DNA of 64,000 nucleotides. Origin: Thermoleophilaceae bacterium (lineage in GTDB: Bacteria > Actinomycetota > Thermoleophilia > Solirubrobacterales > Thermoleophilaceae). The stretch is from NCBI GenBank assembly GCA_030447725.1, contig JAUJOQ010000007.1:42870-106869 (forward strand), in the 5' to 3' direction. Every line of letters starts with the position of its first letter. Within the stretch, counting starts at the first letter, position 1. Positions 1 through 64,000 of this stretch are shown one piece after another. Both the position numbers and the translations under genes were made by a program. Below the pieces are notes generated by a model. The model saw only the letters and a program-made list of their open reading frames with translations. It was not told the DNA's origin and ran no database searches.

Positions 1-310
1 GGGCTCTGCGTTCCTGGTGGTCGGCGATTTGCGTCTGAACCCAAGCACGCGTGAGGTGCTCCGGGGAGAGCGCTCCATCGAGCTGACCGGGCGCGAGTTC
101 GAGCTGCTCGAGCACCTGATGCGCAACGAGCGACTGGTGGTGTCGCGCGAGAAGCTGCTCGACGAGGTGTGGGACTATCACCCGTACGCCGAGACCAACA
201 CGATCGACGTGTTCGTGTCAAACCTCCGCCGCAAGCTGGAATCCGGCGGCGAGCCGCGGATGCTGCACACGGTGCGCGGCTCGGGATACGTACTGAGGGC
301 CGGGGTATGA
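1..310 (+). CDS. OmpR/PhoB-family response regulator, C-terminal winged-helix DNA-binding domain (5' end outside window)
   Basis: ORF 17..310 reads ...IELTGREFELLEHLMRN...TIDVFVSNLRRKLE...VRGSGYVL, the Trans_reg_C signature. Its stop overlaps the kinase start (ATGA at 307-310). Confidence 0.85.
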   Translation, partial: GSAFLVVGDLRLNPSTREVLRGERSIELTGREFELLEHLMRNERLVVSREKLLDEVWDYHPYAETNTIDVFVSNLRRKLESGGEPRMLHTVRGSGYVLRAGV

Positions 311-1854
311 GCGGTCGCGCCCGCGGGGTGATCGAGCGCGCCAGGGTGCGACTGCCGATCCGGCTGAAGCTGGCGATCGTATCCGCCGCGCTGACGTTCG
401 TGATCCTGCTGCTGTTCGCCGTCGTGGTCGGCGCGTTCACCGAGCGCAAGCTGATGTCGAGCTTCGACGACGATTTGCGCGCCACGGCCGCCGACCTGCA
501 GTCGCGCTTTCGCGTTGCCGCGCGTGGCGCCGGCCCCGAGCTGCTCGTGGACGGTGGCGTGATCGACGCCGCCGCCTCAGGCGGCGCCGCCATCCGGGTT
601 GTGGCCCGCGACGGCCTCGTTCTCGGCGAGACTCGTCGGGAGCTTTACCTGGGCCCGCCCTTCGAGGGCGTGCGCGACGTCGGCGACTACCGGGTGGCCA
701 CCCGCCCCCTCTTCGATCGCTCGTTCGACCCCGCCGGCGTGCTCGGCCTCGACACGAGCCCGATCGACGGCGCCGTGGCCTTCGTGCAGTACGCCAAGCC
801 GCGGCGCAACCTCGAGTCGACCACCGACCGCCTGGAGCTGTTCCTCGCCCTCGGGGTCCTCGGCGGCACGGGCTTGGCCTTCCTGGCGGGCTTTGCCGTG
901 GCGCGCCGGGCCATGCGGCCGATCGCGGACCTCACCTCGGCCGCCCGGGAGGTGGCGCGCACCCGTGATCCGGCCAAGGCACTCCCACGGTCTGAGGCCA
1001 GGGACGAGGTCGGCCAGCTGGCCAGGACGCTCGACGACATGCTGCGCCAGCTCGACGCCGCCCGCGGCGAGACCCAGTCGGCACTCGACCGCCAGCGTGA
1101 CTTCGTGGCCGACGCCTCGCATGAGCTGCGAACGCCGCTTACGAGCATCCTCGCCAACCTGGAGCTGCTGGAGGAGGAGCTGACCCGTGCCGGCGGCCCC
1201 GGCGACCCGGAGGCGGCTTCCGAGATAGCGGGCTCGGCCCTGCGCTCCTCCCGGCGGATGCGACGCCTGGTAGGCGATTTGCTGCTGCTGGCCCGGGCCG
1301 ACGCCGGCCGCCAGGTTCCACCGCGACCCGTGGACCTGGCGCAGGTGGCCGCCGAAGCCGTTGCCGAGGCGGCGCCGCTCGCCAGCGGGCACAACGTGTC
1401 GCTGGACCTGCCCGAGGTTGGCCACACCCAGGTCGACGGCTCCTCCGACGATCTCCACCGGCTGGTGCTCAACCTGATCGAGAACGCGATGATCCACACC
1501 CCGCCGGGCACGCCCGTCGTGGTCTCGGTCCGCGCGCGTGACGCGACCGTGATCGTCGAGGTGGCCGATCGCGGCCCCGGGGTTTCACCCGAGCGCCGCG
1601 AACGCATCTTCGAGCGCTTCACCCGCGATGCCGGGGATCGCACCTCGGTGTCGGGCAGCGGCCTGGGGCTTGCCATCGTGCGCGCCGTCGCCGATGTTCA
1701 CGGCGGCACCGTCGAGGTGGGCGACGCCCCCGGCGGTGGCGCATTGTTCACGGTCAGGCTGCCGGCGGCACCGATGCTCCGCTCGTCCGCACCCGGTGTC
1801 TCCGACGGACAAGCGCACGACGACCCCGCAATCAGCCCTCGCCGGACGGCGTGA
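307..1854 (+). CDS. Two-component sensor histidine kinase (HAMP + HisKA + HATPase_c)
   Basis: An in-frame ATG at 307 lies within ORF 169..1854. H-box FVADASHELRTPLTSI; N, G1 and G2 boxes (LIENAMIHTP, DRGPGV, GSGLGLAIV); two predicted TM segments. Confidence 0.9.
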   Translation: MSGRARGVIERARVRLPIRLKLAIVSAALTFVILLLFAVVVGAFTERKLMSSFDDDLRATAADLQSRFRVAARGAGPELLVDGGVIDAAASGGAAIRVVARDGLVLGETRRELYLGPPFEGVRDVGDYRVATRPLFDRSFDPAGVLGLDTSPIDGAVAFVQYAKPRRNLESTTDRLELFLALGVLGGTGLAFLAGFAVARRAMRPIADLTSAAREVARTRDPAKALPRSEARDEVGQLARTLDDMLRQLDAARGETQSALDRQRDFVADASHELRTPLTSILANLELLEEELTRAGGPGDPEAASEIAGSALRSSRRMRRLVGDLLLLARADAGRQVPPRPVDLAQVAAEAVAEAAPLASGHNVSLDLPEVGHTQVDGSSDDLHRLVLNLIENAMIHTPPGTPVVVSVRARDATVIVEVADRGPGVSPERRERIFERFTRDAGDRTSVSGSGLGLAIVRAVADVHGGTVEVGDAPGGGALFTVRLPAAPMLRSSAPGVSDGQAHDDPAISPRRTA

Positions 1855-1890
1855 TCCACCCGGCAGGCGTCTGAGCCGGGGTCTCGGCCT

Positions 1891-3552
1891 CTAGACCTCG
1901 ACTACCACCGGCAGAACCATCGGCCGCCGCCTCAGGCGGCGGTAGATGTACTCGGCCAAGTCGTCGTGCAGCTGCGCCTGGAGCAGCGAGATCTCCCGCA
2001 CGCCCTCCTTCGCGGAGCGGTCCAGGGAGTCCTCGACCGCATCGCGCATCGCTTCCACGAGCTCCTCCTCGTCCTCCGGCGCGGGCACGCCGCGGAAGAT
2101 GATCTCGGGGTCGGCCACCGAGCTGCCGTCCTGCTCGGAGACCGTGGCCACCACGATCACGATGCCATCGGCAGACAGCATGCGGCGGTCACGGACGGCC
2201 ACGTCGCCGGGCTCGCCGACGTCGACGCCGTCCACGAAGATCAGGCCGGCGCGCTCGCGCTTGGCGAAGCGCGCGCCCTTCCCGTCGATCTCGAGCGGCA
2301 GCCCGTTCTCGCCCTTGAAGACGTTCTCGGGCGGCACCCCGACGGCCTCGGCCAGCTGGGCGTGCAGCCGGATGCGCTTGTGGTCGCCATGTGAGGGCAT
2401 CACGTACTCGGGCTTGACCAGGTTGAGCATCAGCTTCAGCTCCTCGGCGTAGCCGTGACCCGACGCGTGGATCGGCGTGTCCTTGGGTGTGAGCACGTTC
2501 GCGCCCAGGTGGAAGAGGCGGTCGACGGTGTCGTTGACCGCCCGCTCGTTGCCCGGGATCGCGGTGGCCGAGAAGATCACCGTGTCGCCGGCGTGCAGGT
2601 CGACGTGGGGATGATCGGCGCCGGCCATCCGGCGCAGTGCGGACAGTGGCTCGCCCTGGCTGCCGGTGGACATGATCACCAGCTTGTGATCGGGGAAGTC
2701 GGTGATCTGCTTGGGCTCGACCAGGATGCCGTCGGGCACGTTGATATGGCCCAGCTGGCGGCCGATGTTCACGTTCTTGCGCATGGACCGCCCGACCAGC
2801 GCCACCTTTCGCCCGAGCTGAGAAGCGGCGTCCACCACCTGCTGCACGCGATGGATGTTCGACGCGAAGCAGGTGACCACGATCCGGCCCTCGCAGCGGG
2901 CGAAGGCCTCCTCGAGCCGGGGACCCACCGAGGACTCCGAGAGCGACCATCCGGGCCGGTCGGCGTTGGTGGAGTCGCCGCACAGGCACAGCACGCCCTT
3001 GCGACCCAGCTCTGCCAGCCGGGCCACGTCGGCCGGCACTCCGTCGACCGGGGTCTGGTCGAACTTGTAGTCCCCCGTGACGAGCGTCGTGCCCAGCTCG
3101 CAGGTGATCGCATAGGCGAACATGTCGGGGATCGAGTGCGCCATCTTCACCGGCTCGATCGTGAAGGGCCCGACGCTGATCTCCTGCCCGGGACGGACCT
3201 CCTTGAGGGGCACGTCCTTGAGCTTGTGCTCGTCGAGCTTCGAGCGGACCATGGCGACCGTCAGCGGTCCACCGTAGACCGGAGGCCAGTCGCTCAGCTC
3301 ACGCAGGACGTACGGAAGCGCGCCGACATGGTCCTCGTGGCCGTGCGTGAGCACTATCGCCTGGATGTCCTTGGCGCGCTCGCGCAGGTAGGTGAAGTCC
3401 GGGAGCACGAGGTCGATGCCCAGCTGGTCCGGTGTCGGGAACCGCAGCCCTGTGTCGACGACGACGATCTTGCCGTCGTACTCGACGACGGTCATGTTCT
3501 TGCCGATCTCCCCCAGCCCGCCTAGCGGGAGGATGCGCAGCGTGGCGCTCAC
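1891..3552 (-). CDS. rnj: Ribonuclease J
   Basis: 553 aa. N-terminus LRILPLGGLGEIGKNMTVVEYDG, MBL motif THGHEDHVGALPY, beta-CASP and C-terminal domain. GTG start overlaps the dapA stop (GTGA). Confidence 0.95.
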   Translation of the reverse strand: MSATLRILPLGGLGEIGKNMTVVEYDGKIVVVDTGLRFPTPDQLGIDLVLPDFTYLRERAKDIQAIVLTHGHEDHVGALPYVLRELSDWPPVYGGPLTVAMVRSKLDEHKLKDVPLKEVRPGQEISVGPFTIEPVKMAHSIPDMFAYAITCELGTTLVTGDYKFDQTPVDGVPADVARLAELGRKGVLCLCGDSTNADRPGWSLSESSVGPRLEEAFARCEGRIVVTCFASNIHRVQQVVDAASQLGRKVALVGRSMRKNVNIGRQLGHINVPDGILVEPKQITDFPDHKLVIMSTGSQGEPLSALRRMAGADHPHVDLHAGDTVIFSATAIPGNERAVNDTVDRLFHLGANVLTPKDTPIHASGHGYAEELKLMLNLVKPEYVMPSHGDHKRIRLHAQLAEAVGVPPENVFKGENGLPLEIDGKGARFAKRERAGLIFVDGVDVGEPGDVAVRDRRMLSADGIVIVVATVSEQDGSSVADPEIIFRGVPAPEDEEELVEAMRDAVEDSLDRSAKEGVREISLLQAQLHDDLAEYIYRRLRRRPMVLPVVVEV

Positions 3553-4397
3553 GCCGCGGCCAGCAGCTGGTGGCGCTCCAGCGACGCGCGCACGACCGCC
3601 TTCTCTTCCTCGTCCGCCTCCACCAGGGGCAGGCGCAGCCCGCCCACGTCGTAGCCGAGCATGTTCATGGCCGCCTTCACACCGATCGGGTTGGCGGTCA
3701 CGAAAAGCGCCTCGAAGAGGTCGGCGAGCTCCTCGTGGAGCTGGTGACGGTTCTCGGGCTCGTCGATCATGCGGCGCATCTCGGCGCCGACCACGTTGGT
3801 CGACACCAGGATCCCGCCGGTGCCGCCGGCGTCCAGCACTTCGGCCAGGGTGTCGTCGTTGCCGGCCAGCAGGTCGAGGCCGTGGATCGCCTCGATGTCC
3901 TCGTAGCGCGACTGCTTGACCGCAACCACGTTGTCGATCTCCGCCAGCTCGGCGAGCAGCTCGTTGGAGAGGTCGATCACGCAGCGGGAGGGGATGTTGT
4001 AGAGCACGACCGGTAGGTCGGTGGCGGCGGCCACCGCCCGGTAGTGCTCGATCAAGCCGCGGCGATTGGGCTTGTTGTAGTACGGGGTGACCGCCAGCAC
4101 GCCGTCCACGCCGAGCTCGGAGGCGCGGCGGGTCAGCTCGACCGAGTGGCGTGTGTCGTTGCTCCCGGTGGCGGCGACGATCGGCGCCTCCCCTGACTCA
4201 GCCACTCCGATCTCCCAGAGGCGCAGCTTCTCTTCGTCATCGAGGGTCGAGCCCTCACCGGTGCTGCCGGCCAGCACCAGACCGTCGGAGCCGTTTTCGA
4301 GGAGGTGCCGGACGAGTTTCGCCGTGGCGGCCTCGGCCAGTTCGCCGTTCGCGTCGAACGGCGTGACCATGGCCGTGAGGATGCCGCCGAACGTCAT
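3549..4397 (-). CDS. dapA: 4-hydroxy-tetrahydrodipicolinate synthase
   Basis: 282 aa; GILTAMVTPF...GSDGLVLAGSTGEGSTL...YNKP...LYNIPSR, typical DapA motifs. Confidence 0.95.
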   Translation of the reverse strand: MTFGGILTAMVTPFDANGELAEAATAKLVRHLLENGSDGLVLAGSTGEGSTLDDEEKLRLWEIGVAESGEAPIVAATGSNDTRHSVELTRRASELGVDGVLAVTPYYNKPNRRGLIEHYRAVAAATDLPVVLYNIPSRCVIDLSNELLAELAEIDNVVAVKQSRYEDIEAIHGLDLLAGNDDTLAEVLDAGGTGGILVSTNVVGAEMRRMIDEPENRHQLHEELADLFEALFVTANPIGVKAAMNMLGYDVGGLRLPLVEADEEEKAVVRASLERHQLLAAA

Positions 4398-4808
4398 CTA
4401 CCGGATCGGCTTGAACGGATCAGGGGTGGCGTTGACACCCTCCTTGGGCGGTGCGGGCGGGGGCACGGGCTGCTCGGAGACCTCGCTCTCCGGAGCGTCG
4501 AGGCCCTCGGGCGGCTGGGGCACCGACACCGCCTCGGCGGTGGCCGGATCGCTTGCCGGAGGCTGGCCGGTGCCGGCGCCGGGCGCCGGCGCGGACGGCT
4601 CGACGGGGACCGCGGGCGCGGCGGCCGGCGGGGGAGCGTCCTGAATCGGGCGGCCGTTGCTGTCATAGCGCACGGTTGCGCCCTCGGTGCCCTGACTGGC
4701 GGCGGCCTTCTCGGCCTGACTCTGGTTGAACTGCCTCTGCGTGTCCTCGATCTTCTGCTGCGCCTGCTCGGCCATCTGCTTGGCCTTGTCCATGAAGCCC
4801 ATTGCCAT
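4398..4808 (-). CDS. Hypothetical small protein: N-terminal amphipathic helix plus proline-rich tail
   Basis: The internal ATG at 4808 of ORF 4398..5567 is preceded by AAGGAGGAG (a strong SD). Translation is MAMGFMDKAKQMAEQAQQKIEDTQRQF... followed by a P/A-rich tail. No family recognised. Confidence 0.55.
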   Translation of the reverse strand: MAMGFMDKAKQMAEQAQQKIEDTQRQFNQSQAEKAAASQGTEGATVRYDSNGRPIQDAPPPAAAPAVPVEPSAPAPGAGTGQPPASDPATAEAVSVPQPPEGLDAPESEVSEQPVPPPAPPKEGVNATPDPFKPIR

Positions 4809-4970
4809 ACTCCTCCTTGTCGCTGTTTCGCACCTTACCGGGGCCCGCCTCAGGGAGGCGGGCAGCCGAAACGCTCCCGGCCGGCGCACCCTCGCCTGCT
4901 CCTGCGACGGCAGAGCCGTTGCAGGCCTGCCGGCACAGGACTTGTAAATGGCACAATCAGACGGGGACCG

Positions 4971-5387
4971 ATGACCAACGGCGACTACACACAGCGCACA
5001 ACCGCGCAGAAGCTGGGCGCCAAGCCCGACGAGCGGGTCGAGGCCGCGGGAGACGTGGGGCCCAGGCTGCGCGTGGAGCTCAAGGAGGCGCTCGGCCGCG
5101 GATTGGTCCGCTCCGGCCCCCTGGACGGGGCAGTGGTGCTGGTCGAGTCGCTCGAGGACGCCCAAGAGGTGCTCGTGCGCTACCGGGCCCGTCTGCGCGA
5201 CTCGGGCTGGCTCTGGCTGGTCACCCGCAAGCGAGGCCACGAGAACTACCTCAACCAGATGCTGATCGTGCCCTACGCCAAGAAGGTGGGGATGATCGAC
5301 AACAAGACCTGCTCGATCGACGACGAGCGGTCGGGCATCCGGTTCGTGGTGCCGCGGGCGCTGCGCGGGCGCAACGGAGACGTCTAG
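4971..5387 (+). CDS. DUF3052-like protein
   Basis: ATG at 4971 within ORF 4305..5387. The layout AQKLG.KPD..V ... GWLWLVTRKRG ... resembles actinobacterial DUF3052 proteins (from memory). Confidence 0.6.
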   Translation: MTNGDYTQRTTAQKLGAKPDERVEAAGDVGPRLRVELKEALGRGLVRSGPLDGAVVLVESLEDAQEVLVRYRARLRDSGWLWLVTRKRGHENYLNQMLIVPYAKKVGMIDNKTCSIDDERSGIRFVVPRALRGRNGDV

Positions 5388-5648
5388 CGGCGGCTGGAGC
5401 GCGGTTGCGGCGGCTGGTGGCTGCGACGCCTGGCTCCGGTGGCCTGTGACCCACCCGATTCTCTCTGAGACCGCGGACCGCCCCGGGGTCTCGCCGCACC
5501 GTTCCGTTCCAGGTAGGGGTCGCAGGAGCACCCCAGAGTGCACGGTGGGGTGACGACGTGCGTGCACTCGCCACCCCGCCCCTAACCAATCGGATCCCGA
5601 CTCGCCGCGATCGGGCGCTCAGCCCGACCCGGGCCCCGCCGGGGCGGC

Positions 5649-6335
5649 TCAACGGTCGTCGAACAGGAGCGTCTCTAGCCCGTGGGTCGGAGACCGGGGC
5701 AGCGTGGCTACCTTCCGCACGGCCAGCAGCACCCCCGGCATGAAGGACTCGCGCGCGATCGAGTCGTGGCGGATCGACAGCGTCTGTCCGAGCCCGCCGA
5801 AGATCACCTCCTGGTGAGCCACCAGGCCGGGCAGCCGCACGGAGTGGATCGGCTGGTGCACCTTTCCACCCGCCGCCGAAATCAATTCGGCTGTGTAAGA
5901 GGCCGTACCCGAGGGGGCGTCGAGCTTGCCGTCGTGGTGCAGCTCCACGATCTCGCACTCGGGCATGTGGGGGGCCGCCAGACGCGAGGCCTCCATCATC
6001 AACACGGCCCCGATCGCGAAGTTGGCGGCCACGAAGAGGTTGGCGCTGCCCACTCCCTCGAGCTCCGCGAAGTCGGCGCCGCTCGTGCCCATGACGCAAT
6101 GCACGCCGGCCTCGAGGCAGGCGCGGGCATTGTCGAGCGCCGTGTCGGGGCGTGAGAAGTCGACCACCACATCGGCGTCGGCGAGCACTTCACTGAGGGC
6201 CGTGTCAAGCGCGGGATCGGCCCGCCCTGTCAGGTCCATGTCCTCCGCACCCCCCACTGCGCGGCACACGGTTTCCCCCATCCTTCCCGCCGCTCCCGAC
6301 ACGGCGACCTTGATCGCGGCCGTGGCGGAAGTCAT
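5649..6335 (-). CDS. dapB: 4-hydroxy-tetrahydrodipicolinate reductase
   Basis: 228 aa; IKVAVSGAAGRMG nucleotide-binding N-terminus and EIVELHHDGKLDAPSGTA catalytic motif. Confidence 0.9.
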   Translation of the reverse strand: MTSATAAIKVAVSGAAGRMGETVCRAVGGAEDMDLTGRADPALDTALSEVLADADVVVDFSRPDTALDNARACLEAGVHCVMGTSGADFAELEGVGSANLFVAANFAIGAVLMMEASRLAAPHMPECEIVELHHDGKLDAPSGTASYTAELISAAGGKVHQPIHSVRLPGLVAHQEVIFGGLGQTLSIRHDSIARESFMPGVLLAVRKVATLPRSPTHGLETLLFDDR

Positions 6336-6345
6336 GAGGCGGCTC

Positions 6346-7590
6346 CTATGCGGCGGCCAGCTGGGGGTTCACGGCATCCAGAGCCGTGCGGAAGGCGTCC
6401 TCGCTGCCCCCCACGCCTGCGGCCGACATGCGACTCGGGTCGAACAGCTCGGCGCTCAGCGTGCGCACGTCCTCGAGGGTCACGGCGTCGATCCGGGCCA
6501 GCACCTCGTCGAGGGTCAGCAACGGAACGTCCATCAGCAGCGAGCTGCCCAGGCGGTTCATCCGCGCGGCGGTCGACTCCATGGCGAGGGTGGTGCGGCC
6601 CTTCACGTTCTCACGCGCCCGGTCGAGCTCGGCCTCGGACACGCCCTCGTCGCAGATCCGGCGCAGCTCGGCGCCGATCACGTCCATGGCCTCGGCCACG
6701 TTGTCGGGGCGGGTGCCCACGTACAGGCCCACCTGGCCCGAGTCTGCGTACTGGCTCGCGTAGGAGTAGACCGCGTAGGCCAGCCCCCGCTTCTCGCGCA
6801 CCTCCTGAAACAGCCGCGACGAGGTCGAGCCCCCCAGGATGGTGTCGAGCACGCGCAGGGAGAAGCGGCGGTCGTCGCCGCGGGCAAGCCCCGGGGCGCC
6901 GAGGCAGAGGTGGTACTGCTCGGTCTCCTTTACGTGAAACCTCAGCTGCGGCTCGGTGGTCGCCGGAGCCGGCTCGGGACCGGCGACGGCTTCTCCCCCG
7001 GCCTTCCCGTCCAGCGTGCCGTTCACGAGCGCTACCAGGCGGTCATGGTCGATGCTGCCCGCCGCGGCCACCACGAGATTGGGCGGCACGTAGCGCGCGT
7101 CGTGGTAGGCCGCGATGTCCGGCACCGGCACCGAGCCCACCACCTCGGCCTGGCCGATGATCGGCCGCCCGAGGGGATGGTCGCCGAAGATCGCCGTAGA
7201 GAGCACGTCGTGAACCTTGTCCGCGGGCTCGTCCTCGTACATGGCGATCTCCTCGATCACCACCTGGCGCTCGGAGTCGATGTCCGGGTAGCTCGGCCGC
7301 AGCACCATGTCCGACAGCACCTCGAACGCGCGGTCGAGATGGCGGTCGAGGAAGCGCGAGTAGACCGATGTGGTCTCCTTGCCGGTGCCGGCGTTGACCT
7401 CGGCGCCCATTGCGTCGAAGGTCTCGTCGATCTCCAGCGAGCTGAAGCGGTCGGTGCCCTTGAACAGCAGGTGCTCGAGGAAGTGCGAGAGCCCCGCCTG
7501 CGCGGGGCTCTCGTCACGACTACCGGTACGGACCCAGAAGCCCAGGGCGACCGAGCGAACCGACGGGACATGCTCGCTTACGACACGCAC
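6346..7590 (-). CDS. M16B (pitrilysin-family) zinc peptidase, PepR-like
   Basis: HFLEHLLFKGT inverted zinc motif, in the pnp-pepR synteny typical of Actinobacteria. The frame stays open and coding-like upstream to CTG 7629 (see findings), so the true 5' end is probably beyond 7590. Confidence 0.9.
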   Translation of the reverse strand: MRVVSEHVPSVRSVALGFWVRTGSRDESPAQAGLSHFLEHLLFKGTDRFSSLEIDETFDAMGAEVNAGTGKETTSVYSRFLDRHLDRAFEVLSDMVLRPSYPDIDSERQVVIEEIAMYEDEPADKVHDVLSTAIFGDHPLGRPIIGQAEVVGSVPVPDIAAYHDARYVPPNLVVAAAGSIDHDRLVALVNGTLDGKAGGEAVAGPEPAPATTEPQLRFHVKETEQYHLCLGAPGLARGDDRRFSLRVLDTILGGSTSSRLFQEVREKRGLAYAVYSYASQYADSGQVGLYVGTRPDNVAEAMDVIGAELRRICDEGVSEAELDRARENVKGRTTLAMESTAARMNRLGSSLLMDVPLLTLDEVLARIDAVTLEDVRTLSAELFDPSRMSAAGVGGSEDAFRTALDAVNPQLAAA

Positions 7591-7625
7591 GCCCGACGGC
7601 AGCGTGGTGATCTGCGGGGCGTCGG

Positions 7626-9860
<2,235 letters not shown>

Positions 9861-9899
9861 ATGTTCCTTTCGGTGCCGCCTCCGGTTGGCGGCGCTGCT

Positions 9900-10221
9900 T
9901 ATGACTTCTCGATAGACGTCCCGAGGACCCTAGCAAGGCTCTCCCGGACCTTTGCGGACACCCAAGCCGGGCGCTGGGTCAGCCCGAGCCAGGCCAAGCG
10001 CCGTACGGCCCACCCCGCAGAGGCTAGTTCGTTGTCATGACCGACCGCGTAGACGCCCGCTGAACGCGAAGCAGCGCCCCCTTTCGCACCCGCGTCTCGA
10101 TGGCGCCCTCGCCGAGTCCGAGAGCACGCAGCTGAGCGCAGCCGACCACACCGTGCTGTCGCCTCAACAGACCGCTCAGACGACGGTCAAACGACGGTAG
10201 CTCTCCACTTAACCCTTCCAC
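9900..10221 (-). pseudogene. Frameshifted, truncated remnant of a DUF559/AbiEi_4-like gene
   Basis: ORF 10024..10221 encodes LLRRQHGVVGCAQLRALGLGEGAIETRVRKGALLRVQR and then loses the family motif. Shifting frame near 10058 restores GVYAVGH. Only about 100 codons remain before the pnp leader. Confidence 0.5.
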
Positions 10222-10297
10222 CCCAAGTAAGTGGAGACTCCCCTCAGAATGGCCCCTCCCAGGGCGGGGCGCGGCCTACAGCCAGCCCCGGCGGGGC

Positions 10298-13200
10298 CTA
10301 CAGCCCCCGCCGGCCCCAGGCGCGCAGGAAGCGCTGGGTGCCGCGCCTCGTGGAGGTGAGTGCCTTGTCGCCCAGGCCCACCTCCCTCACCCGACCCCTC
10401 TGGGTGCGGAAGAAAAGCCGCGACTTCCCGCCGCGCGCCGTGAACCACACGGAGCGCCCGACGCGGTAGCGCCTTTCGCCCCTGAGCCGCTGGCGCATCG
10501 CCCGGACGCGCATGCCCGTGCGGACGCCGCGAACCCGGAAGCGCTTGCTGGAGCTGATCACCAGCACCGCCTTGCGCCGGATCCGCTCGCGCGAACGGTT
10601 GCTGATCTTCGACGAGAGCCGCCTGGTGGGATAGCCGATGCGCATCTGACCGCCGCCACGGACGCAGTAGCGGTCGATCCCCTTGTGCGACTGCAGTCGC
10701 TTGGCGCCGAGAGCACGCCGCTGGCTCGTCCGGGCGCGGCCCAGCCGCGCCTTGCCGAGCCCCCGCGCCTTGACGCCCCCACGAGTGGTGACGCACCTGC
10801 GTCGAGAGCTCCCGCCAGACCCGGCACCGCCACCCGCCTGGCCCGCGACGCACGCGGACGTGAAGTTGAGGGTCTGCCGCTCGCCACGGTCGATCGTGAC
10901 CTGCCGGGTGTTGCGCATCGTGCCGTCGGCCGTCTCGCAGGTCAGCGTCCAGCTTTCGACCTGTGCGGGCACGAAGGGATCCGGGCCCTGGAAGGTGACC
11001 GTCCCGTCGTACGGCTCTGTCGCCGCGAAGTTGTTAGCCCGGAACACGTACGCCCCGGCGATGTCCGGGCCCGACAGGGTGATCTGCTCGAAGTCGGTGG
11101 TGCCCTGCTGAGAGGTGCCGACCTCCGGCTCGCCTGCGTCGACGGTTCCGTTCGCGTTCGTATCGCGGAACAGCCGCGCGTCCCAGTCGCTCGTGATGGT
11201 CTGCCACTCGATCCGTACCGTGAACTTTTCGTTGTCGACCCCGGGCCCGTTGGCGGGGACCGTGAACGGGTGGTCGTTGTGGACCGCCGGGTCGTTGTTG
11301 TTGGGGTCGACCGGATCGGGAGTGGCGCCGGCGGGACTGCCGGTGAACTCGACCTTCGGGCTCGGTTCGCCGCTCGGCACGCGCCCGGTGGACTTGGCCA
11401 CCGCAGGGCGGGTGGACGGGTTGATGTGCCACTCGAACGCCCCGGAGGCGGGCACCACCATCGAGGTGTCAAGCTTGTCCTCGAACTCGATCACGTCGGT
11501 TTCCTCGCCGTCGCGGATCACGGGCGACGTCTTGGTCATGAACGTCTTCGTCAGGCGCAGAACCGCTCCGGCCGGGGCGCTGCCCTCGATCACCGAGTGC
11601 CTCGTGGGGTTGGCCGTGCTCTCGAGAGCGATGAAGTAGGCCTCGCGGTTGCCCCCGCCCTCGCGACCGCCCTCGTCGGCGCGCGCGCTGGTGCCCTCAT
11701 ACTCCTTGACGACTTCGCTGTACGGCGGATGGAAGTGACCTTCGGTGCATCCGACGCGCTTGCCATCGGGCTCGTCGGGGATCACGCAGCCGATCTCGAA
11801 GGTGAAGCCGAAGCCACCCGTCGCCGGATATGTCCAGTCCTCGGTCGTGCCCGTGGTGTCGTAGAGCTCGAAGCCCTTCTGGCTCAGATAGCCGTTCTCG
11901 GCCGCCATCGCGTCGCCCAGGGCCTTGTAGCCCCGGTTCTCGTCGGGCGGCTCCCCGAGGCTCTGGACTCCCGGCGGGCGCAGGATCAGATCGGAGAAGG
12001 TGTGGTTGGTGATGAGCGTGGTGACGTGGCGCTTCGAGACAAGGTCACGGATGTTCTTGGTCTCCGGCTCGGAGAACGGGCCGGGGCCGCGGTAGTCCTC
12101 GTCGATGATCGACTCGCCTGCCCCCGGGCCGCCCCAGAGGCCGCCGTAGTTGCGGTTGGGGTCGACGCCCGTCGCCGCCAGACCGGCGGCGAAGCCCGCG
12201 TCGCAGTTGCCTGCCTCGCTGTCGTTGGCCAGGCGGCAGTTCTTGCGCCGGTACTCGCCGGTGGGGTTGGTCACGATGTTCACGACCTCGTTGCCCTGGC
12301 CGGGGTTCGGCGCGCCGCGGCCTCCGCCCGGGCCCTCCGCCGCCGCGATTCCGCGGGTACGGGAATGGTTGAACCCGTCCGGGTTGACCACCGGGATGAC
12401 GATCGTGCGCGTCCTGGCGAGGAGCCCGCGCACGCGGTCGCCGGCCGCGCCCGGCGCCTTGCTTCCGTTCACGAGCTCGTAGGCCCACTCCATAGCGTGC
12501 TCCCCGGAGGGCCACTCGCGCGCATGGTGGAGACCCATCTGGAGGAAGACCGGCTTTCCGTCGCGCGCGTTGACGTCCTCTGTGATCTCTATGCCCTGGA
12601 CGAAGCGGCCCTCGTAGGTCTTCGACGGCAGGACGATGGGCTTCACAAGCGTCGGATTGGCCTCCACCAGCTGCTTCATCTCGTTGTTGTAGTCCTCGAG
12701 CGTGCGGTACTTGTCGCGACCGCTGGGAAGCGCCGACCTGTTGACCGAGCGCGCGAAGCGGCGGTCGGCGGCGCGGTCGAGCTCGCTCTGGGCGTCAAGA
12801 TCCGCGATCTGCGTCGTGAACATGAACTTCGAGTCGCGCAGCGTGTTGGCGTCGTCCGCGCCGTGGAGGACGACATCGATGAAGCCATCCCCGGCGTGCT
12901 CGGTGAGGTCGAGCCCGAGGCCGGTCAGCTCGTTCTTGCGCGCCCTGGTGGGAGTCGAGACCCGTACCAGTGAGGCCTTCTCGACCTCGACGTCGGGCCC
13001 GAAAGCCTCGGAGCCGACGGTCAGGCGGGCGGTGTCGGCGCCGCCGGCACGCCGGCAGGCCTGCAAGGTCAGCTCCTGGCCCTGGGCCACGAGCCCGTTC
13101 GCGACCTCGCTGGCGCCGAAGAACGCCGACCCGGTGACCCTCCGGCCCGTCAGCGCGTCGAAGACCGCCAGATCCCAGTCACCCGAGGGCGCCTCGAGGC

Positions 13201-13408
13201 GCGCTGTGAGGCTTCCGGCCGCCGGCGCGGTAAGCGAGCGCTGCACGTAGCCCTCGCCTCCGTCGAGCGGACGGTCGATGCAGCTGCGCTTGACGGCGTC
13301 GGCCACCGATAGGTCGGTGGAGAGGATCTCGCCCGCGGCCGCGGGGGACGCGGCGGTGGCGAGCACGGACACGGTGAGCGCCGCGCACGCGGCAATCTGA
13401 CGTCTCAT
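10298..13408 (-). CDS. Secreted M14-family zinc carboxypeptidase-like protein with Arg-rich C-terminal domain
   Basis: Signal peptide MRRQIAACAALTVSVLATAASPAAAG. M14 motifs are HHAREW (HxxE), VVNPDGF and TNHTFSDLILRPPG. Alternative ATG at 13441 (ATGA overlap with the dsbA-like stop), but codons 13409-13441 have low GC3, which favours 13408. Confidence 0.85.
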   Translation of the reverse strand: MRRQIAACAALTVSVLATAASPAAAGEILSTDLSVADAVKRSCIDRPLDGGEGYVQRSLTAPAAGSLTARLEAPSGDWDLAVFDALTGRRVTGSAFFGASEVANGLVAQGQELTLQACRRAGGADTARLTVGSEAFGPDVEVEKASLVRVSTPTRARKNELTGLGLDLTEHAGDGFIDVVLHGADDANTLRDSKFMFTTQIADLDAQSELDRAADRRFARSVNRSALPSGRDKYRTLEDYNNEMKQLVEANPTLVKPIVLPSKTYEGRFVQGIEITEDVNARDGKPVFLQMGLHHAREWPSGEHAMEWAYELVNGSKAPGAAGDRVRGLLARTRTIVIPVVNPDGFNHSRTRGIAAAEGPGGGRGAPNPGQGNEVVNIVTNPTGEYRRKNCRLANDSEAGNCDAGFAAGLAATGVDPNRNYGGLWGGPGAGESIIDEDYRGPGPFSEPETKNIRDLVSKRHVTTLITNHTFSDLILRPPGVQSLGEPPDENRGYKALGDAMAAENGYLSQKGFELYDTTGTTEDWTYPATGGFGFTFEIGCVIPDEPDGKRVGCTEGHFHPPYSEVVKEYEGTSARADEGGREGGGNREAYFIALESTANPTRHSVIEGSAPAGAVLRLTKTFMTKTSPVIRDGEETDVIEFEDKLDTSMVVPASGAFEWHINPSTRPAVAKSTGRVPSGEPSPKVEFTGSPAGATPDPVDPNNNDPAVHNDHPFTVPANGPGVDNEKFTVRIEWQTITSDWDARLFRDTNANGTVDAGEPEVGTSQQGTTDFEQITLSGPDIAGAYVFRANNFAATEPYDGTVTFQGPDPFVPAQVESWTLTCETADGTMRNTRQVTIDRGERQTLNFTSACVAGQAGGGAGSGGSSRRRCVTTRGGVKARGLGKARLGRARTSQRRALGAKRLQSHKGIDRYCVRGGGQMRIGYPTRRLSSKISNRSRERIRRKAVLVISSSKRFRVRGVRTGMRVRAMRQRLRGERRYRVGRSVWFTARGGKSRLFFRTQRGRVREVGLGDKALTSTRRGTQRFLRAWGRRGL

Positions 13409-13437
13409 TGGCGAAAGTTTTACACCAACCGTGCGCT

Positions 13438-13893
13438 TCATGAATCAGGTGGGATCTGTTTGTCGTCCATCCCGGCCAGGCGCGCGAGCAGAATGGGGTC
13501 GGGCACGCCGGAGTGGGCCACGCCGTCCACGAACACGGTCGGGGTGCTCGTGACCCCGGCGCGGATCCCGGAGCGGAAGTCACGGCTGACCCGGTCGGCG
13601 AGAGCATCGGACCGGCGGTCGGACTCGAAACGGCGAACGTCGAGTCCCAGGCGCTCGCAGCGCTCCCACAGGTGGGGATCGTCGAGGTGGCCCTGGTCGG
13701 CCAGGAGCGAGTCGTGCATCTCCCAGAAGGCGCCCTGCAACGCCGCGGCCTCGGCCGCTATCGCCAGGACCCGGGCCCGCGGGTGCTTGGAGACCACCGG
13801 GAAGTGGCGGAACACCCGGCGGAGGGGGATCTCATCCAGCAGCCGGCTCGTGCGGGCGCAGTAGGGGCACTCCAGATCGGAGTACTCGATCAC
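13438..13893 (-). CDS. DsbA-family thiol:disulfide oxidoreductase
   Basis: CPYC active site in EYSDLECPYCA. The in-frame upstream sequence GDHVRGEGRL belongs to the conserved N-terminus, so the likely 5' end is near CTG 13968 (see findings). Confidence 0.8.
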   Translation of the reverse strand: MIEYSDLECPYCARTSRLLDEIPLRRVFRHFPVVSKHPRARVLAIAAEAAALQGAFWEMHDSLLADQGHLDDPHLWERCERLGLDVRRFESDRRSDALADRVSRDFRSGIRAGVTSTPTVFVDGVAHSGVPDPILLARLAGMDDKQIPPDS

Positions 13894-13960
13894 GAGCCTG
13901 CCCTCGCCGCGGACGTGATCTCCGGCTCCCTCGGGAGGCGGCGCCGCGCTGCCGAGCCCC

Positions 13961-14422
13961 TCACGCAGCCGCTTGCTCGAGAGCGTCGAAGATCAGGTTG
14001 GCGCCGGGGATCTCCAGCGGGGAGGGCGACGCGTGGGCCCACACCACGTCGAGCTCCGGGCCGATCATCACCAACGCGCGCTGGTTGTGGCCGCGCTCCT
14101 CGACGTAGACACCGTAGGCCTTCGACACCTCACCCTTGGGATGGAAGTCGGCCAGGAGGGGGATCGAGACGCCCATCTGCTGCTGGAAGGCCTTGTGCGC
14201 GAAGGCCGAGTCGACCGAGATGCCGTAGAGCTTGGCGCCCTTGGCCTCCAGCTCTGGGAGCACCTCCTGGTAGACGTTCAGCTGGTCGGTGCAGACAGGA
14301 CTGAAGTCCAGCGGATAGAAGGCCAGCACCGAGATCTGGCCGGCAAGGTCCTGTAGGGAAACCTCGTCGCCGTCCTGATCGGGCAGCGTGAAGTCGGGAG
14401 CGACAGCACCCGCCTGGATCAT
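13961..14422 (-). CDS. Peroxiredoxin (AhpC/TSA family)
   Basis: ATG at 14422 within ORF 13961..14725. [11 protein letters not shown]...[14 protein letters not shown] peroxidatic Cys motif. The start overlaps the rpsO stop (ATGA). Confidence 0.85.
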
Positions 14423-14688
14423 CGGCGGAGGCCGAGCTCCTTGATCAGCGCACGGTAACGGTCGAGGTCGGTGCGCTGGAGGTAGCCAAGCAGGCGCCGG
14501 CGCTTGCCGACGAGCATCAGCAGCCCCCGGCGCGAATGGTGATCCTTGCGATGCTCGCGCAGGTGCTCGGTGAGCTCGTTGATCCGCGCCGTGAGCAGGG
14601 CCACCTGGACCTCGGCGGAGCCGGTGTCGTTCTCGCCGCGGCCGTGCTTGGCGACGATCTCCTGCTTCTGGTCGACGGTCAGCGTCAT
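14419..14688 (-). CDS. rpsO: 30S ribosomal protein S15
   Basis: 89 aa; ...[47 protein letters not shown]. Confidence 0.97.
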
Positions 14689-14728
14689 GCGGCGCGAAAC
14701 GGTAGCAGCGCGTCGAGGTCGGCACAGC

Positions 14729-15622
14729 TCATGTGCCGGCCGCGCATATCTCCCTCGCCTGCTCCACGTCCCTGTTCATCTGAGCCACCAGATCGTCCAC
14801 CGACTCGAAGCGCTGCTCTCCCCGCATCCGCTCCACGAGGGCGACCCTGAGCCTCTCCCCGTACAGGTCCCCCTCGAAATCGATCAGGTAGGCCTCCACC
14901 AGCAGGCCGCGGCCGGTCTCGAAGGTGGGCCTCACGCCGACGTTGACGGCCGCCGTGTAGCCGTGGGCCCAGCCGGCGTACACCCCGTGGCCCGGCGCCA
15001 CCAGGAGAGGGTCGGGCACGATGTTGGCCGTGGGCATGCCCAGCTCGCGGCCGCGCTTGTCCCCGTGGACGACCTCGCCCTCGATCAGGTAGGGCCCGCC
15101 CAGGAACTGCGCCGCCTTGTCCACCTCCCCGGCGGCCACCAGCCCCCGGATCTGGCTCGACGACACGGTCTCCTCAGCCACGCCAACCAGCGGCACCACC
15201 CGGGTCGAGAACTCGCCGTAGGACGCCAGGAACCCGGGCGTGCCACGCGCGCCCTTTCCGAAGCGGAAGTTCTCTCCGACCGAGACGCTTTCGGCGCCCA
15301 GCTGGCCGATCAGCACGCCTTCCACGAAGTCCTCGGCGCTGCGGTCGGCGAAGTCGCGGTCGAACGGGATCACCACCAGCTCCTGCACCCCGAGCCCCGC
15401 GATCACGTCCCGCTTGATGGAGTAAGGCATCAACAGCTTGGGGCGTGCGTCAGGTCTGATCACCGCCTGCGGGTGCGGGTCGAACGTGAGCACCGTGTCG
15501 TTGCCGCGGATCACCTCCCGATGCCCCAGATGCACGCCGTCGAAGGTGCCGATGGCCACTCGCCGCGGCGGCGCCTCGCCCGGATGAGCCACAGGAACGT
15601 CCGGGAGGCTCGTGACCTTCAT
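14729..15622 (-). CDS. ribF: Bifunctional riboflavin kinase/FAD synthetase
   Basis: 297 aa; [16 protein letters not shown] nucleotidyltransferase motif and the C-terminal riboflavin kinase domain (PTANI..., RPTF). Confidence 0.95.
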
Positions 15623-16461
15623 CCGGCGAACACTACGACGGGCTGGAGCTCCGAGCCCCGTGGCTCGGCCACCGCGATCAGGTCGCCGCCGTGGGTCAGT
15701 CGCAGCGCATCCGCGACCGGGGCGCCGACCGCCGCGACGCGTACTCCGTGCGCCACCTGGCGTGCCTCCACCTCACCGAGAGGGTGCTCGGGCAGGAAGG
15801 CGAGCGCCTCGCCCACCCCCACCACCCGGTCGGGGTCCGCATCGCCCAGGCTGAAGGAGCCGATCGCGGTGCGCTCGAGCTCCTCGCAGTACGCATCCCC
15901 CAGGTCGGCGACGAGCTGGCGGATGTAGGTGCCCGAGGAGCACTCGATCTCGAAGGCCGCCCGCTCGCGCTCCAGCCAGAGCCGCGTCGCGCGGTGCACT
16001 TTGACCGGGCGCGCCTCACCCTGCATCGCTTCGCCGCGGCGCGCCTTCTTGTAGAGCGCCTCTCCCCCCACCTTGACCGCCGAGTACGCGGGCGGGCGCT
16101 GCATCAGGTCGCCGGTGGGGATATGCGGGTCCGCGGGTAGCCGGCCGGTCTGCTCGAGTACGCCGTCACGGTCTCCGGTGTCCGAGAGCCACCCCAACCG
16201 GGCTATGACCCGGTAGGTCTTGGGCAGGGCCAGCAGGTAGCGCTGGGCACGCGTCGCGCGCCCCACCAGCACCAGCAGCAGCCCTGTCGCGAACGGGTCG
16301 AGCGTGCCGGCGTGCCCGACCTTGGTGGCGCGCGGCAACGACCGCCGGACGCCGGCAACCACGTCGTGCGAGGTGACTCCGGCGGGCTTGGGGAAGAGGA
16401 TTACGCCGGTGCGCAAGCCGACCGGGTCAGACGGCCCCGAGCTGCGTGGCCACCTGCTCAC
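15619..16461 (-). CDS. truB: tRNA pseudouridine(55) synthase
   Basis: KPAGVTSHDVV...VGHAGTLDPFATGLL catalytic Asp motif. TTG at 16416, just after the nrnA stop, is an alternative start. Confidence 0.92.
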   Translation of the reverse strand: MSRWPRSSGPSDPVGLRTGVILFPKPAGVTSHDVVAGVRRSLPRATKVGHAGTLDPFATGLLLVLVGRATRAQRYLLALPKTYRVIARLGWLSDTGDRDGVLEQTGRLPADPHIPTGDLMQRPPAYSAVKVGGEALYKKARRGEAMQGEARPVKVHRATRLWLERERAAFEIECSSGTYIRQLVADLGDAYCEELERTAIGSFSLGDADPDRVVGVGEALAFLPEHPLGEVEARQVAHGVRVAAVGAPVADALRLTHGGDLIAVAEPRGSELQPVVVFAG

Positions 16462-17455
16462 GCAGGGTGGTAACCAGCTCGTCGGGCGCGAGCTCTGTGG
16501 TGAAGCCCGCCGCCTGGCGGTGGCCCCCGCCGCCGAGGTTGCGGGCGATCAGCGACACGTCGACCTCGCCGTCGGTGGCACGCAGGCTCACCTTGCGCCG
16601 GCCGCGACGGTCATCGGACAGGAGCTCACGCACCAGTACCGCGACCTTCGTCTGCTCCACGGCCCGGAGGTGGTCGACCACGCCCTCGGAGTCGGTCTCG
16701 AGCGCTCCGGTCTGCTCGTAGTCCGAACGGGTGAGCATGGCCATCGTGATCGAGCCCTCGTCGTAGCGGGCAACGCCCTGCAGCGCCCGCGTGAGCAACT
16801 CGAGGCGGCGGAAGGGAAGATCCTCGAACAGCCGGCGGTAGACCCGGTGGGTGTCCACGCCGACCTCGATCAGATCCGCGGCCATCCGATGGGCGGTCGG
16901 AGTGGTGTTCTCGTACATGAAGCGTCCGGTGTCGGTGACCAGCCCCACGTACAGGGCTTCGGCGATGCGCGGGGTGATCTCGGCGCGCAGCTCGCGCGCC
17001 AGGTCGAAGACGATCTCGGCGGTGCACGACGCCTCGGGCACCACCAGGTTGACGGTGCCGAAGCGCGTGTTGTCGTGGTGGTGGTCGACGTTGAGGATGT
17101 GCATGCCCTCGCGCCGGAGGAAGTCCATGGGCATACGGTCGATGTTGCCGCAGTCGAGAAAGACCACCGTGCGGTCGTCCACGTCGTCCGGGGCAGCTCC
17201 GAGCAGGCCGTCGAAGGTCATGTGCCGGTACTCGTGCGACAGCGGGAACTCGTCGGGCGACATGTACATCACGGAGTCCTTGCCGAGCTGCTCGAGCACC
17301 CAGTGCATGGCGAGCAGCGAGCCGAGAGCGTCTCCGTCCGGGTTCTCGTGGGTCGTGAGCAGGAAGCGGTCGGCCCGCCGCAGCTCATCGGCCACCTGAT
17401 CGAGCCCCCTCTGCAGGGTGACCCCCGCGAAATCTTCCCTCGGGCTAACGCTCAC
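16427..17455 (-). CDS. nrnA: DHH/DHHA1 phosphoesterase (NrnA-type oligoribonuclease/pAp phosphatase)
   Basis: THENPDGDALGS, DHHH and GGGH motifs. GTG start overlaps the rbfA stop (GTGA). Confidence 0.85.
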   Translation of the reverse strand: MSVSPREDFAGVTLQRGLDQVADELRRADRFLLTTHENPDGDALGSLLAMHWVLEQLGKDSVMYMSPDEFPLSHEYRHMTFDGLLGAAPDDVDDRTVVFLDCGNIDRMPMDFLRREGMHILNVDHHHDNTRFGTVNLVVPEASCTAEIVFDLARELRAEITPRIAEALYVGLVTDTGRFMYENTTPTAHRMAADLIEVGVDTHRVYRRLFEDLPFRRLELLTRALQGVARYDEGSITMAMLTRSDYEQTGALETDSEGVVDHLRAVEQTKVAVLVRELLSDDRRGRRKVSLRATDGEVDVSLIARNLGGGGHRQAAGFTTELAPDELVTTLREQVATQLGAV

Positions 17456-17850
17456 TTCTCAGGACCGTCCCCCGAAGGATTCGGCATGGATGCCGAATGC
17501 TCCCCGTCCTCTCCGGCAGCTTCCTCCAGAAGCTCGGAGATCCGAAAGCCGCGGTCGATCGCCTCGTCGTGCAGGAACTCGAGCGTCGGCGTGCGCTTCA
17601 TCCGTACCTCGGCCGCGATCGAGGCCTGTAGATGGCCGCGTGACGATGTCAATCCGATCAGCGAGTCCGCTCGTTCCTCCTCAGAGCCGAGCACGCTCAC
17701 GTACACCCGCGCGTGGCTCAGGTCAGGGGCTGTCTCGACGGCGGTCACTGTCACGAATCCTATGCGCGGATCTTTGAGATCGGCGGTGATGTGAGCCGAG
17801 AGAACCTCCCTCAGCGCCTCGTTCACCCGCCTCATGCGGTCGGCGGGCAC
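17452..17850 (-). CDS. rbfA: Ribosome-binding factor A
   Basis: 132 aa; RVNEALREVLS...DPRIGFVTVT.VE.APDLSHARVYVSV. The C-terminal tail contains palindromic-element copy 1. Confidence 0.93.
   Translation of the reverse strand: MPADRMRRVNEALREVLSAHITADLKDPRIGFVTVTAVETAPDLSHARVYVSVLGSEEERADSLIGLTSSRGHLQASIAAEVRMKRTPTLEFLHDEAIDRGFRISELLEEAAGEDGEHSASMPNPSGDGPEK
17473..17503. repeat. Palindromic mini-element, copy 1 (in rbfA 3' end, 18 nt upstream of the nrnA start)
   Basis: CGAAGGATTCGGCAT-GG-ATGCCGAATGCTC. The 9-bp arms ATTCGGCAT/ATGCCGAAT are perfect. About 50% GC in a roughly 70% GC background. Confidence 0.8.
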
Positions 17851-17851
17851 T

Positions 17852-18157
17852 CTAGTCCTCTCCCAGGTCGTCGGTCGACAGGATCCGGCGGTCCCACCGC
17901 ACGCAGTCTCCGAAACGCGATTCGGTGAAGCGCTGCACGGAATCCGCGAGCTCGTCGACCTTCCCGCGCTCGCGCCCGACCAGGGCCATGGTGAGGGTCG
18001 CTCGCTGCCACAGGTCGTGATGGTCGGTCTCGGCCACAGCGGCGCCGAAGCGCCCGCGCAACTGCGCCTTCAGCGACTGGACGTGCTTGCGCTTGCCCTT
18101 CAGGCCGGCGTTCTCGGGCAGGTGGAGATCGAGGGTCAGGAGGCAGAGGAAGGCCAT
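17852..18157 (-). CDS. DUF503 (YlxP-like) protein
   Basis: 101 aa in the infB-rbfA intergene position; LTLDLHLPE..LKGKR motif. Confidence 0.8.
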   Translation of the reverse strand: MAFLCLLTLDLHLPENAGLKGKRKHVQSLKAQLRGRFGAAVAETDHHDLWQRATLTMALVGRERGKVDELADSVQRFTESRFGDCVRWDRRILSTDDLGED

Positions 18158-18170
18158 AGGGGCCCCACCG

Positions 18171-20390
18171 TCAGCTCAGGGCCCGCTCGACCTGCCGTGT
18201 CTCGTAGAGCTCGAGCACATCCCCTTCCTTCACATCGGGGAAGTTCTGGAGGACGATGCCGCACTCCATGCCCTGGGTGACCTCTCGGACGTCGTCCTTG
18301 AAGCGGCGCAGCGAGTCGATGCGGCCGTCGTAGACGATCGTGCCGTCGCGAACCAGGCGCACGGCGGCGCCGCGGGTGACGGTGCCGTCGGTGACCATCG
18401 AGCCGGCGATCGTCCCGACCTTCGAGGCCTTGAAGATCTCGCGCACCTCGACGGTGCCCACGCTGCTCTCAACATCCTCGGGCTTGAGCAGCCCTTCCAT
18501 CGCCGAGCGCAGCTCCTCGATCACCTTGTAGATCACGGAGTAGGTGCGGATCTCGACGCCCTCGCGGTCGGCTACCTGACGGGCCTCGCCCACGGGGCGT
18601 ACGTTGAAGCCGATCACGATCGCCTCGGAGGCCGAGGCCAGCATCACATCGGACTCGTTGATGCCGCCCACCGCGTCGTGGATCAGGTTCACCCTCACCT
18701 GCTCCTGGGGCAGCTTGGCGATCTCGTCGGCCAGCGCCTCCAGCGACCCGGCGACGTCAGCCTTCACGAGCAGGTTGAGCTCGGCGGACTCGCCCTTCTG
18801 GGCGCGCGCCATCACGTCCTCGAGGGAGACCCTCACGCCGGCACGGCGCGCAAGCGCCTCGGTCTTGAGGCGGTTGGCCCGCTCGCCGGCGAGGCGGCGC
18901 GCCTCGCGCTCGTTGGCGACCACCCGGAAGTGCTCGCCGGCTTCCGGGACGCCGTCGAAGCCCAGCACCTCGACCGGTGTGCCGGGGGTGGCCTTCTTGA
19001 CCTTCTCGCCGCGATAGTCGTGCATTGCGCGAGCGCGGCCGGGATGAGCGCCGGCCACGATCGCGTCGCCCACCTGCAGCGTCCCACGCCCGATGAGCAG
19101 GCTGACCACTGGCCCGCGGCCAGGATCCAGACGCGACTCGATCACCGTTCCGGAAGCCTCGGCACCCGGGTTGGCACGCAGCTCCTGGATCTCCGCAAGG
19201 GTGATCACCGTCTCGAGCAGCTCATCGAGGTTCTCGTGGGTCTTGGCCGAGACGTCGACGAACTCCGTGTCCCCGCCCCAATCGGCCGGGGTGAGGCCCC
19301 GCTCGGCCAGCTCGCCGCGGACGCGGTTGGGATCTGCGCCCTCCCTGTCGATCTTGTTGACCGCGACCATGATCGGCACCTCGGCCGCCTTGGCGTGGTC
19401 GATCGCCTCCACCGTCTGCGGCATGACGCCGTCGTCGGCGGCTACGACGACCACCGCGATGTCGGCCACCTGGCCACCCCGGGCGCGCATGGCGGTGAAC
19501 GCCTCGTGCCCCGGCGTGTCGAGGAACGTGATCGTGCCCTCGCCGTGGTGCACCTGGTAGGCGCCGATGTGCTGGGTGATGCCGCCGGCCTCTCCCGCGG
19601 CCACCTCGGTCTCGCGAACGGCGTCCAGCAGCGACGTCTTGCCGTGGTCGACGTGTCCCATCACGGCCACCACCGGGGGACGCCCGGCGAGATCCCCGGC
19701 GGCGTCCTCGTAGACGGGCTCATCGGCCACCTCATCGGCGGCATGCTGGATCTCGACCTTGCGGTCGAACCCGTCGGCGAGCACCTCGATCGCGTCGTCG
19801 GTGAGCGTCTGGGTAAGAGTCGCCATCTCCCCGAGCTCCATCAGCTTCTTGATCACCTCACCGGCGGAGAGGCCCAGCGATTCGGCCACCTCCTTGACGG
19901 TCGCACCCGACTGGATCTGGGTGACTTGGATCTCCTGCGGCTTCTCGGGCTGAGCGGTGAGGTCGGGCTCTACCCACGGCGTGCGCCGACGGCGTCCGCG
20001 GCGGCGCGGCGGGGTCTGCTGCTGAGGCGGCGGGCCCGGGGCCCTGCGCGAGGCCTGCGAGTCGATCACCACACGTCGGCGCCGTCCTGCGGCGGCGCCC
20101 GCGCCCGCGCCGGGCGCCTGCTCGGCCGGCCTGCCCGTGCGCGCGGGACGGGCGCGCTCCTGCGAGCCGTCGCCGCCGTTTGCCGCGGTGTCCGCGGCCG
20201 TCGGCGCGTCGGCACCGGCGCCGTTGCTCGCTTCCTGGGCGCTCGGGTTGAAGGCGCGTGCGATGTCGTTCTCGTCGACGCTGGAGGCTGCCGCCTTCAC
20301 GTCGAGCCCGGCGGACTGAAGCACGGCGAGGACCTCCTTGCTGGAGATCCCCCGTTCCTTCGCTATTTCGTGAACCCTTTTCTTGGCCAT
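18171..20390 (-). CDS. infB: Translation initiation factor IF-2
   Basis: 739 aa; GTPase motifs VAVMGHVDHGKTSLLD, DTPGH and NKID; basic/Pro-rich N-terminal region. Confidence 0.97.
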   Translation of the reverse strand: MAKKRVHEIAKERGISSKEVLAVLQSAGLDVKAAASSVDENDIARAFNPSAQEASNGAGADAPTAADTAANGGDGSQERARPARTGRPAEQAPGAGAGAAAGRRRRVVIDSQASRRAPGPPPQQQTPPRRRGRRRRTPWVEPDLTAQPEKPQEIQVTQIQSGATVKEVAESLGLSAGEVIKKLMELGEMATLTQTLTDDAIEVLADGFDRKVEIQHAADEVADEPVYEDAAGDLAGRPPVVAVMGHVDHGKTSLLDAVRETEVAAGEAGGITQHIGAYQVHHGEGTITFLDTPGHEAFTAMRARGGQVADIAVVVVAADDGVMPQTVEAIDHAKAAEVPIMVAVNKIDREGADPNRVRGELAERGLTPADWGGDTEFVDVSAKTHENLDELLETVITLAEIQELRANPGAEASGTVIESRLDPGRGPVVSLLIGRGTLQVGDAIVAGAHPGRARAMHDYRGEKVKKATPGTPVEVLGFDGVPEAGEHFRVVANEREARRLAGERANRLKTEALARRAGVRVSLEDVMARAQKGESAELNLLVKADVAGSLEALADEIAKLPQEQVRVNLIHDAVGGINESDVMLASASEAIVIGFNVRPVGEARQVADREGVEIRTYSVIYKVIEELRSAMEGLLKPEDVESSVGTVEVREIFKASKVGTIAGSMVTDGTVTRGAAVRLVRDGTIVYDGRIDSLRRFKDDVREVTQGMECGIVLQNFPDVKEGDVLELYETRQVERALS

Positions 20391-20398
20391 CTCTCTCT

Positions 20399-20632
20399 TC
20401 AGTCTAGATCGTCTCCGTCAACCATCACAGGAGCGCGAAACGATCGAGCGAAGGCCCGCCCGTCCGCCGCCCTGCTTCTGCACTCCGGGGCGGCACACAG
20501 GTAGGCGCCCCGGCCCTCTGCCCGACCGTCGGGGTCGCGCTCCACCCTGCCCTGCGCGTCCCGCACGAAGCGCGTGAGCCGGTCGCGCGGAAAGCTGCCC
20601 CCGCAGGCTACGCAGCGCCGCTCGGGGGCTAC
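20399..20632 (-). CDS. ylxR: YlxR/DUF448 RNA-binding protein (start codon unresolved)
   Basis: ERRCVACGG...RLTRFV...DPDGRAEGRGAYLC...C matches the DUF448 pattern between nusA and infB. There is no ATG/GTG/TTG within 100 codons upstream of the motif. The 5' end is placed at GTA 20632, after a GGAGGAGG SD (see findings). Confidence 0.65.
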   Translation of the reverse strand, partial: VAPERRCVACGGSFPRDRLTRFVRDAQGRVERDPDGRAEGRGAYLCAAPECRSRAADGRAFARSFRAPVMVDGDDLD

Positions 20633-21996
20633 GCCTGTTCCTCCTCCGCGTCGCTGGGCGGCTCGTCGCTGGGCGCCGTCTCGGCGGCCACTTCCGGAAC
20701 GTCGGGGGCCCCGCCATCGCCGTCGCCGTCGGCACCGGGAGCCAGCTCGTCGCCCTCCTGGTTCTCGAGAGCCTGGTGAGCGGGCAGACCGCAATAGCGC
20801 GAAGCCGGAAGCGAGGCGTTCGGACAGCGCTTGCCGTTGGCCAGTATCGCGGCGCAGCGCCCGGCCACCTCCTCCTCCTCGTAGCCCATCTCCGCCTCTT
20901 CGGCGGCAAACTCGGTCTCCGAGCGGATGTCCACCCGCCACCCGGTGAGCCGCGCTGCCAGCCGGGCGTTCAGCCCGTCCTTGCCGATCGCCAGCGACAG
21001 CTGGTCGTCGGGGACGATCACGGTGGCCTGGCGGCCGTCGTCGTCCACGAGCACCTCGCGCACGCGCGCGGGCGAAAGCGCCTTGGCCACGAACCGGGCG
21101 GGCTCTTCGTTGTAGGGGATGATGTCGATCTTCTCGCCGCGCAACTCGGACACGACCATCCTCACGCGCGAGCCGCGCGGGCCGACACAGGCGCCGACGG
21201 GATCGACGCCCGAGGTGTGCGACACGACGGCGATCTTCGAGCGGTAGCCGGGCTCTCGCGCCACGTTCTGGATCTCGACGAGCCCGTCGGCAATCTCGGG
21301 GACCTCGAGCTCGAACAGCGCGCGGATCAGCTCGGGTGACCTGCGCGAGACGATGATGCTCGGGCCCTTGGACTCCGACGAGACGTCGGTGATGATCGCC
21401 TTGACCCGTGCGCCGTGGTCGTAGCGCTCGCCGCCCACCTGCTCGGAGCGCGGCAGCAGCGCCTCCACGCGCTCGCGCAGCTGCACCAGGGTGTAGCGCG
21501 AGTCGGACTGCTGGACGATGCCGGTGATCAGCTCGCCCACCCGGTCCTGATACTCGTCGAACATCATGTCGCGCTCCGCCTCGCGGATCCGCTGGAGGAT
21601 CACCTGCTTGGCCGTCTGGGCGGCGATGCGGCCGAAGTCCTCCGGCGTCACGTCGCGCTCGTCGATCTGGTCCTTGTACTCGGCGAGGGTCTCCTGGTCG
21701 AGCTCGGGCTCCTCGGGCTCGCGCAGCTCGCCCGTCTCAGGGTCGATCGTCAACTCCTCCTGCTGCTCCTCGGCCTCGGCCAGCAGCCTCTCCTCGAGCT
21801 CGGCGGGGAGGATCAGCTCGAAGACGGTGAAGTCGCCCGTGAGGTGGTCGATGTCCACGCGTGCGTACTTGGCCGAGCCGGGGCTCTTCTTGTAGGCCGA
21901 CAGCAGGGCGTCCTCCAGGGCGTCCATGAGGGTGTCGGCGGAGATGCCCTTCTCCTGCTCGAGCACGTGGATCGCGTCGACGATCTCCTTGCTCAC
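20629..21996 (-). CDS. nusA: Transcription termination/antitermination factor NusA with acidic Cys-containing C-terminal extension
   Basis: GTG at 21996 preceded by [30 protein letters not shown]-terminus, then S1 and two KH domains. The start overlaps the rimP stop (GTGA). Confidence 0.95.
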
Positions 21997-22469
21997 CTCT
22001 TCCCTCCCTCGCCCGCCACCAGATTGCCGCGGTGTATCTCGCTGTACGGAATGGAGACCACCCCCCACTGCGGGGTGACCCCTTCGGGCCCACCCCTCGT
22101 GAGGACCGCCACCGTGACCTCGTCTTCCGAGGCCCCCACCAGCTCGCCCGTGAAGCTGCGGTGCCCGTCGCGCGGCTGCCGGGTCCGAACGCGAGCCTGC
22201 CTGCCGAGATAGCGCCGGAAGTGGTCGGGCTTGGTGAGCGGGCGCTCCGGCCCCGGTGAGGAGACCTCGAGCGCGTACTCGGCCCTCAGGTCGGGGAGCG
22301 CCTTCGTAACCCGCTCGCAGAGTGCGAGGTCGACACCGTCGGGATGGTCGATGGTGAGGCGCAGCCGCCCTGCGGCCACCGGCTCGCACGCCAGAAGCTC
22401 GACGTCGGGTAGCGCCACCGCGAGGCGGCGCTCGATGTCGGTCTGGAGGTGATCTGTGGATTCGGTCAT
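21993..22469 (-). CDS. rimP: Ribosome maturation factor RimP
   Basis: ATG at 22469 (MTESTDHLQTDIERRL...). The longer GTG-initiated ORF to 22502 would read through the terminator hairpin. Confidence 0.88.
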   Translation of the reverse strand: MTESTDHLQTDIERRLAVALPDVELLACEPVAAGRLRLTIDHPDGVDLALCERVTKALPDLRAEYALEVSSPGPERPLTKPDHFRRYLGRQARVRTRQPRDGHRSFTGELVGASEDEVTVAVLTRGGPEGVTPQWGVVSIPYSEIHRGNLVAGEGGKR

Positions 22470-22475
22470 ATGGCG

Positions 22476-22503
22476 AAAAAAAAGGTGGGCTGCGAAGCCC
22501 ACC
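22476..22503 (-). terminator. Rho-independent terminator downstream of dtd, abutting the rimP start
   Basis: Minus strand reads GGTGGGC-TTCGCA-GCCCACC followed by T8: a 7-bp GC-rich stem, 6-nt loop and perfect U-tract. Confidence 0.8.
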
Positions 22504-22570
22504 TTCAGGCGCGGCCGGGGCCGCGGTGCTGCGCTGAAAGTCCTAGCGCGGGTCAGTATAGACGCGGATC

Positions 22571-22993
22571 TCAGGTCTCGACCAGCAGCGTGACCGGTCC
22601 GTCGTTGACCAGCCGAACCCCCATATGCGCCCCGAACCGGCCACCCTGCGCGCCCAGGGCCTGCCGCACCCGCTCGTACAGCGGCTGTGCCTGGTCGGGC
22701 GGCGCGGCCTCGACGAAGCTGGGGCGAGCTCCCTTTCGGGTGTCGCCGTAGAGGGTGAACTGGCTCACGCAGAGAGTCTCCCCCTCGACGTCGGCCAGTG
22801 AGCGGTTCATACGCCCGTTGGCATCCTCGAAGATCCGCAGGGCCAGGAGCTTGCGCGTCATCCGGTCGGCCTCCTCTGCCCGGTCGGTGGCGCGCACGCC
22901 GAGCAGCACCAGCAGGCCGGGGCCGATGGCCGCGATCCGCTCCCCGTCCACCTCCACCGACGCTTCGCTCACCCGCTGCACGATCGCCCTCAC
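22571..22993 (-). CDS. dtd: D-aminoacyl-tRNA deacylase
   Basis: GTG start at 22993 (or 22999). (V)RAIVQRV...[10 protein letters not shown]...SQFTLYGD...G.RPSF, canonical Dtd. Confidence 0.9.
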
Positions 22994-23026
22994 CGCCACG
23001 ACCGTACCCTGTCGAACCTGGCCGCC

Positions 23027-23482
23027 GTGGACGTGATCGACGACTTCATCGAGGCTCTGCCGGGGGACACCCGGCGGCTGGCCCACGGTGAATGGGGCGT
23101 GAGAGTGGCACCCGAGCAGGCTGCGGGATGGCCCCTCGACGTGGGGCTGCGGCTGGCGGACGGCATCTTGCGGGTGCAGGCCCACGCCCTCGACTCCTCC
23201 GCCGGCGTCGACCCCTGGATGCTCCTGTGGTGGAACCGCCAGACGCGCTACGCGCGCTTCGCGTGCACGCGGGAGAGTGATACGAACGATTCGGCATCCA
23301 TGCCAAATCATTCCCGGGAGGTATGGGTGCACGGCGACCTCCCGGTCGCAGCGGTCGACGAGGTGGGGCTGGATCGGCTGCTCGGCCTTGTGGTCGAGGG
23401 AGCGGTGGCGGTGCGCGAGTATCAGCAGGCGCGGCTGACGCCGACCGACGGCGCCGCCGGGGGTGGGTGGCTGCGCGGCTGA
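23027..23482 (+). CDS. YbjN-like (putative sensory-transduction/chaperone-fold) protein
   Basis: 151 aa, GTG start. The family assignment rests on general resemblance only. Contains palindromic-element copy 2, encoding DSASMPNHS. Confidence 0.45.
23283..23313. repeat. Palindromic mini-element, copy 2 (in the YbjN-like gene)
   Basis: CGAACGATTCGGCAT-CC-ATGCCAAATCATTC. Same core as copy 1, in reverse-complement orientation. Confidence 0.8.
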
Positions 23483-23483
23483 G

Positions 23484-23876
23484 TCAGGCGCCGCGCAGAC
23501 GATCGCGAAGGGCCCGGTAATCGGCCCGGTCCGGCCTCATGCCGACCGCCAGCCCGGCGTGGTGGCGCGCCTCTCGCAGGCGGCCTGTCTTCACCAGCGC
23601 CTTGCCCAGACAGAAGTGGGCGAAGTCGTTGACGGGCGCGCGCTCCACCACCGCGGCGAACTCGTCACGCGCCATCTCGAAGCGCCCGGAGCGGAAGTAG
23701 GCCCGCCCGAGGGCCTCCCGGATCGAGGTCTTGTCGGGCTCGAGGCGGCGGGCCTGCTCCAGAGGTATGGCCGCGGCGGCGAAGTCTCCCGCCTCGAGCA
23801 GCGCGCTGCCACGGCGGTAGAGGTCATACACCATCTCGCCATGCTCCTCGGGAGTTGGTTCGGGACGCTCGCTCAC
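23484..23876 (-). CDS. Tetratricopeptide-repeat protein
   Basis: 130 aa with three TPR-like helical hairpins ([17 protein letters not shown]..., [17 protein letters not shown]..., [13 protein letters not shown]). GTGA overlap with the coaBC stop. Confidence 0.75.
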
Positions 23877-25144
23877 TCGCGGGCCACCCTCTGGACCCTG
23901 AGTGCCTCCACGCAGTCGAGGACGGCCGCTGCCACAGCGGCCTTGGGGGCGAGCGGCACGGGCTTCTCGCCGGCCGCCGTGATGATCGTCACCTCGTTGT
24001 CCTCGGTGTCGAAGCCGATGTCCGCGCGCGAGATGTCGTTGAGCACCACGGCATCCAGACCCTTGCTCTCCAGCTTGGCACGCGCGCGCGCGAGACCGTG
24101 GGCGCCATGTTCGGCCGCGAATCCGACCAGGGTCTGCCCGGGGTGGCGTGCCTGGGAGAGCGCTTCGAGCACGTCGGTCGTGGGCTTCAGCGCCAGTGTC
24201 AGCTCAACGCGACCGGACTTCTTGATCTTGGTCTCCTGGGCCTGCGCCGGGCGGAAGTCCGCGACCGCAGCGGCCATCAGCAGCACGTCGGCCTCGGGAA
24301 ACTCTGCCTCGGCGGCGCGGTGAAGCTCGGCGGCGGTCTGTACAGCCACCACCCGCACCCCCTCGGGCGCCGCGCGGGACAGGTTGGCCGCGATCAGCGC
24401 GACCTCGGCCCCCCGGTGCGCGGCCTCAGCAGCCAAGGCCACGCCCATGCGCCCGGACGATCGGTTGCCCACGTAGCGCACCGAGTCGATCGGCTCCCGC
24501 GTACCACCGGCGGTAACGAGCACCCGCAGGCCGTCGAGCGAACGGGGGCTGAAGCCAGCGGAGGGGCCAGCCCCGGCCAGCACCCGCTCAACCTCTGCGA
24601 GTACCTCAGTCGGCTCGGCCAGCCTCCCGGCCCCCCACTCCCCCTTCGAGGCGAGAGAACCGGTGCCGGGCTCGATGATCGTGGCTCCGCGCAGACGCAG
24701 CGTCTCGACGTTGCTGCGCGTGGCCGGGTGCTCCCACATGTGGTTGTTCATGGCGGGCGCCACGAGCAGCGGCGCGGTGCACGCAAGGGCGGCGCTCGTG
24801 AGCAGGTTGTCGGCCTGGCCCGTGGCCAGTTTGGCGATCGTGTTGGCCGACGCCGGCGCAACCAGGTAGGCGTCCGCGCGGCGCACCAGCTCGAGGTGCG
24901 AGATCGCGCCATAGTCCGGCGGGGGGTCGCCCGGAAAGGCGCCATCGGCCGGATCGCGGTCGAACTCGTCGACCAGCACGGAGGCGCCCGTGACTGCCTC
25001 GAAGGTGGCCTTGCCCACGAACCTCAGGCTGGAGGCCGTCTGCACCACGCGCACGGAGTGCCCCGCCGCGGTCGCGAGGCGGACTATCTCAACGGCCTTG
25101 TATGCGGCGATGCCGCCGGTGACGCCGATCAGCAGGCGCGCCAC
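23873..25144 (-). CDS. coaBC: Bifunctional phosphopantothenoylcysteine decarboxylase/phosphopantothenate-cysteine ligase
   Basis: 423 aa; LIGVTGGIAAYKA flavoprotein N-terminus, PAMN, and the CoaB domain (TAGGTREPID.VR...N.SSG.MG). Confidence 0.95.
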   Translation of the reverse strand: MARLLIGVTGGIAAYKAVEIVRLATAAGHSVRVVQTASSLRFVGKATFEAVTGASVLVDEFDRDPADGAFPGDPPPDYGAISHLELVRRADAYLVAPASANTIAKLATGQADNLLTSAALACTAPLLVAPAMNNHMWEHPATRSNVETLRLRGATIIEPGTGSLASKGEWGAGRLAEPTEVLAEVERVLAGAGPSAGFSPRSLDGLRVLVTAGGTREPIDSVRYVGNRSSGRMGVALAAEAAHRGAEVALIAANLSRAAPEGVRVVAVQTAAELHRAAEAEFPEADVLLMAAAVADFRPAQAQETKIKKSGRVELTLALKPTTDVLEALSQARHPGQTLVGFAAEHGAHGLARARAKLESKGLDAVVLNDISRADIGFDTEDNEVTIITAAGEKPVPLAPKAAVAAAVLDCVEALRVQRVARE

Positions 25145-25158
25145 GGAGCCTCCTCAGG

Positions 25159-25416
25159 CTAGTCGCGATACGAGTACTTGATCTTGCCCTCGGCAACCTC
25201 GTCGAGGGCAATCTTGAGGTAGTTCTTGGATCCTGTCTCCACCATCGGCGGCGGGTACTCGTCGAATGTCCCCTCGCCGAGGTTGTGGTAGTAGGAGTTG
25301 ATCTGGCGAGCGCGCTTGGCGGCGACGAGAACGCACGCGTAGTGCGAGTCGACTTGCTCGAGCAGCGTGTCCAGGCGGGGCTTGATCAAGGTACGTCCCT
25401 GCTGTCGGGGCCACAC
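25159..25416 (-). CDS. rpoZ: DNA-directed RNA polymerase subunit omega
   Basis: LLEQVDSHYACVLVAAKRARQI motif. A TTG at 25389 that forms a TTGA overlap with the gmk stop is a plausible alternative start. Confidence 0.85.
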   Translation of the reverse strand: MWPRQQGRTLIKPRLDTLLEQVDSHYACVLVAAKRARQINSYYHNLGEGTFDEYPPPMVETGSKNYLKIALDEVAEGKIKYSYRD

Positions 25417-26024
25417 ATCGTAGCGGCGAGCTCGACCAGTTCCTCGAGCGCGGCACCCAGATCGTCGTTCACCACGACCTTCGAGAACTCCTCCTGGGCT
25501 GCCAGCTCGGTGGGCGCCGCGTCGAGGCGCCGGGCGATCTGGTCGGGGGAATCGGAGGCGCGTCCCCGCAGTCGGGCCCCGAGATCCTCCACGGACGGGG
25601 GCGCAATGAACACCTGGGTGGCGTCCGGGAGCGTCTCGCGCACCTGGCGCGCGCCTTGGAGGTCGATCTCGAGCACGATGCCCTGCGCCGGGCGCTCGAG
25701 CTCGGAGCGCAGCGTGCCGTAGCGATTGCCGGCGTACTCGGCATGCTCGACGAACTCCTCCCGCTCGACGCGCTCGGCGAACTGCCTGTCTGTCAGGAAG
25801 TGGTAGTCGCGCCCGTTGACCTCCCCCTCACGCGGCGCGCGCGTGGTGGCTGACACCGAAAGCTGTACACCCGGGCAGCGTTCCAGCAGGCCCTGTATCA
25901 GCGTGCCCTTGCCCACGCCCGAAGGCCCGGTGATCACGATGACGGGCGTGGCCGGCAGGATCGTTGCGGCGCTAGCGCCTGAGGTACGAGACGAGCTCTT
26001 TTCGCTGCCGTTCGGAGAGCCCAC
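25386..26024 (-). CDS. gmk: Guanylate kinase
   Basis: ITGPSGVGKGT P-loop and SATTRAPREGE..G.DYHF. The ATG start at 26024 overlaps the mihF 3' end by 53 nt, so the start is uncertain. Confidence 0.92.
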   Translation of the reverse strand: MGSPNGSEKSSSRTSGASAATILPATPVIVITGPSGVGKGTLIQGLLERCPGVQLSVSATTRAPREGEVNGRDYHFLTDRQFAERVEREEFVEHAEYAGNRYGTLRSELERPAQGIVLEIDLQGARQVRETLPDATQVFIAPPSVEDLGARLRGRASDSPDQIARRLDAAPTELAAQEEFSKVVVNDDLGAALEELVELAATMCGPDSRDVP

Positions 26025-26322
26025 CGATGGTCTTGCTCGGCGAGATCCGGCAGTGGGTGAGAACGCGGTTGACCTTCACACGGCCGTACTTGGGGACCGC
26101 CAGGAGGAGATCGAAGACCTTGGCCGTCTCCAGCCACTTAGGCGGATCCAGCAGCAGATTGTGGATCTTTGCGCGGCCCGCCTTGAGGTCGCGCTTGAGC
26201 CCCGCGCGGCGCGAGCGGATCTCGTTCGCGCGCCCCAGAGCGTCCATCCGCTGGGTAATCGAGCGCTCGGGAGTGAGGCCCGAGGGGACGCTCTTCGCGG
26301 GCGTTTGGGGAGCGACCGGCAT
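25972..26322 (-). CDS. mihF: Actinobacterial integration host factor mIHF
   Basis: ATG at 26322. ...RANEIRSRRAGLKRDLKAG...V.DLL.A.PKYGRVKV......ISPSKTIGGL...QR..L, the MihF signature. Confidence 0.85.
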   Translation of the reverse strand: MPVAPQTPAKSVPSGLTPERSITQRMDALGRANEIRSRRAGLKRDLKAGRAKIHNLLLDPPKWLETAKVFDLLLAVPKYGRVKVNRVLTHCRISPSKTIGGLSERQRKELVSYLRR

Positions 26323-26688
26323 CGGGCGATCATACACACGGAGGGTGGCTCGTTTACGTCGATTCCACAAAAAGGAAGTGAATTCAGCTGAACCTCGACC
26401 TGAGCTTTAGTGCGGTTGACGGCGCATGACCGTTTAGCCGCGGTTTGCAGGCTTTTTGACGCGAGCTGCCACTAAGCCCGCAAACAGCGCGATGTCATGC
26501 TGGCGCATCAGCGGACGGTGGCCGGCCCTGTCCCCGATCGGGGGCGAGGGCTCCCCCTTCGGTAGCGGCGCCGGCCGGTGGGGGTCGCCGGCGTCTAAGG
26601 CCCTGAGCAGCGTGTAAGGCGCTCACCCGGCGGCTCGAGCACCTCGGCGTATCGGCATTCAGGAGCCGCGAGGGTGCGCGCCCCCCGG

Positions 26689-29880
<3,192 letters not shown>

Positions 29881-29988
29881 CTGGAGCGGAGTCGGGGGCG
29901 CAAAAACCGAGTCGGCCAAGGAAGCAGGGAGCGACGCGTGCCCTCCACGCCAGCGACCGATGACGTCGGCAGACGACGGTTTGCAGCG

Positions 29989-31173
29989 TCATCCGACCCG
30001 CTCCAGGAAGCGGTCGAAGAGATGAAGCGAGTCGTGCGGCCCCGGGCCGGCCTCGGGGTGGTACTGCACGGTGCCACCCGCGACGTCGCGGAGCACCAGC
30101 CCCTCGACCGTGCGGTCGTAGAGGTTGACCTGCGACAACTCGGCGGAGCCGAAGTCGGTGTCCCATCGGACCGCCTCGTCGGCTCCGAACCTGCGCTCTC
30201 CTTGGGGGCCGAGCACCGCAAAGCCATGATTCTGTGAGGTGACCTCGATCCGCCCGGTCTCGAGGTCCTTGACCGGGTGGTTGGCCCCGCGGTGGCCGAA
30301 GGGCAGCTTGTAGGTGTCGAGGCCGACCGCGCGGCAGAGAAGCTGATGCCCGAGGCATATCCCCCATACCGGCACCTTGCCCACCACTCCGCGCACGGCC
30401 TCGACCACATGGTCCAGAGCCGCGGGATCGCCCGGCCCGTTGGCCAGGAAGACGGCGTCCGGGCCGCGGGCGAGCAGAGTCGCCGCGGAGGTGTCGCAGG
30501 GATGCAGCTCGACCGTCGCGCCGCGCTCGCGCAGGTTGCGCACGATCGAGTCCTTGATGCCGGTGTCGAGCGCCACCACCCGCGGCCCGCCGTGCCCCGA
30601 GAGGGGGCCGAGGACCACCGGACCGGCCGGCGTGACCTCCGCGGCGAGGTCCTGCCCGGCCATCGGTGGCTCGGCCATCACCCGGTCCATCGCCTCCTCC
30701 CCGGACAGATCGCCTCCGAAGACACCGCCGCGCATCGAGCCGCGGTCGCGGATGTGGCGCACCAGCGCCCGCGTGTCGATGCCGCTGATCGCCGGGATGC
30801 CGCAGTCGGTGAGCCAGGTCAGCCATCCGCCCTCGGCATGCGGGGCGTCATCGCGATCGACGCCCTCGCGCATGACGACCGCCCTCGTGTGCACGGAGTC
30901 GGACTCCATGTGATCGGAGGCCACCCCGTAGTTGCCGATCATCGGGTAGGTGAAGACGATGATCTGACCCCGGTAGCTGGGGTCGGTGACCGACTCCTGG
31001 TAGCCCGACATCGCCGTGTTGAAGACGACCTCGCCGGTGGCGGCCCGAGCGGATGGTGATGCGAAGGATTGGTCATCCATGCCCAATCCTTCAAGGCTGG
31101 CGCCCACGGAGTCCCCATCGAAGCGCGTGCCGTCCTCGAGCAGCAGGAACGCGCTCGTTCGATCCGGCGCCAT
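29989..31173 (-). CDS. carA: Carbamoyl-phosphate synthase small (glutaminase) subunit
   Basis: ATG at 31173 (TGATG junction with the pyrC stop). LLLEDGTRF.G...GEVVFNTAMSGYQE..TDPSY and the GICLGHQ triad. Contains palindromic-element copy 3 as an in-frame insertion. Confidence 0.95.
   Translation of the reverse strand: MAPDRTSAFLLLEDGTRFDGDSVGASLEGLGMDDQSFASPSARAATGEVVFNTAMSGYQESVTDPSYRGQIIVFTYPMIGNYGVASDHMESDSVHTRAVVMREGVDRDDAPHAEGGWLTWLTDCGIPAISGIDTRALVRHIRDRGSMRGGVFGGDLSGEEAMDRVMAEPPMAGQDLAAEVTPAGPVVLGPLSGHGGPRVVALDTGIKDSIVRNLRERGATVELHPCDTSAATLLARGPDAVFLANGPGDPAALDHVVEAVRGVVGKVPVWGICLGHQLLCRAVGLDTYKLPFGHRGANHPVKDLETGRIEVTSQNHGFAVLGPQGERRFGADEAVRWDTDFGSAELSQVNLYDRTVEGLVLRDVAGGTVQYHPEAGPGPHDSLHLFDRFLERVG
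31063..31092. repeat. Palindromic mini-element, copy 3 (in carA)
   Basis: GAAGGATTGGTCAT-CC-ATGCCCAATCCTTC. 14-bp arms, 13 of 14 complementary. Confidence 0.85.
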
Positions 31174-32528
31174 CAGGCCACGGCCCCGATCGCGAAGGAA
31201 CGCTCCCTGAAGGCCACCGCCCCGGCGGCGATCGTCATCCGCACCCGACCGGCCAGGCGCCGGCCGGCGAAGGCGCAGTTCGACGAGCGGCTCTCGTAGC
31301 CCGACTCCCCGACCTCCCACTCCGCGGCCAGGTCGACCAGGCACACGCTGGCCGGGGCATCTTTGGCGAGGGTGGGAATCGAGAGGCCAAAGGGCTCACC
31401 GCCCGCGGTCATCCGCTCGATCACCAGGCCGAGTCCCAGCACGCCGGGGACCACGAGGTCGGTGTACAGCGCGGCGAAGGCGCTCTCGAGACCGGTGACC
31501 CCCATCGGGGCCGTCTCGAACGGCTCCTCCTTCTCCTCGCTCGCGTGGGGGGCGTGGTCGGTGGCGATGCAGCCGAGGACCCCGGAGCGAACTCCGTCGA
31601 TCAGCGCCTGGCGATCGTCCTCGGAGCGCAGCGGCGGGTTCATCTTGTAGCGGGTGTCGAGACCGCGCACGCACTCGTGGGTGAGCAGGAGATGGTGGGG
31701 GGTGGCCTCGGCGGTCACACGAACGCCCGCCGCGCGGGCGCGCTCGAGCACCTCCACGGTCTGGCGGGCGGATACGTGCTGCACGTGGATGAAGCCGTCC
31801 TCGTAAGCCGCCAGCTCGGTGTCGCGGGCCACCATCGTCGACTCGGACACCGAGGGGATCCCGGCCACCCCGAGCAGCGCCGACAGGTCGCCCTCGTGCA
31901 TCGCCCCATCTCCCGACAGCGCCGGGTCTTCCTCGTGCAGGGCGATGCAGCGTCCGGCCAGCCGTTGGTAGGCCAGCGCCTGGCGCATGACCCTTGCCGA
32001 GCGCAGCGGGAGACCGTCGTCGGTGAAGCCGGCGGCGCCGGCCTGAGCCAGCTCGGCCATCTCGGTGAGCTGCTCACCCCGCTGACCGATCGTGACTGCG
32101 GCGGTGAACCCCGTCGGTATCCGGGCCTCCTTGCGGGCGCGCTCGCGCAGGGAGCCGAGCACCGAGGCGGAGTCCACCACCGGATCGGTGTTCGGCATGG
32201 CCAGGATCGCGCCGTAGCCACCTGCCGCGGCTGAGCGAGTGCCCGTCTCGATGTCCTCCTCGTCCTCGCGTCCGGGCGTACGCAGATGAACGTGCGGATC
32301 GACGAAGGCCGGGAAGGCGTGAAGGCCCTCGGCCTCCACGATCTCGGCGTGAGGGGGCGCTCTCAGCGCGCCCGGGGCTCCGATCTCGGCTACCGCGCCG
32401 TCGCGCACCAGCAGGTCGCCCGGCCGATCGAGGCCGGTGCGTGGATCGAGCAGGTGCGCCCGCCGGATCAGAAGGGCTGCGGGGGCGACATCGGCCCAGT
32501 CGAGCAGGGAGTCGAGCGGGACGTTCAT
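31173..32528 (-). CDS. pyrC: Dihydroorotase
   Basis: 451 aa; DPHVHLRTPG metal-binding motif, and DHAPH. Confidence 0.93.
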   Translation of the reverse strand: MNVPLDSLLDWADVAPAALLIRRAHLLDPRTGLDRPGDLLVRDGAVAEIGAPGALRAPPHAEIVEAEGLHAFPAFVDPHVHLRTPGREDEEDIETGTRSAAAGGYGAILAMPNTDPVVDSASVLGSLRERARKEARIPTGFTAAVTIGQRGEQLTEMAELAQAGAAGFTDDGLPLRSARVMRQALAYQRLAGRCIALHEEDPALSGDGAMHEGDLSALLGVAGIPSVSESTMVARDTELAAYEDGFIHVQHVSARQTVEVLERARAAGVRVTAEATPHHLLLTHECVRGLDTRYKMNPPLRSEDDRQALIDGVRSGVLGCIATDHAPHASEEKEEPFETAPMGVTGLESAFAALYTDLVVPGVLGLGLVIERMTAGGEPFGLSIPTLAKDAPASVCLVDLAAEWEVGESGYESRSSNCAFAGRRLAGRVRMTIAAGAVAFRERSFAIGAVA

Positions 32529-33484
32529 GCGGGCTGGGGCTCCGAGGCCGGCCGCGAGGGATCCTCAGCGCCGCGCAGGGGACCCGAGCCGCCCGCCAGC
32601 AGCTCGTAGAGCACGGCCATCCGGACCACCACGCCCGACTCCACCTGATCGGTGATCAGAGCCTGCGGTGAGTCGATCACCTCGGCCGACAGCTCGACCC
32701 CACGGTTCACCGGGCCCGGGTGCATCAGCAGCTGTCCGGCCCCGAGGCGGCGGCCGTCGATCTGGTACTGCGCCGCGTACTCGCGCAGGGAGGGCACGAA
32801 CGACCCCGTCATGCGCTCGTGCTGCATCCGCAGCGCGTAGACCACGTCGGCCTCGGCCAGGTCGTCGAGCGTGATGCGCACCTCGCAGCCCAGCGACTCG
32901 ACGCCACGCGGGATCAGGGTGGGCGGGCCGCAGACCGTTACGCGGCACCCCATTCGGCCGAAGGCCAGGATGTTCGACCGCGCCACGCGGCTGTGGAGCA
33001 CGTCTCCCACGATCCAGACGTTGAGGCCCTCGAGGCGCCCGGCGCGGCGGCGCAGCGTGTAGAGGTCGAGCAGCGCCTGCGTGGGGTGCTCGTGCTTGCC
33101 GTCGCCCGCGTTGATCACCGAGGCGGGAGTCCAGCTCGCCACGAGGCCGGCGGCGCCCGCGTGGGGCGAGCGAAAGACCACCGCGGCCGGGTCGTAGGCC
33201 GAGAGCGTCTGGACGGTGTCCTTCAGCGACTCGCCCTTGTCGACGGCGGAGCCCTGCGCCTTGATGGGCACCAGGTCGGCCGACAGCCGCTTGGCGGCCA
33301 GCTCGAAGGACGAGCTGGTGCGCGTGGACGCCTCGTAGAAGAGGTTGATCACGGTGCGCCCCCGCAGCGTCGGAACCTTCTTGATCTCGCGGCCCGACAC
33401 CTCCGCGAAGCTCTCAGCGCGCCCGAGGATCCGCTCGATGTCCTCTCGCGACAGGTCGTCGACCGAGAGCAGATGCCGTTTCAT
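32525..33484 (-). CDS. pyrB: Aspartate carbamoyltransferase catalytic subunit
   Basis: 319 aa; [21 protein letters not shown] and HPGP motifs. Confidence 0.96.
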
Positions 33485-34098
33485 GCGTTCCCTCCATCCC
33501 GCGAGTCTCGGTGCGGTGCTCGCGCCACCACCGATCCCGCGGTGCCCCTGCCCCAGGCGCCGTCTCCGTCCGAGATCGACACCTCGTCCTCGCCGTCGAG
33601 CTCGGCCACCGTCACGTTCACGCGCTCGCTGCGCGCGGTGGGCAGGTTCTTGCCCACGTAGTCGGGCCGGATCGGCAGCTCGCGATGACCGCGATCGGCC
33701 AGCACTGCCAGCTGCACCCGCGGGGGACGGCCGTAGTCGAACAGGGCGTCGATCGCCGCGCGCACGGTCCGGCCGGTGAACAGCACGTCGTCGACGAGCA
33801 CCACGGTGGCGTCCTCGATCGCGAAGTCGATGTGTGAGGCATGCACGACCGGCTGGGCGCCCGGCTCGCGCATCCCGAGGTCGTCACGGTAGAAGGAGAT
33901 GTCCACGTCGCCCAGGGGAACCCGCTCCTCGACGAGGTCGGCGATCAGGTCCCTGAGCCGTCCCGCGAGCAGCGCCCCCCGGCGGTGGATGCCGACGACG
34001 GCGATCGTCTCGCCGCGATTGCGCTCGACGATCTCGTGAGCGATGCGCACCAGGGTGCGCCGCACGTCGTCGCGGTCGAGCACGACCTTGTCGGTCAT
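33481..34098 (-). CDS. pyrR: Bifunctional pyr operon regulator/uracil phosphoribosyltransferase PyrR
   Basis: [14 protein letters not shown]...VGIHRRG...[21 protein letters not shown] motif, with a roughly 30-aa C-terminal extension. Confidence 0.93.
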
Positions 34099-34103
34099 GG
34101 GAA

Positions 34104-34140
34104 CGTCCTTCCTGGCCTCGCGGGACCGGGTTAAAGGATG
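34104..34140 (-). promoter_or_regulatory. Putative PyrR-binding hairpin overlapping the pyrR ribosome-binding site
   Basis: The minus-strand leader UCCUUUAACCCGGUCCCGCGAGGCCAGGAAGGA contains GGUCCCGCGAGGCC, which resembles the PyrR box (ARUCCAGAGAGGYU). The 3' arm AGGAAGGA is the SD, 7 nt before the ATG. Confidence 0.45.
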
Positions 34141-34170
34141 CTCGGCGAGAGTAGCAGCGGCCCCGGCGGC

Positions 34171-34905
34171 TCAGCGTCCGCCAGCTGGGGGTTCGGCGCC
34201 CGGCTTGTGAGCCGCGAGCGCGACGTGGCGCACCGACCAGCCGGCGCGCGCATGGAGCTTGAAGCGACCTCGTTCGTCGATCCGATCGAACCCCGCGGTG
34301 GCCAGCATCGCCTTCCACGCGCGCACGTTCGGCTCCCAGAAGACGACCGCCGCGTCCCTGGCGGCCCGCCATCGCGCGACCGGAAACGGCAGGAGGTTGA
34401 GGAGGGGGTCGAAGGACTCCACCGATATGAAAGTGCCCCGGCAGAGGTTGGCGATCCGCTCGATCGCCAGCGCCTGGTCGCGCAAGTGGATGAGCACCGA
34501 GCCGCAGAAGACCAGATCGAACGTGCCGAGATCGTCGGGTAGCGCGTGATAGATGGACCTGCTGACCCGCTCGACGTTCGACCCGAAGGCCTCCTTGGCC
34601 AGCGCAAAGCCCGCGCCCCGCGGCGTCTCGGGGAACGTGTCCGGACGGCGGTCGGCCGGCCAGTCCAGATCGCGTTCGTCGTCGAGGTCGAGCGCCATGA
34701 CCTCGGCGCCGCGCCGCTCCATCTCGAAGGCCCAGAATCCGTCCCAGGTGCCGACGTCGAGGGCGCGCATCCCTTCCATCCGCTCCGGCAGGCCGTAGCG
34801 GTGAACGACGCCCCGAAGGTCGAACATCCCGGGGGTGACGTACCCGGGGGCGAGCTCCAGCGTGTGGTACCAGGTGAGCTCCTCGGCCCTCTGCACGGCG
34901 TCCAC
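34171..34905 (-). CDS. Class I SAM-dependent methyltransferase, CmoB/DUF1698-like WYHT family, paralog A
   Basis: GTG start. TWYHTLELAPGYVTPG, ALDVGTWDGFWAFEMERRGAAEVMALDL, FDLVFCGSVLIHLRD. Confidence 0.75.
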   Translation of the reverse strand: MDAVQRAEELTWYHTLELAPGYVTPGMFDLRGVVHRYGLPERMEGMRALDVGTWDGFWAFEMERRGAEVMALDLDDERDLDWPADRRPDTFPETPRGAGFALAKEAFGSNVERVSRSIYHALPDDLGTFDLVFCGSVLIHLRDQALAIERIANLCRGTFISVESFDPLLNLLPFPVARWRAARDAAVVFWEPNVRAWKAMLATAGFDRIDERGRFKLHARAGWSVRHVALAAHKPGAEPPAGGR

Positions 34906-34934
34906 GGCGGTGGACCGTACTATGGCGCCCGCTC

Positions 34935-35633
34935 ATGCTCGCTTCCAGCTCCAGGCGAATCGCCGAGCGCCTCGGAACCGACGATGTGGTTCTCGACGTC
35001 GGTGCGTGGGGGCGGCCCTTCAGACGCGCAGACTGGGTGATGGACCTCATGCCCTACGAGACCCGGGGGCTCTACGGCCACGACGGTGAGGGGCCGGAGC
35101 GGTTCTCCGCGGGCACATGGATACAGCGCGACATCTGCGACCGCACTCCTTTCCCGTTCGACGACGACCAGGTCGACTTCGCGATCTGCTCACACACGCT
35201 CGAGGACGTGCGTGATCCCGTCTGGGTGTGCTCGGAGCTGGCGCGCGTCGCCAGGGCCGGGTACATCGAAGTGCCATCCCGGCTGGAGGAGCAGAGCTTT
35301 GGCTTCCAGGGGCCGTGGGTGGGCTGGGGCCACCACCGCTGGCTGATCGAGGTCGACCACGAGCGCATCGAGTTCGTGTTCAAGCACCACGTCCTCCATG
35401 GCCGCGCGAGCGATCACTTCCCGGCCGGCTTCCATGACCTGCTCAGTGAGGAGGAGCGGGTCGAGACCCTGTGGTGGGAGGGCTCCTTCGAGGCCACCGA
35501 GCGGGTGATGACCTCGGCGGAGGAGCTCGACCCCTACCTCGCCGAGTTCGTGAGCCGGGAGCTTGCTGCCCGGCCGCCCGTGCGGCGCAGGCGGCCCCGC
35601 CTGCGGCTGCGACTCCGGCGCGGTTGCGGCTAG
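34935..35633 (+). CDS. SAM-dependent methyltransferase (Methyltransf_11/23-like)
   Basis: VVLDVGAWGRP... and VDFAICSHTLEDVRDPVWVCSELARVARAGYIEVP. Arg-rich C-terminus. Confidence 0.65.
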   Translation: MLASSSRRIAERLGTDDVVLDVGAWGRPFRRADWVMDLMPYETRGLYGHDGEGPERFSAGTWIQRDICDRTPFPFDDDQVDFAICSHTLEDVRDPVWVCSELARVARAGYIEVPSRLEEQSFGFQGPWVGWGHHRWLIEVDHERIEFVFKHHVLHGRASDHFPAGFHDLLSEEERVETLWWEGSFEATERVMTSAEELDPYLAEFVSRELAARPPVRRRRPRLRLRLRRGCG

Positions 35634-36586
35634 GCCTCGGCGGCGGTCTGAGCCGCGGCGCGGACCTCATGGCGCACGTGCTCGGGAGCTCCCCGCTCGG
35701 GGAAGGGGATCTCCACCCGGTCGAAGTCCCGCGGCACGATGGTCCGTCCGAACACCGACCGCGCTTCGTCGAGCACCTCCCCTCCCCCGTAGCGAGAGGA
35801 CAGATGCGTGAGCGCCAGCAGGCCGACCTCGGCCCCCGCGGCTAGCTCGGCCGCGCCGCGGGCGGTCGAGTGTCCGGTCTCCCTCGCCCGGCCGGCCTCC
35901 TCCTCCATGAAGGTGGCCTCGTGCACGAGCAGGTCCGCGCCGTGCGCCACCGCCCGCGTCATGTCGGAGGGCGCGGTGTCGCCCGTGAGCACGATCGTCC
36001 GGCCACGGCGGGGATCGCCGAGCACCTGATCGGGGGTCGCGTGGCCGACGGTCTCTCCACGCTGCAGCCGGCCGAAGTCGGGCCCCGGCGAGACCCCGAG
36101 CTCTCTGGCGCGCCCTTCATCGAAGCGTCCCGGGCGCGCGTCCTCGATCAGGGCGTACCCGAGCGCGGTAATTCCGTGGTCGACCGCGAAGGCAGCGATC
36201 CGGTAGCCGTCGCCGTCCAGCTCGTGGCCCGGCTCGAGCTGGCGCAGGTGAACCTCGTAGGAGGTCCGCCCCACCACGGGACGCAGGGCGGCGAACATCC
36301 GCCCGAGCCCGATCGGGCCGTACACGTGCAGGGGCCGTTCGCGACCCATCAGGCCATAGGTCTTCAGCAGGCCGGGCAGCCCCAGGAAATGGTCGGCATG
36401 AAAGTGGGTGACGAACACCTCGTCTATCTCGACGAGGCCCACGGAGCGAATCAGCTGACGCTGGGTGCCCTCCCCGCAGTCGAAGAGCAACCGGTCGCCG
36501 CCGCGGCGGATCAGCGTGGCGGGAAGGCCACGGCGCACGGTGGGGGCCGAGCCGGCGGTGCCCAGGAAGAGAACGTCGAGATCCAC
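35630..36586 (-). CDS. rnz: Ribonuclease Z
   Basis: LFLGTAGSAPT..R......I......LFDCGEGTQRQL and THFHADH. Confidence 0.85.
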   Translation of the reverse strand: MDLDVLFLGTAGSAPTVRRGLPATLIRRGGDRLLFDCGEGTQRQLIRSVGLVEIDEVFVTHFHADHFLGLPGLLKTYGLMGRERPLHVYGPIGLGRMFAALRPVVGRTSYEVHLRQLEPGHELDGDGYRIAAFAVDHGITALGYALIEDARPGRFDEGRARELGVSPGPDFGRLQRGETVGHATPDQVLGDPRRGRTIVLTGDTAPSDMTRAVAHGADLLVHEATFMEEEAGRARETGHSTARGAAELAAGAEVGLLALTHLSSRYGGGEVLDEARSVFGRTIVPRDFDRVEIPFPERGAPEHVRHEVRAAAQTAAEA

Positions 36587-36598
36587 GGGCGCCTGTCG

Positions 36599-37087
36599 TC
36601 AGTCCAGCTCGATCAGCTCGAACTCGACGCTGCCGCCGGTGCAACGGGCCAGGCCCATGGTGTGCGCGCCCGCGCGCCGTCGTTCCGTGGGGCTGCCGGG
36701 ATTGAAGATCTGAAAGCCGTCCTCACGCTCATGCAGGGGGAGATGGGAATGGCCGAAGACCACGGCGTCCGCGTCGGGAAAGCGGCGTCGCATCCGTGCC
36801 AGACGCCTCTTCCGGGGCCCCGCGTCGTGGACCATGGCGATTCGCGCGCCGTCGGCGTCGACAATTCGCGCGGCCGGCAGCCGGCGCGTGAGCTCGTCGT
36901 CGTCCACGTTGCCGTGCACCGCGAGCACCGGAGGGCCGATCCGTTCCATCTCCGCCAGGGTCGTGGCCGTGCTCACATCGCCGGCATGGAGGATCAGGTC
37001 CGTCGTTCCAAGGCGGGCCACGCACGAGTCCGGGAGCCGCCGGGCCCCGCGGGGCATGTGCGTGTCCGATATGACGGCGATCAGCAT
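36599..37087 (-). CDS. YfcE/MJ0936-family metallophosphoesterase
   Basis: MLIAVISDTHMP, HAGD, GNVD and GHSH motifs. Alternative ATG at 37099. Confidence 0.8.
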   Translation of the reverse strand: MLIAVISDTHMPRGARRLPDSCVARLGTTDLILHAGDVSTATTLAEMERIGPPVLAVHGNVDDDELTRRLPAARIVDADGARIAMVHDAGPRKRRLARMRRRFPDADAVVFGHSHLPLHEREDGFQIFNPGSPTERRRAGAHTMGLARCTGGSVEFELIELD

Positions 37088-37116
37088 CTGGAGATCCATC
37101 TAGACTCGGCGCTCGA

Positions 37117-37189
37117 GCGCCCGTAGCTCAGTGGATAGAGCGCTGCCCTCCGGAGGCAGAAGTCGCTGGTTCGAATCCAGCCGGGCGCG
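37117..37189 (+). tRNA. tRNA-Arg (anticodon CCG)
   Basis: Folds as a cloverleaf: acceptor GCGCCCG/CGGGCGC, D arm GCUC-AGUGGAUA-GAGC, anticodon arm CUGCC-CUCCGGA-GGCAG, T arm GCUGG-UUCGAAU-CCAGC, discriminator G. No encoded CCA. Confidence 0.95.
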
Positions 37190-37190
37190 T

Positions 37191-38186
37191 TCAGGCGGCA
37201 GCCCCGCTGAGGCGCTCGCGGTACCAGGCGTAGGTCGTTCCGAGAGCGTCGTCGAGGGTGTGACACGGCGCCCAGCCCAACTCGTCGCGTATGGCGGTGG
37301 AGTCGAGGAACTGACGATCGATCTCACCGTGCGGCGTGCCCTCGCCCTGGATGTCGGGCTCCACGTCGGCCCCCGCGGCGGCAATCAGGCGGTGGACGAT
37401 CTCGAGCACCGACAGTGGCTCGCCCCAGCCACCGTTCCAGGCGCGGCCCCACATCGCCGGGTCGTCCAGCGAGCCGGCGACGGTCAGGTAGCCGTCCACC
37501 GCATCCTCCACGTAGAGGTAGTCCCGCTCAGGAGTTCCGTCCGATCGGATCACAGGCGGCTTGCCTGCGACGAGCGCGCGCGCCGCGTCCGGAACCACCC
37601 GCGACCAGTTGACGTCGCCTCCGCCATAGACGTTGGCGAAGCGCGTGACCGCGACCGGCATGTCGTAGGTCATCGCGTACGAGCGGGCGATCATGTCCGT
37701 GCACGCCTTCGACACGTCGTACGGGTAGCGCGCCTGGAGGGCGAAGTCTTCGCGATAAGGCAGCTCCTCGTGACCACCGTAGGCCTTGTCGGAGGAAGCC
37801 ACGACCACCCGCTTGACGGGGTCGCCCACGACGCCTACAGCTCGGCAGGCTTCGAGCAGGTTGTAGGTCCCACGCACGTTCGTCTCGAAAGTCGAGAGCG
37901 GCGACCGGTTGGCGGTCGCGACGATGGTCTGCGCGCCGAGGTGGAACACGGCGTCGACGGCGTACTCGTTGAGCACCCGCAACAGCGTCTCGTAGGCGAG
38001 CAGATCGGCGAGAACCACCGTACAGCGATCCCCGACGCCGTCGGTCACGAAGCGCGCCTCCGGGTCGACGTCCCTGCGCGGCACCACTACGCGCGCCCCG
38101 GCATCGAGCAGCCGCTCGGCCAGCCACGACCCGATGAAGCCCTGCGCCCCTGTGACCAGCACGGTCTGTCCTCGCCAGCCGGTCAC
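37191..38186 (-). CDS. NAD-dependent sugar-nucleotide 4,6-dehydratase/epimerase (CDP-glucose 4,6-dehydratase-like)
   Basis: VLVTGAQGFIGSWL Rossmann motif, SSDKAYG and YxxxK (YDVSK). The overall pattern is like RfbG. Confidence 0.85.
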   Translation of the reverse strand: MTGWRGQTVLVTGAQGFIGSWLAERLLDAGARVVVPRRDVDPEARFVTDGVGDRCTVVLADLLAYETLLRVLNEYAVDAVFHLGAQTIVATANRSPLSTFETNVRGTYNLLEACRAVGVVGDPVKRVVVASSDKAYGGHEELPYREDFALQARYPYDVSKACTDMIARSYAMTYDMPVAVTRFANVYGGGDVNWSRVVPDAARALVAGKPPVIRSDGTPERDYLYVEDAVDGYLTVAGSLDDPAMWGRAWNGGWGEPLSVLEIVHRLIAAAGADVEPDIQGEGTPHGEIDRQFLDSTAIRDELGWAPCHTLDDALGTTYAWYRERLSGAAA

Positions 38187-38998
38187 AGTCTCGGCTTGGC
38201 GAGCAGGGCTCGGTGTGGCACCCCGGTCCCGCCGGCGAAGGCGCGCTGCAGCATCTGTCCTGCGAGGTGGCGCGGACCGGAACGCCTCGCCTCGAAGGCG
38301 GGGTGGCTCTTTCCGAAACCGAGGACATAAGGCCGCGTCGTCTGCTCGACGGTGAATCCGGCGGCGAAGAGCATCCGCTCATGCCCGGCGGCGTTCGGCA
38401 CCCACCATTGGACCCGTTCCCCGCTTCCGTCGAGCTCGGCGAGGGGGCGTCGAGGGTGCAGCAGCGAAAGCGCCAGCCGTATCTCCTCCGACGACAGGAA
38501 GCTGCCCTTGCAGACGCTCCGGATGGCCTCGAGCGCCCGCAGGGGGTCGCGCAGGTGGAGCAGCAGGGAGCCGCACACCACCGCGTCGAACTCTCCCACG
38601 GTCTCGGGACTCAGCTCGTAGATCGTCATGTCGCGTCGCTCGACCCGCGACTCGAGTGCGACGCGAGCCACATCGAAGCCGCGGGCATGCTCGGGTCCCA
38701 GCCCGTCGATGACCCGCTCCGGGCCCGCCGCGCGGGCGTCGGGAGGCCAGTCCCAGTCATGCGGGTCGGCCACGTCGATCGCCACCACCTCGGCCGCGCC
38801 GCGGCGCTCCAGCTCGAAGGCGAGGTAGCCGTCGTAGGTGCCCACGTCGAGGCAGCGCTTGCCGCGCACGTCGGGCCACGGAAGCACGTCGACGATCGGC
38901 CGGAGGTCGAAATAGCCCGGGGTCTCCATGCCCCCGGGCAGGTCGATCGTGTGGTACCAGGCGGGGACCGACGCGACCTGCTCCGCCAGAGCGGTCAC
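38183..38998 (-). CDS. WYHT-family methyltransferase, paralog B
   Basis: GTG at 38998 in a GTGA overlap with the paralog C stop. AWYHTIDLPGGMETPG, CLDVGTYDGYLAFELERRGAAEVVAIDV, LLLHLRDP. Confidence 0.75.
   Translation of the reverse strand: MTALAEQVASVPAWYHTIDLPGGMETPGYFDLRPIVDVLPWPDVRGKRCLDVGTYDGYLAFELERRGAAEVVAIDVADPHDWDWPPDARAAGPERVIDGLGPEHARGFDVARVALESRVERRDMTIYELSPETVGEFDAVVCGSLLLHLRDPLRALEAIRSVCKGSFLSSEEIRLALSLLHPRRPLAELDGSGERVQWWVPNAAGHERMLFAAGFTVEQTTRPYVLGFGKSHPAFEARRSGPRHLAGQMLQRAFAGGTGVPHRALLAKPRL
38805..38960. repeat. 156-bp perfect direct repeat, unit 1 (in paralog B)
   Basis: Identical by eye to 39614-39769 (CGCTCCAGCTCGAAGGCGAGGTAGCC...GTGTGGTACCAG). Flanking sequence diverges on both sides. 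Confidence 0.85.
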
Positions 38999-39807
38999 AG
39001 CAACACCCGTGGACGCGCCAGCAGGGCAGCATGAGGCACCCCCATCCGGCCGGAGAAGACCGTTCGGAAGGCGCGAAGCGGCAGCTGCCCCAGGCCGCTC
39101 CGGCGCGCCGGATGTCCCTCGCCGAAGGGTTCCGAGTAAGGGGCGGAGCCGCGCAGGATCTCGAAGCCCGCCGCGTAGATCATCCGCCGGTGCCCGACGA
39201 CGTTCGGCACCCACCACTGGAGCTGCTCGCCGCTGCCGTTGAGCCGTGCCAGTGGACGCCTGGGATGTGCGACCGACAGCACGAGGTCGATCTCCTCCGA
39301 GGACATGAAGAAGCCGTCGCACACCATCCGGATCCGCTCGAGGGCGCGAAGCGGGTCCCGGAGATGCAGCATCAGCGAGCCGCAGACCACGACGTCGAAG
39401 GTGCCGACCCGCTCGGGACTCAGCTCATAGACGCTCATGTCCACCTTCTCCACAGCTGACCCGAGCCCCGCTCGCGCGGTCCGAAAGCCCGCGCCCTTCT
39501 CGGGTCCTGCCAGTTTCGCAAGCCTCTCCCCGCCCTGCGCACGGACATCCGGCGGCCAGTCCCAATCCTCGTGGTCAGGGATGTCGAGGGCAACGACCTC
39601 GGCCGCCCCGCGACGCTCCAGCTCGAAGGCGAGGTAGCCGTCGTAGGTGCCCACGTCGAGGCAGCGCTTGCCGCGCACGTCGGGCCACGGAAGCACGTCG
39701 ACGATCGGCCGGAGGTCGAAATAGCCCGGGGTCTCCATGCCCCCGGGCAGGTCGATCGTGTGGTACCAGAGCGGGACGGCCCCGATCGCCTGCCTCAGCT
39801 CCGTCAC
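38995..39807 (-). CDS. WYHT-family methyltransferase, paralog C (tandem duplicate of B)
   Basis: GTG at 39807 in a GTGA overlap with the upstream stop. LWYHTIDLPGGMETPG... Shares a 156-bp perfect repeat with paralog B. Confidence 0.75.
   Translation of the reverse strand: MTELRQAIGAVPLWYHTIDLPGGMETPGYFDLRPIVDVLPWPDVRGKRCLDVGTYDGYLAFELERRGAAEVVALDIPDHEDWDWPPDVRAQGGERLAKLAGPEKGAGFRTARAGLGSAVEKVDMSVYELSPERVGTFDVVVCGSLMLHLRDPLRALERIRMVCDGFFMSSEEIDLVLSVAHPRRPLARLNGSGEQLQWWVPNVVGHRRMIYAAGFEILRGSAPYSEPFGEGHPARRSGLGQLPLRAFRTVFSGRMGVPHAALLARPRVLL
39614..39769. repeat. 156-bp perfect direct repeat, unit 2 (in paralog C)
   Basis: Identical by eye to 38805-38960. Confidence 0.85.
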
Positions 39808-40667
39808 GGCACCAGCCCCTCGACGAAGGGCACCTCGAGCACCTTCTCGTGCGCTATCGGGCCATGCCCGAAGTAGCGGTCCTCCCCGAACAGCTCGCCG
39901 TGGTCGGAGGTCACGACTACCCACGTGTCCTGGGGCAGCAGCTCGAAGAGCTGCGCGAAGACACCGTCCAGGTGCTCGACGGCCTTGATCTGGCGGGCGT
40001 GCAGGTCCTTCAGCGCCGTCTCGTCGAAGAACTCGGGCGCGTCGAGGCCGTGCCCCTCATCGTCGAGTCGCTTGAAGACGCCATGGACCCCGGAGATGTG
40101 CGGCCACTCGCGGGGGTCTTCGTGAGACAGCGCGTACGGATAGTGGGTCTCGCCTGTGTTGAGCAGGTAGAAGGAGGGCCGGTCCTCGCTGAACTCCAGC
40201 TCGTCGAGCATCGCCGCCATGTCGTTGTGCTTGGGCATGAGGCGGTAGGAGTCGAAGTCGCGGTTGATCACGGTGTGCTCGTTGAGCACCGGCATGGAGA
40301 CCCTCGCGTGCGTGCGATAGCCGAGCCTGTGCTTCAGGTAGGTGGGGAGGAAGATCGATGGCAGGAAGGAGCGGAACTCGATTCCGCTCACTCCCAGCCG
40401 CTCGCCGTAGCGCAGGAAGTCGCGCTTGTAGTACTCGGAGGCGTAGACCTGCGGCGGGTTCGTGTGTGGCAGCAGCCCCATCAGCAGGTTGAGGTGCGAC
40501 GGGGCCGTCCAGGTCGCGTACGAGAAGCGGCGCTCCAGCGTGCCCAGCGTGGCGAGTGTCTGCGGCTGCGCCTCGACCCAGGAGTCGTAGCGCAGACTGT
40601 CGAGGATCACGATGACGAAGTTGCGCGCCCTTGCCGGCGGAGTGACTGGCGAGTCCAGAGCGTTCAT
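39804..40667 (-). CDS. Alkaline-phosphatase-superfamily (sulfatase-like) enzyme, short paralog AP1
   Basis: ATG at 40667 within ORF 39804..42194. VIVILDSLRYD metal site, TWTAPSHLNLLMG nucleophile motif, VVVTSDHGELFG. Confidence 0.7.
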   Translation of the reverse strand: MNALDSPVTPPARARNFVIVILDSLRYDSWVEAQPQTLATLGTLERRFSYATWTAPSHLNLLMGLLPHTNPPQVYASEYYKRDFLRYGERLGVSGIEFRSFLPSIFLPTYLKHRLGYRTHARVSMPVLNEHTVINRDFDSYRLMPKHNDMAAMLDELEFSEDRPSFYLLNTGETHYPYALSHEDPREWPHISGVHGVFKRLDDEGHGLDAPEFFDETALKDLHARQIKAVEHLDGVFAQLFELLPQDTWVVVTSDHGELFGEDRYFGHGPIAHEKVLEVPFVEGLVP

Positions 40668-40694
40668 GAAAGACGCGCCGTAAGCTACCTGCGG

Positions 40695-42104
40695 ATGCCG
40701 CGGAACGTGCTGATGCTCGTCTGTGACACCGCACGCGCCGACGCCTTCGAGCCCTATGGCGCCCCGGTGGGATCCACCCCCACCACCGCCCAGATAGCCT
40801 CGTCGGGCCGGGCGGTGCAAGACGTCTTCTCGACGGCATGCTGGACGCTCCCCTCCCATGCCTCGATGTTCACGGGCATCCTCCCGCGCCAGCTTGGGCT
40901 GGGGCAGGCGCCAGGCGGCGCGCCGCACGGCGCACGCCCCGTGCTCGACTCGCATAGAGAACGCTTGCTGCCCGAGGTGCTCCGCAGGGCCGGGTGGCAT
41001 ACGCGCGCGGCCAGCACCAACGTGTGGGTCAGCCCGCACGCCGGCTTCGACATCGGCTTCGACGATTTCGAGTACGTGCGAGCGCGGACGCGCCAGGAGC
41101 ATGTGAACCGCGAGGGGCTGCGCGGATCCCTGGTCTGGGCCTACGAGGGGCTGCGCGCCCGAGCGGATGACGGGGCCCGGGAGGTCGAGGGAATCGTCAG
41201 GCGCTGGCTCGCGGAGGGCACGGACCGGCCCTTCTTCTGGTTCGTGAACCTCGTGGAATGCCACTCCCCCTACCTGCCGCCGCGCCCCTACAACGACCTC
41301 CGGCCGCTCGAGCGGCTGAAGGCTGCGCAGGAAGCCCGGCTCTACCTGTCGCTGGACGCCATCTGGCGCACCTGCCTCGGCGTGAACGAGGTGCCCGAGG
41401 AGGCGCTCGACCGCATGCGCCACCTCTACGCGCGCTCTGTACGGCTCATGGACGACTGGCTCGCGCGAGTGCTGGAGGCGCTCGAGGACAAGGGAGTGCT
41501 CGACGACACGCTCGTGCTCGTAACGTCCGACCACGGCGAGAACTTCGGCGAGAACGGCCTGCTGGCCCACGCGTTCTCCGTCGACGATCGGCTGATTCGA
41601 GTGCCGCTCGTGGCGAACCGCCCCGACTTCGAGACCGGTGGCGGCGCGCGCAGCCTGGCCGAAGTGCCCCGCATGCTCGCCGGGCACCTCGGACTTGTCG
41701 AGCACCCGTGGGCCGGCCCGGACCTGCCGGACGGGATCGCCGCAGCCCAGTTCGAGTTCATCGACGAGCATGACCCGCGCGTCGGCATAGCCACCGAGCA
41801 GTGGCAGCTCGACGCCGCCGGGCAGGCGATGATCACCACACCGCTGACCTGCGCGACCGACGGGGGCCTGAAGCTGATGCTCCGGGGCGACAGCGAGCAG
41901 CTCTACGACCTGGGACGCGACCCGCTCGAGGAGCACCCTGCGGCGCCCGGCGAGCACGAGGACTCTCAACGGGTGGCAAGGCTGCGAGAAGCCCTCTCCA
42001 TGCCAAGCGTCCGTCTGTCGCGCGAGCCCCCCGCCGCGCCGGCGGCGCCGGCCGGCGAGGTGGACGACCTCGAGAGCCGGATGAAGCTCCTGGGGTACAT
42101 GTGA
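40695..42104 (+). CDS. Alkaline-phosphatase-superfamily (sulfatase-like) enzyme, paralog AP2
   Basis: ATG at 40695 within ORF 39849..42104. LMLVCDTARAD, CWTLPSHASMFTG, LVLVTSDHGENFG. Confidence 0.75.
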   Translation: MPRNVLMLVCDTARADAFEPYGAPVGSTPTTAQIASSGRAVQDVFSTACWTLPSHASMFTGILPRQLGLGQAPGGAPHGARPVLDSHRERLLPEVLRRAGWHTRAASTNVWVSPHAGFDIGFDDFEYVRARTRQEHVNREGLRGSLVWAYEGLRARADDGAREVEGIVRRWLAEGTDRPFFWFVNLVECHSPYLPPRPYNDLRPLERLKAAQEARLYLSLDAIWRTCLGVNEVPEEALDRMRHLYARSVRLMDDWLARVLEALEDKGVLDDTLVLVTSDHGENFGENGLLAHAFSVDDRLIRVPLVANRPDFETGGGARSLAEVPRMLAGHLGLVEHPWAGPDLPDGIAAAQFEFIDEHDPRVGIATEQWQLDAAGQAMITTPLTCATDGGLKLMLRGDSEQLYDLGRDPLEEHPAAPGEHEDSQRVARLREALSMPSVRLSREPPAAPAAPAGEVDDLESRMKLLGYM

Positions 42105-42114
42105 GCGGTCGGCG

Positions 42115-42984
42115 GTGACCGAACCGTCGGGCTCGGTGGCAGAGCGCGTGGAGGCGCTCACCTGGTACCACACGATCGACCTGCCCGGGGGCATCGTGAC
42201 CCCCGGGCGCTACGACCTGCGGTCGGTGCTGTCGCGCCTACCGATGCCGATGTCGCTCGAGGGCAAGCGCTGCCTCGACGTCGGCACGCGCGACGGCTTC
42301 TATGCCTTCGAGATGGAGCGGCGGGGAGCGCGCGATGTGGTCGCGCTCGACCTCGATGACCCCGAGCAGATCCAGCTTCCCCTCCCACGTCCCGGCCGGC
42401 ACATGATCCGCGAGGATCTGGAGAACGGTCGTCGCGCCTTCTCGCTGGCCCACGGGGCCCTCGGGTCGAAGGTCGACCGCCGCTCGTTGTCGGTCTACGA
42501 CCTCGACCGGGAGGAGATCGGGAGCTTCGACTTCGCCGTCGTGGGGACGCTCCTATGGCACCTGAGAGACCCCGCCGGAGCGCTAGCGGCCGTCGCCGGC
42601 GTCCTCGACGGCCGCCTGCTCCTCAACGAGGGCATCTCCCTCTCGATGACCGTCCAGCACCCCTTCCACGCCGCGGCGCAGGTGATGATGCACCGTGGCC
42701 GCCCCTTCTGGTATGCGCCCAACCGCCAGGCTCTCGAGCGCATGGTCATCGCCTCGGGCCTCGACATCGCGGCGGCCGGGCGGCCTTACATCGTGCCCCA
42801 CGGTCCCGGGGTCCCCTGGGCCTCGAGGCGCTGGATCCTCACCGGGGGGCGGCTGACACAGCTGCCGGAGCGGTTCATACGCGCGCGCGGCGCGCTTCAC
42901 GCGTGGGTGCTCGCCGGCCAGGGCCCGCGGGAGCTGACCGGCGCCTTCGGGGCTCGGCAACCCGTCGAAGCCGTAGGGCCCTAG
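42115..42984 (+). CDS. WYHT-family methyltransferase, paralog D
   Basis: TWYHTIDLPGGIVTPG, CLDVGTRDGFYAFEMERRGARDVVALDL, LLWHLRDP. Confidence 0.75.
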   Translation: MTEPSGSVAERVEALTWYHTIDLPGGIVTPGRYDLRSVLSRLPMPMSLEGKRCLDVGTRDGFYAFEMERRGARDVVALDLDDPEQIQLPLPRPGRHMIREDLENGRRAFSLAHGALGSKVDRRSLSVYDLDREEIGSFDFAVVGTLLWHLRDPAGALAAVAGVLDGRLLLNEGISLSMTVQHPFHAAAQVMMHRGRPFWYAPNRQALERMVIASGLDIAAAGRPYIVPHGPGVPWASRRWILTGGRLTQLPERFIRARGALHAWVLAGQGPRELTGAFGARQPVEAVGP

Positions 42985-43074
42985 CGTAGGCCGAGTCCGC
43001 CCGCGTGCTGGGCTGTTGGCGCTGCTCTGTGCGCTTTGCTGCCCACCAGGCGGCGTATAGTTGCCACGGCCAGG

Positions 43075-44607
43075 ATGACCGATTCGCGGGGGACAGCCGG
43101 GTCATCCCCCCGGCCCTCGACGCCGCCGTCGCGCGTCAGCCGCCTCCGCGACAGGGGCGGCTCGCTACGCGCCCTGACGGCCCGCGGGACGATCGTCAAC
43201 GCCGCCTTCAGCGTGGGGCTGGCCGTCATCGGAGCGGCACGTCGATTCCTGATCGCCATCTTCCTGACGGCCGCCGAGTACGGCCTCTGGGGGCTGATCT
43301 TCGTCGCCGTGACGTCGGTCCTCTGGCTGATGGAGATTGGAATCGGCGACAAGTTCATCCAGCAGGACGATCCGGACCAGGAAGCGGCCTTCCAGAAGGC
43401 GTTCACCCTCAACCTCCTCTGGTCGCTGTTGTTCTGCGTGCTCATCCTCGGCGCGGTTCCCCTCTTCGCCATGCTCTACGGACGCCCCGAGATCATCCTC
43501 CCGGGCTGTCTGTTCACCCTCGGAATCATCGCCAACGCCTTCCGGACCCCGACCTGGATCTTCTACCGCGAGATGCAGTTCGCGCGCGAGCGGGCGCTGC
43601 AGGCGATCGATCCGATCGTGGGCTTCGTGGTGACGATGGCGCTGGGCTTCGCGGGCGCGGGGTACTGGAGCCTCGTGGTCGGCTCCATCGTCGGCATGTG
43701 GGCCACCGCCGCCGCCTGCGTCGTGGCGTGCCCGTACCCCTTCCGCTTGCGCTACGACGGGATCGTGCTGCGTGAGTACGTGAGCTTCTCGTGGCCGCTG
43801 CTGGTCTCGAGCGGCAGCGGCTTGGTCGTCGTCCAGCTGGCCGTGATCCTCGGCGAGTCGACGGCGGGCCTAGCGGGAGTCGGCGCGATAGGCCTCGCGG
43901 GAACGATCGCCGCCTTCGCCGACCGTGTCGACCAGATCGTCACGCAGACGCTGTACCCGGCCGTTTGCGCGGTCAGGGATCGCATCGACCTGCTCTTCGA
44001 GTCGTTCACGAAATCCAACCGGCTGGCGCTGATCTGGGGGATGCCGTTCGGTCTCGCCCTCGCGCTGTTCGCCCCCGACCTCGTTCACTACGTGCTCGGC
44101 GAGAAATGGGAGGGGGTCACGGGGCTGCTCCAGGTGTTCGGCATCACCGCAGCGATCAAGCAGATCGGCTTCAACTGGACCGCGTTCCAGCGGGCGATCG
44201 GCCAGACCCGTCCGCTCGCCGTCTACGGGTTCGCCGGGCTGATCGTCTTCCTTCTGGTGGGCGTCCCCGGAATGATCGCCTGGGGCATCACCGGTTACGC
44301 GGTAGCCATCGGCGCGATGACCGCCGTGGAGTTGGGAATCCGTACCTTCTACCTGAGCAAGCTGTTCAAGGGCTTCGACATCGTCAGGCACTCGATGCGG
44401 GCGCTGACCCCGTGCATCCCAGCCGTCGCCGTGGTGCTGGCCATCCGGTTCCTCGAGCCCGACGAACGCACGTTGCCTTTCGTGGCGGCCGAGCTGGCCC
44501 TGTTCGTGATCGTGACCTGCGCGGCCACCTGGGCCGCCGAGAGGACGCTCCTCAGGGAGATGTTCGGATACCTGCGGCGCGCACCAGGCGCCCCCCAGGC
44601 CGCCTGA
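43075..44607 (+). CDS. Polysaccharide biosynthesis protein / Wzx-type flippase (MOP superfamily)
   Basis: About 510 aa with 12-14 predicted TM helices. The N-terminal pattern (G.I.N......L.....R.....L...EYGLWG) is typical of the Polysacc_synt family. A TTG at 43036 is possible. Confidence 0.8.
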   Translation: MTDSRGTAGSSPRPSTPPSRVSRLRDRGGSLRALTARGTIVNAAFSVGLAVIGAARRFLIAIFLTAAEYGLWGLIFVAVTSVLWLMEIGIGDKFIQQDDPDQEAAFQKAFTLNLLWSLLFCVLILGAVPLFAMLYGRPEIILPGCLFTLGIIANAFRTPTWIFYREMQFARERALQAIDPIVGFVVTMALGFAGAGYWSLVVGSIVGMWATAAACVVACPYPFRLRYDGIVLREYVSFSWPLLVSSGSGLVVVQLAVILGESTAGLAGVGAIGLAGTIAAFADRVDQIVTQTLYPAVCAVRDRIDLLFESFTKSNRLALIWGMPFGLALALFAPDLVHYVLGEKWEGVTGLLQVFGITAAIKQIGFNWTAFQRAIGQTRPLAVYGFAGLIVFLLVGVPGMIAWGITGYAVAIGAMTAVELGIRTFYLSKLFKGFDIVRHSMRALTPCIPAVAVVLAIRFLEPDERTLPFVAAELALFVIVTCAATWAAERTLLREMFGYLRRAPGAPQAA

Positions 44608-44625
44608 GATAGCGTCCCGCTTCGC

Positions 44626-45459
44626 GTGGAGGAATCACCGCCCGCAACGAGCGATCTCGCCGCCGAGGTGGCGGCGATCGAGTGGTACCACACGATGGAG
44701 CTCGCGCCGGGGGTCACGACCCGCGGCTGGCTCGACACCCGGCCGGTCGCGCCGACCGTACCCTTCCCGCCCTCGCTCGATGGCAAGCGCTGCCTCGACG
44801 TGGCCACCTTCAACGGATTCTGGGCGTTCGAGATGGAGCGACGCGGCGCGGCCGAGGTCGTCGCGATCGACGTCCTCGATCCCCTCAGGTGGGACTGGCC
44901 GGTGGGCAGCGACCAAGAGACGATCCGCATCATCGGCAGCCGGCTGGCCGGCGGGCGCGGGTTCGAGATCGCCAGGCGTGCGCTCGGCTCGTCCGTCGAG
45001 CGACTCGAACGCAGCGTCTACGACCTCGACCCCGACGACCTCGGGCACTTCGACGTGGTCTACCTGGGGAGCCTGCTCGTGCACCTGCGCGATCCCGTCG
45101 CCGCCCTCGAGCGCATTCGCTCGGTATGTCGAGACATGTTGATCGTGGTGGATGGGATAGACCTTCTCCTGACGTTGCTGCTGCCGTGGACTCCGGTCGC
45201 ACGGCTCGACGGCAAGGACCGGCCGTGGTGGTGGTACTCGAACGCCGCGGGCCTGGGCCGCCTCTTGGAGGCCGGCGGCTTCGATGTCGTCGAAGGTCCG
45301 CGCCGGATGTTCATGCCCCCCGGTCCGGGGCAGCCGAGGGCGCGTCCGTCGCTCAGGCTGCTCCGCAGCCGGCAGGGGCGCGAGGCGATCTTGATGGCCT
45401 TGAAGGGCGACCCCCACGCCATGGCCGTCGCCCGGCCTCGATCCGGTCTTCAGCCCTAG
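44626..45459 (+). CDS. WYHT-family methyltransferase, paralog E
   Basis: EWYHTMELAPGVTTRG, CLDVATFNGFWAFEMERRGAAEVVAIDV, LLVHLRDP. Confidence 0.75.
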   Translation: MEESPPATSDLAAEVAAIEWYHTMELAPGVTTRGWLDTRPVAPTVPFPPSLDGKRCLDVATFNGFWAFEMERRGAAEVVAIDVLDPLRWDWPVGSDQETIRIIGSRLAGGRGFEIARRALGSSVERLERSVYDLDPDDLGHFDVVYLGSLLVHLRDPVAALERIRSVCRDMLIVVDGIDLLLTLLLPWTPVARLDGKDRPWWWYSNAAGLGRLLEAGGFDVVEGPRRMFMPPGPGQPRARPSLRLLRSRQGREAILMALKGDPHAMAVARPRSGLQP

Positions 45460-46205
45460 CGCCCGGCCAGTCGCCGGGCACGCCCGGCCGTCAGGCGCAG
45501 CCGGCCCGACAGCATGCCCGCCACCCCCGCCGGTTGGGACTCATAGATCACGAGGTGGGAGCCGCCATGGAAGACTCGGTAGAACCGAAGCTTCCGGGCG
45601 CCCGCGTGCCGAAGCAGCCCCGGAATCGAGAGCTCGTGGTGAAGCTCCTGGTCGTGCTCGGCCTCGAGGAAGTTCACCTCCACCACCCGGGCGCGCCGCT
45701 CCATCTCCCCGAGGAAGGCAAAGGCGTCCGGCACGTGCTCGATCACGTCGAAGGCGAAGGCGGCGTCGAAGCCGCCCGGAACCTCGCGATCGAGGTCGTG
45801 CACCGGGGCGTCGAAGCCGCGCCGTTCGAGACGCCAGCGCAGGTACTCGGTGCTCGGGTTGTCGAAGTCGGCGAACTCGACCGTGTAGCCGGCTTCGAGC
45901 AGCATCAGCCCATCGGAGCCGACCCCGCACCCGTAGTCGAGGATCCGTGCGCCGGGCGCTATGCAGCGGACGAGTTGCCGCAGGTAGGGAAGCTTGGTCT
46001 CTGTCATCGCGAAGGCCGTCAGGTTGTAGAGGTAGCCACGCGAGACGCGGTAGAAGCGCTGTTCGTCACCCACTTGCGCGTACTCGGAGTCCAGCGTGCG
46101 CTGGTAGTGCTGAAGCTTCGACAGGTCGAAGTCGTCGCCCAGGTAGTCCCGAAGCTCCGCCTCCTCACGCGCCGGGTCGCAAGCAAGCGGCGGGCGGGGC
46201 GGCAT
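45456..46205 (-). CDS. Class I SAM-dependent methyltransferase
   Basis: ARILDYGCGVGSDGLMLLEAGYTVEFADF and FDAAFAFDVIEHVPD. Confidence 0.7.
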   Translation of the reverse strand: MPPRPPLACDPAREEAELRDYLGDDFDLSKLQHYQRTLDSEYAQVGDEQRFYRVSRGYLYNLTAFAMTETKLPYLRQLVRCIAPGARILDYGCGVGSDGLMLLEAGYTVEFADFDNPSTEYLRWRLERRGFDAPVHDLDREVPGGFDAAFAFDVIEHVPDAFAFLGEMERRARVVEVNFLEAEHDQELHHELSIPGLLRHAGARKLRFYRVFHGGSHLVIYESQPAGVAGMLSGRLRLTAGRARRLAGR

Positions 46206-46222
46206 GCGGTCAAGATATCGGC

Positions 46223-47212
46223 GTGCCCCGGCTCACCGTAGTGGTCCCCACGATCGGCATGTACCCCGTCCTGCGCCGGGTGCTCGACGGCTTCGAGCGC
46301 CAGGATGCCGAGCCAGGGAGCTTCGAGATCGTGGTGGTCAGCGACAAGGCGGAGCCCGATCCGGCTGCAGTGCAAGAGGCGATCGGCTCCCGGCCCTATC
46401 CGGTCCGGCGGATCACCGGGCAGGAGCCCGGCGTCTCCGAGAATCGCAACGCGGGCTGCGCCGCGGCGTGCTCACCGCTGGTCTTGTTCAACGACAACGA
46501 CACGATTCCGGTGCCAGAGCTCGTCTCCGAGCACCTCCGGTGGCACGACCGTCACCCCGTGAAGGAGGTTGGAGTGGTGGGGCTCGTCCGTTGGGCACCC
46601 GAGCTCGACGTGACTCCCTTCATGCGCTGGCTTGACCGCGGAGTCCAGTTCGATTACCCGAATATCGAGGGAATCGAAGCGGGCTGGGGCCGCTTCTACA
46701 CGGCCAACTCCTCCGTGAAGCGCAGCTTCTTCGAACGGGTCGGAGGCTTCGACCAGGCGCGGCTGCCCTACGGCTACGAGGACCTCGACTGGGCCTACCG
46801 GGCGAGCAAGCTCGGCTTCCGGCTGCTCTTCAACCGAGCCGCGGTGGTCGACCACCTCCGGCAGATGACGCTCGAGTTCTGGAAGAAGCGCGCGCGCCGC
46901 GTCGCGATCGCCGAACGCCAGTTCGTGAAGATCCACCCCGACGTTGCGCCCTACTTCCGCAACCTCTTCATCGACGCGACCCGCCGGGAGCCGGCGCGCC
47001 GGCGTGGGATCAAGCTGGCCCCCTACGTGCCCCCATCGGTCCCCTGGCTCGGCCCGAGGGTCTGGACGAGCGTCGACCTCTATTACCGCCAGCAGCTCGC
47101 CCCGCACTTCCTGGCGGCCTGGGAGGAGTGGGAGGAGGACGATGAACGAGGAGTCCTCGACCTCGCCGAGCGACAGGACCTCGACCGCCGCTACGGATCG
47201 CACGCTCGGTAG
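46223..47212 (+). CDS. Glycosyltransferase family 2
   Basis: GTG at 46223. LTVVVPTIG...FEIVVVSD...NRNAG...FNDNDT (DxD-like). Confidence 0.8.
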   Translation: MPRLTVVVPTIGMYPVLRRVLDGFERQDAEPGSFEIVVVSDKAEPDPAAVQEAIGSRPYPVRRITGQEPGVSENRNAGCAAACSPLVLFNDNDTIPVPELVSEHLRWHDRHPVKEVGVVGLVRWAPELDVTPFMRWLDRGVQFDYPNIEGIEAGWGRFYTANSSVKRSFFERVGGFDQARLPYGYEDLDWAYRASKLGFRLLFNRAAVVDHLRQMTLEFWKKRARRVAIAERQFVKIHPDVAPYFRNLFIDATRREPARRRGIKLAPYVPPSVPWLGPRVWTSVDLYYRQQLAPHFLAAWEEWEEDDERGVLDLAERQDLDRRYGSHAR

Positions 47213-47324
47213 CCAATGGCCCCACAGATCGGCCACCCCGAGCGGGGCGGTGAGGCGATGCGCCGCAAGTCGGTGATAGAGCCGCTTCGACCTGTCGTCA
47301 GGCAGGAAAAGGTCGAGCCCCCGG

Positions 47325-47996
47325 TCAGACCCGCTGGCCGGCCGAGCCTTCGGATCGGACCCAACCGTCCGGCTCTGAGCCGGGGGGGCCGAAGTAGTCG
47401 ATCACGCGGGCCGGTGCCCCGACCGCGACGGTGAATGGCGGGATGTCTTGGGTCACGACTGAGTTCGCGCCCACGAACGCGCGCTCGCCGATGCTCGCGA
47501 TGATCGTGCACTTGGTGGTCGTCGTGACGTCGTCTGCGATGTGTATCGGCCTGAAGTCGTAGCCCTGGTCGAGCATCGGCTTCGTCAGATCGCGGAAGCG
47601 GTGATTGCCGTCCACGGTCATCGACGATTGACCGAACATCACCCGATCGCCGATGACGATGCTGCGGCCGCACTGGATGAGCGAGTAGTAGGTGAACACG
47701 CAGCCGGACCCGATCTCGAGCCGCGTGCCGGGCCCCGCCAGCTCCGCTCGAAACCCGCGTCGGAACTCGCAGTGGTTGCCGCAACTGAACGTGCCTCCCC
47801 AGGGAGCGTCGATGGAGAAGCCCGGTCCCAGGTAGCAGCCCGCCCCAAATGTGATGTCGGCCTGCGGGTTTCGCAGCCGCACCATCGCCTGACGGAAGCG
47901 GGAAGCCAGCCGCGGTGCTCTGAAGTGCGCGAACGAGACGATCTGGAGCTTCAGGCGCTGGCGCACGGGCTCGGGGAGAAAGCGCAGCGCTCGCAT
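47325..47996 (-). CDS. Hexapeptide-repeat (LbH) O-acyltransferase
   Basis: Repeated [LIV]G-x4 hexapeptides (IGSGCVF, IVIGDRVMFG, IGERAFVGANSVV) ending VAVGAPARVI. Confidence 0.8.
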   Translation of the reverse strand: MRALRFLPEPVRQRLKLQIVSFAHFRAPRLASRFRQAMVRLRNPQADITFGAGCYLGPGFSIDAPWGGTFSCGNHCEFRRGFRAELAGPGTRLEIGSGCVFTYYSLIQCGRSIVIGDRVMFGQSSMTVDGNHRFRDLTKPMLDQGYDFRPIHIADDVTTTTKCTIIASIGERAFVGANSVVTQDIPPFTVAVGAPARVIDYFGPPGSEPDGWVRSEGSAGQRV

Positions 47997-48044
47997 CTCT
48001 CGGAGGTTATGGCAGTGCCGGCGGATGAGCGGTTGGCGCGTTCC

Positions 48045-49076
48045 TCACCGCGGCTCGGCGAGGCGTTTCGGGCGCAGCGCCCGCGCGTGGATGCGGGCCC
48101 AGCGCATGTGGGCCTCGCGGCGGCCCCCGTAGCGCTCGGGACGCAGCTTGGCCGCGGGCCGAAGAGCCAGGGCCCGAAGGCCCGACCCGGCGAGGTTCAC
48201 GAGCGCCACCGTGCGCGCCACCAGATCGCCGCGGCGCCGGGCCATCCATGCGTAGCTCGCGGCCATGAAGCGCGCCTCGACCTTCGAGCCGAACGCCTTG
48301 CGGGCCGACACGCTGCCCGCGTGACGGACCACGGCCGACGGCTCATACCACGTCCGCCAGCCGGCGCGGTCGAGCCGCCAGGCCAGGTCGAGGTCCTCGG
48401 CGTGGAGCCACATCTCGTTGTCGAAGCGCCCGGCGGCCTCGAAGGCCTCGCGCCGGACGACGAGGAAGGCGGCTATCGCCCATGGGACCTCGCGCGCCTT
48501 GCCGGGGTCCCAGTAGCCCTCGAGGCACAGCCGATCCGAGAGCCGCCGGCTTCGCCGGTGCACTCCGAGGTTGAACAGCAGGGTGAGCCACACCGTCGGA
48601 AAGGGGTGGACGGAATGCTGCGTGGCGCCGTCCGCTCCCACGAGCCTCGGCGCCACAGCCCCCACCCGCGGCCGGGAGGCGGCGACGTCGACCATCGTCG
48701 CAAGCGCACCCGGGTCGAGCTCGATGTCCTGATTGGCCGGCGCGATCCATGTCGCGTCGGTGCGCTCGGCAACCAGATTCACCGCGGGCCCGTAGCCCAT
48801 GTTCTCCTCGTTGACGATCAGGCGCGCCCACGAGAACTCGCGCGCGACCACATCGGCCGACCCGTCACTCGAGGCGTTGTCGACCACCCAGACCTCGGCG
48901 CGCCCGGCCGCGACGTCGGTCGCAAGGGAGCGCAGGCAGGCGGCCAGCAGCTCGCGCTCGTTGAAGGAGACGATGGCGATCGCGACCTTCGCCGCCGACC
49001 CTGGCTCCTGCACGGCGGCAACTGTACCGGCCCTCTCTATGCTCGCGCGCTTGCGCGTCCTCACGGTGGGCAACAT
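48045..49076 (-). CDS. Glycosyltransferase family 2 (rhamnosyltransferase-like)
   Basis: VAIAIVSFNE...VWVVDNASSDGS...NMGYG. A GTG at 49013 is an alternative start that avoids divergent overlap with the GT4 gene. Confidence 0.8.
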   Translation of the reverse strand: MLPTVRTRKRASIERAGTVAAVQEPGSAAKVAIAIVSFNERELLAACLRSLATDVAAGRAEVWVVDNASSDGSADVVAREFSWARLIVNEENMGYGPAVNLVAERTDATWIAPANQDIELDPGALATMVDVAASRPRVGAVAPRLVGADGATQHSVHPFPTVWLTLLFNLGVHRRSRRLSDRLCLEGYWDPGKAREVPWAIAAFLVVRREAFEAAGRFDNEMWLHAEDLDLAWRLDRAGWRTWYEPSAVVRHAGSVSARKAFGSKVEARFMAASYAWMARRRGDLVARTVALVNLAGSGLRALALRPAAKLRPERYGGRREAHMRWARIHARALRPKRLAEPR

Positions 49077-50253
49077 GTATCCCCCGCACCACCTCGGCGG
49101 CTATGAGCTCATGTGGCGCTCGGCGGTAGCGCACCTGCGCGACTGGGGACACGAAGTGCGCGTCCTGACCACCGGCTACCGGGCACCGGGCCCAGACCCA
49201 ACGACCCCCGAGGACGCGGGCGTCTTCCGCGAGCTGCGCTGGTACTGGCACGACCACGCCTTCCCCCGCCTCTCCTCGCGCGAGCTGATCGCTCTCGAGC
49301 GCCACAACTCCGCTGCGCTGCGCCGCCACGTCGAGGATCTCCGCCCTGACGTCGTGAACTGGTGGGCCATGGGCGGGATGTCGCTGTCGCTGTTGGAGCA
49401 GGCGCACCGAGCGGGGCTGCCCGCGGCCGCGACGGTCGTGGACGACTGGCTCCTCTACGGCCCCGAGGTGGATGCGTGGAGCCGCCGGTCGCGCCGCCTA
49501 CGGCCTCTGAGGACTGCGATCGAGCGGCTCGTGGGGGTGCCGGTGCGCATCGAGCTCGAGCGCTCGGCGAAGTGGCTGTTCGCCAGCGAGACGCTGCGCC
49601 GGCGGGTCCGGGCCGCCGGCTGGGAGATGCGCGAGACCACCGTCGCCTACCCCGGAATAGACCAAGGGCTGTTTCGAGGCGCGCGCGAGCCCCGGGCCGA
49701 TTGGGGCTGGCGGCTGCTCTACTGCGGCCGGATCGACGAGCGCAAGGGAATAGACACCGCGATCCAGGGGCTGGCGCACATGCCCGGCGATACGACGCTC
49801 ACGGTGCTCGGCGGCGGCGACGAGGGGCACTTGGCCGAGCTCCGGCGCCTGGCCAACCGCCTTGGCGTGGCGGACCGGGTCTCCTTCATGCGCCGGCCGC
49901 GCTCCGAGCTGCCGGCAGCCTACGCGCAGGCCGACGCGACGCTGTTCCCCGTGCGCTGGGAGGAGCCGTTCGGCCTCGTGCCGCTCGAGTCGATGGCAAT
50001 GGGCACGCCGGTGGTGGCCACCGGCCGTGGTGGCTCCGGCGAGTACCTGCGCGACGGGGAGAACTGCGTGCTCTTCGACAGCGAGGCGGGGGGCGGCGCA
50101 CTGGCCGGCGCGGTCCGCCGCCTCGCAGGCGATGTCGCCCTGCGGCGGCGACTGCACGGCGACGGCCTCGCCACGGCGGCGCGCTTCGGCGCCGAGCGCT
50201 TCAACCGCGCAGTCGAAAGCCTGCTGAAGCGTGCTGTCGGCAGAAGCTGCTAG
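49039..50253 (+). CDS. Glycosyltransferase family 4 (GT-B)
   Basis: LRVLTVGNMYPPHHLGGYE N-terminus and the C-terminal EEPFGLVPLESMAMGTPVVAT (E-x7-E) motif. Confidence 0.85.
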   Translation: MLARLRVLTVGNMYPPHHLGGYELMWRSAVAHLRDWGHEVRVLTTGYRAPGPDPTTPEDAGVFRELRWYWHDHAFPRLSSRELIALERHNSAALRRHVEDLRPDVVNWWAMGGMSLSLLEQAHRAGLPAAATVVDDWLLYGPEVDAWSRRSRRLRPLRTAIERLVGVPVRIELERSAKWLFASETLRRRVRAAGWEMRETTVAYPGIDQGLFRGAREPRADWGWRLLYCGRIDERKGIDTAIQGLAHMPGDTTLTVLGGGDEGHLAELRRLANRLGVADRVSFMRRPRSELPAAYAQADATLFPVRWEEPFGLVPLESMAMGTPVVATGRGGSGEYLRDGENCVLFDSEAGGGALAGAVRRLAGDVALRRRLHGDGLATAARFGAERFNRAVESLLKRAVGRSC

Positions 50254-50525
50254 CCGCCGGCGACGGCGGGTAGGATCGTGACTTCGTCGCCGTCCTCGAC
50301 GGAGGTGTCGAGCCCGTCGAGGAAACGGATGTCCTCACCGCCGACGTACACGTTCACGAAGCGGCGCAGGTCCCCGTCCTCGGCGATGCGGTCCCGCAAG
50401 CCGTCGTAGCGGTCATAGAGACCGTCGAGCACCTCGCCGACGGTGGTCGCCTCGTCGACCGTGGTCTCGGCGTCGCCCGCCGTGACGTTGCGCAGCTGGG
50501 TGGGGATCTTGACCGTGACGCTCAT
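50250..50525 (-). CDS. MoaD/ThiS-family sulfur-carrier protein (MetO/CysO-like)
   Basis: ATG at 50525. 91 aa ending ...DEVTILPAVAGG (C-terminal Gly-Gly), immediately downstream of the ThrC homolog. Confidence 0.78.
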   Translation of the reverse strand: MSVTVKIPTQLRNVTAGDAETTVDEATTVGEVLDGLYDRYDGLRDRIAEDGDLRRFVNVYVGGEDIRFLDGLDTSVEDGDEVTILPAVAGG

Positions 50526-50562
50526 CGGCGCGGCAGTGTACTGACGCGAGCGGCGCAACCGG

Positions 50563-51798
50563 TCACGAAGTCACGGCCTCGCGCTGAAATGCCTCGGCGA
50601 AGGCCGTCGTGGTGGGCTCGATCACGCGGGTCTCGAAGCTGCCACGCACGGCGTCGAGGGTCTTGAGTCCCTCACCGGTGATCACGAGCACCACCCGCTC
50701 GTCCGCGCCGATGTCCCCTCGCTCGGCGAGCTTGGCCAGCACCGCGGTCGTCACGCCCCCGGCCGTCTCGGTGAACACGCCGGTGGTCTCCGCCAGCAGG
50801 CCGATGCCCTTCCGGATCTCGTCGTCGGTCACGGAGTCGATGCCGCCGCCGGTACGGCGGGCGAGATCGATCGCGTACGGGCCGTCCGCGGGGTCGCCTA
50901 TCGCCAGCGACTTGGCGATCGTCGAGGGCTTCACCGGCTTGCACACGTCAAGGCCCGCCTCGAAGGCCTGCGCGACCGGCGAGCAGCCCTCGGCCTGGGC
51001 GCCGTTGAACGTCGGCAGGTCGCCCTCTACCAGGCCGACCTCTCGCCATTCCTCGAACCCGCGCGCGATCTTGGTGAACAGCGATCCGGAGGCCACCGGG
51101 CAGACCACGCGGTCGGGCAGCTCGAAGCCCAGCTGCTCGGCCACCTCGTAGGCGAGGGTCTTGGAGCCCTCGGCGTAGTAGGGACGCACGTTCACGTTCA
51201 CGAAGCCCCATTCGCGCTCGGCCGCGAGCTCACTGCAGAGCCGGTTCACGTCGTCGTAGGTGCCGTTCACGCTCACGAGGTGGGTGCCGTACACGCCCGT
51301 GGCGAGGATCTTCTGTTCCTCGAGGTCGGCCGGGACGAACACGTATGACTCGAGGCCGGCGGCGGCGGCGTGTGCGGCCACCGCGTTGGCGAGGTTGCCG
51401 GTGGACGCGCATGCCACCACCTCATACCCGAGCTCCTGGGCCTTGGCGAGCGCCACGGTGACCACCCGGTCCTTGAACGAGTGGGTGGGGTTGGAGGCCT
51501 CGTTCTTGACCCACACCTCACCGAGCCCGAGCCGCTCGGCCAGCCGGTCGGCGCGGATCAGCGGCGAGACGCCGGCCGCCAGCGCGGTGCGTGGAGGCCG
51601 CTCGAACGGGAGGAAGTCCGCGTAGCGCCAGACCGAGGCCGGGCCGGCCTGTATCCGCCGCTTGGCGCCCTCGCGGTCGAGGCCCGAGAAGTCGTAGGTG
51701 ACCTCGAGCGGCCCGAAGCAGCTGTCACAGGCGTGACGTGCCTCGAGCGCGTACCTCGCACCGCATTCCTTGCACTCCAATGCTTCTACCGCTGCCAT
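50563..51798 (-). CDS. Threonine-synthase-family PLP enzyme with N-terminal zinc ribbon; likely MetM-type homocysteine synthase
   Basis: ATG at 51798. CKECG...CDSC ribbon, PLP lysine motif NPTHSFKDR and ASTGN. The SAM-I riboswitch leader and the downstream GG-terminated carrier argue for methionine rather than threonine synthesis. Confidence 0.8.
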   Translation of the reverse strand: MAAVEALECKECGARYALEARHACDSCFGPLEVTYDFSGLDREGAKRRIQAGPASVWRYADFLPFERPPRTALAAGVSPLIRADRLAERLGLGEVWVKNEASNPTHSFKDRVVTVALAKAQELGYEVVACASTGNLANAVAAHAAAAGLESYVFVPADLEEQKILATGVYGTHLVSVNGTYDDVNRLCSELAAEREWGFVNVNVRPYYAEGSKTLAYEVAEQLGFELPDRVVCPVASGSLFTKIARGFEEWREVGLVEGDLPTFNGAQAEGCSPVAQAFEAGLDVCKPVKPSTIAKSLAIGDPADGPYAIDLARRTGGGIDSVTDDEIRKGIGLLAETTGVFTETAGGVTTAVLAKLAERGDIGADERVVLVITGEGLKTLDAVRGSFETRVIEPTTTAFAEAFQREAVTS

Positions 51799-51872
51799 GA
51801 CTAACACCCCTTCAAATCGAAGAACCTCCGCCGCTTGCGCTGTGACGGAGGCTCTGATCTGAGGAGCTTCGC

Positions 51873-51988
51873 CACATCTGTCAGATCTGCACGAGACCTG
51901 ATGGACTTGGCACCTTTCCTCGATGACCTGGGTCACTCGGATGGTTGCCGGGGCTTCGTCGGGCCATTTCCCTCCACCCCTCTAGATG
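51873..51988 (-). promoter_or_regulatory. SAM-I (S-box) riboswitch aptamer
   Basis: Minus strand reads CAUCUAGAGGGGUGGAGGGAAAUGGCCCGACGAAGCCCCGGCAACC...AGGUGCCAAGUCCAUCAGG...CAGAUG. This matches the SAM-I core (GAGGGA k-turn, GGCCCGA.GAA.CCCGGCAACC, GGUGC.AA.UCC, P1 CAUCU/AGAUG). A candidate terminator AGCCUCCG...CGGAGGUU-UCUUCGAUUU lies at 51813-51853. Confidence 0.85.
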
Positions 51989-52094
51989 CGTACGGCTATG
52001 TCAGCGGTGAACAATAGCGCTCGTCCTGACGGATGCAAGGCTTACAATCGGGTTTCGATGCCGATGACGTCAGACGACCCCCTCAGTACGGGCG

Positions 52095-53090
52095 ATGCCG
52101 AGCATCCCCCGTCCCCGCCTTCGCAAGGGCCCGCGTAGCGGGTCCGATGCGGATCCCGCGCACGCCGCTCCCGAGCCCAATGTAGAGACGATCGAGGCCC
52201 ACGGGCTGCGGTGGATCAACATCGAGCGGCCGGGTTCACTCGACCGCGCGTGGCTCGAGGAGCACTTCGAGTTCCACGCCCTCGACTACGAGGACGTGAC
52301 CTCGCGCAACCAGCGCCCCAAGATCGACGAGTACGACGACTACCTGTTCATCGTGCTGCACTTCCCGGTGTTCGACAAGGCCGTGGGTCGGCTCAACGCC
52401 GCGGAACTCGACATCTTCGTCGGGCCTGACTTCCTCATCACGCTTCCCAACCGGCCGATCCCGCCGGTGGACTACTTGTTCGAGCGCTGCACGTCATCCG
52501 AGGAGATGCGCGACGGCCTGCTCTCCAAGGGCCCCGGCTACCTGCTCTACAGGATCGTCGACGACTCGTTCGACTACTGCTTCCCGATGCTGCGCAAGAT
52601 GGGCAACAAGCTCGAGCGGATCGAGGAGGACATCTTCCTGGGGCGCTCGGAGGAGGTGGTGCGCGACATCTCCAACGCCAAGCAGGAGATCATCAACTTC
52701 CGCAAGATCATCCGCCCGGAGCGCCCGGTGTTGCGCGATCTCGAGCGCACGAAGCAGCGCTACATGGCGGAGGACATCGACATCTACTTCGACGACATCG
52801 TCGACGCGTCCGAGCGGATCTGGGACATGCTCGAGAACTACAAAGAGGTGGTCGAGGCCCTCGAGGACACCAACGAGTCGGTGCTCGCGCACCGTGTGAA
52901 CGACGTGCTGCGGGTGCTGACGGCGTTCAGCGTGGTGATCCTGCCGCTGACGCTGATCGCCAGCATCTGGGGCATGAACGTCGGCGTGCCGGGCGAGGAC
53001 ACGAAGGAGGCGTTCTGGGCGGTGATCGGCTCCATGGCGGTGATCCTGGCCAGCATGCTGGCCTACTTCCGCCGGCGGGGCTGGCTCTGA
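52095..53090 (+). CDS. corA: Magnesium/cobalt transporter CorA
   Basis: 331 aa; two C-terminal TM helices with the IWGMNV (GMN) motif. Confidence 0.93.
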   Translation: MPSIPRPRLRKGPRSGSDADPAHAAPEPNVETIEAHGLRWINIERPGSLDRAWLEEHFEFHALDYEDVTSRNQRPKIDEYDDYLFIVLHFPVFDKAVGRLNAAELDIFVGPDFLITLPNRPIPPVDYLFERCTSSEEMRDGLLSKGPGYLLYRIVDDSFDYCFPMLRKMGNKLERIEEDIFLGRSEEVVRDISNAKQEIINFRKIIRPERPVLRDLERTKQRYMAEDIDIYFDDIVDASERIWDMLENYKEVVEALEDTNESVLAHRVNDVLRVLTAFSVVILPLTLIASIWGMNVGVPGEDTKEAFWAVIGSMAVILASMLAYFRRRGWL

Positions 53091-53121
53091 GACCCGTAGC
53101 AGGAAGGCAGCCGCCCTGCGT

Positions 53122-54078
53122 CTAGAGCACGGGCGTGCGGCGGCGCAGGCTCCCAAGCATCAGCGAGTAGCAGCCAACGGCGTCCGCCAGCGCCCCGACC
53201 ACCGCGACCTCGGGCGCCCGCCTGCCCCATGAGCGGCTGTCGCGGTACAGGACCAGCGCGTAGGGCAGCGCCAGAGCCGGCGCCAGGCGCGAACGCCTCG
53301 AAGCGGCGAGCGCCAGCCCCAACACGGCGAGGTCGAAGGCGGCACTGCGACGATTGAGGAAGATGCGCGCGAACAGCAAGGACCGCCGCAGTTCGGACAC
53401 CGACTTCACGATGTCGGCGAAGTAGCGCAACCGCCTGCGCTCGTCGATGAACCCGGCGGCGCCTCGCTCAAAGACGGCGTGGTGGACGCGGGCCTCCTCG
53501 CAGAACGACGTGGTGGCGCCGAAGCGGCGGACCGTCCATCCGAACAGCACGTCCTCCGCCATGTGCGGAGCCCCGATGGCGGGTCTCAGCCAAGACACGA
53601 AGCCGCCCGCGCGCTCGAACGCCGACCGGCGCACGAACAGGTTCGCGGTCTCGTAGAGGCCGACCTCGGCCCCCACCCCCACCCACCGGTCGAACGGTCC
53701 CCGGCGCGCGCGGGGATCCGGGCCGACGGCCCCCTGCACCAGGTCCGCGCCCTCCAGGGCCCGGAGCCCGGCTGCCAGCCAGCCCCTCGTCGGGAAGCAG
53801 TCGGCGTCGGTGAAGGCAAGCAGCTCCGCGGAGGCCGCCTCGACGCCACGGTTACGCGCCTCGGCGGGACCGACGGGGCCGGCCTCCACGACCGTTACCG
53901 GGAGCCGGCCGGCCACTGAGATCGCATCCGTATGCCCGCCAGGTCCGGCGTCCACGACGATCACCTCGAACTCGCGGTCGACCTCCTGTTCGGCGAGGGC
54001 GGCAAGGGTACGCGCCAGCGTCGCCTCCGCTGAGTGCGCGGGCACTATCACGCTGATCGCCGGGACAGAGGTGCTCAT
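53122..54078 (-). CDS. Glycosyltransferase family 2
   Basis: ISVIVPAHS...FEVIVVDAG...ARNRG...FTDADC (DxD). Confidence 0.8.
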   Translation of the reverse strand: MSTSVPAISVIVPAHSAEATLARTLAALAEQEVDREFEVIVVDAGPGGHTDAISVAGRLPVTVVEAGPVGPAEARNRGVEAASAELLAFTDADCFPTRGWLAAGLRALEGADLVQGAVGPDPRARRGPFDRWVGVGAEVGLYETANLFVRRSAFERAGGFVSWLRPAIGAPHMAEDVLFGWTVRRFGATTSFCEEARVHHAVFERGAAGFIDERRRLRYFADIVKSVSELRRSLLFARIFLNRRSAAFDLAVLGLALAASRRSRLAPALALPYALVLYRDSRSWGRRAPEVAVVGALADAVGCYSLMLGSLRRRTPVL

Positions 54079-54127
54079 GGCCGGCGCCTCATCGGCGCCA
54101 CTCTACGGACGCCCCTACACTCGGCCG

Positions 54128-54829
54128 ATGCCGTCCACCGAGATGGGCGCGTTCTGGGATCGGCGCGCGCGGGAGAACCCTTTCTACTTCGTCGACAATC
54201 GGATCGACTACCGATCGCCCGACGTCGAGCGTTTCTGGGCGGACGGGGAGCGGACGGTCGACGCCGTGCTCTGCGCCCTTGGCACCTCCGTTCAAGCGCA
54301 GGACACCGTTGTGGAGATCGGCTGCGGGGTCGGCCGCCTTACTCGCGCGCTGGCCAGGCGGGCTCGTCACGTGCTCGCGGTCGATGTGTCCGAGGAGATG
54401 ATCGCCCTGGCCCGCGAGCACAACCACGGGCTGGTCAACGTGACCTGGCTGGTGGGCGACGGCAGCTCCCTCAGCGAGGTGGCGGACGCGAGCGCCGACG
54501 CCTGCTTCTCGCACGTGGTCTTTCAGCACATCCCGGAGCCAGCGATCACGCTGGGATACGTGACGGAGATGGGGCGGATCTGTCGCCCCGGCGGCTGGGC
54601 AGCCTTCCAGGTGTCCAACGACCCGGGCATCCACCGTCCGCGCACCGGCATGGCGCAGCGGCTGGCGGCGCGGCTCGGATGGGGGCCGGGGGGCCAGGAC
54701 GCGCCGGAGTGGCTGGGCTCGGCCGTCGCTCTCGACGACCTGCGTGAGGCCGCCGGGCGAGGCGGCATGCACGTGGAGACCGTGGTCGGCGAGGGCACCC
54801 AATTCTGCCTCGTGCTGGCGCGCCGCTGA
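54128..54829 (+). CDS. Class I SAM-dependent methyltransferase
   Basis: FWDRRARENPFYF..., VVEIGCGVGRLTRALARRARHVLAVDVS, HVVFQHIPEP. The alternative ATG at 54077 would overlap the divergent GT2 start. Confidence 0.75.
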   Translation: MPSTEMGAFWDRRARENPFYFVDNRIDYRSPDVERFWADGERTVDAVLCALGTSVQAQDTVVEIGCGVGRLTRALARRARHVLAVDVSEEMIALAREHNHGLVNVTWLVGDGSSLSEVADASADACFSHVVFQHIPEPAITLGYVTEMGRICRPGGWAAFQVSNDPGIHRPRTGMAQRLAARLGWGPGGQDAPEWLGSAVALDDLREAAGRGGMHVETVVGEGTQFCLVLARR

Positions 54830-54906
54830 GCCCGATCCGCGCCGCGGCACGTCGCCTGGCCGGGCGGCTGGGCTTCCACGTCGGACGGCGCCGCCACTTC
54901 GACCTG

Positions 54907-55701
54907 GTGGAACGGCGCTTCTACAGCCCCGTGCCTGACCTCGAGACGCTGCCCGGGGACGTCTTCAGCCGCGAGAGCGGGCTGGCCGGCATCCACCTCG
55001 ACACGGCGGCACACATGGCGTTCGCCGAGGGCAGTCTCGCCCCATACGTGCGCGAGCTCGACGAGCGCCCCAGGGGCTTCCCCTTCGCGAACGAGTTCTA
55101 CGCAACCGGCGACGCGCACCTGGCATACGCGATGGTGCGCCACCTTCGGCCCGCGCAGGTGCTCGAGCTGGGCTCGGGCTACTCCACGCTGGTGATGGCG
55201 ATGGCCTGCGAGTCCAACGCCGCCGAGGGCGCCCGGGCCACCTACACCGCCTATGACCCCTACCCCACCCGGCTGCTGGACGACCCACCCGCCGGCCTCA
55301 CCGCCTACCACGCCCTGCCGGCCCAAGAGGTGCCGCTAGCGGAGTTCGCGGCACTCGGCACGGGTGACGTGCTGTTCGTCGACACCTCCCACACGGTCAA
55401 GCTCGGCGGAGACGTCAACCGCGTGGTGCTCGATGTGCTGCCGCGGCTGGCGCCGGGCGTGCACGTGCACTTCCACGACATCTGGCTTCCCTTCGAGTAC
55501 CACCCCGAGCTCGTACGCAATCTGCGGCTCTTCTGGGCCGAGCAGTATCTGCTCCAGGCGTTCCTGGCGATGAACCGGGGATACGAAGTCGTGCTCGCCA
55601 CGCACGCCGCCCGAATGCGCGAGCCGGACCGCTTCCGCGCGCTGATTCCGCGCTGGACCCCGGACCTCTACCCCACCTCGTTCTGGGTCTGCCGGACCTG
55701 A
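54907..55701 (+). CDS. Class I SAM-dependent methyltransferase (Methyltransf_24-like)
   Basis: FYSPVPD..., VLELGSGYST, LFVDTSH. The frame is open and coding-like upstream to CTG 54826 (see findings). Confidence 0.7.
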   Translation: MERRFYSPVPDLETLPGDVFSRESGLAGIHLDTAAHMAFAEGSLAPYVRELDERPRGFPFANEFYATGDAHLAYAMVRHLRPAQVLELGSGYSTLVMAMACESNAAEGARATYTAYDPYPTRLLDDPPAGLTAYHALPAQEVPLAEFAALGTGDVLFVDTSHTVKLGGDVNRVVLDVLPRLAPGVHVHFHDIWLPFEYHPELVRNLRLFWAEQYLLQAFLAMNRGYEVVLATHAARMREPDRFRALIPRWTPDLYPTSFWVCRT

Positions 55702-56978
55702 GGTCGACCGGCGCGGGCGCGCAGGCGGTCCCAGGCGGGGATCAGCACCGTGAGAGCCAACAGCATGATCGGCGGCTCGAGCGGCAGCCGGTAGCGAGTG
55801 GCGGCCACCGTGGTGAAGACCACCGAGGCCGCCAGTGCGGCCGCCAGCAGCGGCCACACCAGGGTCCTGCGACGCCGCAGACGCCAGAGGCCCACGAGAG
55901 CCGCGGCAAGCAGAACCCAGTACATGCCGAGCCCCACCGCCGCAACCCACCGCGTGCGCCCTTCGAAGTCGACCGCCAGCAGGGCGTTGGACGGACGCCA
56001 GATGTCCCAGGTGCGCACCAGGCCGTTCCAGAAGAACGCCTCGGGAAGGGCGCTCGGGTTATCCCTCACGTACTCCTCGGCCCGGTCCTGAAGCGCGGTG
56101 CGCAGCTCGGCATCCGCGAGCGGGCGGTCAGGATCGAACAGATCCCTGTCGCGATCGTTGAGCGGGCGCCATGCCCACGGCAGCCTGGGGTCGTCCTTCG
56201 CCTCGTCGTTGAAGGTGCCGTACGCCGCCGCGTCCTGCATCGAGATCGGGATGAAGCCGTCGGCCACCGCGTAGTTGCGAGCCGTCCAAGGCGCGATCAC
56301 GAGGAGGGCGACGATGACCGTGACAGCGGCCAGTGCGATCCCCCGCCGAGCGCCCGCGGTCAGCCACCAGCCCACGAAGATCAGCGCGAAGAGAAAGAAC
56401 TGGGTCGGCCTCACCAGCATCCCCATGCCCATGAGAACGCCGACCGCAGCGGCACGGCGAGGAGAAGGTTGACGTTCCAGCGCCAGGATCATCACCGCCA
56501 GCGCCAGTGGCAGCGCGAAGCCCTCCGGATACAGCCGCAGCTCCCACTGCCACATGTGGGGGTAGAACGCCGCCAGGCCGGCCGCGGTGAGCGCCAGACG
56601 GCGATCGAACAGACGACTGGCCAACGCCCAGATCAGGAGGATGGTGACCGGGCCGATCAGCGCCTGCGCCAACAGCAGCTTGGTGACGCTGACGCCGAGC
56701 ACCGAGTAGACCACACCGACGAACGCTGGGTAGCCGGGGGCCTTCCACATCCCCTCGTGGATCTCGCCGTAGGGCCGATCGGTGTAGAACCACTTGCCCT
56801 CGGCGGCCAGCACGCCCTGCAGGTGGTACTCGGGCTCATCGCCCGCGAGCGTGTGGCCCTCCGTGGCGAGCACATAGACGATTCGCAGCGCCAGGCCGAA
56901 GGCCGCGATCCCGAACAGGATCAGCAGCTCCCGGCGATCGACTTCACGCCCGGCCAGACGGCCCATCAGGGCGGTCAC
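55668..56978 (-). CDS. GT-C fold membrane glycosyltransferase (ArnT/PMT-like, GT39/GT83)
   Basis: 436 aa with at least 10 TM helices and an early-loop DEPEY motif (DE.. typical of GT-C). Its 3' end overlaps the convergent methyltransferase by 34 nt. Confidence 0.75.
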   Translation of the reverse strand: MTALMGRLAGREVDRRELLILFGIAAFGLALRIVYVLATEGHTLAGDEPEYHLQGVLAAEGKWFYTDRPYGEIHEGMWKAPGYPAFVGVVYSVLGVSVTKLLLAQALIGPVTILLIWALASRLFDRRLALTAAGLAAFYPHMWQWELRLYPEGFALPLALAVMILALERQPSPRRAAAVGVLMGMGMLVRPTQFFLFALIFVGWWLTAGARRGIALAAVTVIVALLVIAPWTARNYAVADGFIPISMQDAAAYGTFNDEAKDDPRLPWAWRPLNDRDRDLFDPDRPLADAELRTALQDRAEEYVRDNPSALPEAFFWNGLVRTWDIWRPSNALLAVDFEGRTRWVAAVGLGMYWVLLAAALVGLWRLRRRRTLVWPLLAAALAASVVFTTVAATRYRLPLEPPIMLLALTVLIPAWDRLRARAGRPQVRQTQNEVG

Positions 56979-56994
56979 AGCGGTCCCTTCTCAG

Positions 56995-58368
56995 TCATGG
57001 CCTCGCCGAGGCGGACGCCAGCGCCGAAGCCGCTTTGCGGGCGAGCCTGACCGCGTAGTTGGTGCCCCGGTCCTCGGGGTAGATCTGGGTGGTGTTCACG
57101 AGCATCAGCCCGGGCACACCGGTCTCCATCGGCGGTATGCGATCTCGGTAGCCCACGGCCACGATCGGCTGGGCGTCGGGCTCGCGGAAGAGCCAGCTCG
57201 CGCGTACCCAGGAGGGGTCGTACTGCGGGTTCACACGGCGCAGACCTGGCTCGTAACGGGCCAGCAGCATCTCTGCATCGAGCGACTGCAGCGGATCGTC
57301 GGGAGCCGTGTAGTTGGCCACATAGAGGAAGCGGCGATCGCCGTAGGCCTCCGGGCTCACGAGGTTGGTCTGCTCGATCAGCCCGACGAAGGGCATCCCC
57401 GGATCCGCCACGTTGGTCCAGTAGAAAGGCGAGAACCGGCGGTCCATCTCCAGCACCAGGCAGACCGCGGAGTGATACTCGATCGAGGTCAGCCGCTCCA
57501 GGTAGCCCGGTGTGAGCGAGCCCGCCAGGTCGTCCTCGAGCAAGCGCCCGAAGACAGGGTTGGACACGGTGGCCATCACCGCGTCATAGGCTTCCTCCCC
57601 GTCGGTCGGGTAGGCGCGCGGGTCGTGACCGATGCGGAAAGAGCTGTTCGCGCCGATGGTCACTGAAAATTGCTCGCCGCGGCGTGCAATCCGGGCCGCC
57701 GGCCGGTCGATCAACACCCGGCCACCGCGGCCCTCTATCTCCTCACGCAAGCGCATGAAGAGGGTCTCGAAGGTGCCCCGCGGGTAGCCGAGCATCTCCG
57801 TGCGTGCTTCAGCGCCCTTGATCTGGCGCCTCAACGTCAGCTTGCCCCAAAGCCATGCCATCGAGATGTCCTCGGCACGGTCGCCGAACTTGCCGCGCAG
57901 CAGCGGCCCCCAGACGCGCTCCCAGGCGTGCCTTCCCATCGAGGAGAGGATCCAGTCCTGGGCGGTGCGGCCCTCGAAGGGCTCGACCGCCTTGTGGCGG
58001 CGCTGGAGCATGAGCAACGCAAGGCCCATGCGCACACGTGCCGGGAAGGGGAGCGGGGAGAAGCGCAGTAGATCCAGTGGAGAGTTGAACGAGTGGCTGG
58101 CGCCCTCGGCGAAGAACGCCACGCTCGACCGATGCCAACCGATCTCCACACCCAGCTCGGCGCACAGCGACGCGATGTCATCGTCGCTGGTGAACAGGTG
58201 GTGGTAGTAGCGTTCGAGCAGCACGCCTGCGCCGACGTCGTAGGTGGCGGCCTGCCCGCCCAGTCCCGGCCAACGCTCGTACACGTCGACCTTCCAGCCG
58301 GCCCGTGCGAGCTCATAGCCCGCGGTCAGGCCGCCCACGCCGGCGCCGATCACAGCGACGGTGCTCAC
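56995..58368 (-). CDS. FAD/NAD(P)-dependent oxidoreductase (amine-oxidase/phytoene-desaturase-like fold)
   Basis: GTG at 58368 in a GTGA overlap. VAVIGAGVGGLTAGYELARAGWKVDVYE..PGLGG dinucleotide-binding motif. Confidence 0.8.
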   Translation of the reverse strand: MSTVAVIGAGVGGLTAGYELARAGWKVDVYERWPGLGGQAATYDVGAGVLLERYYHHLFTSDDDIASLCAELGVEIGWHRSSVAFFAEGASHSFNSPLDLLRFSPLPFPARVRMGLALLMLQRRHKAVEPFEGRTAQDWILSSMGRHAWERVWGPLLRGKFGDRAEDISMAWLWGKLTLRRQIKGAEARTEMLGYPRGTFETLFMRLREEIEGRGGRVLIDRPAARIARRGEQFSVTIGANSSFRIGHDPRAYPTDGEEAYDAVMATVSNPVFGRLLEDDLAGSLTPGYLERLTSIEYHSAVCLVLEMDRRFSPFYWTNVADPGMPFVGLIEQTNLVSPEAYGDRRFLYVANYTAPDDPLQSLDAEMLLARYEPGLRRVNPQYDPSWVRASWLFREPDAQPIVAVGYRDRIPPMETGVPGLMLVNTTQIYPEDRGTNYAVRLARKAASALASASARP

Positions 58369-59270
58369 AGCACGCGCGGCCGGGCCAGGACCGCGACGCG
58401 GTCGCGAAAGTCGGGCCACACCAGACGGTCGGCCAGTCCCAGCCGCTCCGCCACCGCCACCGTTAAGCGCGCAACCGCAGGACTGTAGCCCTCGAGGCGC
58501 TCGAGGTAGTAGCGCACGGTGAACGCCTTCGGGGCGGTGCCGAGCCACTCGACGGTGAAGCCGTGGCGCTCCAGCAGACGGGTGATGCTGCGGCGATTGA
58601 AGTACTGCACGTGGGTAGGGATCACCGACCACCATCGCGCGCCGAGCACGCGCGCCACGCGGCTGCCGGCGTCAGGGAGGGTCAGGTAGAGAACGCCACG
58701 GGGGCGCAACAGGTCATAGATGCGGTCCAGGGCGGCCCCGGGGTCGGGCAGGTGCTCGATCACGTCACCGAGCACGACGGCATCGAAGGCGCTTCGGGGA
58801 AGGTCCGCGGACTCCAGCGTGCCCGTCTGAACACGAAGTCCGAGCCGCTCGCGGGCAAAGCCCGCCGCGAAGACGGACGGCTCGACGCCCTGCGTCTCCC
58901 ATCCGCCTCGCTCGGCCTCCGACATCAAGAAGCCCACCCAGCAACCCACGTCGTAGAGGGTTCGCTGCCCCTCGCTCTGCGCCCGCAAGTGGCGCCCGAT
59001 GCAGTCGAGCGCGCGGCGCGCGGTGGCGCGCTGGCCCGTCTCCTCCGCGAGGTAGGCGCCCTCGTCGACCTCGCCATAGGCCTCCTGCAACTCCACCTCG
59101 GCGGGGAACTCGGCCACCTGCGCGTGGGTGCACGCCGTGCAGCGCACCAGGTCGGCGGGCGCGGTGCCGTAGGCCGTGGTGGTGGCCACAAGGCTCACAA
59201 CCTCGTCGCGGGCCACCGTCAGGTGCGGTTCGAGCGAGGTGGCGCCGCAGGCCGCGCAGGCAGGGTTCAC
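58365..59270 (-). CDS. Class I SAM-dependent methyltransferase with N-terminal Cys4 zinc ribbon
   Basis: CAACG...CTAC ribbon, LYDVGCWVGFL, VLGDVIEHLPDP. Confidence 0.8.
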   Translation of the reverse strand: MNPACAACGATSLEPHLTVARDEVVSLVATTTAYGTAPADLVRCTACTHAQVAEFPAEVELQEAYGEVDEGAYLAEETGQRATARRALDCIGRHLRAQSEGQRTLYDVGCWVGFLMSEAERGGWETQGVEPSVFAAGFARERLGLRVQTGTLESADLPRSAFDAVVLGDVIEHLPDPGAALDRIYDLLRPRGVLYLTLPDAGSRVARVLGARWWSVIPTHVQYFNRRSITRLLERHGFTVEWLGTAPKAFTVRYYLERLEGYSPAVARLTVAVAERLGLADRLVWPDFRDRVAVLARPRVL

Positions 59271-60007
59271 AGGTTCCGGCTGTCGAGAGCGGCCAGCCGT
59301 CGACGCATGCGGAGGACCTCACCGAAGGCGGTGGCGATCACATGTGGAGTGGCGCCGCGGGCCTCGCCCGCACGGCGCGGTCGGTGGTGCACCCCCACCT
59401 CCACCACGCTCGCCCCACGACGACCCAGCTTGACCATCAGCTCGGTGTTCACCATCGCGCCGACGGACTCGATGTCCACGTCGCCGAGCACTCGCCGGTC
59501 GAACAACTTGAAGGCGCAGTCGATGTCGCGCACCGGCACGTAGAACAACATCCGCACGAGCACGTTCCAGGCGTAGGCCATCGCCCGTCGCGATGGAGGG
59601 TCCTGGCGGTTGATCCTGTAGCCGGCAACGACATCGACCGTACCCGCATAGGGCAAAAAGCCCTCGAGCTCCTCGGGGTCGAACTGCAGGTCGGCGTCGG
59701 TGAAGAAGACGTAGTTGAGCCGGCTGGCGAGAAAGCCGGTGCGCAGCGCCTCGCCATAGCCGCGGTTGCGGCCGTGGCTGATCACCCGCACTCGAGGGTC
59801 GCCCGAGCCGATCTCACGGACGATCGTGGCGGTGCGGTCGCGCGAGCCGTCGTCGACGACGATCAACTCGTGCTCGGCAAACAGGCGCTCCGCAGCGGTG
59901 GTGGCCTCGGCCACAGCCTGCGCCACGTTCGCTTCCTCGTTGAAGGCCGGCAGCACGACCGACACCGTCAAGGGCGGCTTGGCGGGGTCCATGCAGCGGG
60001 TGATCAT
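59267..60007 (-). CDS. GT2 polyprenyl-phosphate glycosyltransferase (DPM1/GtrB/ArnC-like)
   Basis: VSVVLPAFNEE, LIVVDDGSRD, NRGYG, FTDADLQ. Alternative ATG at 59992. Confidence 0.85.
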   Translation of the reverse strand: MITRCMDPAKPPLTVSVVLPAFNEEANVAQAVAEATTAAERLFAEHELIVVDDGSRDRTATIVREIGSGDPRVRVISHGRNRGYGEALRTGFLASRLNYVFFTDADLQFDPEELEGFLPYAGTVDVVAGYRINRQDPPSRRAMAYAWNVLVRMLFYVPVRDIDCAFKLFDRRVLGDVDIESVGAMVNTELMVKLGRRGASVVEVGVHHRPRRAGEARGATPHVIATAFGEVLRMRRRLAALDSRNL

Positions 60008-60057
60008 AGAGAGGGGCGAGCCGTCGCCCGGCGCCTCGATCTAGAGTGTCCGGCTCC

Positions 60058-61437
60058 ATGCCCCCCGCCATCGATCCTGCGATCTTCAAGGCCTACGACG
60101 TGCGTGGCCTGTACGGCGAGCAGATCGACGAGGACGTCGCGTACCGCCTCGGCCGAGGCTTCGCGCAGGTGCTGGCCGACATGTACGACTGCCGGCCGGC
60201 TGAGCTGCGGCTCGCTCTGGGACGCGACATGCGACTGGAGGCTCCCGCTCTCTCGGAGCGCTACGTGCAGGGCATGCGCGACGAGGGCGCGCACGTGCTC
60301 GACATCGGGATGGTGGGCACCGAGATGCTCTATTGGACGGTGGGCTCCCGTGAGCTCGACGGTGGGCTCATGTGCACGGCGTCCCACAACCCGAAGGCCT
60401 ACACGGGCGCGAAGCTCGTGGGCCGCGCCGCCCTCCCTCTCTCCGGCGACTCTGGGATCGGCGAGCTGTGCGAGATCTTGACGAGCGGCGAGCCCGGCCC
60501 GGCGGCTGAGCCGGTGGGTGGCCACGAGACCGAGGACGTGAGCGAGCCCTTTCGCGCCGATGCCCTCGAGTTCGTCGACGCTCCCGGGATCCGGCAGATG
60601 AAGGTTGTGCTCGACGGCGGCAACGGGATGGCGGGCCAGATGTGCGGGCCGATCCTCGACGGGCTGGCGCTCGAGCAGATCCAGCTCTACTGGAAGCCCG
60701 ACGGCGAGCTCCCCGACCACGAGCCCAACCCGCTGCTCGAGGAGAACCGCCGTCTGATCATCGACAAGGTCATGTCCGAGAGCGCCGACCTCGGCATCGC
60801 CTGGGATGGCGACGCCGACCGCTGCTTCTTCATCGACGACACCGGGCGCTTCGTGGACGGCGACTTCCTCACCGCGCTGCTCGCGCAGTCCATCCTGGCG
60901 AAGGAGCCGGAGGCCACGATCCTCTACGACGTCCGTGCCTCCCGAGCCGTGGCCGACCTGGTGGAGGCCGCGGGCGGCACCGCGCACGTCAACCGGGTGG
61001 GCCACGCCTTCTTCAAGGCGCGCATGCGCGAGCAGGGAGCCGCGTTCGGCGGCGAGGTGTCGGGCCACTACTACTTCCGTGACTTCTACTGCGCCGACTC
61101 GGGCACCCTGCCGGCGCTGCTGATCCTCGAGCTGCTCTCGGCGAAGCGAAAGAAGATGAGCGAGCTGCTCGAGCCGCTGCGGTCGCGCTACTTCATCTCC
61201 GGCGAGATCAACTCGGAGGTGGCGGACTCCGACGCGAAGATGGAGGAGATCGCCTCGAAATACTCCGACGGCTCGGTCACCGACCTCGACGGGATCTCGG
61301 TCGACTACGAGGACTGGCACTTCAACGTGCGCGCCTCAAACACCGAGCCGCTGCTACGGCTCAACCTCGAATCGCTCGTCTCGGAGGACCACATGGCCGA
61401 GAAGCGCGACGAGGTGCTGGCCCTCATCCGCGCCTGA
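60058..61437 (+). CDS. Phosphomannomutase/phosphoglucomutase
   Basis: FKAYDVRG, TASHNPKAYTG (catalytic Ser), DGDADR, GGEVSGH. GTG at 60046 is an alternative start. Confidence 0.92.
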   Translation: MPPAIDPAIFKAYDVRGLYGEQIDEDVAYRLGRGFAQVLADMYDCRPAELRLALGRDMRLEAPALSERYVQGMRDEGAHVLDIGMVGTEMLYWTVGSRELDGGLMCTASHNPKAYTGAKLVGRAALPLSGDSGIGELCEILTSGEPGPAAEPVGGHETEDVSEPFRADALEFVDAPGIRQMKVVLDGGNGMAGQMCGPILDGLALEQIQLYWKPDGELPDHEPNPLLEENRRLIIDKVMSESADLGIAWDGDADRCFFIDDTGRFVDGDFLTALLAQSILAKEPEATILYDVRASRAVADLVEAAGGTAHVNRVGHAFFKARMREQGAAFGGEVSGHYYFRDFYCADSGTLPALLILELLSAKRKKMSELLEPLRSRYFISGEINSEVADSDAKMEEIASKYSDGSVTDLDGISVDYEDWHFNVRASNTEPLLRLNLESLVSEDHMAEKRDEVLALIRA

Positions 61438-61454
61438 GCGACAGGCAGCCTGCT

Positions 61455-62561
61455 TCACCCGCGGCGCTCGAGCACGTCGTCGTAGATTCGCTGGTAGGCG
61501 GCCACACTCCGCTCGCGCGAGAAGTCCAGGGCGCGTACGCGACACGCCTCAGGCACGGCGGGGTCGCCGGTGAGGTCGAGCACCCCGAGCAGGGCTCGGG
61601 CGAGGTCACGTTCCTCGCCTGCGAAGAGCCTGCCGATGCCCGGGCGGTCGACGATCTCGGCGATCCCCCCGGTGTCGGTCCCGACGACCGGAGTGCCACA
61701 GGCGAGGGCCTCCGCGAGCACGAGCCCGAACGCCTCCCCGACACTGGGCAGGACCGACACCCAGCTCTCGCGGTAGGCGTCCACCAGAGCCGACGTGTCG
61801 TCGACGACTGCCAACTCGACCCCTTCGACTCCTTGCACGACTCGCGCAGCGACTTCCGGATCGCCCGGATCGGACAGCACGAGCCGGGCGTCGGGGCGGT
61901 CGCGCCGCACGAGGGCGAACGCCCGAACCAGCATGTCGACCCGCTTCGCAGGGGCGGCGACGGCCGCCGCACAGAAGATCGTCGGCGCCGGATGCCTGGC
62001 TCCGCCGGGGGTGAAGGACTCCACGTCGACTGGCGGTGCGATCACTGGAGTCTCGATCCCGAAGGCCGACCTGAACTCCTCCGCCACCGGCCGGCTGAGC
62101 GAGACCACCTGGTCGCATCCATCGATCGCGGCGCGCGTCATGGCGACGCGCCTCGAGCGGGCCCGGAGATGGGAGAGCAGCGGTATGCCCATGTAGGAGA
62201 ACACCGTCGGGCGGCCGGTGACGCGTCCCCAGCGCGCAGCCGCGAGCGCGTCGGGCATGTGAACCGGCTGGGCGAGGTCGAAGCGACCCAGCCGTAGAGC
62301 GGCGTAGCTCAGCGGCACATGGGCGCTCTCATCGTCAAAGCCGTGCGACACCAGGGGTGCGTTCGGAGGCCGGGGGCTGCGCCACACCGTCAAGCCGTCC
62401 TCGCGCGTCAACCGGGGGGCTCCCCGGCGACTGGTGAGGAGCGCCGGCCTGTGCCCCTCGGCGATCAGTCCTGTCGCCAGTTCGCGGACGAAACGCTCGG
62501 CACCCCGTCGCGTCTCGGGCCAGAAGCGCGGGGACATGAATGCGATTCGCAGCGAGCTCAA
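61455..62561 (-). CDS. Glycosyltransferase family 4 (GT-B)
   Basis: LRIAFMSPRFWPE..GAERF N-terminus and the EAFGLVLAEALACGTPVV motif. Confidence 0.85.
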   Translation of the reverse strand: MSSLRIAFMSPRFWPETRRGAERFVRELATGLIAEGHRPALLTSRRGAPRLTREDGLTVWRSPRPPNAPLVSHGFDDESAHVPLSYAALRLGRFDLAQPVHMPDALAAARWGRVTGRPTVFSYMGIPLLSHLRARSRRVAMTRAAIDGCDQVVSLSRPVAEEFRSAFGIETPVIAPPVDVESFTPGGARHPAPTIFCAAAVAAPAKRVDMLVRAFALVRRDRPDARLVLSDPGDPEVAARVVQGVEGVELAVVDDTSALVDAYRESWVSVLPSVGEAFGLVLAEALACGTPVVGTDTGGIAEIVDRPGIGRLFAGEERDLARALLGVLDLTGDPAVPEACRVRALDFSRERSVAAYQRIYDDVLERRG

Positions 62562-62659
62562 GCTCGACTACTCTACGCGCCGAGTGGCACTCCGGAACGA
62601 CGTGAAGCTTCTCCTCTGCACCGTCGTGGTGATGGCTTCGTGCCCCTGATCCGCCGGCG

Positions 62660-63652
62660 GTGAGCGACCCCTTCGCCCGCGCGGCGGCCGCCGGGATCCA
62701 CCGCCTCGCGATCCCCACCCCTTTCGCCGTGGGGCGCGTGAACGTCTACCTGATCGAGGACGACCCGCTGACGCTGTTCGACGCCGGACCGAACTCGGGC
62801 ACGTCGTTCGACGAGCTGCAGCGGGGCCTCGAGTCGCTCGGGCATGCGCTGGAGGACATCGAGCTTCTCGTCCTCACCCATCAGCACATCGACCATCTCG
62901 GGCTGGTGGGCCTCGTGGCTTCGAGATCCGGTGCGGAGGTCGCGGCTCTGGACGCGGCCGTGCCGTTCGTGGAGCGCTTTACCGAGGAGGCGCAGGCCGA
63001 CGACGACTTCGCCCGCGACCTGATGCTGCGCCATGGCATACCCGAGGATGTGGTCTCGGCGCTTCAGGCGGTGTCATCGGCCTTTCGCGCCTGGGGCGCC
63101 CGTGCCGACGTGACCCGGGTCCTGCACCATGGCGACCGGCTGCAGTTGCGCGACCGGGCGCTGGATGTGTTCCACCGCCCGGGCCACAGCCCCACCGACA
63201 CGGTGTTCCTCGACGCGGAGCGGCGAATCCTGATCGCGGCCGACCATCTGCTGGCCCAGATCTCCTCCAACCCGCTGATCACCCGGCCGCGCGACGGCTC
63301 GATCGGGCGACCGAGGGCGCTGATGACATACCTGGACTCCCTACGCGCGACCCACGAGATGGAGGTCGAGCTGGTGCTGCCCGGCCACGGCGACCCGATC
63401 ACCGACCATCGCGCCCTGATCGACGAGCGCTTCCGCATGCACCGCCGGCGGGCCGAGAAGCTCCACGGCCTGATCGAGGAAAGGCCCCGCAGCGCCTACG
63501 AGCTGGCCCAGGCCCTGTGGGGCAACATCGCCGTGACCCAGGCCTATCTCACACTGTCCGAGGTGCTCGGCCATACCGACATCCTGCTCGACGAGGGACG
63601 CGCTCGGGAGGTCGAGGACTCCGGCGTGGTGCGCTTCGACGCCGTGGCGTAG
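62660..63652 (+). CDS. MBL-fold metallo-hydrolase with C-terminal winged-helix-like domain
   Basis: LVLTHQHIDHLG and HRPGHSP motifs. Confidence 0.8.
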   Translation: MSDPFARAAAAGIHRLAIPTPFAVGRVNVYLIEDDPLTLFDAGPNSGTSFDELQRGLESLGHALEDIELLVLTHQHIDHLGLVGLVASRSGAEVAALDAAVPFVERFTEEAQADDDFARDLMLRHGIPEDVVSALQAVSSAFRAWGARADVTRVLHHGDRLQLRDRALDVFHRPGHSPTDTVFLDAERRILIAADHLLAQISSNPLITRPRDGSIGRPRALMTYLDSLRATHEMEVELVLPGHGDPITDHRALIDERFRMHRRRAEKLHGLIEERPRSAYELAQALWGNIAVTQAYLTLSEVLGHTDILLDEGRAREVEDSGVVRFDAVA

Positions 63653-63709
63653 CCGCCCCGCGTGAGGAGAAGCCTCTCGGTGGCTTCCTGACACCGGACA
63701 GGCCGGCGG

Positions 63710-64000
63710 CTACCCCGTGGGGGTGACTCGGTACGCGTCGAAGACCGACTCGATGTTGCGCAGCCGCTGGATGCACGTCCTCAGAGCCTGTGTGTCCCCC
63801 ACCTCGACGACGAAGCGGTTCTTCACCATCGGATGCACCACCGTGCAGCGCGCTTCGAGGATGTTGATCCCCGTCTCCGCGAAGGTGCGCGACAGATCCT
63901 CCAGCATCCGGGTGCGGTCCCAGCCGTCGATCTCGATCTCCACCCGGAAGGAGGAGCTGGTGCCCTCGCCGTCCCAGCCCACCTTGGTGAATCGCTCTGG
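63710..64000 (-). CDS. RelA/SpoT-family (p)ppGpp synthetase, C-terminal ACT domain (5' part outside window)
   Basis: ...FRVEIEIDGWDRTRMLEDLSRTFAETGINILEARC...F.VEVGD...L...I.RLRNIESVFDAYRV, a typical RelA C-terminus. The frame is open to the window edge. Confidence 0.72.
   Translation of the reverse strand, partial: PERFTKVGWDGEGTSSSFRVEIEIDGWDRTRMLEDLSRTFAETGINILEARCTVVHPMVKNRFVVEVGDTQALRTCIQRLRNIESVFDAYRVTPTG

Follow-up and report, generated by a model that had tools for sequence, protein, structure and literature searches.

Rickettsia are AT-rich obligate intracellular bacteria. Their palindromic elements (RPEs; Ogata et al. 2000, summarised in PMC10969869 and PMC3733652) are approximately 100-150 bp long and confined to this genus. 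Intragenic REPs of the GTAG- and CGTC-tagged superfamilies are stem-loops of 20-40 bp from other phyla, which mostly follow ORFs or separate genes that are convergent or co-directional, with a subset lying wholly inside ORFs (replication genes included), at N- or C-termini or in linkers, where clusters account for tens of residues (Di Nocera et al. 2013, PMC3733652). A term search of the text of PMC3733652 returned no mention of Actinobacteria. In-frame fusions are also made by MITEs, for example NEMIS/Correia, ERIC and cyanobacterial MITEs (PMC10969869). Intragenic short repeats are, as a kind, already described in other phyla; our literature search found no description of such repeats for Thermoleophilia or Actinomycetota, and as far as that search shows the instance reported here is new.

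The window analysed here is a 64-kb stretch (64,000 nucleotides) of a Thermoleophilaceae genome, in which a first-pass annotation had pointed to a palindrome inside carA and likened it to RPEs. This likeness held up, as the repeat to which the palindrome belongs is dispersed, lies in frame and is translated in unrelated housekeeping genes, occupies permissive protein positions, and differs in presence among related genomes. Membership among the RPEs, however, is excluded by size and host alone, given that the unit measures 39-42 bp and occurs in free-living soil Actinomycetota of 70% GC; in-frame tandem arrays of variable number and a directional tail set it further apart. With REPs it shares the short stem-loop, the occurrence of copies after ORFs and between genes, and that of copies inside ORFs, and its dispersed 12-bp stem and 6-nt loop fall within the ranges that define them (stem of 5-13 bp, loop of 2-20 nt). 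Unlike REPs, it carries no GTAG or CGTC tag at the foot of the stem, its 12-bp stem is followed by a tail of 9-12 nt and not of 3 bp, and no RAYT gene is linked to it in the MAG and metagenome loci examined.

Results

The carA palindrome and its host gene

29989-31173, minus strand: carA, glutamine-hydrolysing carbamoyl-phosphate synthase small subunit, 394 aa (100% identical to P0001; PF00988 and PF00117)
31051-31092, minus strand: carA repeat unit (palindrome 31063-31092 plus tail 31051-31062)

The palindrome, GAAGGATTGGTCAT-CC-ATGCCCAATCCTTC, lies inside carA at 31063-31092 with 14-bp arms (14-2-14) and one mismatch, as had been annotated, although the GC figure given for it, about 47%, should read 15 of 30 positions (50%). 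It encodes LEGLGMDDQSFAS; on the gene strand the tail is GCATCACCATCC, and the whole unit reads in frame as EGLGMDDQSFASPS. An nhmmer search with a 45-nt unit profile recovers this copy at 31094-31052 on the minus strand (E = 3.7e-8), and its RNA folds at -21.3 kcal/mol (z = -1.96).

When compared with empty orthologs and with E. coli, the extra segment extends to approximately 31045 (16 codons). Residues 27-42 of the window CarA appear, in fact, as one 16-residue gap in phmmer alignments to solved E. coli CPS small subunits (1BXR_B and others), in agreement with the insertion of about 16 residues that had been proposed at the palindrome. The predicted structure places the insert between β-strands 17-25 and 45-52, with pLDDT < 50 at residues 30-42, and the insert is thus modelled as a low-confidence loop, predicted to be disordered, that joins the two strands, as the suggested surface-loop location would have it. 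The insert region of CarA contains EGLGMDDQSFASPSAR. On a second NCBI contig (367 kb), the encoded CarA (P0121) departs from that of the window by a few residues and has the identical insert, and because this contig is independent an assembly artefact is unlikely.

Other copies in the window

27762-27805, plus strand (antisense to the gene): carB copy, palindrome 27764-27793, tail 27794-27805, profile E = 1.6e-10
26689-29919, minus strand: carB, large subunit, host of the second copy (start codon provisional)
23272-23315, minus strand: copy in a hypothetical ORF, palindrome 23284-23313, profile E = 2e-9
23027-23482, plus strand: conserved hypothetical ORF, 151 aa, host of the third copy
17474-17503, plus strand: copy in the C-terminal tail of rbfA, profile E = 1.2e-9
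17452-17850, minus strand: rbfA, ribosome-binding factor A, host of the fourth copy

The further copies annotated at 17473, 23283 and 27764 are real (17474-17503, 23284-23313 and 27764-27793), and all are within CDSs. The carB copy is decayed and translated as a 10-residue stretch within CarB. That of the hypothetical ORF is read on the plus strand as a 13-residue insert missing from the L095 and L098 orthologs; a Pfam search of this ORF gave no match, and a "YbjN-like" label, unsupported by Pfam, was dropped. The rbfA copy yields the minus-strand peptide EHSASMPNPSG, followed by a stop seven codons on, with the repeat's own tail unrecognisable; it is located outside the RBFA domain (residues 5-108 of 132), with the start of the next gene, a DHH/DHHA1 phosphoesterase, just downstream.

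At up to 3 mismatches the consensus matches three window copies and nothing in 100 shuffles, while all four copies are recovered at no more than 5 mismatches in 32, and 20 shuffles gave no match even when up to 10 were allowed. A 45-nt unit profile derived from copies located elsewhere hits the window at these four places and no others (E = 4e-8 to 2e-10). RNA folding of these copies is poor (z of about 0 to -2), which suggests that the four are relics. The carA palindrome, rather than the founder it had been called, is a decayed member of a hairpin repeat family, like the other three window copies. The orientation of the copies is mixed (+,-,+,-) within 14 kb, a pattern that, for n = 4, is at odds with the strong preference for the lagging strand that IS200/IS605-type elements typically show.

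Anatomy and distribution of the repeat

The complete unit is directional and 39-42 bp long, GAAGGATTCGGC / ANGGAY / GCCGAATCCTTC plus a tail of 9-12 nt, and is laid out as a 12-bp stem, a variable 6-nt loop, the second 12-bp stem and a conserved 3' tail, so that the 14/15-2-14/15 architecture first assigned has to give way to 12-6-12 with a directional tail. Stem positions hold 1.2-2.0 bits each, mostly at least 1.5, and the tail follows the consensus G[AC]RTCC..TC, whereas the 5' flank is unconserved (0.0-0.4 bits per position).

Outside the window we collected 67 distinct flank contexts, which reduce to approximately 45-50 sites when orthologs and duplicates are pooled, from Thermoleophilaceae/Solirubrobacterales MAGs and soil-metagenome contigs, in a scan that needed near-perfect stems and whose sample is therefore skewed to intact copies and to widely shared sites in conserved genes. 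Copies are far more numerous than the chance occurrence against which the annotation had asked that they be weighed. A scan of GTDB species genomes with the perfect core ATTCGGCATSSATGCCGAAT returned 34 loci, 31 of which were rejected as coding coincidences (FGI[DH]AE; Burkholderiales, Sphingomonadales, Pseudomonas); only three, from Thermoleophilia, are true relatives, a low yield that is due to the variable loop. No copies were seen in the viral contigs scanned, and a search for the tandem KDSASxPNPS peptide gave nine candidates, none of which was scored, with a word index that misses this motif. Density is 4 copies per 64 kb in the window, while the profile found none in L095 and L096 (34.6 kb). 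Neither a longer element with the same ends nor single isolated arms that would mark a longer IS were present in 463 kb, a small and biased sample, and in none of the loci examined was an ORF enclosed by a pair of copies.

In-frame hosts include FtsY, DnaE, LigA, CarA and CarB, among others, and further copies are found at ORF ends and between genes. The inserts fall beyond or between Pfam domains in RbfA, FtsY, a MiaB-like protein, PrmC, RibE, HycI and DnaE. About 7 of the approximately 45 classified sites are intergenic, located directly after stops or between convergent ORFs; the claim that all copies are intragenic hence applies to the window (4/4) and not elsewhere. Both orientations relative to transcription occur, at roughly 2:1. 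The consensus is open whichever of its six frames is used, and the length of the unit is divisible by three; copies arriving within a gene are hence simply translated. The same repeat DNA is in fact read in several frames and on either strand, as KDSAS-PNPS (about 32 of 39 sites), EGFG-DAESF (5) or RIR-RILR (2), the dominant frame giving a hydrophilic peptide, polar and proline-rich. Surviving copies occupy harmless places: loops that are disordered, linkers between domains, the extreme N- or C-terminal residues of proteins, and the short spacers that follow stops.

Conservation of the stem across genomes goes beyond pairing alone. Outside carA, uncompensated single mismatches are commoner than compensated ones, and evidence for selection on pairing is consequently limited; by inspection of the few cases available, mismatches show no preference for G-U over A-C on the sense strand. 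The carB copy is 86-97% identical in DNA between genomes, its highly constrained flanks 81-91%, and it retains AT-ending codons at a genome GC3 of about 0.9.

Filled and empty sites

DNA comparison of orthologs resolved the carA junction as 42 bp between CTT and GCC, and that of carB as 39 bp between GAG and CGC, the latter insert being present in L035 and L098 and missing in L095 and L096; in the hypothetical ORF, filled and empty alleles differ by 13 codons. At none of these three pairs was a flanking direct repeat or target-site duplication found, and the flank contexts revealed no conserved insertion target, with T at -1 only mildly enriched.

Most of 120 close CarA homologs have the ancestral 19-residue spacing and no insert, and the remainder contain 1, 2 or 3 EGFG-x-DAESFAS-xx units or partial remnants. 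The insert is hence lineage-specific and polymorphic, as had been anticipated, and it is missing from distant CarA orthologs, whose sharing it would have spoken against an insertion. On the CarA tree the filled state appears in at least eight places among empty lineages, a patchiness that could reflect repeated insertion or, instead, one old insertion followed by losses or allelic recombination. Near-identical alleles measure 382, 396, 410 and 424 aa, each step being exactly 14 residues, and the shortest (382 aa) retains an EGF (GAAGGATTC) footprint; after its arrival the unit expands or shrinks in steps of 39-42 bp. Pair 9:22 has changed from C:G to G:C, with F becoming L and E becoming Q in the peptide, in P0001, P0010 and P0037, which belong to three different clades, and in L035 pair 10:21 is swapped as well. 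Two unrelated palindromes, TAGAGGGACTGTCCCTTTA and GCGCCGGGCGTGGCCCGGCGC, occupy the same CarA loop in other lineages, bringing the total to three; neither recurs in the DNA examined, and a hairpin at this position could possibly be useful in itself.

Discussion

Our results indicate that the carA palindrome is probably one copy, now decayed, of a non-autonomous hairpin repeat dispersed in Thermoleophilaceae genomes, that is, selfish DNA comparable to REPs and RPEs and tolerated when translated. Because no mobilising gene was found in the loci examined, we call the repeat mobile from its distribution and polymorphism. Copies would spread by way of hairpin recognition, with no duplication of the target, and a single-strand transposase of the RAYT or IS200/IS605 type might, very tentatively, be put forward as the enzyme. 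Expansion and contraction may proceed by replication slippage between repeated GAAGGATTC, and palindromic symmetry might be kept either by recognition by a trans-acting factor or by template-switch correction of quasi-palindromes.

Other described elements fit less closely. MITEs are likewise small non-autonomous repeats with inverted-repeat ends that are read through within host ORFs, but they measure 70-300 bp, with TIRs of 15-30 bp and target-site duplications, whereas the repeat described here is, in essence, one hairpin throughout, with no duplication at the three filled/empty pairs. PARCELs are also tandem intragenic repeats of dyad-symmetric coding DNA with variable repeat number; they are, however, 25-residue amphipathic domains selected at the protein level, of which dedicated ORFs, frequently those of membrane or surface proteins, largely consist, in contrast to single units of 13-14 residues in unrelated enzymes and in several frames. 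Hairpin elements derived from IS200/IS605 (PATE-like) have two end hairpins, a fixed tetra- or pentanucleotide target and a replication strand bias, and here we found a single hairpin, no conserved flanking target and mixed orientation within 14 kb.

Among the alternatives, a co-opted cis-acting RNA, which is to say an mRNA-stabilising or processing hairpin, a terminator or attenuator without a U-tract, or a translational pause site, selected in carA and at operon junctions for expression control, seems unlikely to us. It would account for the many copies right after stops, between co-directional or convergent ORFs and before the next Shine-Dalgarno, as is the case for REPs (PMC3733652), for the triple carA array of L035, which folds at z = -5.7, for the swaps that preserve pairing in three CarA lineages, and for the three unrelated palindromes of the CarA loop. 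Most close CarA orthologs do without the insert, however, both orientations to transcription are used, the window copies are too decayed to fold well, and mismatches on the sense strand lack the G-U preference that an RNA stem might show (by inspection, small n). Conservation of the stem sequence, and not of pairing only, points to a sequence-specific protein rather than to a generic RNA stem, and no Rfam family was found at the copies, the window's only hits at gathering score being a SAM riboswitch and a tRNA. A site bound by a dimeric DNA-binding protein, whether regulator (the operator considered in the first-pass annotation), nucleoid-associated protein or tyrosine recombinase, would agree with the 12-6-12 layout, in which a conserved stem and a variable centre resemble recombinase or operator core sites, and with a third GAATCC-like motif in the tail that might serve as an accessory half-site. 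We nonetheless consider it improbable, as insertions of 39-42 bp inside unrelated housekeeping CDSs, in variable tandem arrays and missing in close relatives, lend an operator no support, positions relative to gene starts are inconsistent, the half-sites of L035 and the window co-vary instead of being fixed, and direct repeats of a recombinase site within essential operons would be deleterious.

Uptake signals such as the USS/DUS of Pasteurellaceae and Neisseria also occupy tolerated frames inside genes, and a motif of this sort, accumulating by molecular drive as fragments that bear it enter cells and recombine preferentially, would be in keeping with sequence conservation across divergent genomes, preferred frames in coding regions, the occurrence of inverted pairs, and patchy filled alleles on the CarA tree that are compatible with recombination. 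Known uptake signals are, however, cores of 9-12 bp that arise by point mutation and not 42-bp insertions with tandem amplification; the density of the repeat is low, down to none in L095 and L096; and to our knowledge competence is undocumented for the Thermoleophilaceae group, all of which leaves little room for such an explanation. Least probable of all is that a peptide motif (a linker, modification site or recognition tag) is selected at the protein level, with DNA similarity being secondary. Even if the frame K-D-S-A-S-[VLM]-P-N-P-S prevails in about four fifths of classifiable sites, this possibility is largely refuted by the use of at least three frames on both strands with unrelated peptides, EGLGMDDQSF in carA and a different 10-residue reading in carB; intergenic copies exist, the palindrome is made of rare AT-ending codons, paired nucleotide swaps change two amino acids simultaneously, and the CarA segment is predicted to be disordered.

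As for the selfish repeat that we favour, one could go further and suppose that it represents an undescribed class of translated mini-hairpins still active in free-living Actinomycetota, inserting without target duplication and excising or expanding in exact codon multiples inside essential genes, an extension that is conceivable but that we hold with considerable doubt; if true, such activity would give natural length variants of enzymes, CarA, CarB and DnaE among them. Bolder still, and no less doubtful, is a version that starts from the three unrelated palindromes sharing the CarA loop, each in lineages of its own: the carA message or gene might be under selection for a hairpin there, which would then have been acquired convergently.

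On a practical level, the repeat creates length heterogeneity and possible mis-assembly in metagenome bins, could be mistaken for a lineage-specific signature indel, and offers VNTR-like markers for strain typing of Thermoleophilaceae. The carA loop, with 0, 1, 2 or 3 units in near-identical genes, is a tractable natural system, suited to questions on how such elements move, why coding DNA retains hairpin symmetry and how much insertion is tolerated by essential enzymes. The in-frame selfish repeats of Rickettsia have been explained by weak selection in small intracellular populations, and the presence of a similar family in soil bacteria that are abundant, free-living and high in GC indicates that the phenomenon is not limited to the intracellular setting.

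Results

The carA palindrome, GAAGGATTGGTCAT-CC-ATGCCCAATCCTTC, has 14-bp arms with a single mismatch and a GC content of 50%, against ~70% for the window, and encodes the CarA stretch ...GAS-LEGLGMDDQSFASPS-ARAATGEVVFNT. The first-pass annotation had equated it with some 16 extra amino acids, and a phmmer comparison with solved structures of the E. coli carbamoyl-phosphate synthetase small subunit (1BXR_B and others, E = 2e-73) indeed returned one 16-residue gap, exactly at CarA residues 27-42. In an AlphaFold model of the protein (mean pLDDT 83.7), the insert is predicted to form a loop between strands 17-25 and 45-52, with pLDDT below 50 for residues 30-42. The CarA of a second NCBI assembly (P0121) carries the same insert with a few residues different, and the nearest homologs come from Thermoleophilaceae, Solirubrobacterales or "Actinomycetota" MAGs. 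The palindrome is genuine, and its first interpretation was essentially correct apart from the unit, the consensus and the idea of a founder copy. Three further copies had been claimed, and all are real; frame analysis and Pfam scans place the four as follows.

Copies of the element in the window
17474-17503: C-terminal tail of rbfA, past the RBFA domain, seven codons ahead of the stop
23284-23313: conserved ORF 23027-23482, hypothetical, no Pfam match
27764-27793: within carB
31063-31092: within carA (29989-31173, minus strand, 394 aa)

The consensus first proposed matches three window sites at ≤3 mismatches, versus none in 100 shuffles. All four copies are recovered at ≤5/32 mismatches, while shuffles (n=20) give no match even at ≤10, and a profile that draws on no window copy, only on copies from elsewhere, recovers exactly these four (E = 4e-8 to 2e-10). 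The carA copy is not the founder that had been suggested: like the other three it is decayed, with 2-5 mismatches to the stem consensus in each, and the copies of this genome look like relics rather than active elements. Perfect copies are present in other genomes. The RNA fold of the carA copy reaches -21.3 kcal/mol (z = -1.96), and z lies between -0.2 and -1.1 for the other three.

That the copies form a dispersed, in-frame family was borne out, and the unit and consensus originally given are replaced here by a directional unit of 39-42 bp. In an alignment of 67 distinct flank contexts (~45-50 sites after merging orthologs), this consists of a first stem GAAGGATTCGGC (1.2-2.0 bits per position, mostly ≥1.5), a loop ANGGAY, a second stem GCCGAATCCTTC and a conserved 3' tail of 9-12 nt, G[AC]RTCC..TC, which in part repeats GAATCC; the 5' flank shows no conservation. 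Tandem arrays repeat at this same full length, every 42 bp in L035 and L074 and every 39 bp in L022, and the consensus is free of stop codons in all six frames. At locus L093:1-220, two copies 80 bp apart have identical flanks, and the element there sits within a longer 80-bp tandem repeat. No Rfam family matches the element, and a search of 463 kb found no arm standing alone, as would be seen if a longer IS had the same ends.

The perfect 20-mer core was scanned against species-representative genomes. Only three of its matches, L001, L005 and L022, are true relatives, and each is a Thermoleophilia MAG; the remaining 31 were rejected as coding coincidences. The 20-mer ATTCGGCAT-SS-ATGCCGAAT recurs in unrelated Proteobacteria (loci L002-L034 except L005 and L022), where it encodes (E)FGI[DH]AE(W/Y/F), so ordinary F-G-I-D-A-E codons can yield a perfect 20-bp palindrome. 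A stem-only pattern, with the 6-nt loop left free, found 59 metagenome loci, mostly on desert or polar-type soil contigs (Ga0136xxx and JAABUR/JAABUS), and none in the viral contigs searched.

One element DNA is read in several frames depending on the site. Among 39 classifiable sites, about 32 read K-D-S-A-S-[VLM]-P-N-P-S, five, carA among them, E-G-F-G-x-D-A-E-S-F, and two R-I-R-...-R-I-L-R; the element lies on either strand of its host gene, at roughly 2:1. Identity among copies is at the DNA level, not the peptide level. Within carA, stem pair 9:22 reads G:C instead of C:G in the window's CarA (P0001), P0010 (from L035) and P0037, which belong to three different clades of the CarA tree, each swap jointly forcing F to L and E to Q; in L035 pair 10:21 is swapped too. 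Outside carA, uncompensated single stem mismatches outnumber compensated ones, and we therefore regard the covariation as no more than suggestive. Between genomes, the carB copy shows 86-97% identity, against 81-91% for its strongly constrained flanks, and it keeps AT-ending codons despite a genome GC3 of ~0.9.

DNA-level comparison was possible at three orthologous sites, and at none of them were direct repeats visible around the insert.

Filled and empty sites (^, insertion boundary)
carA, empty: ...TTG^GCG GCC ACC... (L095); ...CTG^TCC GCA ACC... (L096)
carA, filled: ...CTT^30-bp palindrome + 12-nt tail^GCC/GGC... (window, L098)
carA, multiple units: three of 42 bp (L035); two (L074)
carB, empty: GAG^CGC ACC (L095, L096)
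carB, filled: 39-bp insert (window, L098, L035; perfect in L035)
Hypothetical ORF: empty in L095 and L098; filled in the window, adding 13 codons

Of the relatives with DNA for comparison, L095 and L096 are the closest, and their 34.6 kb contain no copies. Relatives also differ in what interrupts the pyr/car operon: L035 has an 809-aa ORF between carA and carB (9850-12279; only a faint ORC/CDC6-like match), and L095 an isochorismatase-family gene between pyrC and carA (9423-10004), both absent from the window. On L095, a long-read MAG contig, carB is called as two overlapping ORFs of 749 and 316 aa (11150-14298), likely a frameshift or an error of assembly, downstream of the site where the element is missing.

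Most of 120 close CarA homologs retain the ancestral 19-residue spacing, as in E. coli, and the remainder contain one to three EGFG-x-DAESFAS-xx units or what is left of them: TEAEPSS in P0002/3, where the DNA of L097 shows the left arm gone, and EGFG-PFESVS in P0023, where the centre is gone. In a neighbour-joining tree calculated on CarA without this segment, the filled state appears in at least eight places amid empty lineages, and one clade is entirely filled. Within one 90%-identity cluster, the lengths of near-identical alleles (382, 396, 410 and 424 aa) rise in steps of exactly one 14-residue unit, and the shortest allele keeps only an EGF footprint (GAAGGATTC); such steps and footprint are the signature of slippage between repeated arm sequence.

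Pfam scans of host ORFs at other loci placed inserts in C-terminal tails (FtsY, a Ser/Thr kinase, a MiaB-like enzyme, a molybdopterin oxidoreductase, PrmC, riboflavin synthase, HycI, DnaE), in N-terminal regions (a PALP enzyme, LigA, PepF) and in linkers or domain loops (DnaE at ≥4 sites; MBL-fold, arginase-family, CapD-like, NmrA-like and DUF255 proteins). The dnaE of L043 (1682-5239) has three copies, near-perfect in the PHP domain and decayed in the polymerase core and after HHH_6; the DnaE tail copy is on other contigs. A rough tally gives ~14 internal, ~13 C-terminal, ~10 N-terminal or ambiguous and ~7 intergenic sites, the last lying either between two convergent ORFs or directly past a stop codon; in L046 the element shares its first two bases with the TGA stop. 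A REP-like element would be distributed in this way in a genome that leaves hardly any room between genes, once filtered by protein tolerance. Intragenic REPs have been reported in excess in replication and repair genes, which DnaE echoes as the most frequent host in our biased sample.

Other features of the window
20629-22389, minus strand: NusA ORF, 586 aa as listed, NusA_N domain from residue 135 (either an over-called start or a long N-terminal extension)
37117-37189, plus strand: tRNA-Arg (CCG), the sole tRNA
51871-51992, minus strand: full-length SAM (S-box) riboswitch aptamer, 77 bits, directly upstream of ORF 50563-51936 and overlapped by the GTG start called for that ORF

Discussion

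The reading best supported by these data is a non-autonomous selfish hairpin repeat of the REP/RPE kind. Having a length that is a multiple of three and stop-free frames, the unit would be translated upon landing in a gene, would be retained only where position and frame are permissive, and could expand or contract locally through slippage. We infer that it may spread without target duplication by means of a hairpin-recognising enzyme. A Y1/HUH transposase is the textbook candidate, held here at low confidence given the lack of the GTAG/CGTC tag of RAYT-associated REPs, the single hairpin, the lack of a conserved target and the mixed orientation of the window copies over 14 kb. Recognition by the spreading factor could preserve the palindromic symmetry; alternatively, template-switch correction of quasi-palindromes, an established mutational process, could do so without selection.

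Four rivals rank below the selfish repeat: selection for the peptide, a drive of the uptake-signal type, a protein-binding site in the duplex DNA, and a function of the hairpin in RNA. This last keeps some weight because copies occur at gene junctions and because, in other lineages, two palindromes unrelated to the main element are found in this very loop of CarA: TAGAGGGAC-T-GTCCCTTTA (L099:3064-3093; P0025/P0043; 27 bp, AT-rich codons, peptide SRGTVPLSS) and the perfect 9-3-9 palindrome GCGCCGGGC-GTG-GCCCGGCGC (L100:3060-3115; P0118/P0104). Neither recurs in the ~470 kb examined; either this loop accumulates hairpin insertions, or a hairpin at that place is selected.

In behaviour, the selfish repeat resembles Rickettsia palindromic elements (review PMC10969869; PMC3733652) and the intragenic REPs of Di Nocera et al. 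(PMC3733652). It differs from RPEs, compared by description, in size, host and homology, from GTAG/CGTC REPs in having no tag, and from MITEs in having neither target-site duplications nor long TIRs; with PARCELs (PMC2996958) it shares dyad-symmetric coding repeats, but those are protein domains of dedicated ORFs. Full-text literature searches returned no such elements for Thermoleophilia, Solirubrobacterales or Actinobacteria, and a paper on Thermoleophilia signature indels mentions neither CarA nor CarB. The repeat represents a new family within a known kind of element, in a phylum and lifestyle new for that kind, and it offers an unusually clean natural series of zero to three copies in an essential enzyme.

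Follow-up and report, generated by a model that had tools for sequence, protein, structure and literature searches.

The region between 34.2 and 62.6 kb of the analysed window (64,000 nucleotides of genomic DNA from a Thermoleophilaceae bacterium) is probably, at an estimated 60 %, a hypervariable locus for envelope-glycan biosynthesis that is typical of the lineage of this soil Thermoleophilia bacterium and grew by accretion on an older backbone. As judged from the encoded proteins, its product would most likely be an envelope glycan that bears several O-methyl groups as well as O-acetylation and is exported by Wzx. The region encodes 10 class I methyltransferases, five of which are WYHT paralogues (profile searches and alignment), together with four GT2 and two GT4 glycosyltransferases, a GT-C enzyme, Wzx, an SDR dehydratase, PMM/PGM, a hexapeptide acetyltransferase, two sulfatase/AP-family enzymes and a SAM-I riboswitch-metM-metO operon. 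Gene families were assigned with Pfam and NCBIfam models, RNAs with Rfam and ARAGORN. All gene classes listed in an earlier sequence-only reading were recovered in or near their places, including the riboswitch-metM-metO unit, rnz, tRNA-Arg and corA.

The claimed excess of methyltransferases was confirmed: 10 among ~31 genes correspond to a binomial P of 4e-13 to 1.5e-8 (background 1–3 % per gene), and the genes scanned within the window's first 34 kb include none. No gene combination of the locus reached a curated equivalog threshold (NCBIfam), in agreement with the earlier remark that it matches no described pathway. Strand changes imply at least 17 transcription units, and GC and GC3 of the glycan genes show no anomaly. 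Strongly hydrophobic segments are absent from all methyltransferases, GT2/GT4 and AP enzymes, except for one each in WYHT5 and GT2_c (hydropathy).

Housekeeping backbone and inserted cassettes

The comparative genomics proposed with the sequence-only reading revealed a backbone-plus-insertion architecture. In relatives, the backbone follows the order MBL-pmm-corA-[riboswitch]metM-metO-(dehydratase)-tRNA-Arg-yfcE-rnz-pyrR and forms one unbroken stretch without glycan genes in L090, L098, L108, L110-L122, L130, L131, L133 and L145; in the window, GT/methyltransferase cassettes occupy at least four of its junctions. The housekeeping genes described before as interspersed are indeed present, with roles reversed: they make up the backbone, among which the glycan cassettes were inserted. 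Identity to the closest relative (L085) is 85–92 % for backbone genes, as against only 51–57 % for the glycan block adjoining metO, and L085 lacks GT4_b, GT-C and MT24.

RNase Z (rnz; 35630..36586, - strand; TIGR02651 294.9 bits, above the 292.95 cutoff) keeps its synteny with pyrR and metM in 15 relatives or more. It is followed by a YfcE-family phosphoesterase not listed earlier (36599..37099, -; Metallophos_2 116 bits, TIGR00040, synteny) and by tRNA-Arg(CCG) (37117..37189, +; ARAGORN, Rfam). A role of this tRNA as island attachment site was rejected: its 3' end is repeated nowhere else within the window, and the same tRNA adjoins yfcE in 8 relatives. The CorA Mg/Co transporter gene (52095..53090, +; 214 bits) is found divergently paired with metM in many relatives. 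The phosphomannomutase/phosphoglucomutase gene (pmm; 60046..61437, +; four PGM_PMM domains) adjoins corA and MBL in L130. The MBL-fold hydrolase (62660..63652, +; NF053820 113 bits, sub-threshold) bounds the locus on the right and is syntenic with pmm in L085, L130, L069, L020, L041, L049, L055 and L076. Inserted between these two backbone genes is the glycosyltransferase GT4_b (61455..62561, -; Glyco_trans_1_4 81 bits), which is missing there in L085 and L130.

WYHT methyltransferases and their operons

The five WYHT proteins share an invariant N-terminal W-Y-H-T motif at pairwise identities of 36–68 % (alignment) and constitute an uncharacterised CmoB-fold family; they resemble the tRNA-modifying enzyme CmoB, their nearest fold, in structure (TM ~0.6), at only 18 % sequence identity. 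WYHT1 (34171..34905, -; Pfam Methyltransf_23 36 bits, motif aligned) shares the strand of pyrR and lies 72 nt upstream of it, and its clade is mostly GT-associated in relatives.

WYHT2 (38183..38997, -) and WYHT3 (38995..39807, -), both assigned by Pfam and the aligned motif, are 68 % identical and belong to the operon AP_a-WYHT3-WYHT2-dehydratase, the genes of which are joined by three consecutive GTGA stop/start overlaps. The GTG start of WYHT3 at 39807 overlaps the stop of AP_a, that of WYHT2 the stop of WYHT3, and the dehydratase gene is last; these WYHT genes are therefore translationally coupled to a sugar dehydratase and an AP enzyme. AP_a (39804..40667, -) is a small soluble, STM4013-like protein of the sulfatase/alkaline phosphatase superfamily (Sulfatase 39 bits; NF038075 62 bits, sub-threshold; no TM segment). 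The NDP-hexose 4,6-dehydratase-like SDR of the CDP-glucose type (37191..38186, -) yielded the CDP-glucose 4,6-dehydratases 1rkx (3e-40) and 1wvg as best PDB matches and scored 173 bits with TIGR02622, under the 278 cutoff. It directly follows metO in simpler relatives (L090, L130, L139), and no nucleotidyltransferase, 4-reductase or epimerase accompanies it at the locus.

Divergently oriented is the tight operon AP_b-WYHT4-wzx-WYHT5 (gaps of 10, 51 and 18 nt), which opens with AP_b (40695..42104, +), a soluble sulfatase-family protein of 469 aa (Sulfatase 109 bits; PDB sulfatases 1e-16). Its N-terminal sequence LVCDTARAD reads C-x-T-x-R, versus the canonical C-x-P-x-R, and its arrangement is orthologous in L001. 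A single 796-aa ORF across the AP region was rejected, since the GC3 phase plot and translations show two divergent sulfatase-family genes; the original count of two AP-superfamily enzymes is thus correct. WYHT4 (42115..42984, +; identical to P0001) was assigned by Pfam and an AlphaFold2 model (pLDDT 93). It precedes the Wzx/MOP flippase gene (43036..44607, +, alternative start at 43075; Polysacc_synt_3 128 bits, ~12 TM segments by hydropathy) and WYHT5 (44626..45459, +; Pfam, motif aligned).

Across 52 loci (15 kb or longer) that were anchored on WYHT genes in GTDB genomes, glycosyltransferase homologues are present in 35, other methyltransferases in 30, Wzx in 20 and an acetyltransferase in 19; 17 have no GT neighbour. 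Methyltransferase matches reach 11 per 20 kb. Among 141 scanned neighbouring genes without homologue in the window (27 WYHT loci), further methyltransferases, RmlD, epimerases, PMT_2/PMT GT-C enzymes, amine oxidases, sulfatase-family proteins and sulfotransferases were detected. In relatives, WYHT domains also occur fused to an EryCIII-like GT1 C-domain (P0214) or to an FkbM methyltransferase (P0138). The methyltransferase-rich glycan module is accordingly conserved and yet hypervariable across Thermoleophilia. Among cultured strains, homologous loci occur in Conexibacter sp. DBS9H8 (L051), Patulibacter defluvii (L064) and P. medicamentivorans (L062). The WYHT-dehydratase-AP coupling, the WYHT-Wzx operon and the GT-rich homologous loci (35/52) argue by context for glycan export. 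The glycan part of the earlier interpretation is thus supported by context, and it is best read as an exported glycan with methyl and acyl groups and possibly phospho or sulfo modifications. It carries a caveat, because members of the WYHT4 clade are elsewhere often solitary among unrelated genes. The fold likeness of WYHT proteins to a tRNA-modifying enzyme, the 17 WYHT loci lacking a GT neighbour and the number of implied transcription units likewise weigh against it.

Glycosyltransferase cassettes and the proposed product

WYHT5 anchors the conserved module WYHT5-MT12-GT2_a-AcT, found in at least 15 relatives and recurring as the core WYHT5-MT12-GT2_a-AcT-GT2_b-GT4_a. It comprises the class I methyltransferase MT12 (45456..46205, -; Methyltransf_12 34.8 bits), orthologues of which (53–69 % identical) adjoin WYHT5 orthologues, GT2_a (46223..47212, +; Glyco_tranf_2_3, Glycos_transf_2; EpsD-like 136 bits, sub-threshold) and a hexapeptide-repeat O-acetyltransferase (AcT; 47325..47996, -; weak Hexapep; EpsC, WbbJ and WcaF models at 41–50 bits, all sub-threshold). 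GT2_b (48045..49076, -; Glycos_transf_2 60.8 bits) and GT4_a (49039..50253, +, alternative start at 49075; Glyco_trans_1_4 and Glycos_transf_1 ~90 bits) complete the core. The small MT11-like methyltransferase (34935..35633, +; Methyltransf_11 25.8 bits, weak, conserved in relatives) often accompanies WYHT genes in relatives, where its homologues (47–72 % identity) adjoin WYHT or GT4 genes (L001, L008, L013, L051, L053, L056, L070, L100, L161).

Beyond corA are encoded GT2_c (53122..54078, -; Glycos_transf_2 64 bits), a class I methyltransferase (54128..54829, +; Methyltransf_25/11 78 bits, weak generic NCBIfam methyltransferase matches) and a Methyltransf_24-family methyltransferase (54907..55701, +; 51 bits). 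The operon GT2_ppm-MT23-FADox-GT-C (gaps of -4, -4 and 16 nt with the GTG start adopted for FADox) begins with a polyprenyl-phosphate-sugar-synthase-like GT2 (ArnC/AglJ/PpgS-like; 59267..60007, -; Glycos_transf_2 103 bits; sub-threshold NF007986 79 bits and NF058614 47 bits), followed by MT23, a class I methyltransferase that carries a Cys4 ribbon at its N-terminus (58365..59270, -; Methyltransf_23 82.7 bits). FADox, absent from the earlier listing, is an FAD amine-oxidase-family oxidoreductase (PRK07233 family; 56995..58368, -; Amino_oxidase 91 bits; NF005560 420 bits, above cutoff), the GTG start of which (58368) overlaps the MT23 stop. Last is the GT-C membrane glycosyltransferase (PMT_2 family; 55668..56978, -; PMT_2 50 bits; at least 7 hydrophobic segments).

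We propose that GT, methyltransferase and modification cassettes accreted at several junctions of the older housekeeping backbone. Soluble GT2/GT4 enzymes would build an oligosaccharide on a polyprenyl carrier at the cytoplasmic face, using substrates such as PMM-derived hexose and a 6-deoxyhexose supplied by the CDP-glucose-4,6-dehydratase-like enzyme. O-methylation at distinct positions may fall to the ten soluble class I methyltransferases, five of them WYHT enzymes; the hexapeptide transferase may O-acetylate the glycan, the two soluble AP-superfamily enzymes may introduce or alter a phospho- or sulfo-ester, and the product would be flipped across the membrane by Wzx. The separate coupled cassette (GT2 polyprenyl-P-sugar synthase, methyltransferase, FAD oxidase, GT-C) would yield a modified lipid-linked monosaccharide, to be transferred outside the membrane by the GT-C enzyme. 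Gene content, operon couplings, the insertions in the backbone and the conserved yet variable module in Thermoleophilia are observed; we infer the substrates, sugar O-methylation and what kind of product results (polysaccharide, glycolipid or glycoprotein). Neither in the window nor among 25 Pfam families listed for relatives' neighbours was a priming phosphoglycosyltransferase, Wzy polymerase or chain-length regulator found; a polymer is therefore not demonstrated. No account of the chemistry of Thermoleophilia envelope sugars was found in the literature searched.

Methionine module

The SAM-riboswitch-metM-metO unit is of an ordinary and previously described type that serves methionine (homocysteine) biosynthesis; the same module is known from Streptomyces albulus (10.1101/2024.10.14.618325; PMC12172450). 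Its embedding represents inherited synteny and not recruitment, because many relatives have the backbone in one piece, with no glycan genes in it. The suggested local coupling of the glycan locus to methionine/SAM supply is not upheld: metM-metO belongs to the backbone, and methyltransferase homologues are located nearby in only 5 of 44 MetM-anchored loci. The operon presumably predates the insertions and would merely sit at an insertion hot spot.

The SAM-I aptamer (51871..51992, -; RF00162 77.3 bits versus a gathering score of 44.4), also detected in L064, L069 and L070, is followed upstream of metM by a CCTCCG...CGGAGG stem and a T-rich tail. The gene metM (50563..51798, -; true ATG start at 51798) encodes a ThrC-like PLP enzyme (PALP 248 bits; also passing TIGR00260 thrC), putatively an O-phosphohomoserine-dependent homocysteine synthase. 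The product of metO (50250..50558, -; likely ATG start at 50525) is a ThiS/MoaD-type sulfur-carrier protein (ThiS 64.5 bits; SAMP1/MoaD models above cutoff) with the C-terminus ...AVAGG.

Gene content and transcriptional organization

The region 34171–62561 is a variable glycan locus whose methyltransferase load is unusual and stems from the CmoB-fold WYHT family, an uncharacterised group whose public tRNA-enzyme labels are probably wrong. Genes were called by third-position GC and then checked against Pfam and NCBIfam. The inventory drawn up by the sequence-only reading was recovered throughout: 10 methyltransferases, i.e. the five WYHT paralogues (WYHT1–5 at 34171, 38183, 38995, 42115 and 44626, sharing a W-Y-H-T motif) and those at 34935 (MT11), 45456 (MT12), 54128, 54907 (MT24) and 58365 (MT23), four GT2 and two GT4 enzymes, a GT-C, Wzx, an SDR dehydratase, a hexapeptide acetyltransferase (AcT, 47325–47996, minus strand) and PMM. 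Likewise located in this interval are rnz, tRNA-Arg, corA and a SAM-I riboswitch preceding ThrC-like and ThiS-like genes. The two AP-superfamily enzymes of that reading correspond to two divergent sulfatase/AP-family genes 27 nt apart, AP_a (39804–40667, minus strand) and AP_b (40695–42104, plus strand). Two genes had been omitted, yfcE and a gene of the FAD amine-oxidase family (FADox, 56995–58368). With 10 methyltransferases among ~31 genes (P between 4e-13 and 1.5e-8 for assumed per-gene background frequencies of 1–3 %), their clustering is far above chance. No GT or methyltransferase of the locus scored above a curated equivalog threshold in NCBIfam. Positions 1–34170 are occupied by housekeeping genes (dapA/B, pnp, ribF, truB, infB, nusA, dtd, coaBC, gmk, carAB, pyrC, pyrB and pyrR). 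Four soil-metagenome runs, all from one study, contain the nearly complete window sequence, and RNA runs had ≤5 % of words in common with it.

The G+C content of the window is 69.7 %, and long shadow ORFs are therefore plentiful. A single 796-aa "membrane-anchored AP enzyme" at 39804–42194 (minus strand) was rejected, as its N-terminal 510 residues represent a shadow ORF and the GC3 phase flips at ~40.65 kb; a PDB search with this false ORF gave no match. Over the same 2.3 kb run two opposed ORFs, both longer than 750 aa (39804–42194, minus strand; 39849–42104, plus strand); in either, one half is a genuine gene and the other half shadows the opposite gene, a trap for ORF-length calling at 70 % GC. 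Also discarded were the minus-strand ORFs 60004–61320, 46472–47236 and 54089–54850, which match no family and shadow pmm, GT2_a and the methyltransferase gene at 54128, respectively.

Judged by its changes of strand, the locus should comprise at least 17 transcription units. Three GTGA stop/start overlaps link AP_a, WYHT3, WYHT2 and the dehydratase gene, intergenic gaps of 10, 51 and 18 nt separate AP_b, WYHT4, wzx and WYHT5, and two 4-nt overlaps plus a 16-nt gap join GT2_ppm, MT23, FADox and the GT-C gene. The methyltransferases, the GT2 and GT4 enzymes and both AP proteins all look soluble, and Wzx and GT-C are polytopic. Divergent start codons are often only 14–49 nt apart or overlap (34906–34934, 40668–40694, 46206–46222, 49039–49076), implying promoters inside coding sequence or leaderless transcripts. 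WYHT1 and pyrR share one strand, with the WYHT1 stop codon 72 nt ahead of pyrR (34098–34171), so transcription could read through into the pyrR-pyrB-pyrC-carAB operon. At 37189–37191, a single base intervenes between the 3' end of tRNA-Arg(CCG) (plus strand) and the convergent dehydratase gene's stop codon. A scan for sigma-70 promoters and terminators around metM yielded none, the consensus probably being unsuited to this organism.

Housekeeping backbone, glycan gene insertions and the methionine unit

The SAM-I riboswitch (RF00162, 77.3 bits versus a gathering threshold of 44.4, model positions 1–108) is located 72 nt upstream of the metM ATG (51798), and the spacer between aptamer and metM contains a CCTCCG...CGGAGG stem and, after it, a T-rich stretch. 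The products of metM (PALP, 248 bits) and, after a gap of 4 nt, metO (ThiS, 64.5 bits, C-terminus ...AVAGG) are, as judged from their sequences, a putative MetM/MetO pair, i.e. a ThrC-like PLP enzyme beside a ThiS/MoaD-type carrier with a Gly-Gly end. Since the putative MetM (50563–51798) scores above cutoff with the TIGR00260 model for threonine synthase (288 versus 167 bits), automatic pipelines would call it thrC; MetM is often misannotated as ThrC (10.1101/2024.10.14.618325). NCBIfam release 20 returned no MetM-specific model, and no Mec or MoeZ partners were found in the window. The thiocarboxylate MetM/MetO route from O-phosphohomoserine to homocysteine, together with its SAM riboswitch, has been described in Streptomyces albulus (10.1101/2024.10.14.618325; PMC12172450), and the methionine unit is therefore already known. 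The unit of the window shares with the S. albulus metM-metO operon the ThrC-like PLP enzyme, the adjoining ThiS-like carrier ending in GG and the upstream SAM riboswitch, but differs in its position at an insertion hot spot for glycan genes. In the window, riboswitch control is confined to metM-metO, as GT4_a is transcribed towards metO.

The decisive test of an "embedded SAM module" was a MetM-anchored comparison of 80 metagenome loci (MetM identity 50–94 %). Many relatives possess a contiguous backbone MBL-pmm-corA-[riboswitch]metM-metO-(dehydratase)-tRNA-Arg-yfcE-rnz-pyrR devoid of GT or methyltransferase genes. Examples comprise MBL-pmm-corA-metM-metO-dehydratase in L130 and metM-metO-dehydratase...yfcE-rnz-pyrR in L090 and L098, further glycan-free loci being L108, L110–L122, L131, L133 and L145. 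Among the 44 MetM loci with ≥6 kb flank, at least 15 have kept rnz, pyrR or yfcE and five carry methyltransferase homologues (L085, L089, L100, L109, L161), L109 being the only such case at or below ~70 % MetM identity. The backbone proteins of the window are 62–84 % identical to those of MAGs labelled Thermoleophilaceae or Solirubrobacterales, which suggests Thermoleophilia as the class of the host.

In the window this backbone is interrupted at four junctions: by WYHT1 and MT11 between pyrR and rnz, by 12 kb reaching from WYHT2 to GT4_a between the dehydratase gene and metO, by 7 kb from GT2_c to GT2_ppm between corA and pmm, and by GT4_b between pmm and MBL. The junction downstream of metO has been used repeatedly (L085, L089, L100, L161). 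In the closest relative, L085, the products of corA, metM, metO, pmm and MBL are 85–92 % identical to those of the window, whereas the right-hand glycan block is 65–77 % identical and lacks GT4_b, GT-C and MT24, and the block beside metO consists of 51–57 % identical homologues in changed order. Conserved flanks combined with a divergent, reordered glycan block represent the pattern of a hypervariable glycan locus. The GC and GC3 of the inserted genes equal those of their flanks, so that composition speaks against a foreign source. The tRNA-Arg 3' end has no repeat in the window, even with up to 3 mismatches, and Pfam scans revealed no integrase or transposase. These findings point to intra-lineage shuffling rather than a recent foreign island, and an island integrated at tRNA-Arg was also rejected as the tRNA itself belongs to the backbone.

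In three glycan-free relatives, a CDP-glucose-4,6-dehydratase-like SDR gene follows metO after ~48 nt on the same strand (L090:1865–3147, L130:11244–12527, L139:807–2094); it may be co-transcribed with the riboswitch-controlled operon, for whose methionine genes it would be an odd partner. In the window, the dehydratase gene forms the "seed" beside which the glycan block is inserted.

The methionine/SAM "embedding" is thus inherited synteny at an insertion hot spot, and the local coupling to methionine/SAM supply proposed from the sequence did not hold: the metM-metO-tRNA-Arg-yfcE-rnz-pyrR and pmm-corA-metM linkages exist without methyltransferase or GT genes in many relatives. That the riboswitch-metM-metO unit was recruited or retained to match methyl-donor supply to a heavy local SAM demand is quite improbable. 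For such matching speak a distance of no more than 10 kb between metM/metO and WYHT genes in 6 of the 52 WYHT-anchored loci, where the directly adjacent genes vary, and two particular arrangements. In a Thermoleophilaceae MAG (OY970394.1), the riboswitch, metM, a WYHT methyltransferase gene and metO follow each other on one strand with gaps of ~25–40 nt (L069:12177–14719), and in Patulibacter defluvii DM4 (L064:13991–16644) riboswitch, metM and metO are followed ~140 nt downstream, on the same strand, by a Methyltransf_24 homologue 44 % identical to the 54907 gene of the window. However, the former arrangement was encountered only once in ~130 loci, and the WYHT frame in it has no canonical start codon (no ATG, GTG or TTG before the WYHT motif), which may reflect a CTG start, a long-read assembly error or decay; moreover, an OFF riboswitch would silence metM at plentiful SAM, i.e. 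ordinary feedback. These exceptions leave a small probability of real coupling in some lineages. Little credence is likewise given to the wider proposal that WYHT is a new, radiating sugar O-methyltransferase family (≥900 clusters at 50 % identity) providing Thermoleophilia with a strain-variable, polymethylated envelope glycan, and that its recurrent siting by (in L069 inside) the SAM-riboswitch metM-metO unit reflects selection matching methyl demand to supply. With its striking feature, the SAM coupling, explained by inherited synteny, the locus becomes less surprising.

The WYHT methyltransferase family

The five WYHT proteins align over their full length and share the invariant W-Y-H-T, SAM motif I (LDVGTxDG) and a conserved HLRDP segment, at pairwise identities of 36–46 % except for the tandem pair WYHT2/WYHT3 (68 %). 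The homology search retrieved >1,300 relatives among scored candidates, the named sources being mostly MAGs of Thermoleophilia and Acidimicrobiia, and an exhaustive profile search yielded 905 clusters (50 % identity) at E ≤1e-30 and 4,375 at ≤1e-10. Fusion proteins (among P0214, P0138 and P0226) combine WYHT with an EryCIII-like GT1 C-terminal domain, with an FkbM methyltransferase and, in one case, with a cNMP-binding domain, and P0121, P0124 and P0126 are tandem methyltransferase pairs of ~600–675 aa containing WYHT.

A total of 80 WYHT-anchored loci was compiled from GTDB species genomes of Solirubrobacterales, Thermoleophilaceae and some Acidimicrobiia, including the cultured strains Conexibacter sp. 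DBS9H8 and two Patulibacter species. Among the 52 loci of at least 15 kb, homologues of the window's GTs were found in 35, other methyltransferases in 30, Wzx in 20 and an acetyltransferase in 19, with up to 11 methyltransferase matches per 20 kb. A core module WYHT5-MT12-GT2_a-AcT(-MT11/WYHT3)-GT2_b-GT4_a recurs. When 141 additional genes of 27 such loci were assigned to Pfam families, they proved to include more class I methyltransferases, RmlD, epimerases, PMT_2/PMT GT-C proteins and amine oxidases, as well as sulfotransferases and members of the sulfatase family; the 25 Pfam families listed for these neighbours comprised neither a priming transferase nor Wzy. Hence, a methyltransferase-rich, strain-variable glycan module recurs across Thermoleophilia. 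WYHT1-clade orthologues occupy varied backbone junctions, beside pmm/MBL in L041 and L076 and beside metM in L069.

An alternative assigns the WYHT and perhaps other methyltransferases to tRNA/rRNA, lipids or small molecules, GT clustering then reflecting only the insertion hot spot. In its favour count the JGI labels and the solitary WYHT4-clade genes (see below) as well as the fold, the AlphaFold2 model of WYHT4 (pLDDT 93) having CmoB, a tRNA U34 carboxymethyltransferase (Pfam Methyltransf_9/DUF1698), as closest match (TM ~0.6, 16–19 % identity, Foldseek E 1e-12), followed by small-molecule/sugar O-methyltransferases (ToxA, EvdMO1, AtmM/RebM) and, among the nearest solved structures, UbiG. 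On the other hand, the sugar O-methyltransferase EvdMO1 also ranks among the fold matches as well as those of the sequence-level PDB profile search, and WYHT1–5 score just 21–26 bits with the CmoB equivalogs TIGR00452 and NF011650 (cutoffs 275 and 209); these weak matches, like those to TIGR04290, involve the N-terminal 80 residues. A CmoB-type cmo5U34 synthase assignment was accordingly rejected, the likeness existing at fold level only. The families further differ in context, WYHT being surrounded by GT, Wzx and dehydratase genes, and in the WYHT motif and HLRDP segment, which set WYHT apart. In a rough NJ tree, the WYHT1, WYHT2/3 and WYHT5 clades are almost always associated with GTs, Wzx and acetyltransferase, whereas WYHT4-clade genes are often solitary, e.g. 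with P450 or aldehyde dehydrogenase genes as neighbours; most of the family, though not the whole, is thus strongly associated with glycan genes. Translational coupling of WYHT genes to the sugar dehydratase gene, an operon in common with wzx, and the GT1 and FkbM fusions add to the evidence for glycan substrates, and the alternative is accordingly regarded as unlikely. JGI labels most homologues (P0007–P0120) "tRNA (mo5U34)-methyltransferase". The low CmoB scores and the predominant location of these homologues in glycan loci suggest systematic misannotation, so these public labels are probably erroneous. Membership in the TIGR04290 (Rta_06860) family was also dismissed, as WYHT proteins reach 51–74 bits versus a 300-bit cutoff, mainly across model positions 2–83, and a full-length match above cutoff was not attained.

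Predicted product and related systems

Directly observed are the anatomy, the coupling of genes in operons, a backbone interrupted by insertions, and a module conserved across the class yet variable between strains; on this basis the following pathway may be drawn. GT2 and GT4 enzymes would assemble an oligosaccharide in the cytoplasm, which the ten soluble methyltransferases would O-methylate at multiple sites, with O-acetylation besides. The AP enzymes may contribute a phospho- or sulfo-ester step, sulfotransferases occurring in relatives, and Wzx would flip the product. In a separate branch, a lipid-linked monosaccharide would be formed by GT2, methyltransferase and FAD oxidase and delivered outside the membrane by GT-C.

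The Wzx protein (Polysacc_synt_3, 128.5 bits, ~12 hydrophobic segments) has the features of a MOP-family flippase. Among all ORFs of 34–63 kb, no Wzy polymerase, chain-length regulator (PCP) or priming phosphoglycosyltransferase was found. The SDR dehydratase scores 173 bits with TIGR02622 (cutoff 278), and CDP-glucose dehydratases are its best PDB matches by 11 orders of magnitude; no cytidylyltransferase is located near it. AP_a is a 287-aa STM4013-like protein. Formylglycine (type I) sulfatases carry a C/S-x-P/A-x-R active-site motif and usually a secretion signal; AP_b, with N-terminal C-D-T-A-R and no signal or TM segment, was rejected as such.

Resemblance to Wzx-dependent heteropolysaccharide loci (O-antigen, capsule, EPS, e.g. 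Myxococcus xanthus EpsC/EpsD/EpsE) extends to GT2 and GT4 enzymes, a MOP-family flippase, an LbH acetyltransferase, sugar-nucleotide enzymes, housekeeping genes on both sides and glycan genes diverging between strains more than their flanks. In contrast to these loci, Wzy, PCP and priming transferase were not found here, about one third of the genes encode methyltransferases, and the genes are spread across ≥4 insertion points and ≥17 transcription units; all matches to M. xanthus Eps models remain far below cutoffs. The combination of a GT2 polyprenyl-phosphate sugar synthase with a GT-C in one operon is known from the two-step systems ArnC/ArnT, Ppm1/Pmt and PpgS/Rv3779, from which the window differs by the interposed methyltransferase and FAD oxidoreductase with overlapping codons, suggesting modification of the lipid-linked sugar; equivalog matches are all sub-threshold.

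The acceptor alone would differ from the best explanation if the product were, in place of a Wzy polymer, a lipoglycan, a glycolipid or a short glycan destined for O-glycosylation of proteins. This variant is somewhat unlikely, despite the lack of Wzy, PCP and priming enzymes in the locus and in the neighbour families listed for relatives, a sub-threshold match of Wzx to the O-glycosylation flippase model NF058658, several GT-C paralogues in relatives, and the likeness of PMT_2 GT-C, polyprenyl-P-sugar synthase and PMM to actinobacterial Ppm1/Pmt protein mannosylation. Every model match remains sub-threshold, however, the GT-C protein (436 aa) matches PMT_2 and not the PMT family model, and the genes not found here may be located on the remainder of the 162-kb contig or of the genome.

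Very unlikely is a cytoplasmic polymethylated polysaccharide of the mycobacterial MMP/MGLP type (modulators of fatty-acid metabolism) in place of a surface glycan. GPL-type mycobacterial loci contain several sugar O-methyltransferases, and the window locus may be likened to them. [quoted passage not shown] But the methyltransferases of the window belong to the WYHT family, MeT1 is absent from the PDB chains matched by the WYHT profile (E up to 1), and GT4_a did not retrieve ManT from PDB at 1e-8. The locus also lacks an NRPS and any MmpH-like or other glycoside hydrolase, and the GpgS model of the MGLP pathway (NF010496) gives 56.5 bits with GT2_ppm and 22.7 bits with GT2_c versus a cutoff of 262. 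Ten different methyltransferases argue for many distinct positions rather than one repeated, and Wzx flippase, GT-C and polyprenyl-P-sugar synthase point to export.

Thermoleophilia (Solirubrobacterales, Thermoleophilales) belong to the commonest soil and desert-crust actinobacteria but are little studied, and a literature search on their envelope sugars or methylated glycans returned nothing relevant. The predicted O-methylated, acetylated envelope sugars of the variable glycan locus apply also to the cultured carriers Conexibacter sp. DBS9H8 and the two Patulibacter species. By making glycans more hydrophobic, methylation could have a bearing on desiccation tolerance, recognition by phages and soil organic matter. 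GT-rich loci of relatives harbour sulfotransferases (Sulfotransfer_3/Sulfotransfer_1; three members) and sulfatase-family genes (five members), a hint that some of these glycans are sulfated. Near such GT-rich loci, four methionine sulfoxide reductase (PMSR) genes were also observed.
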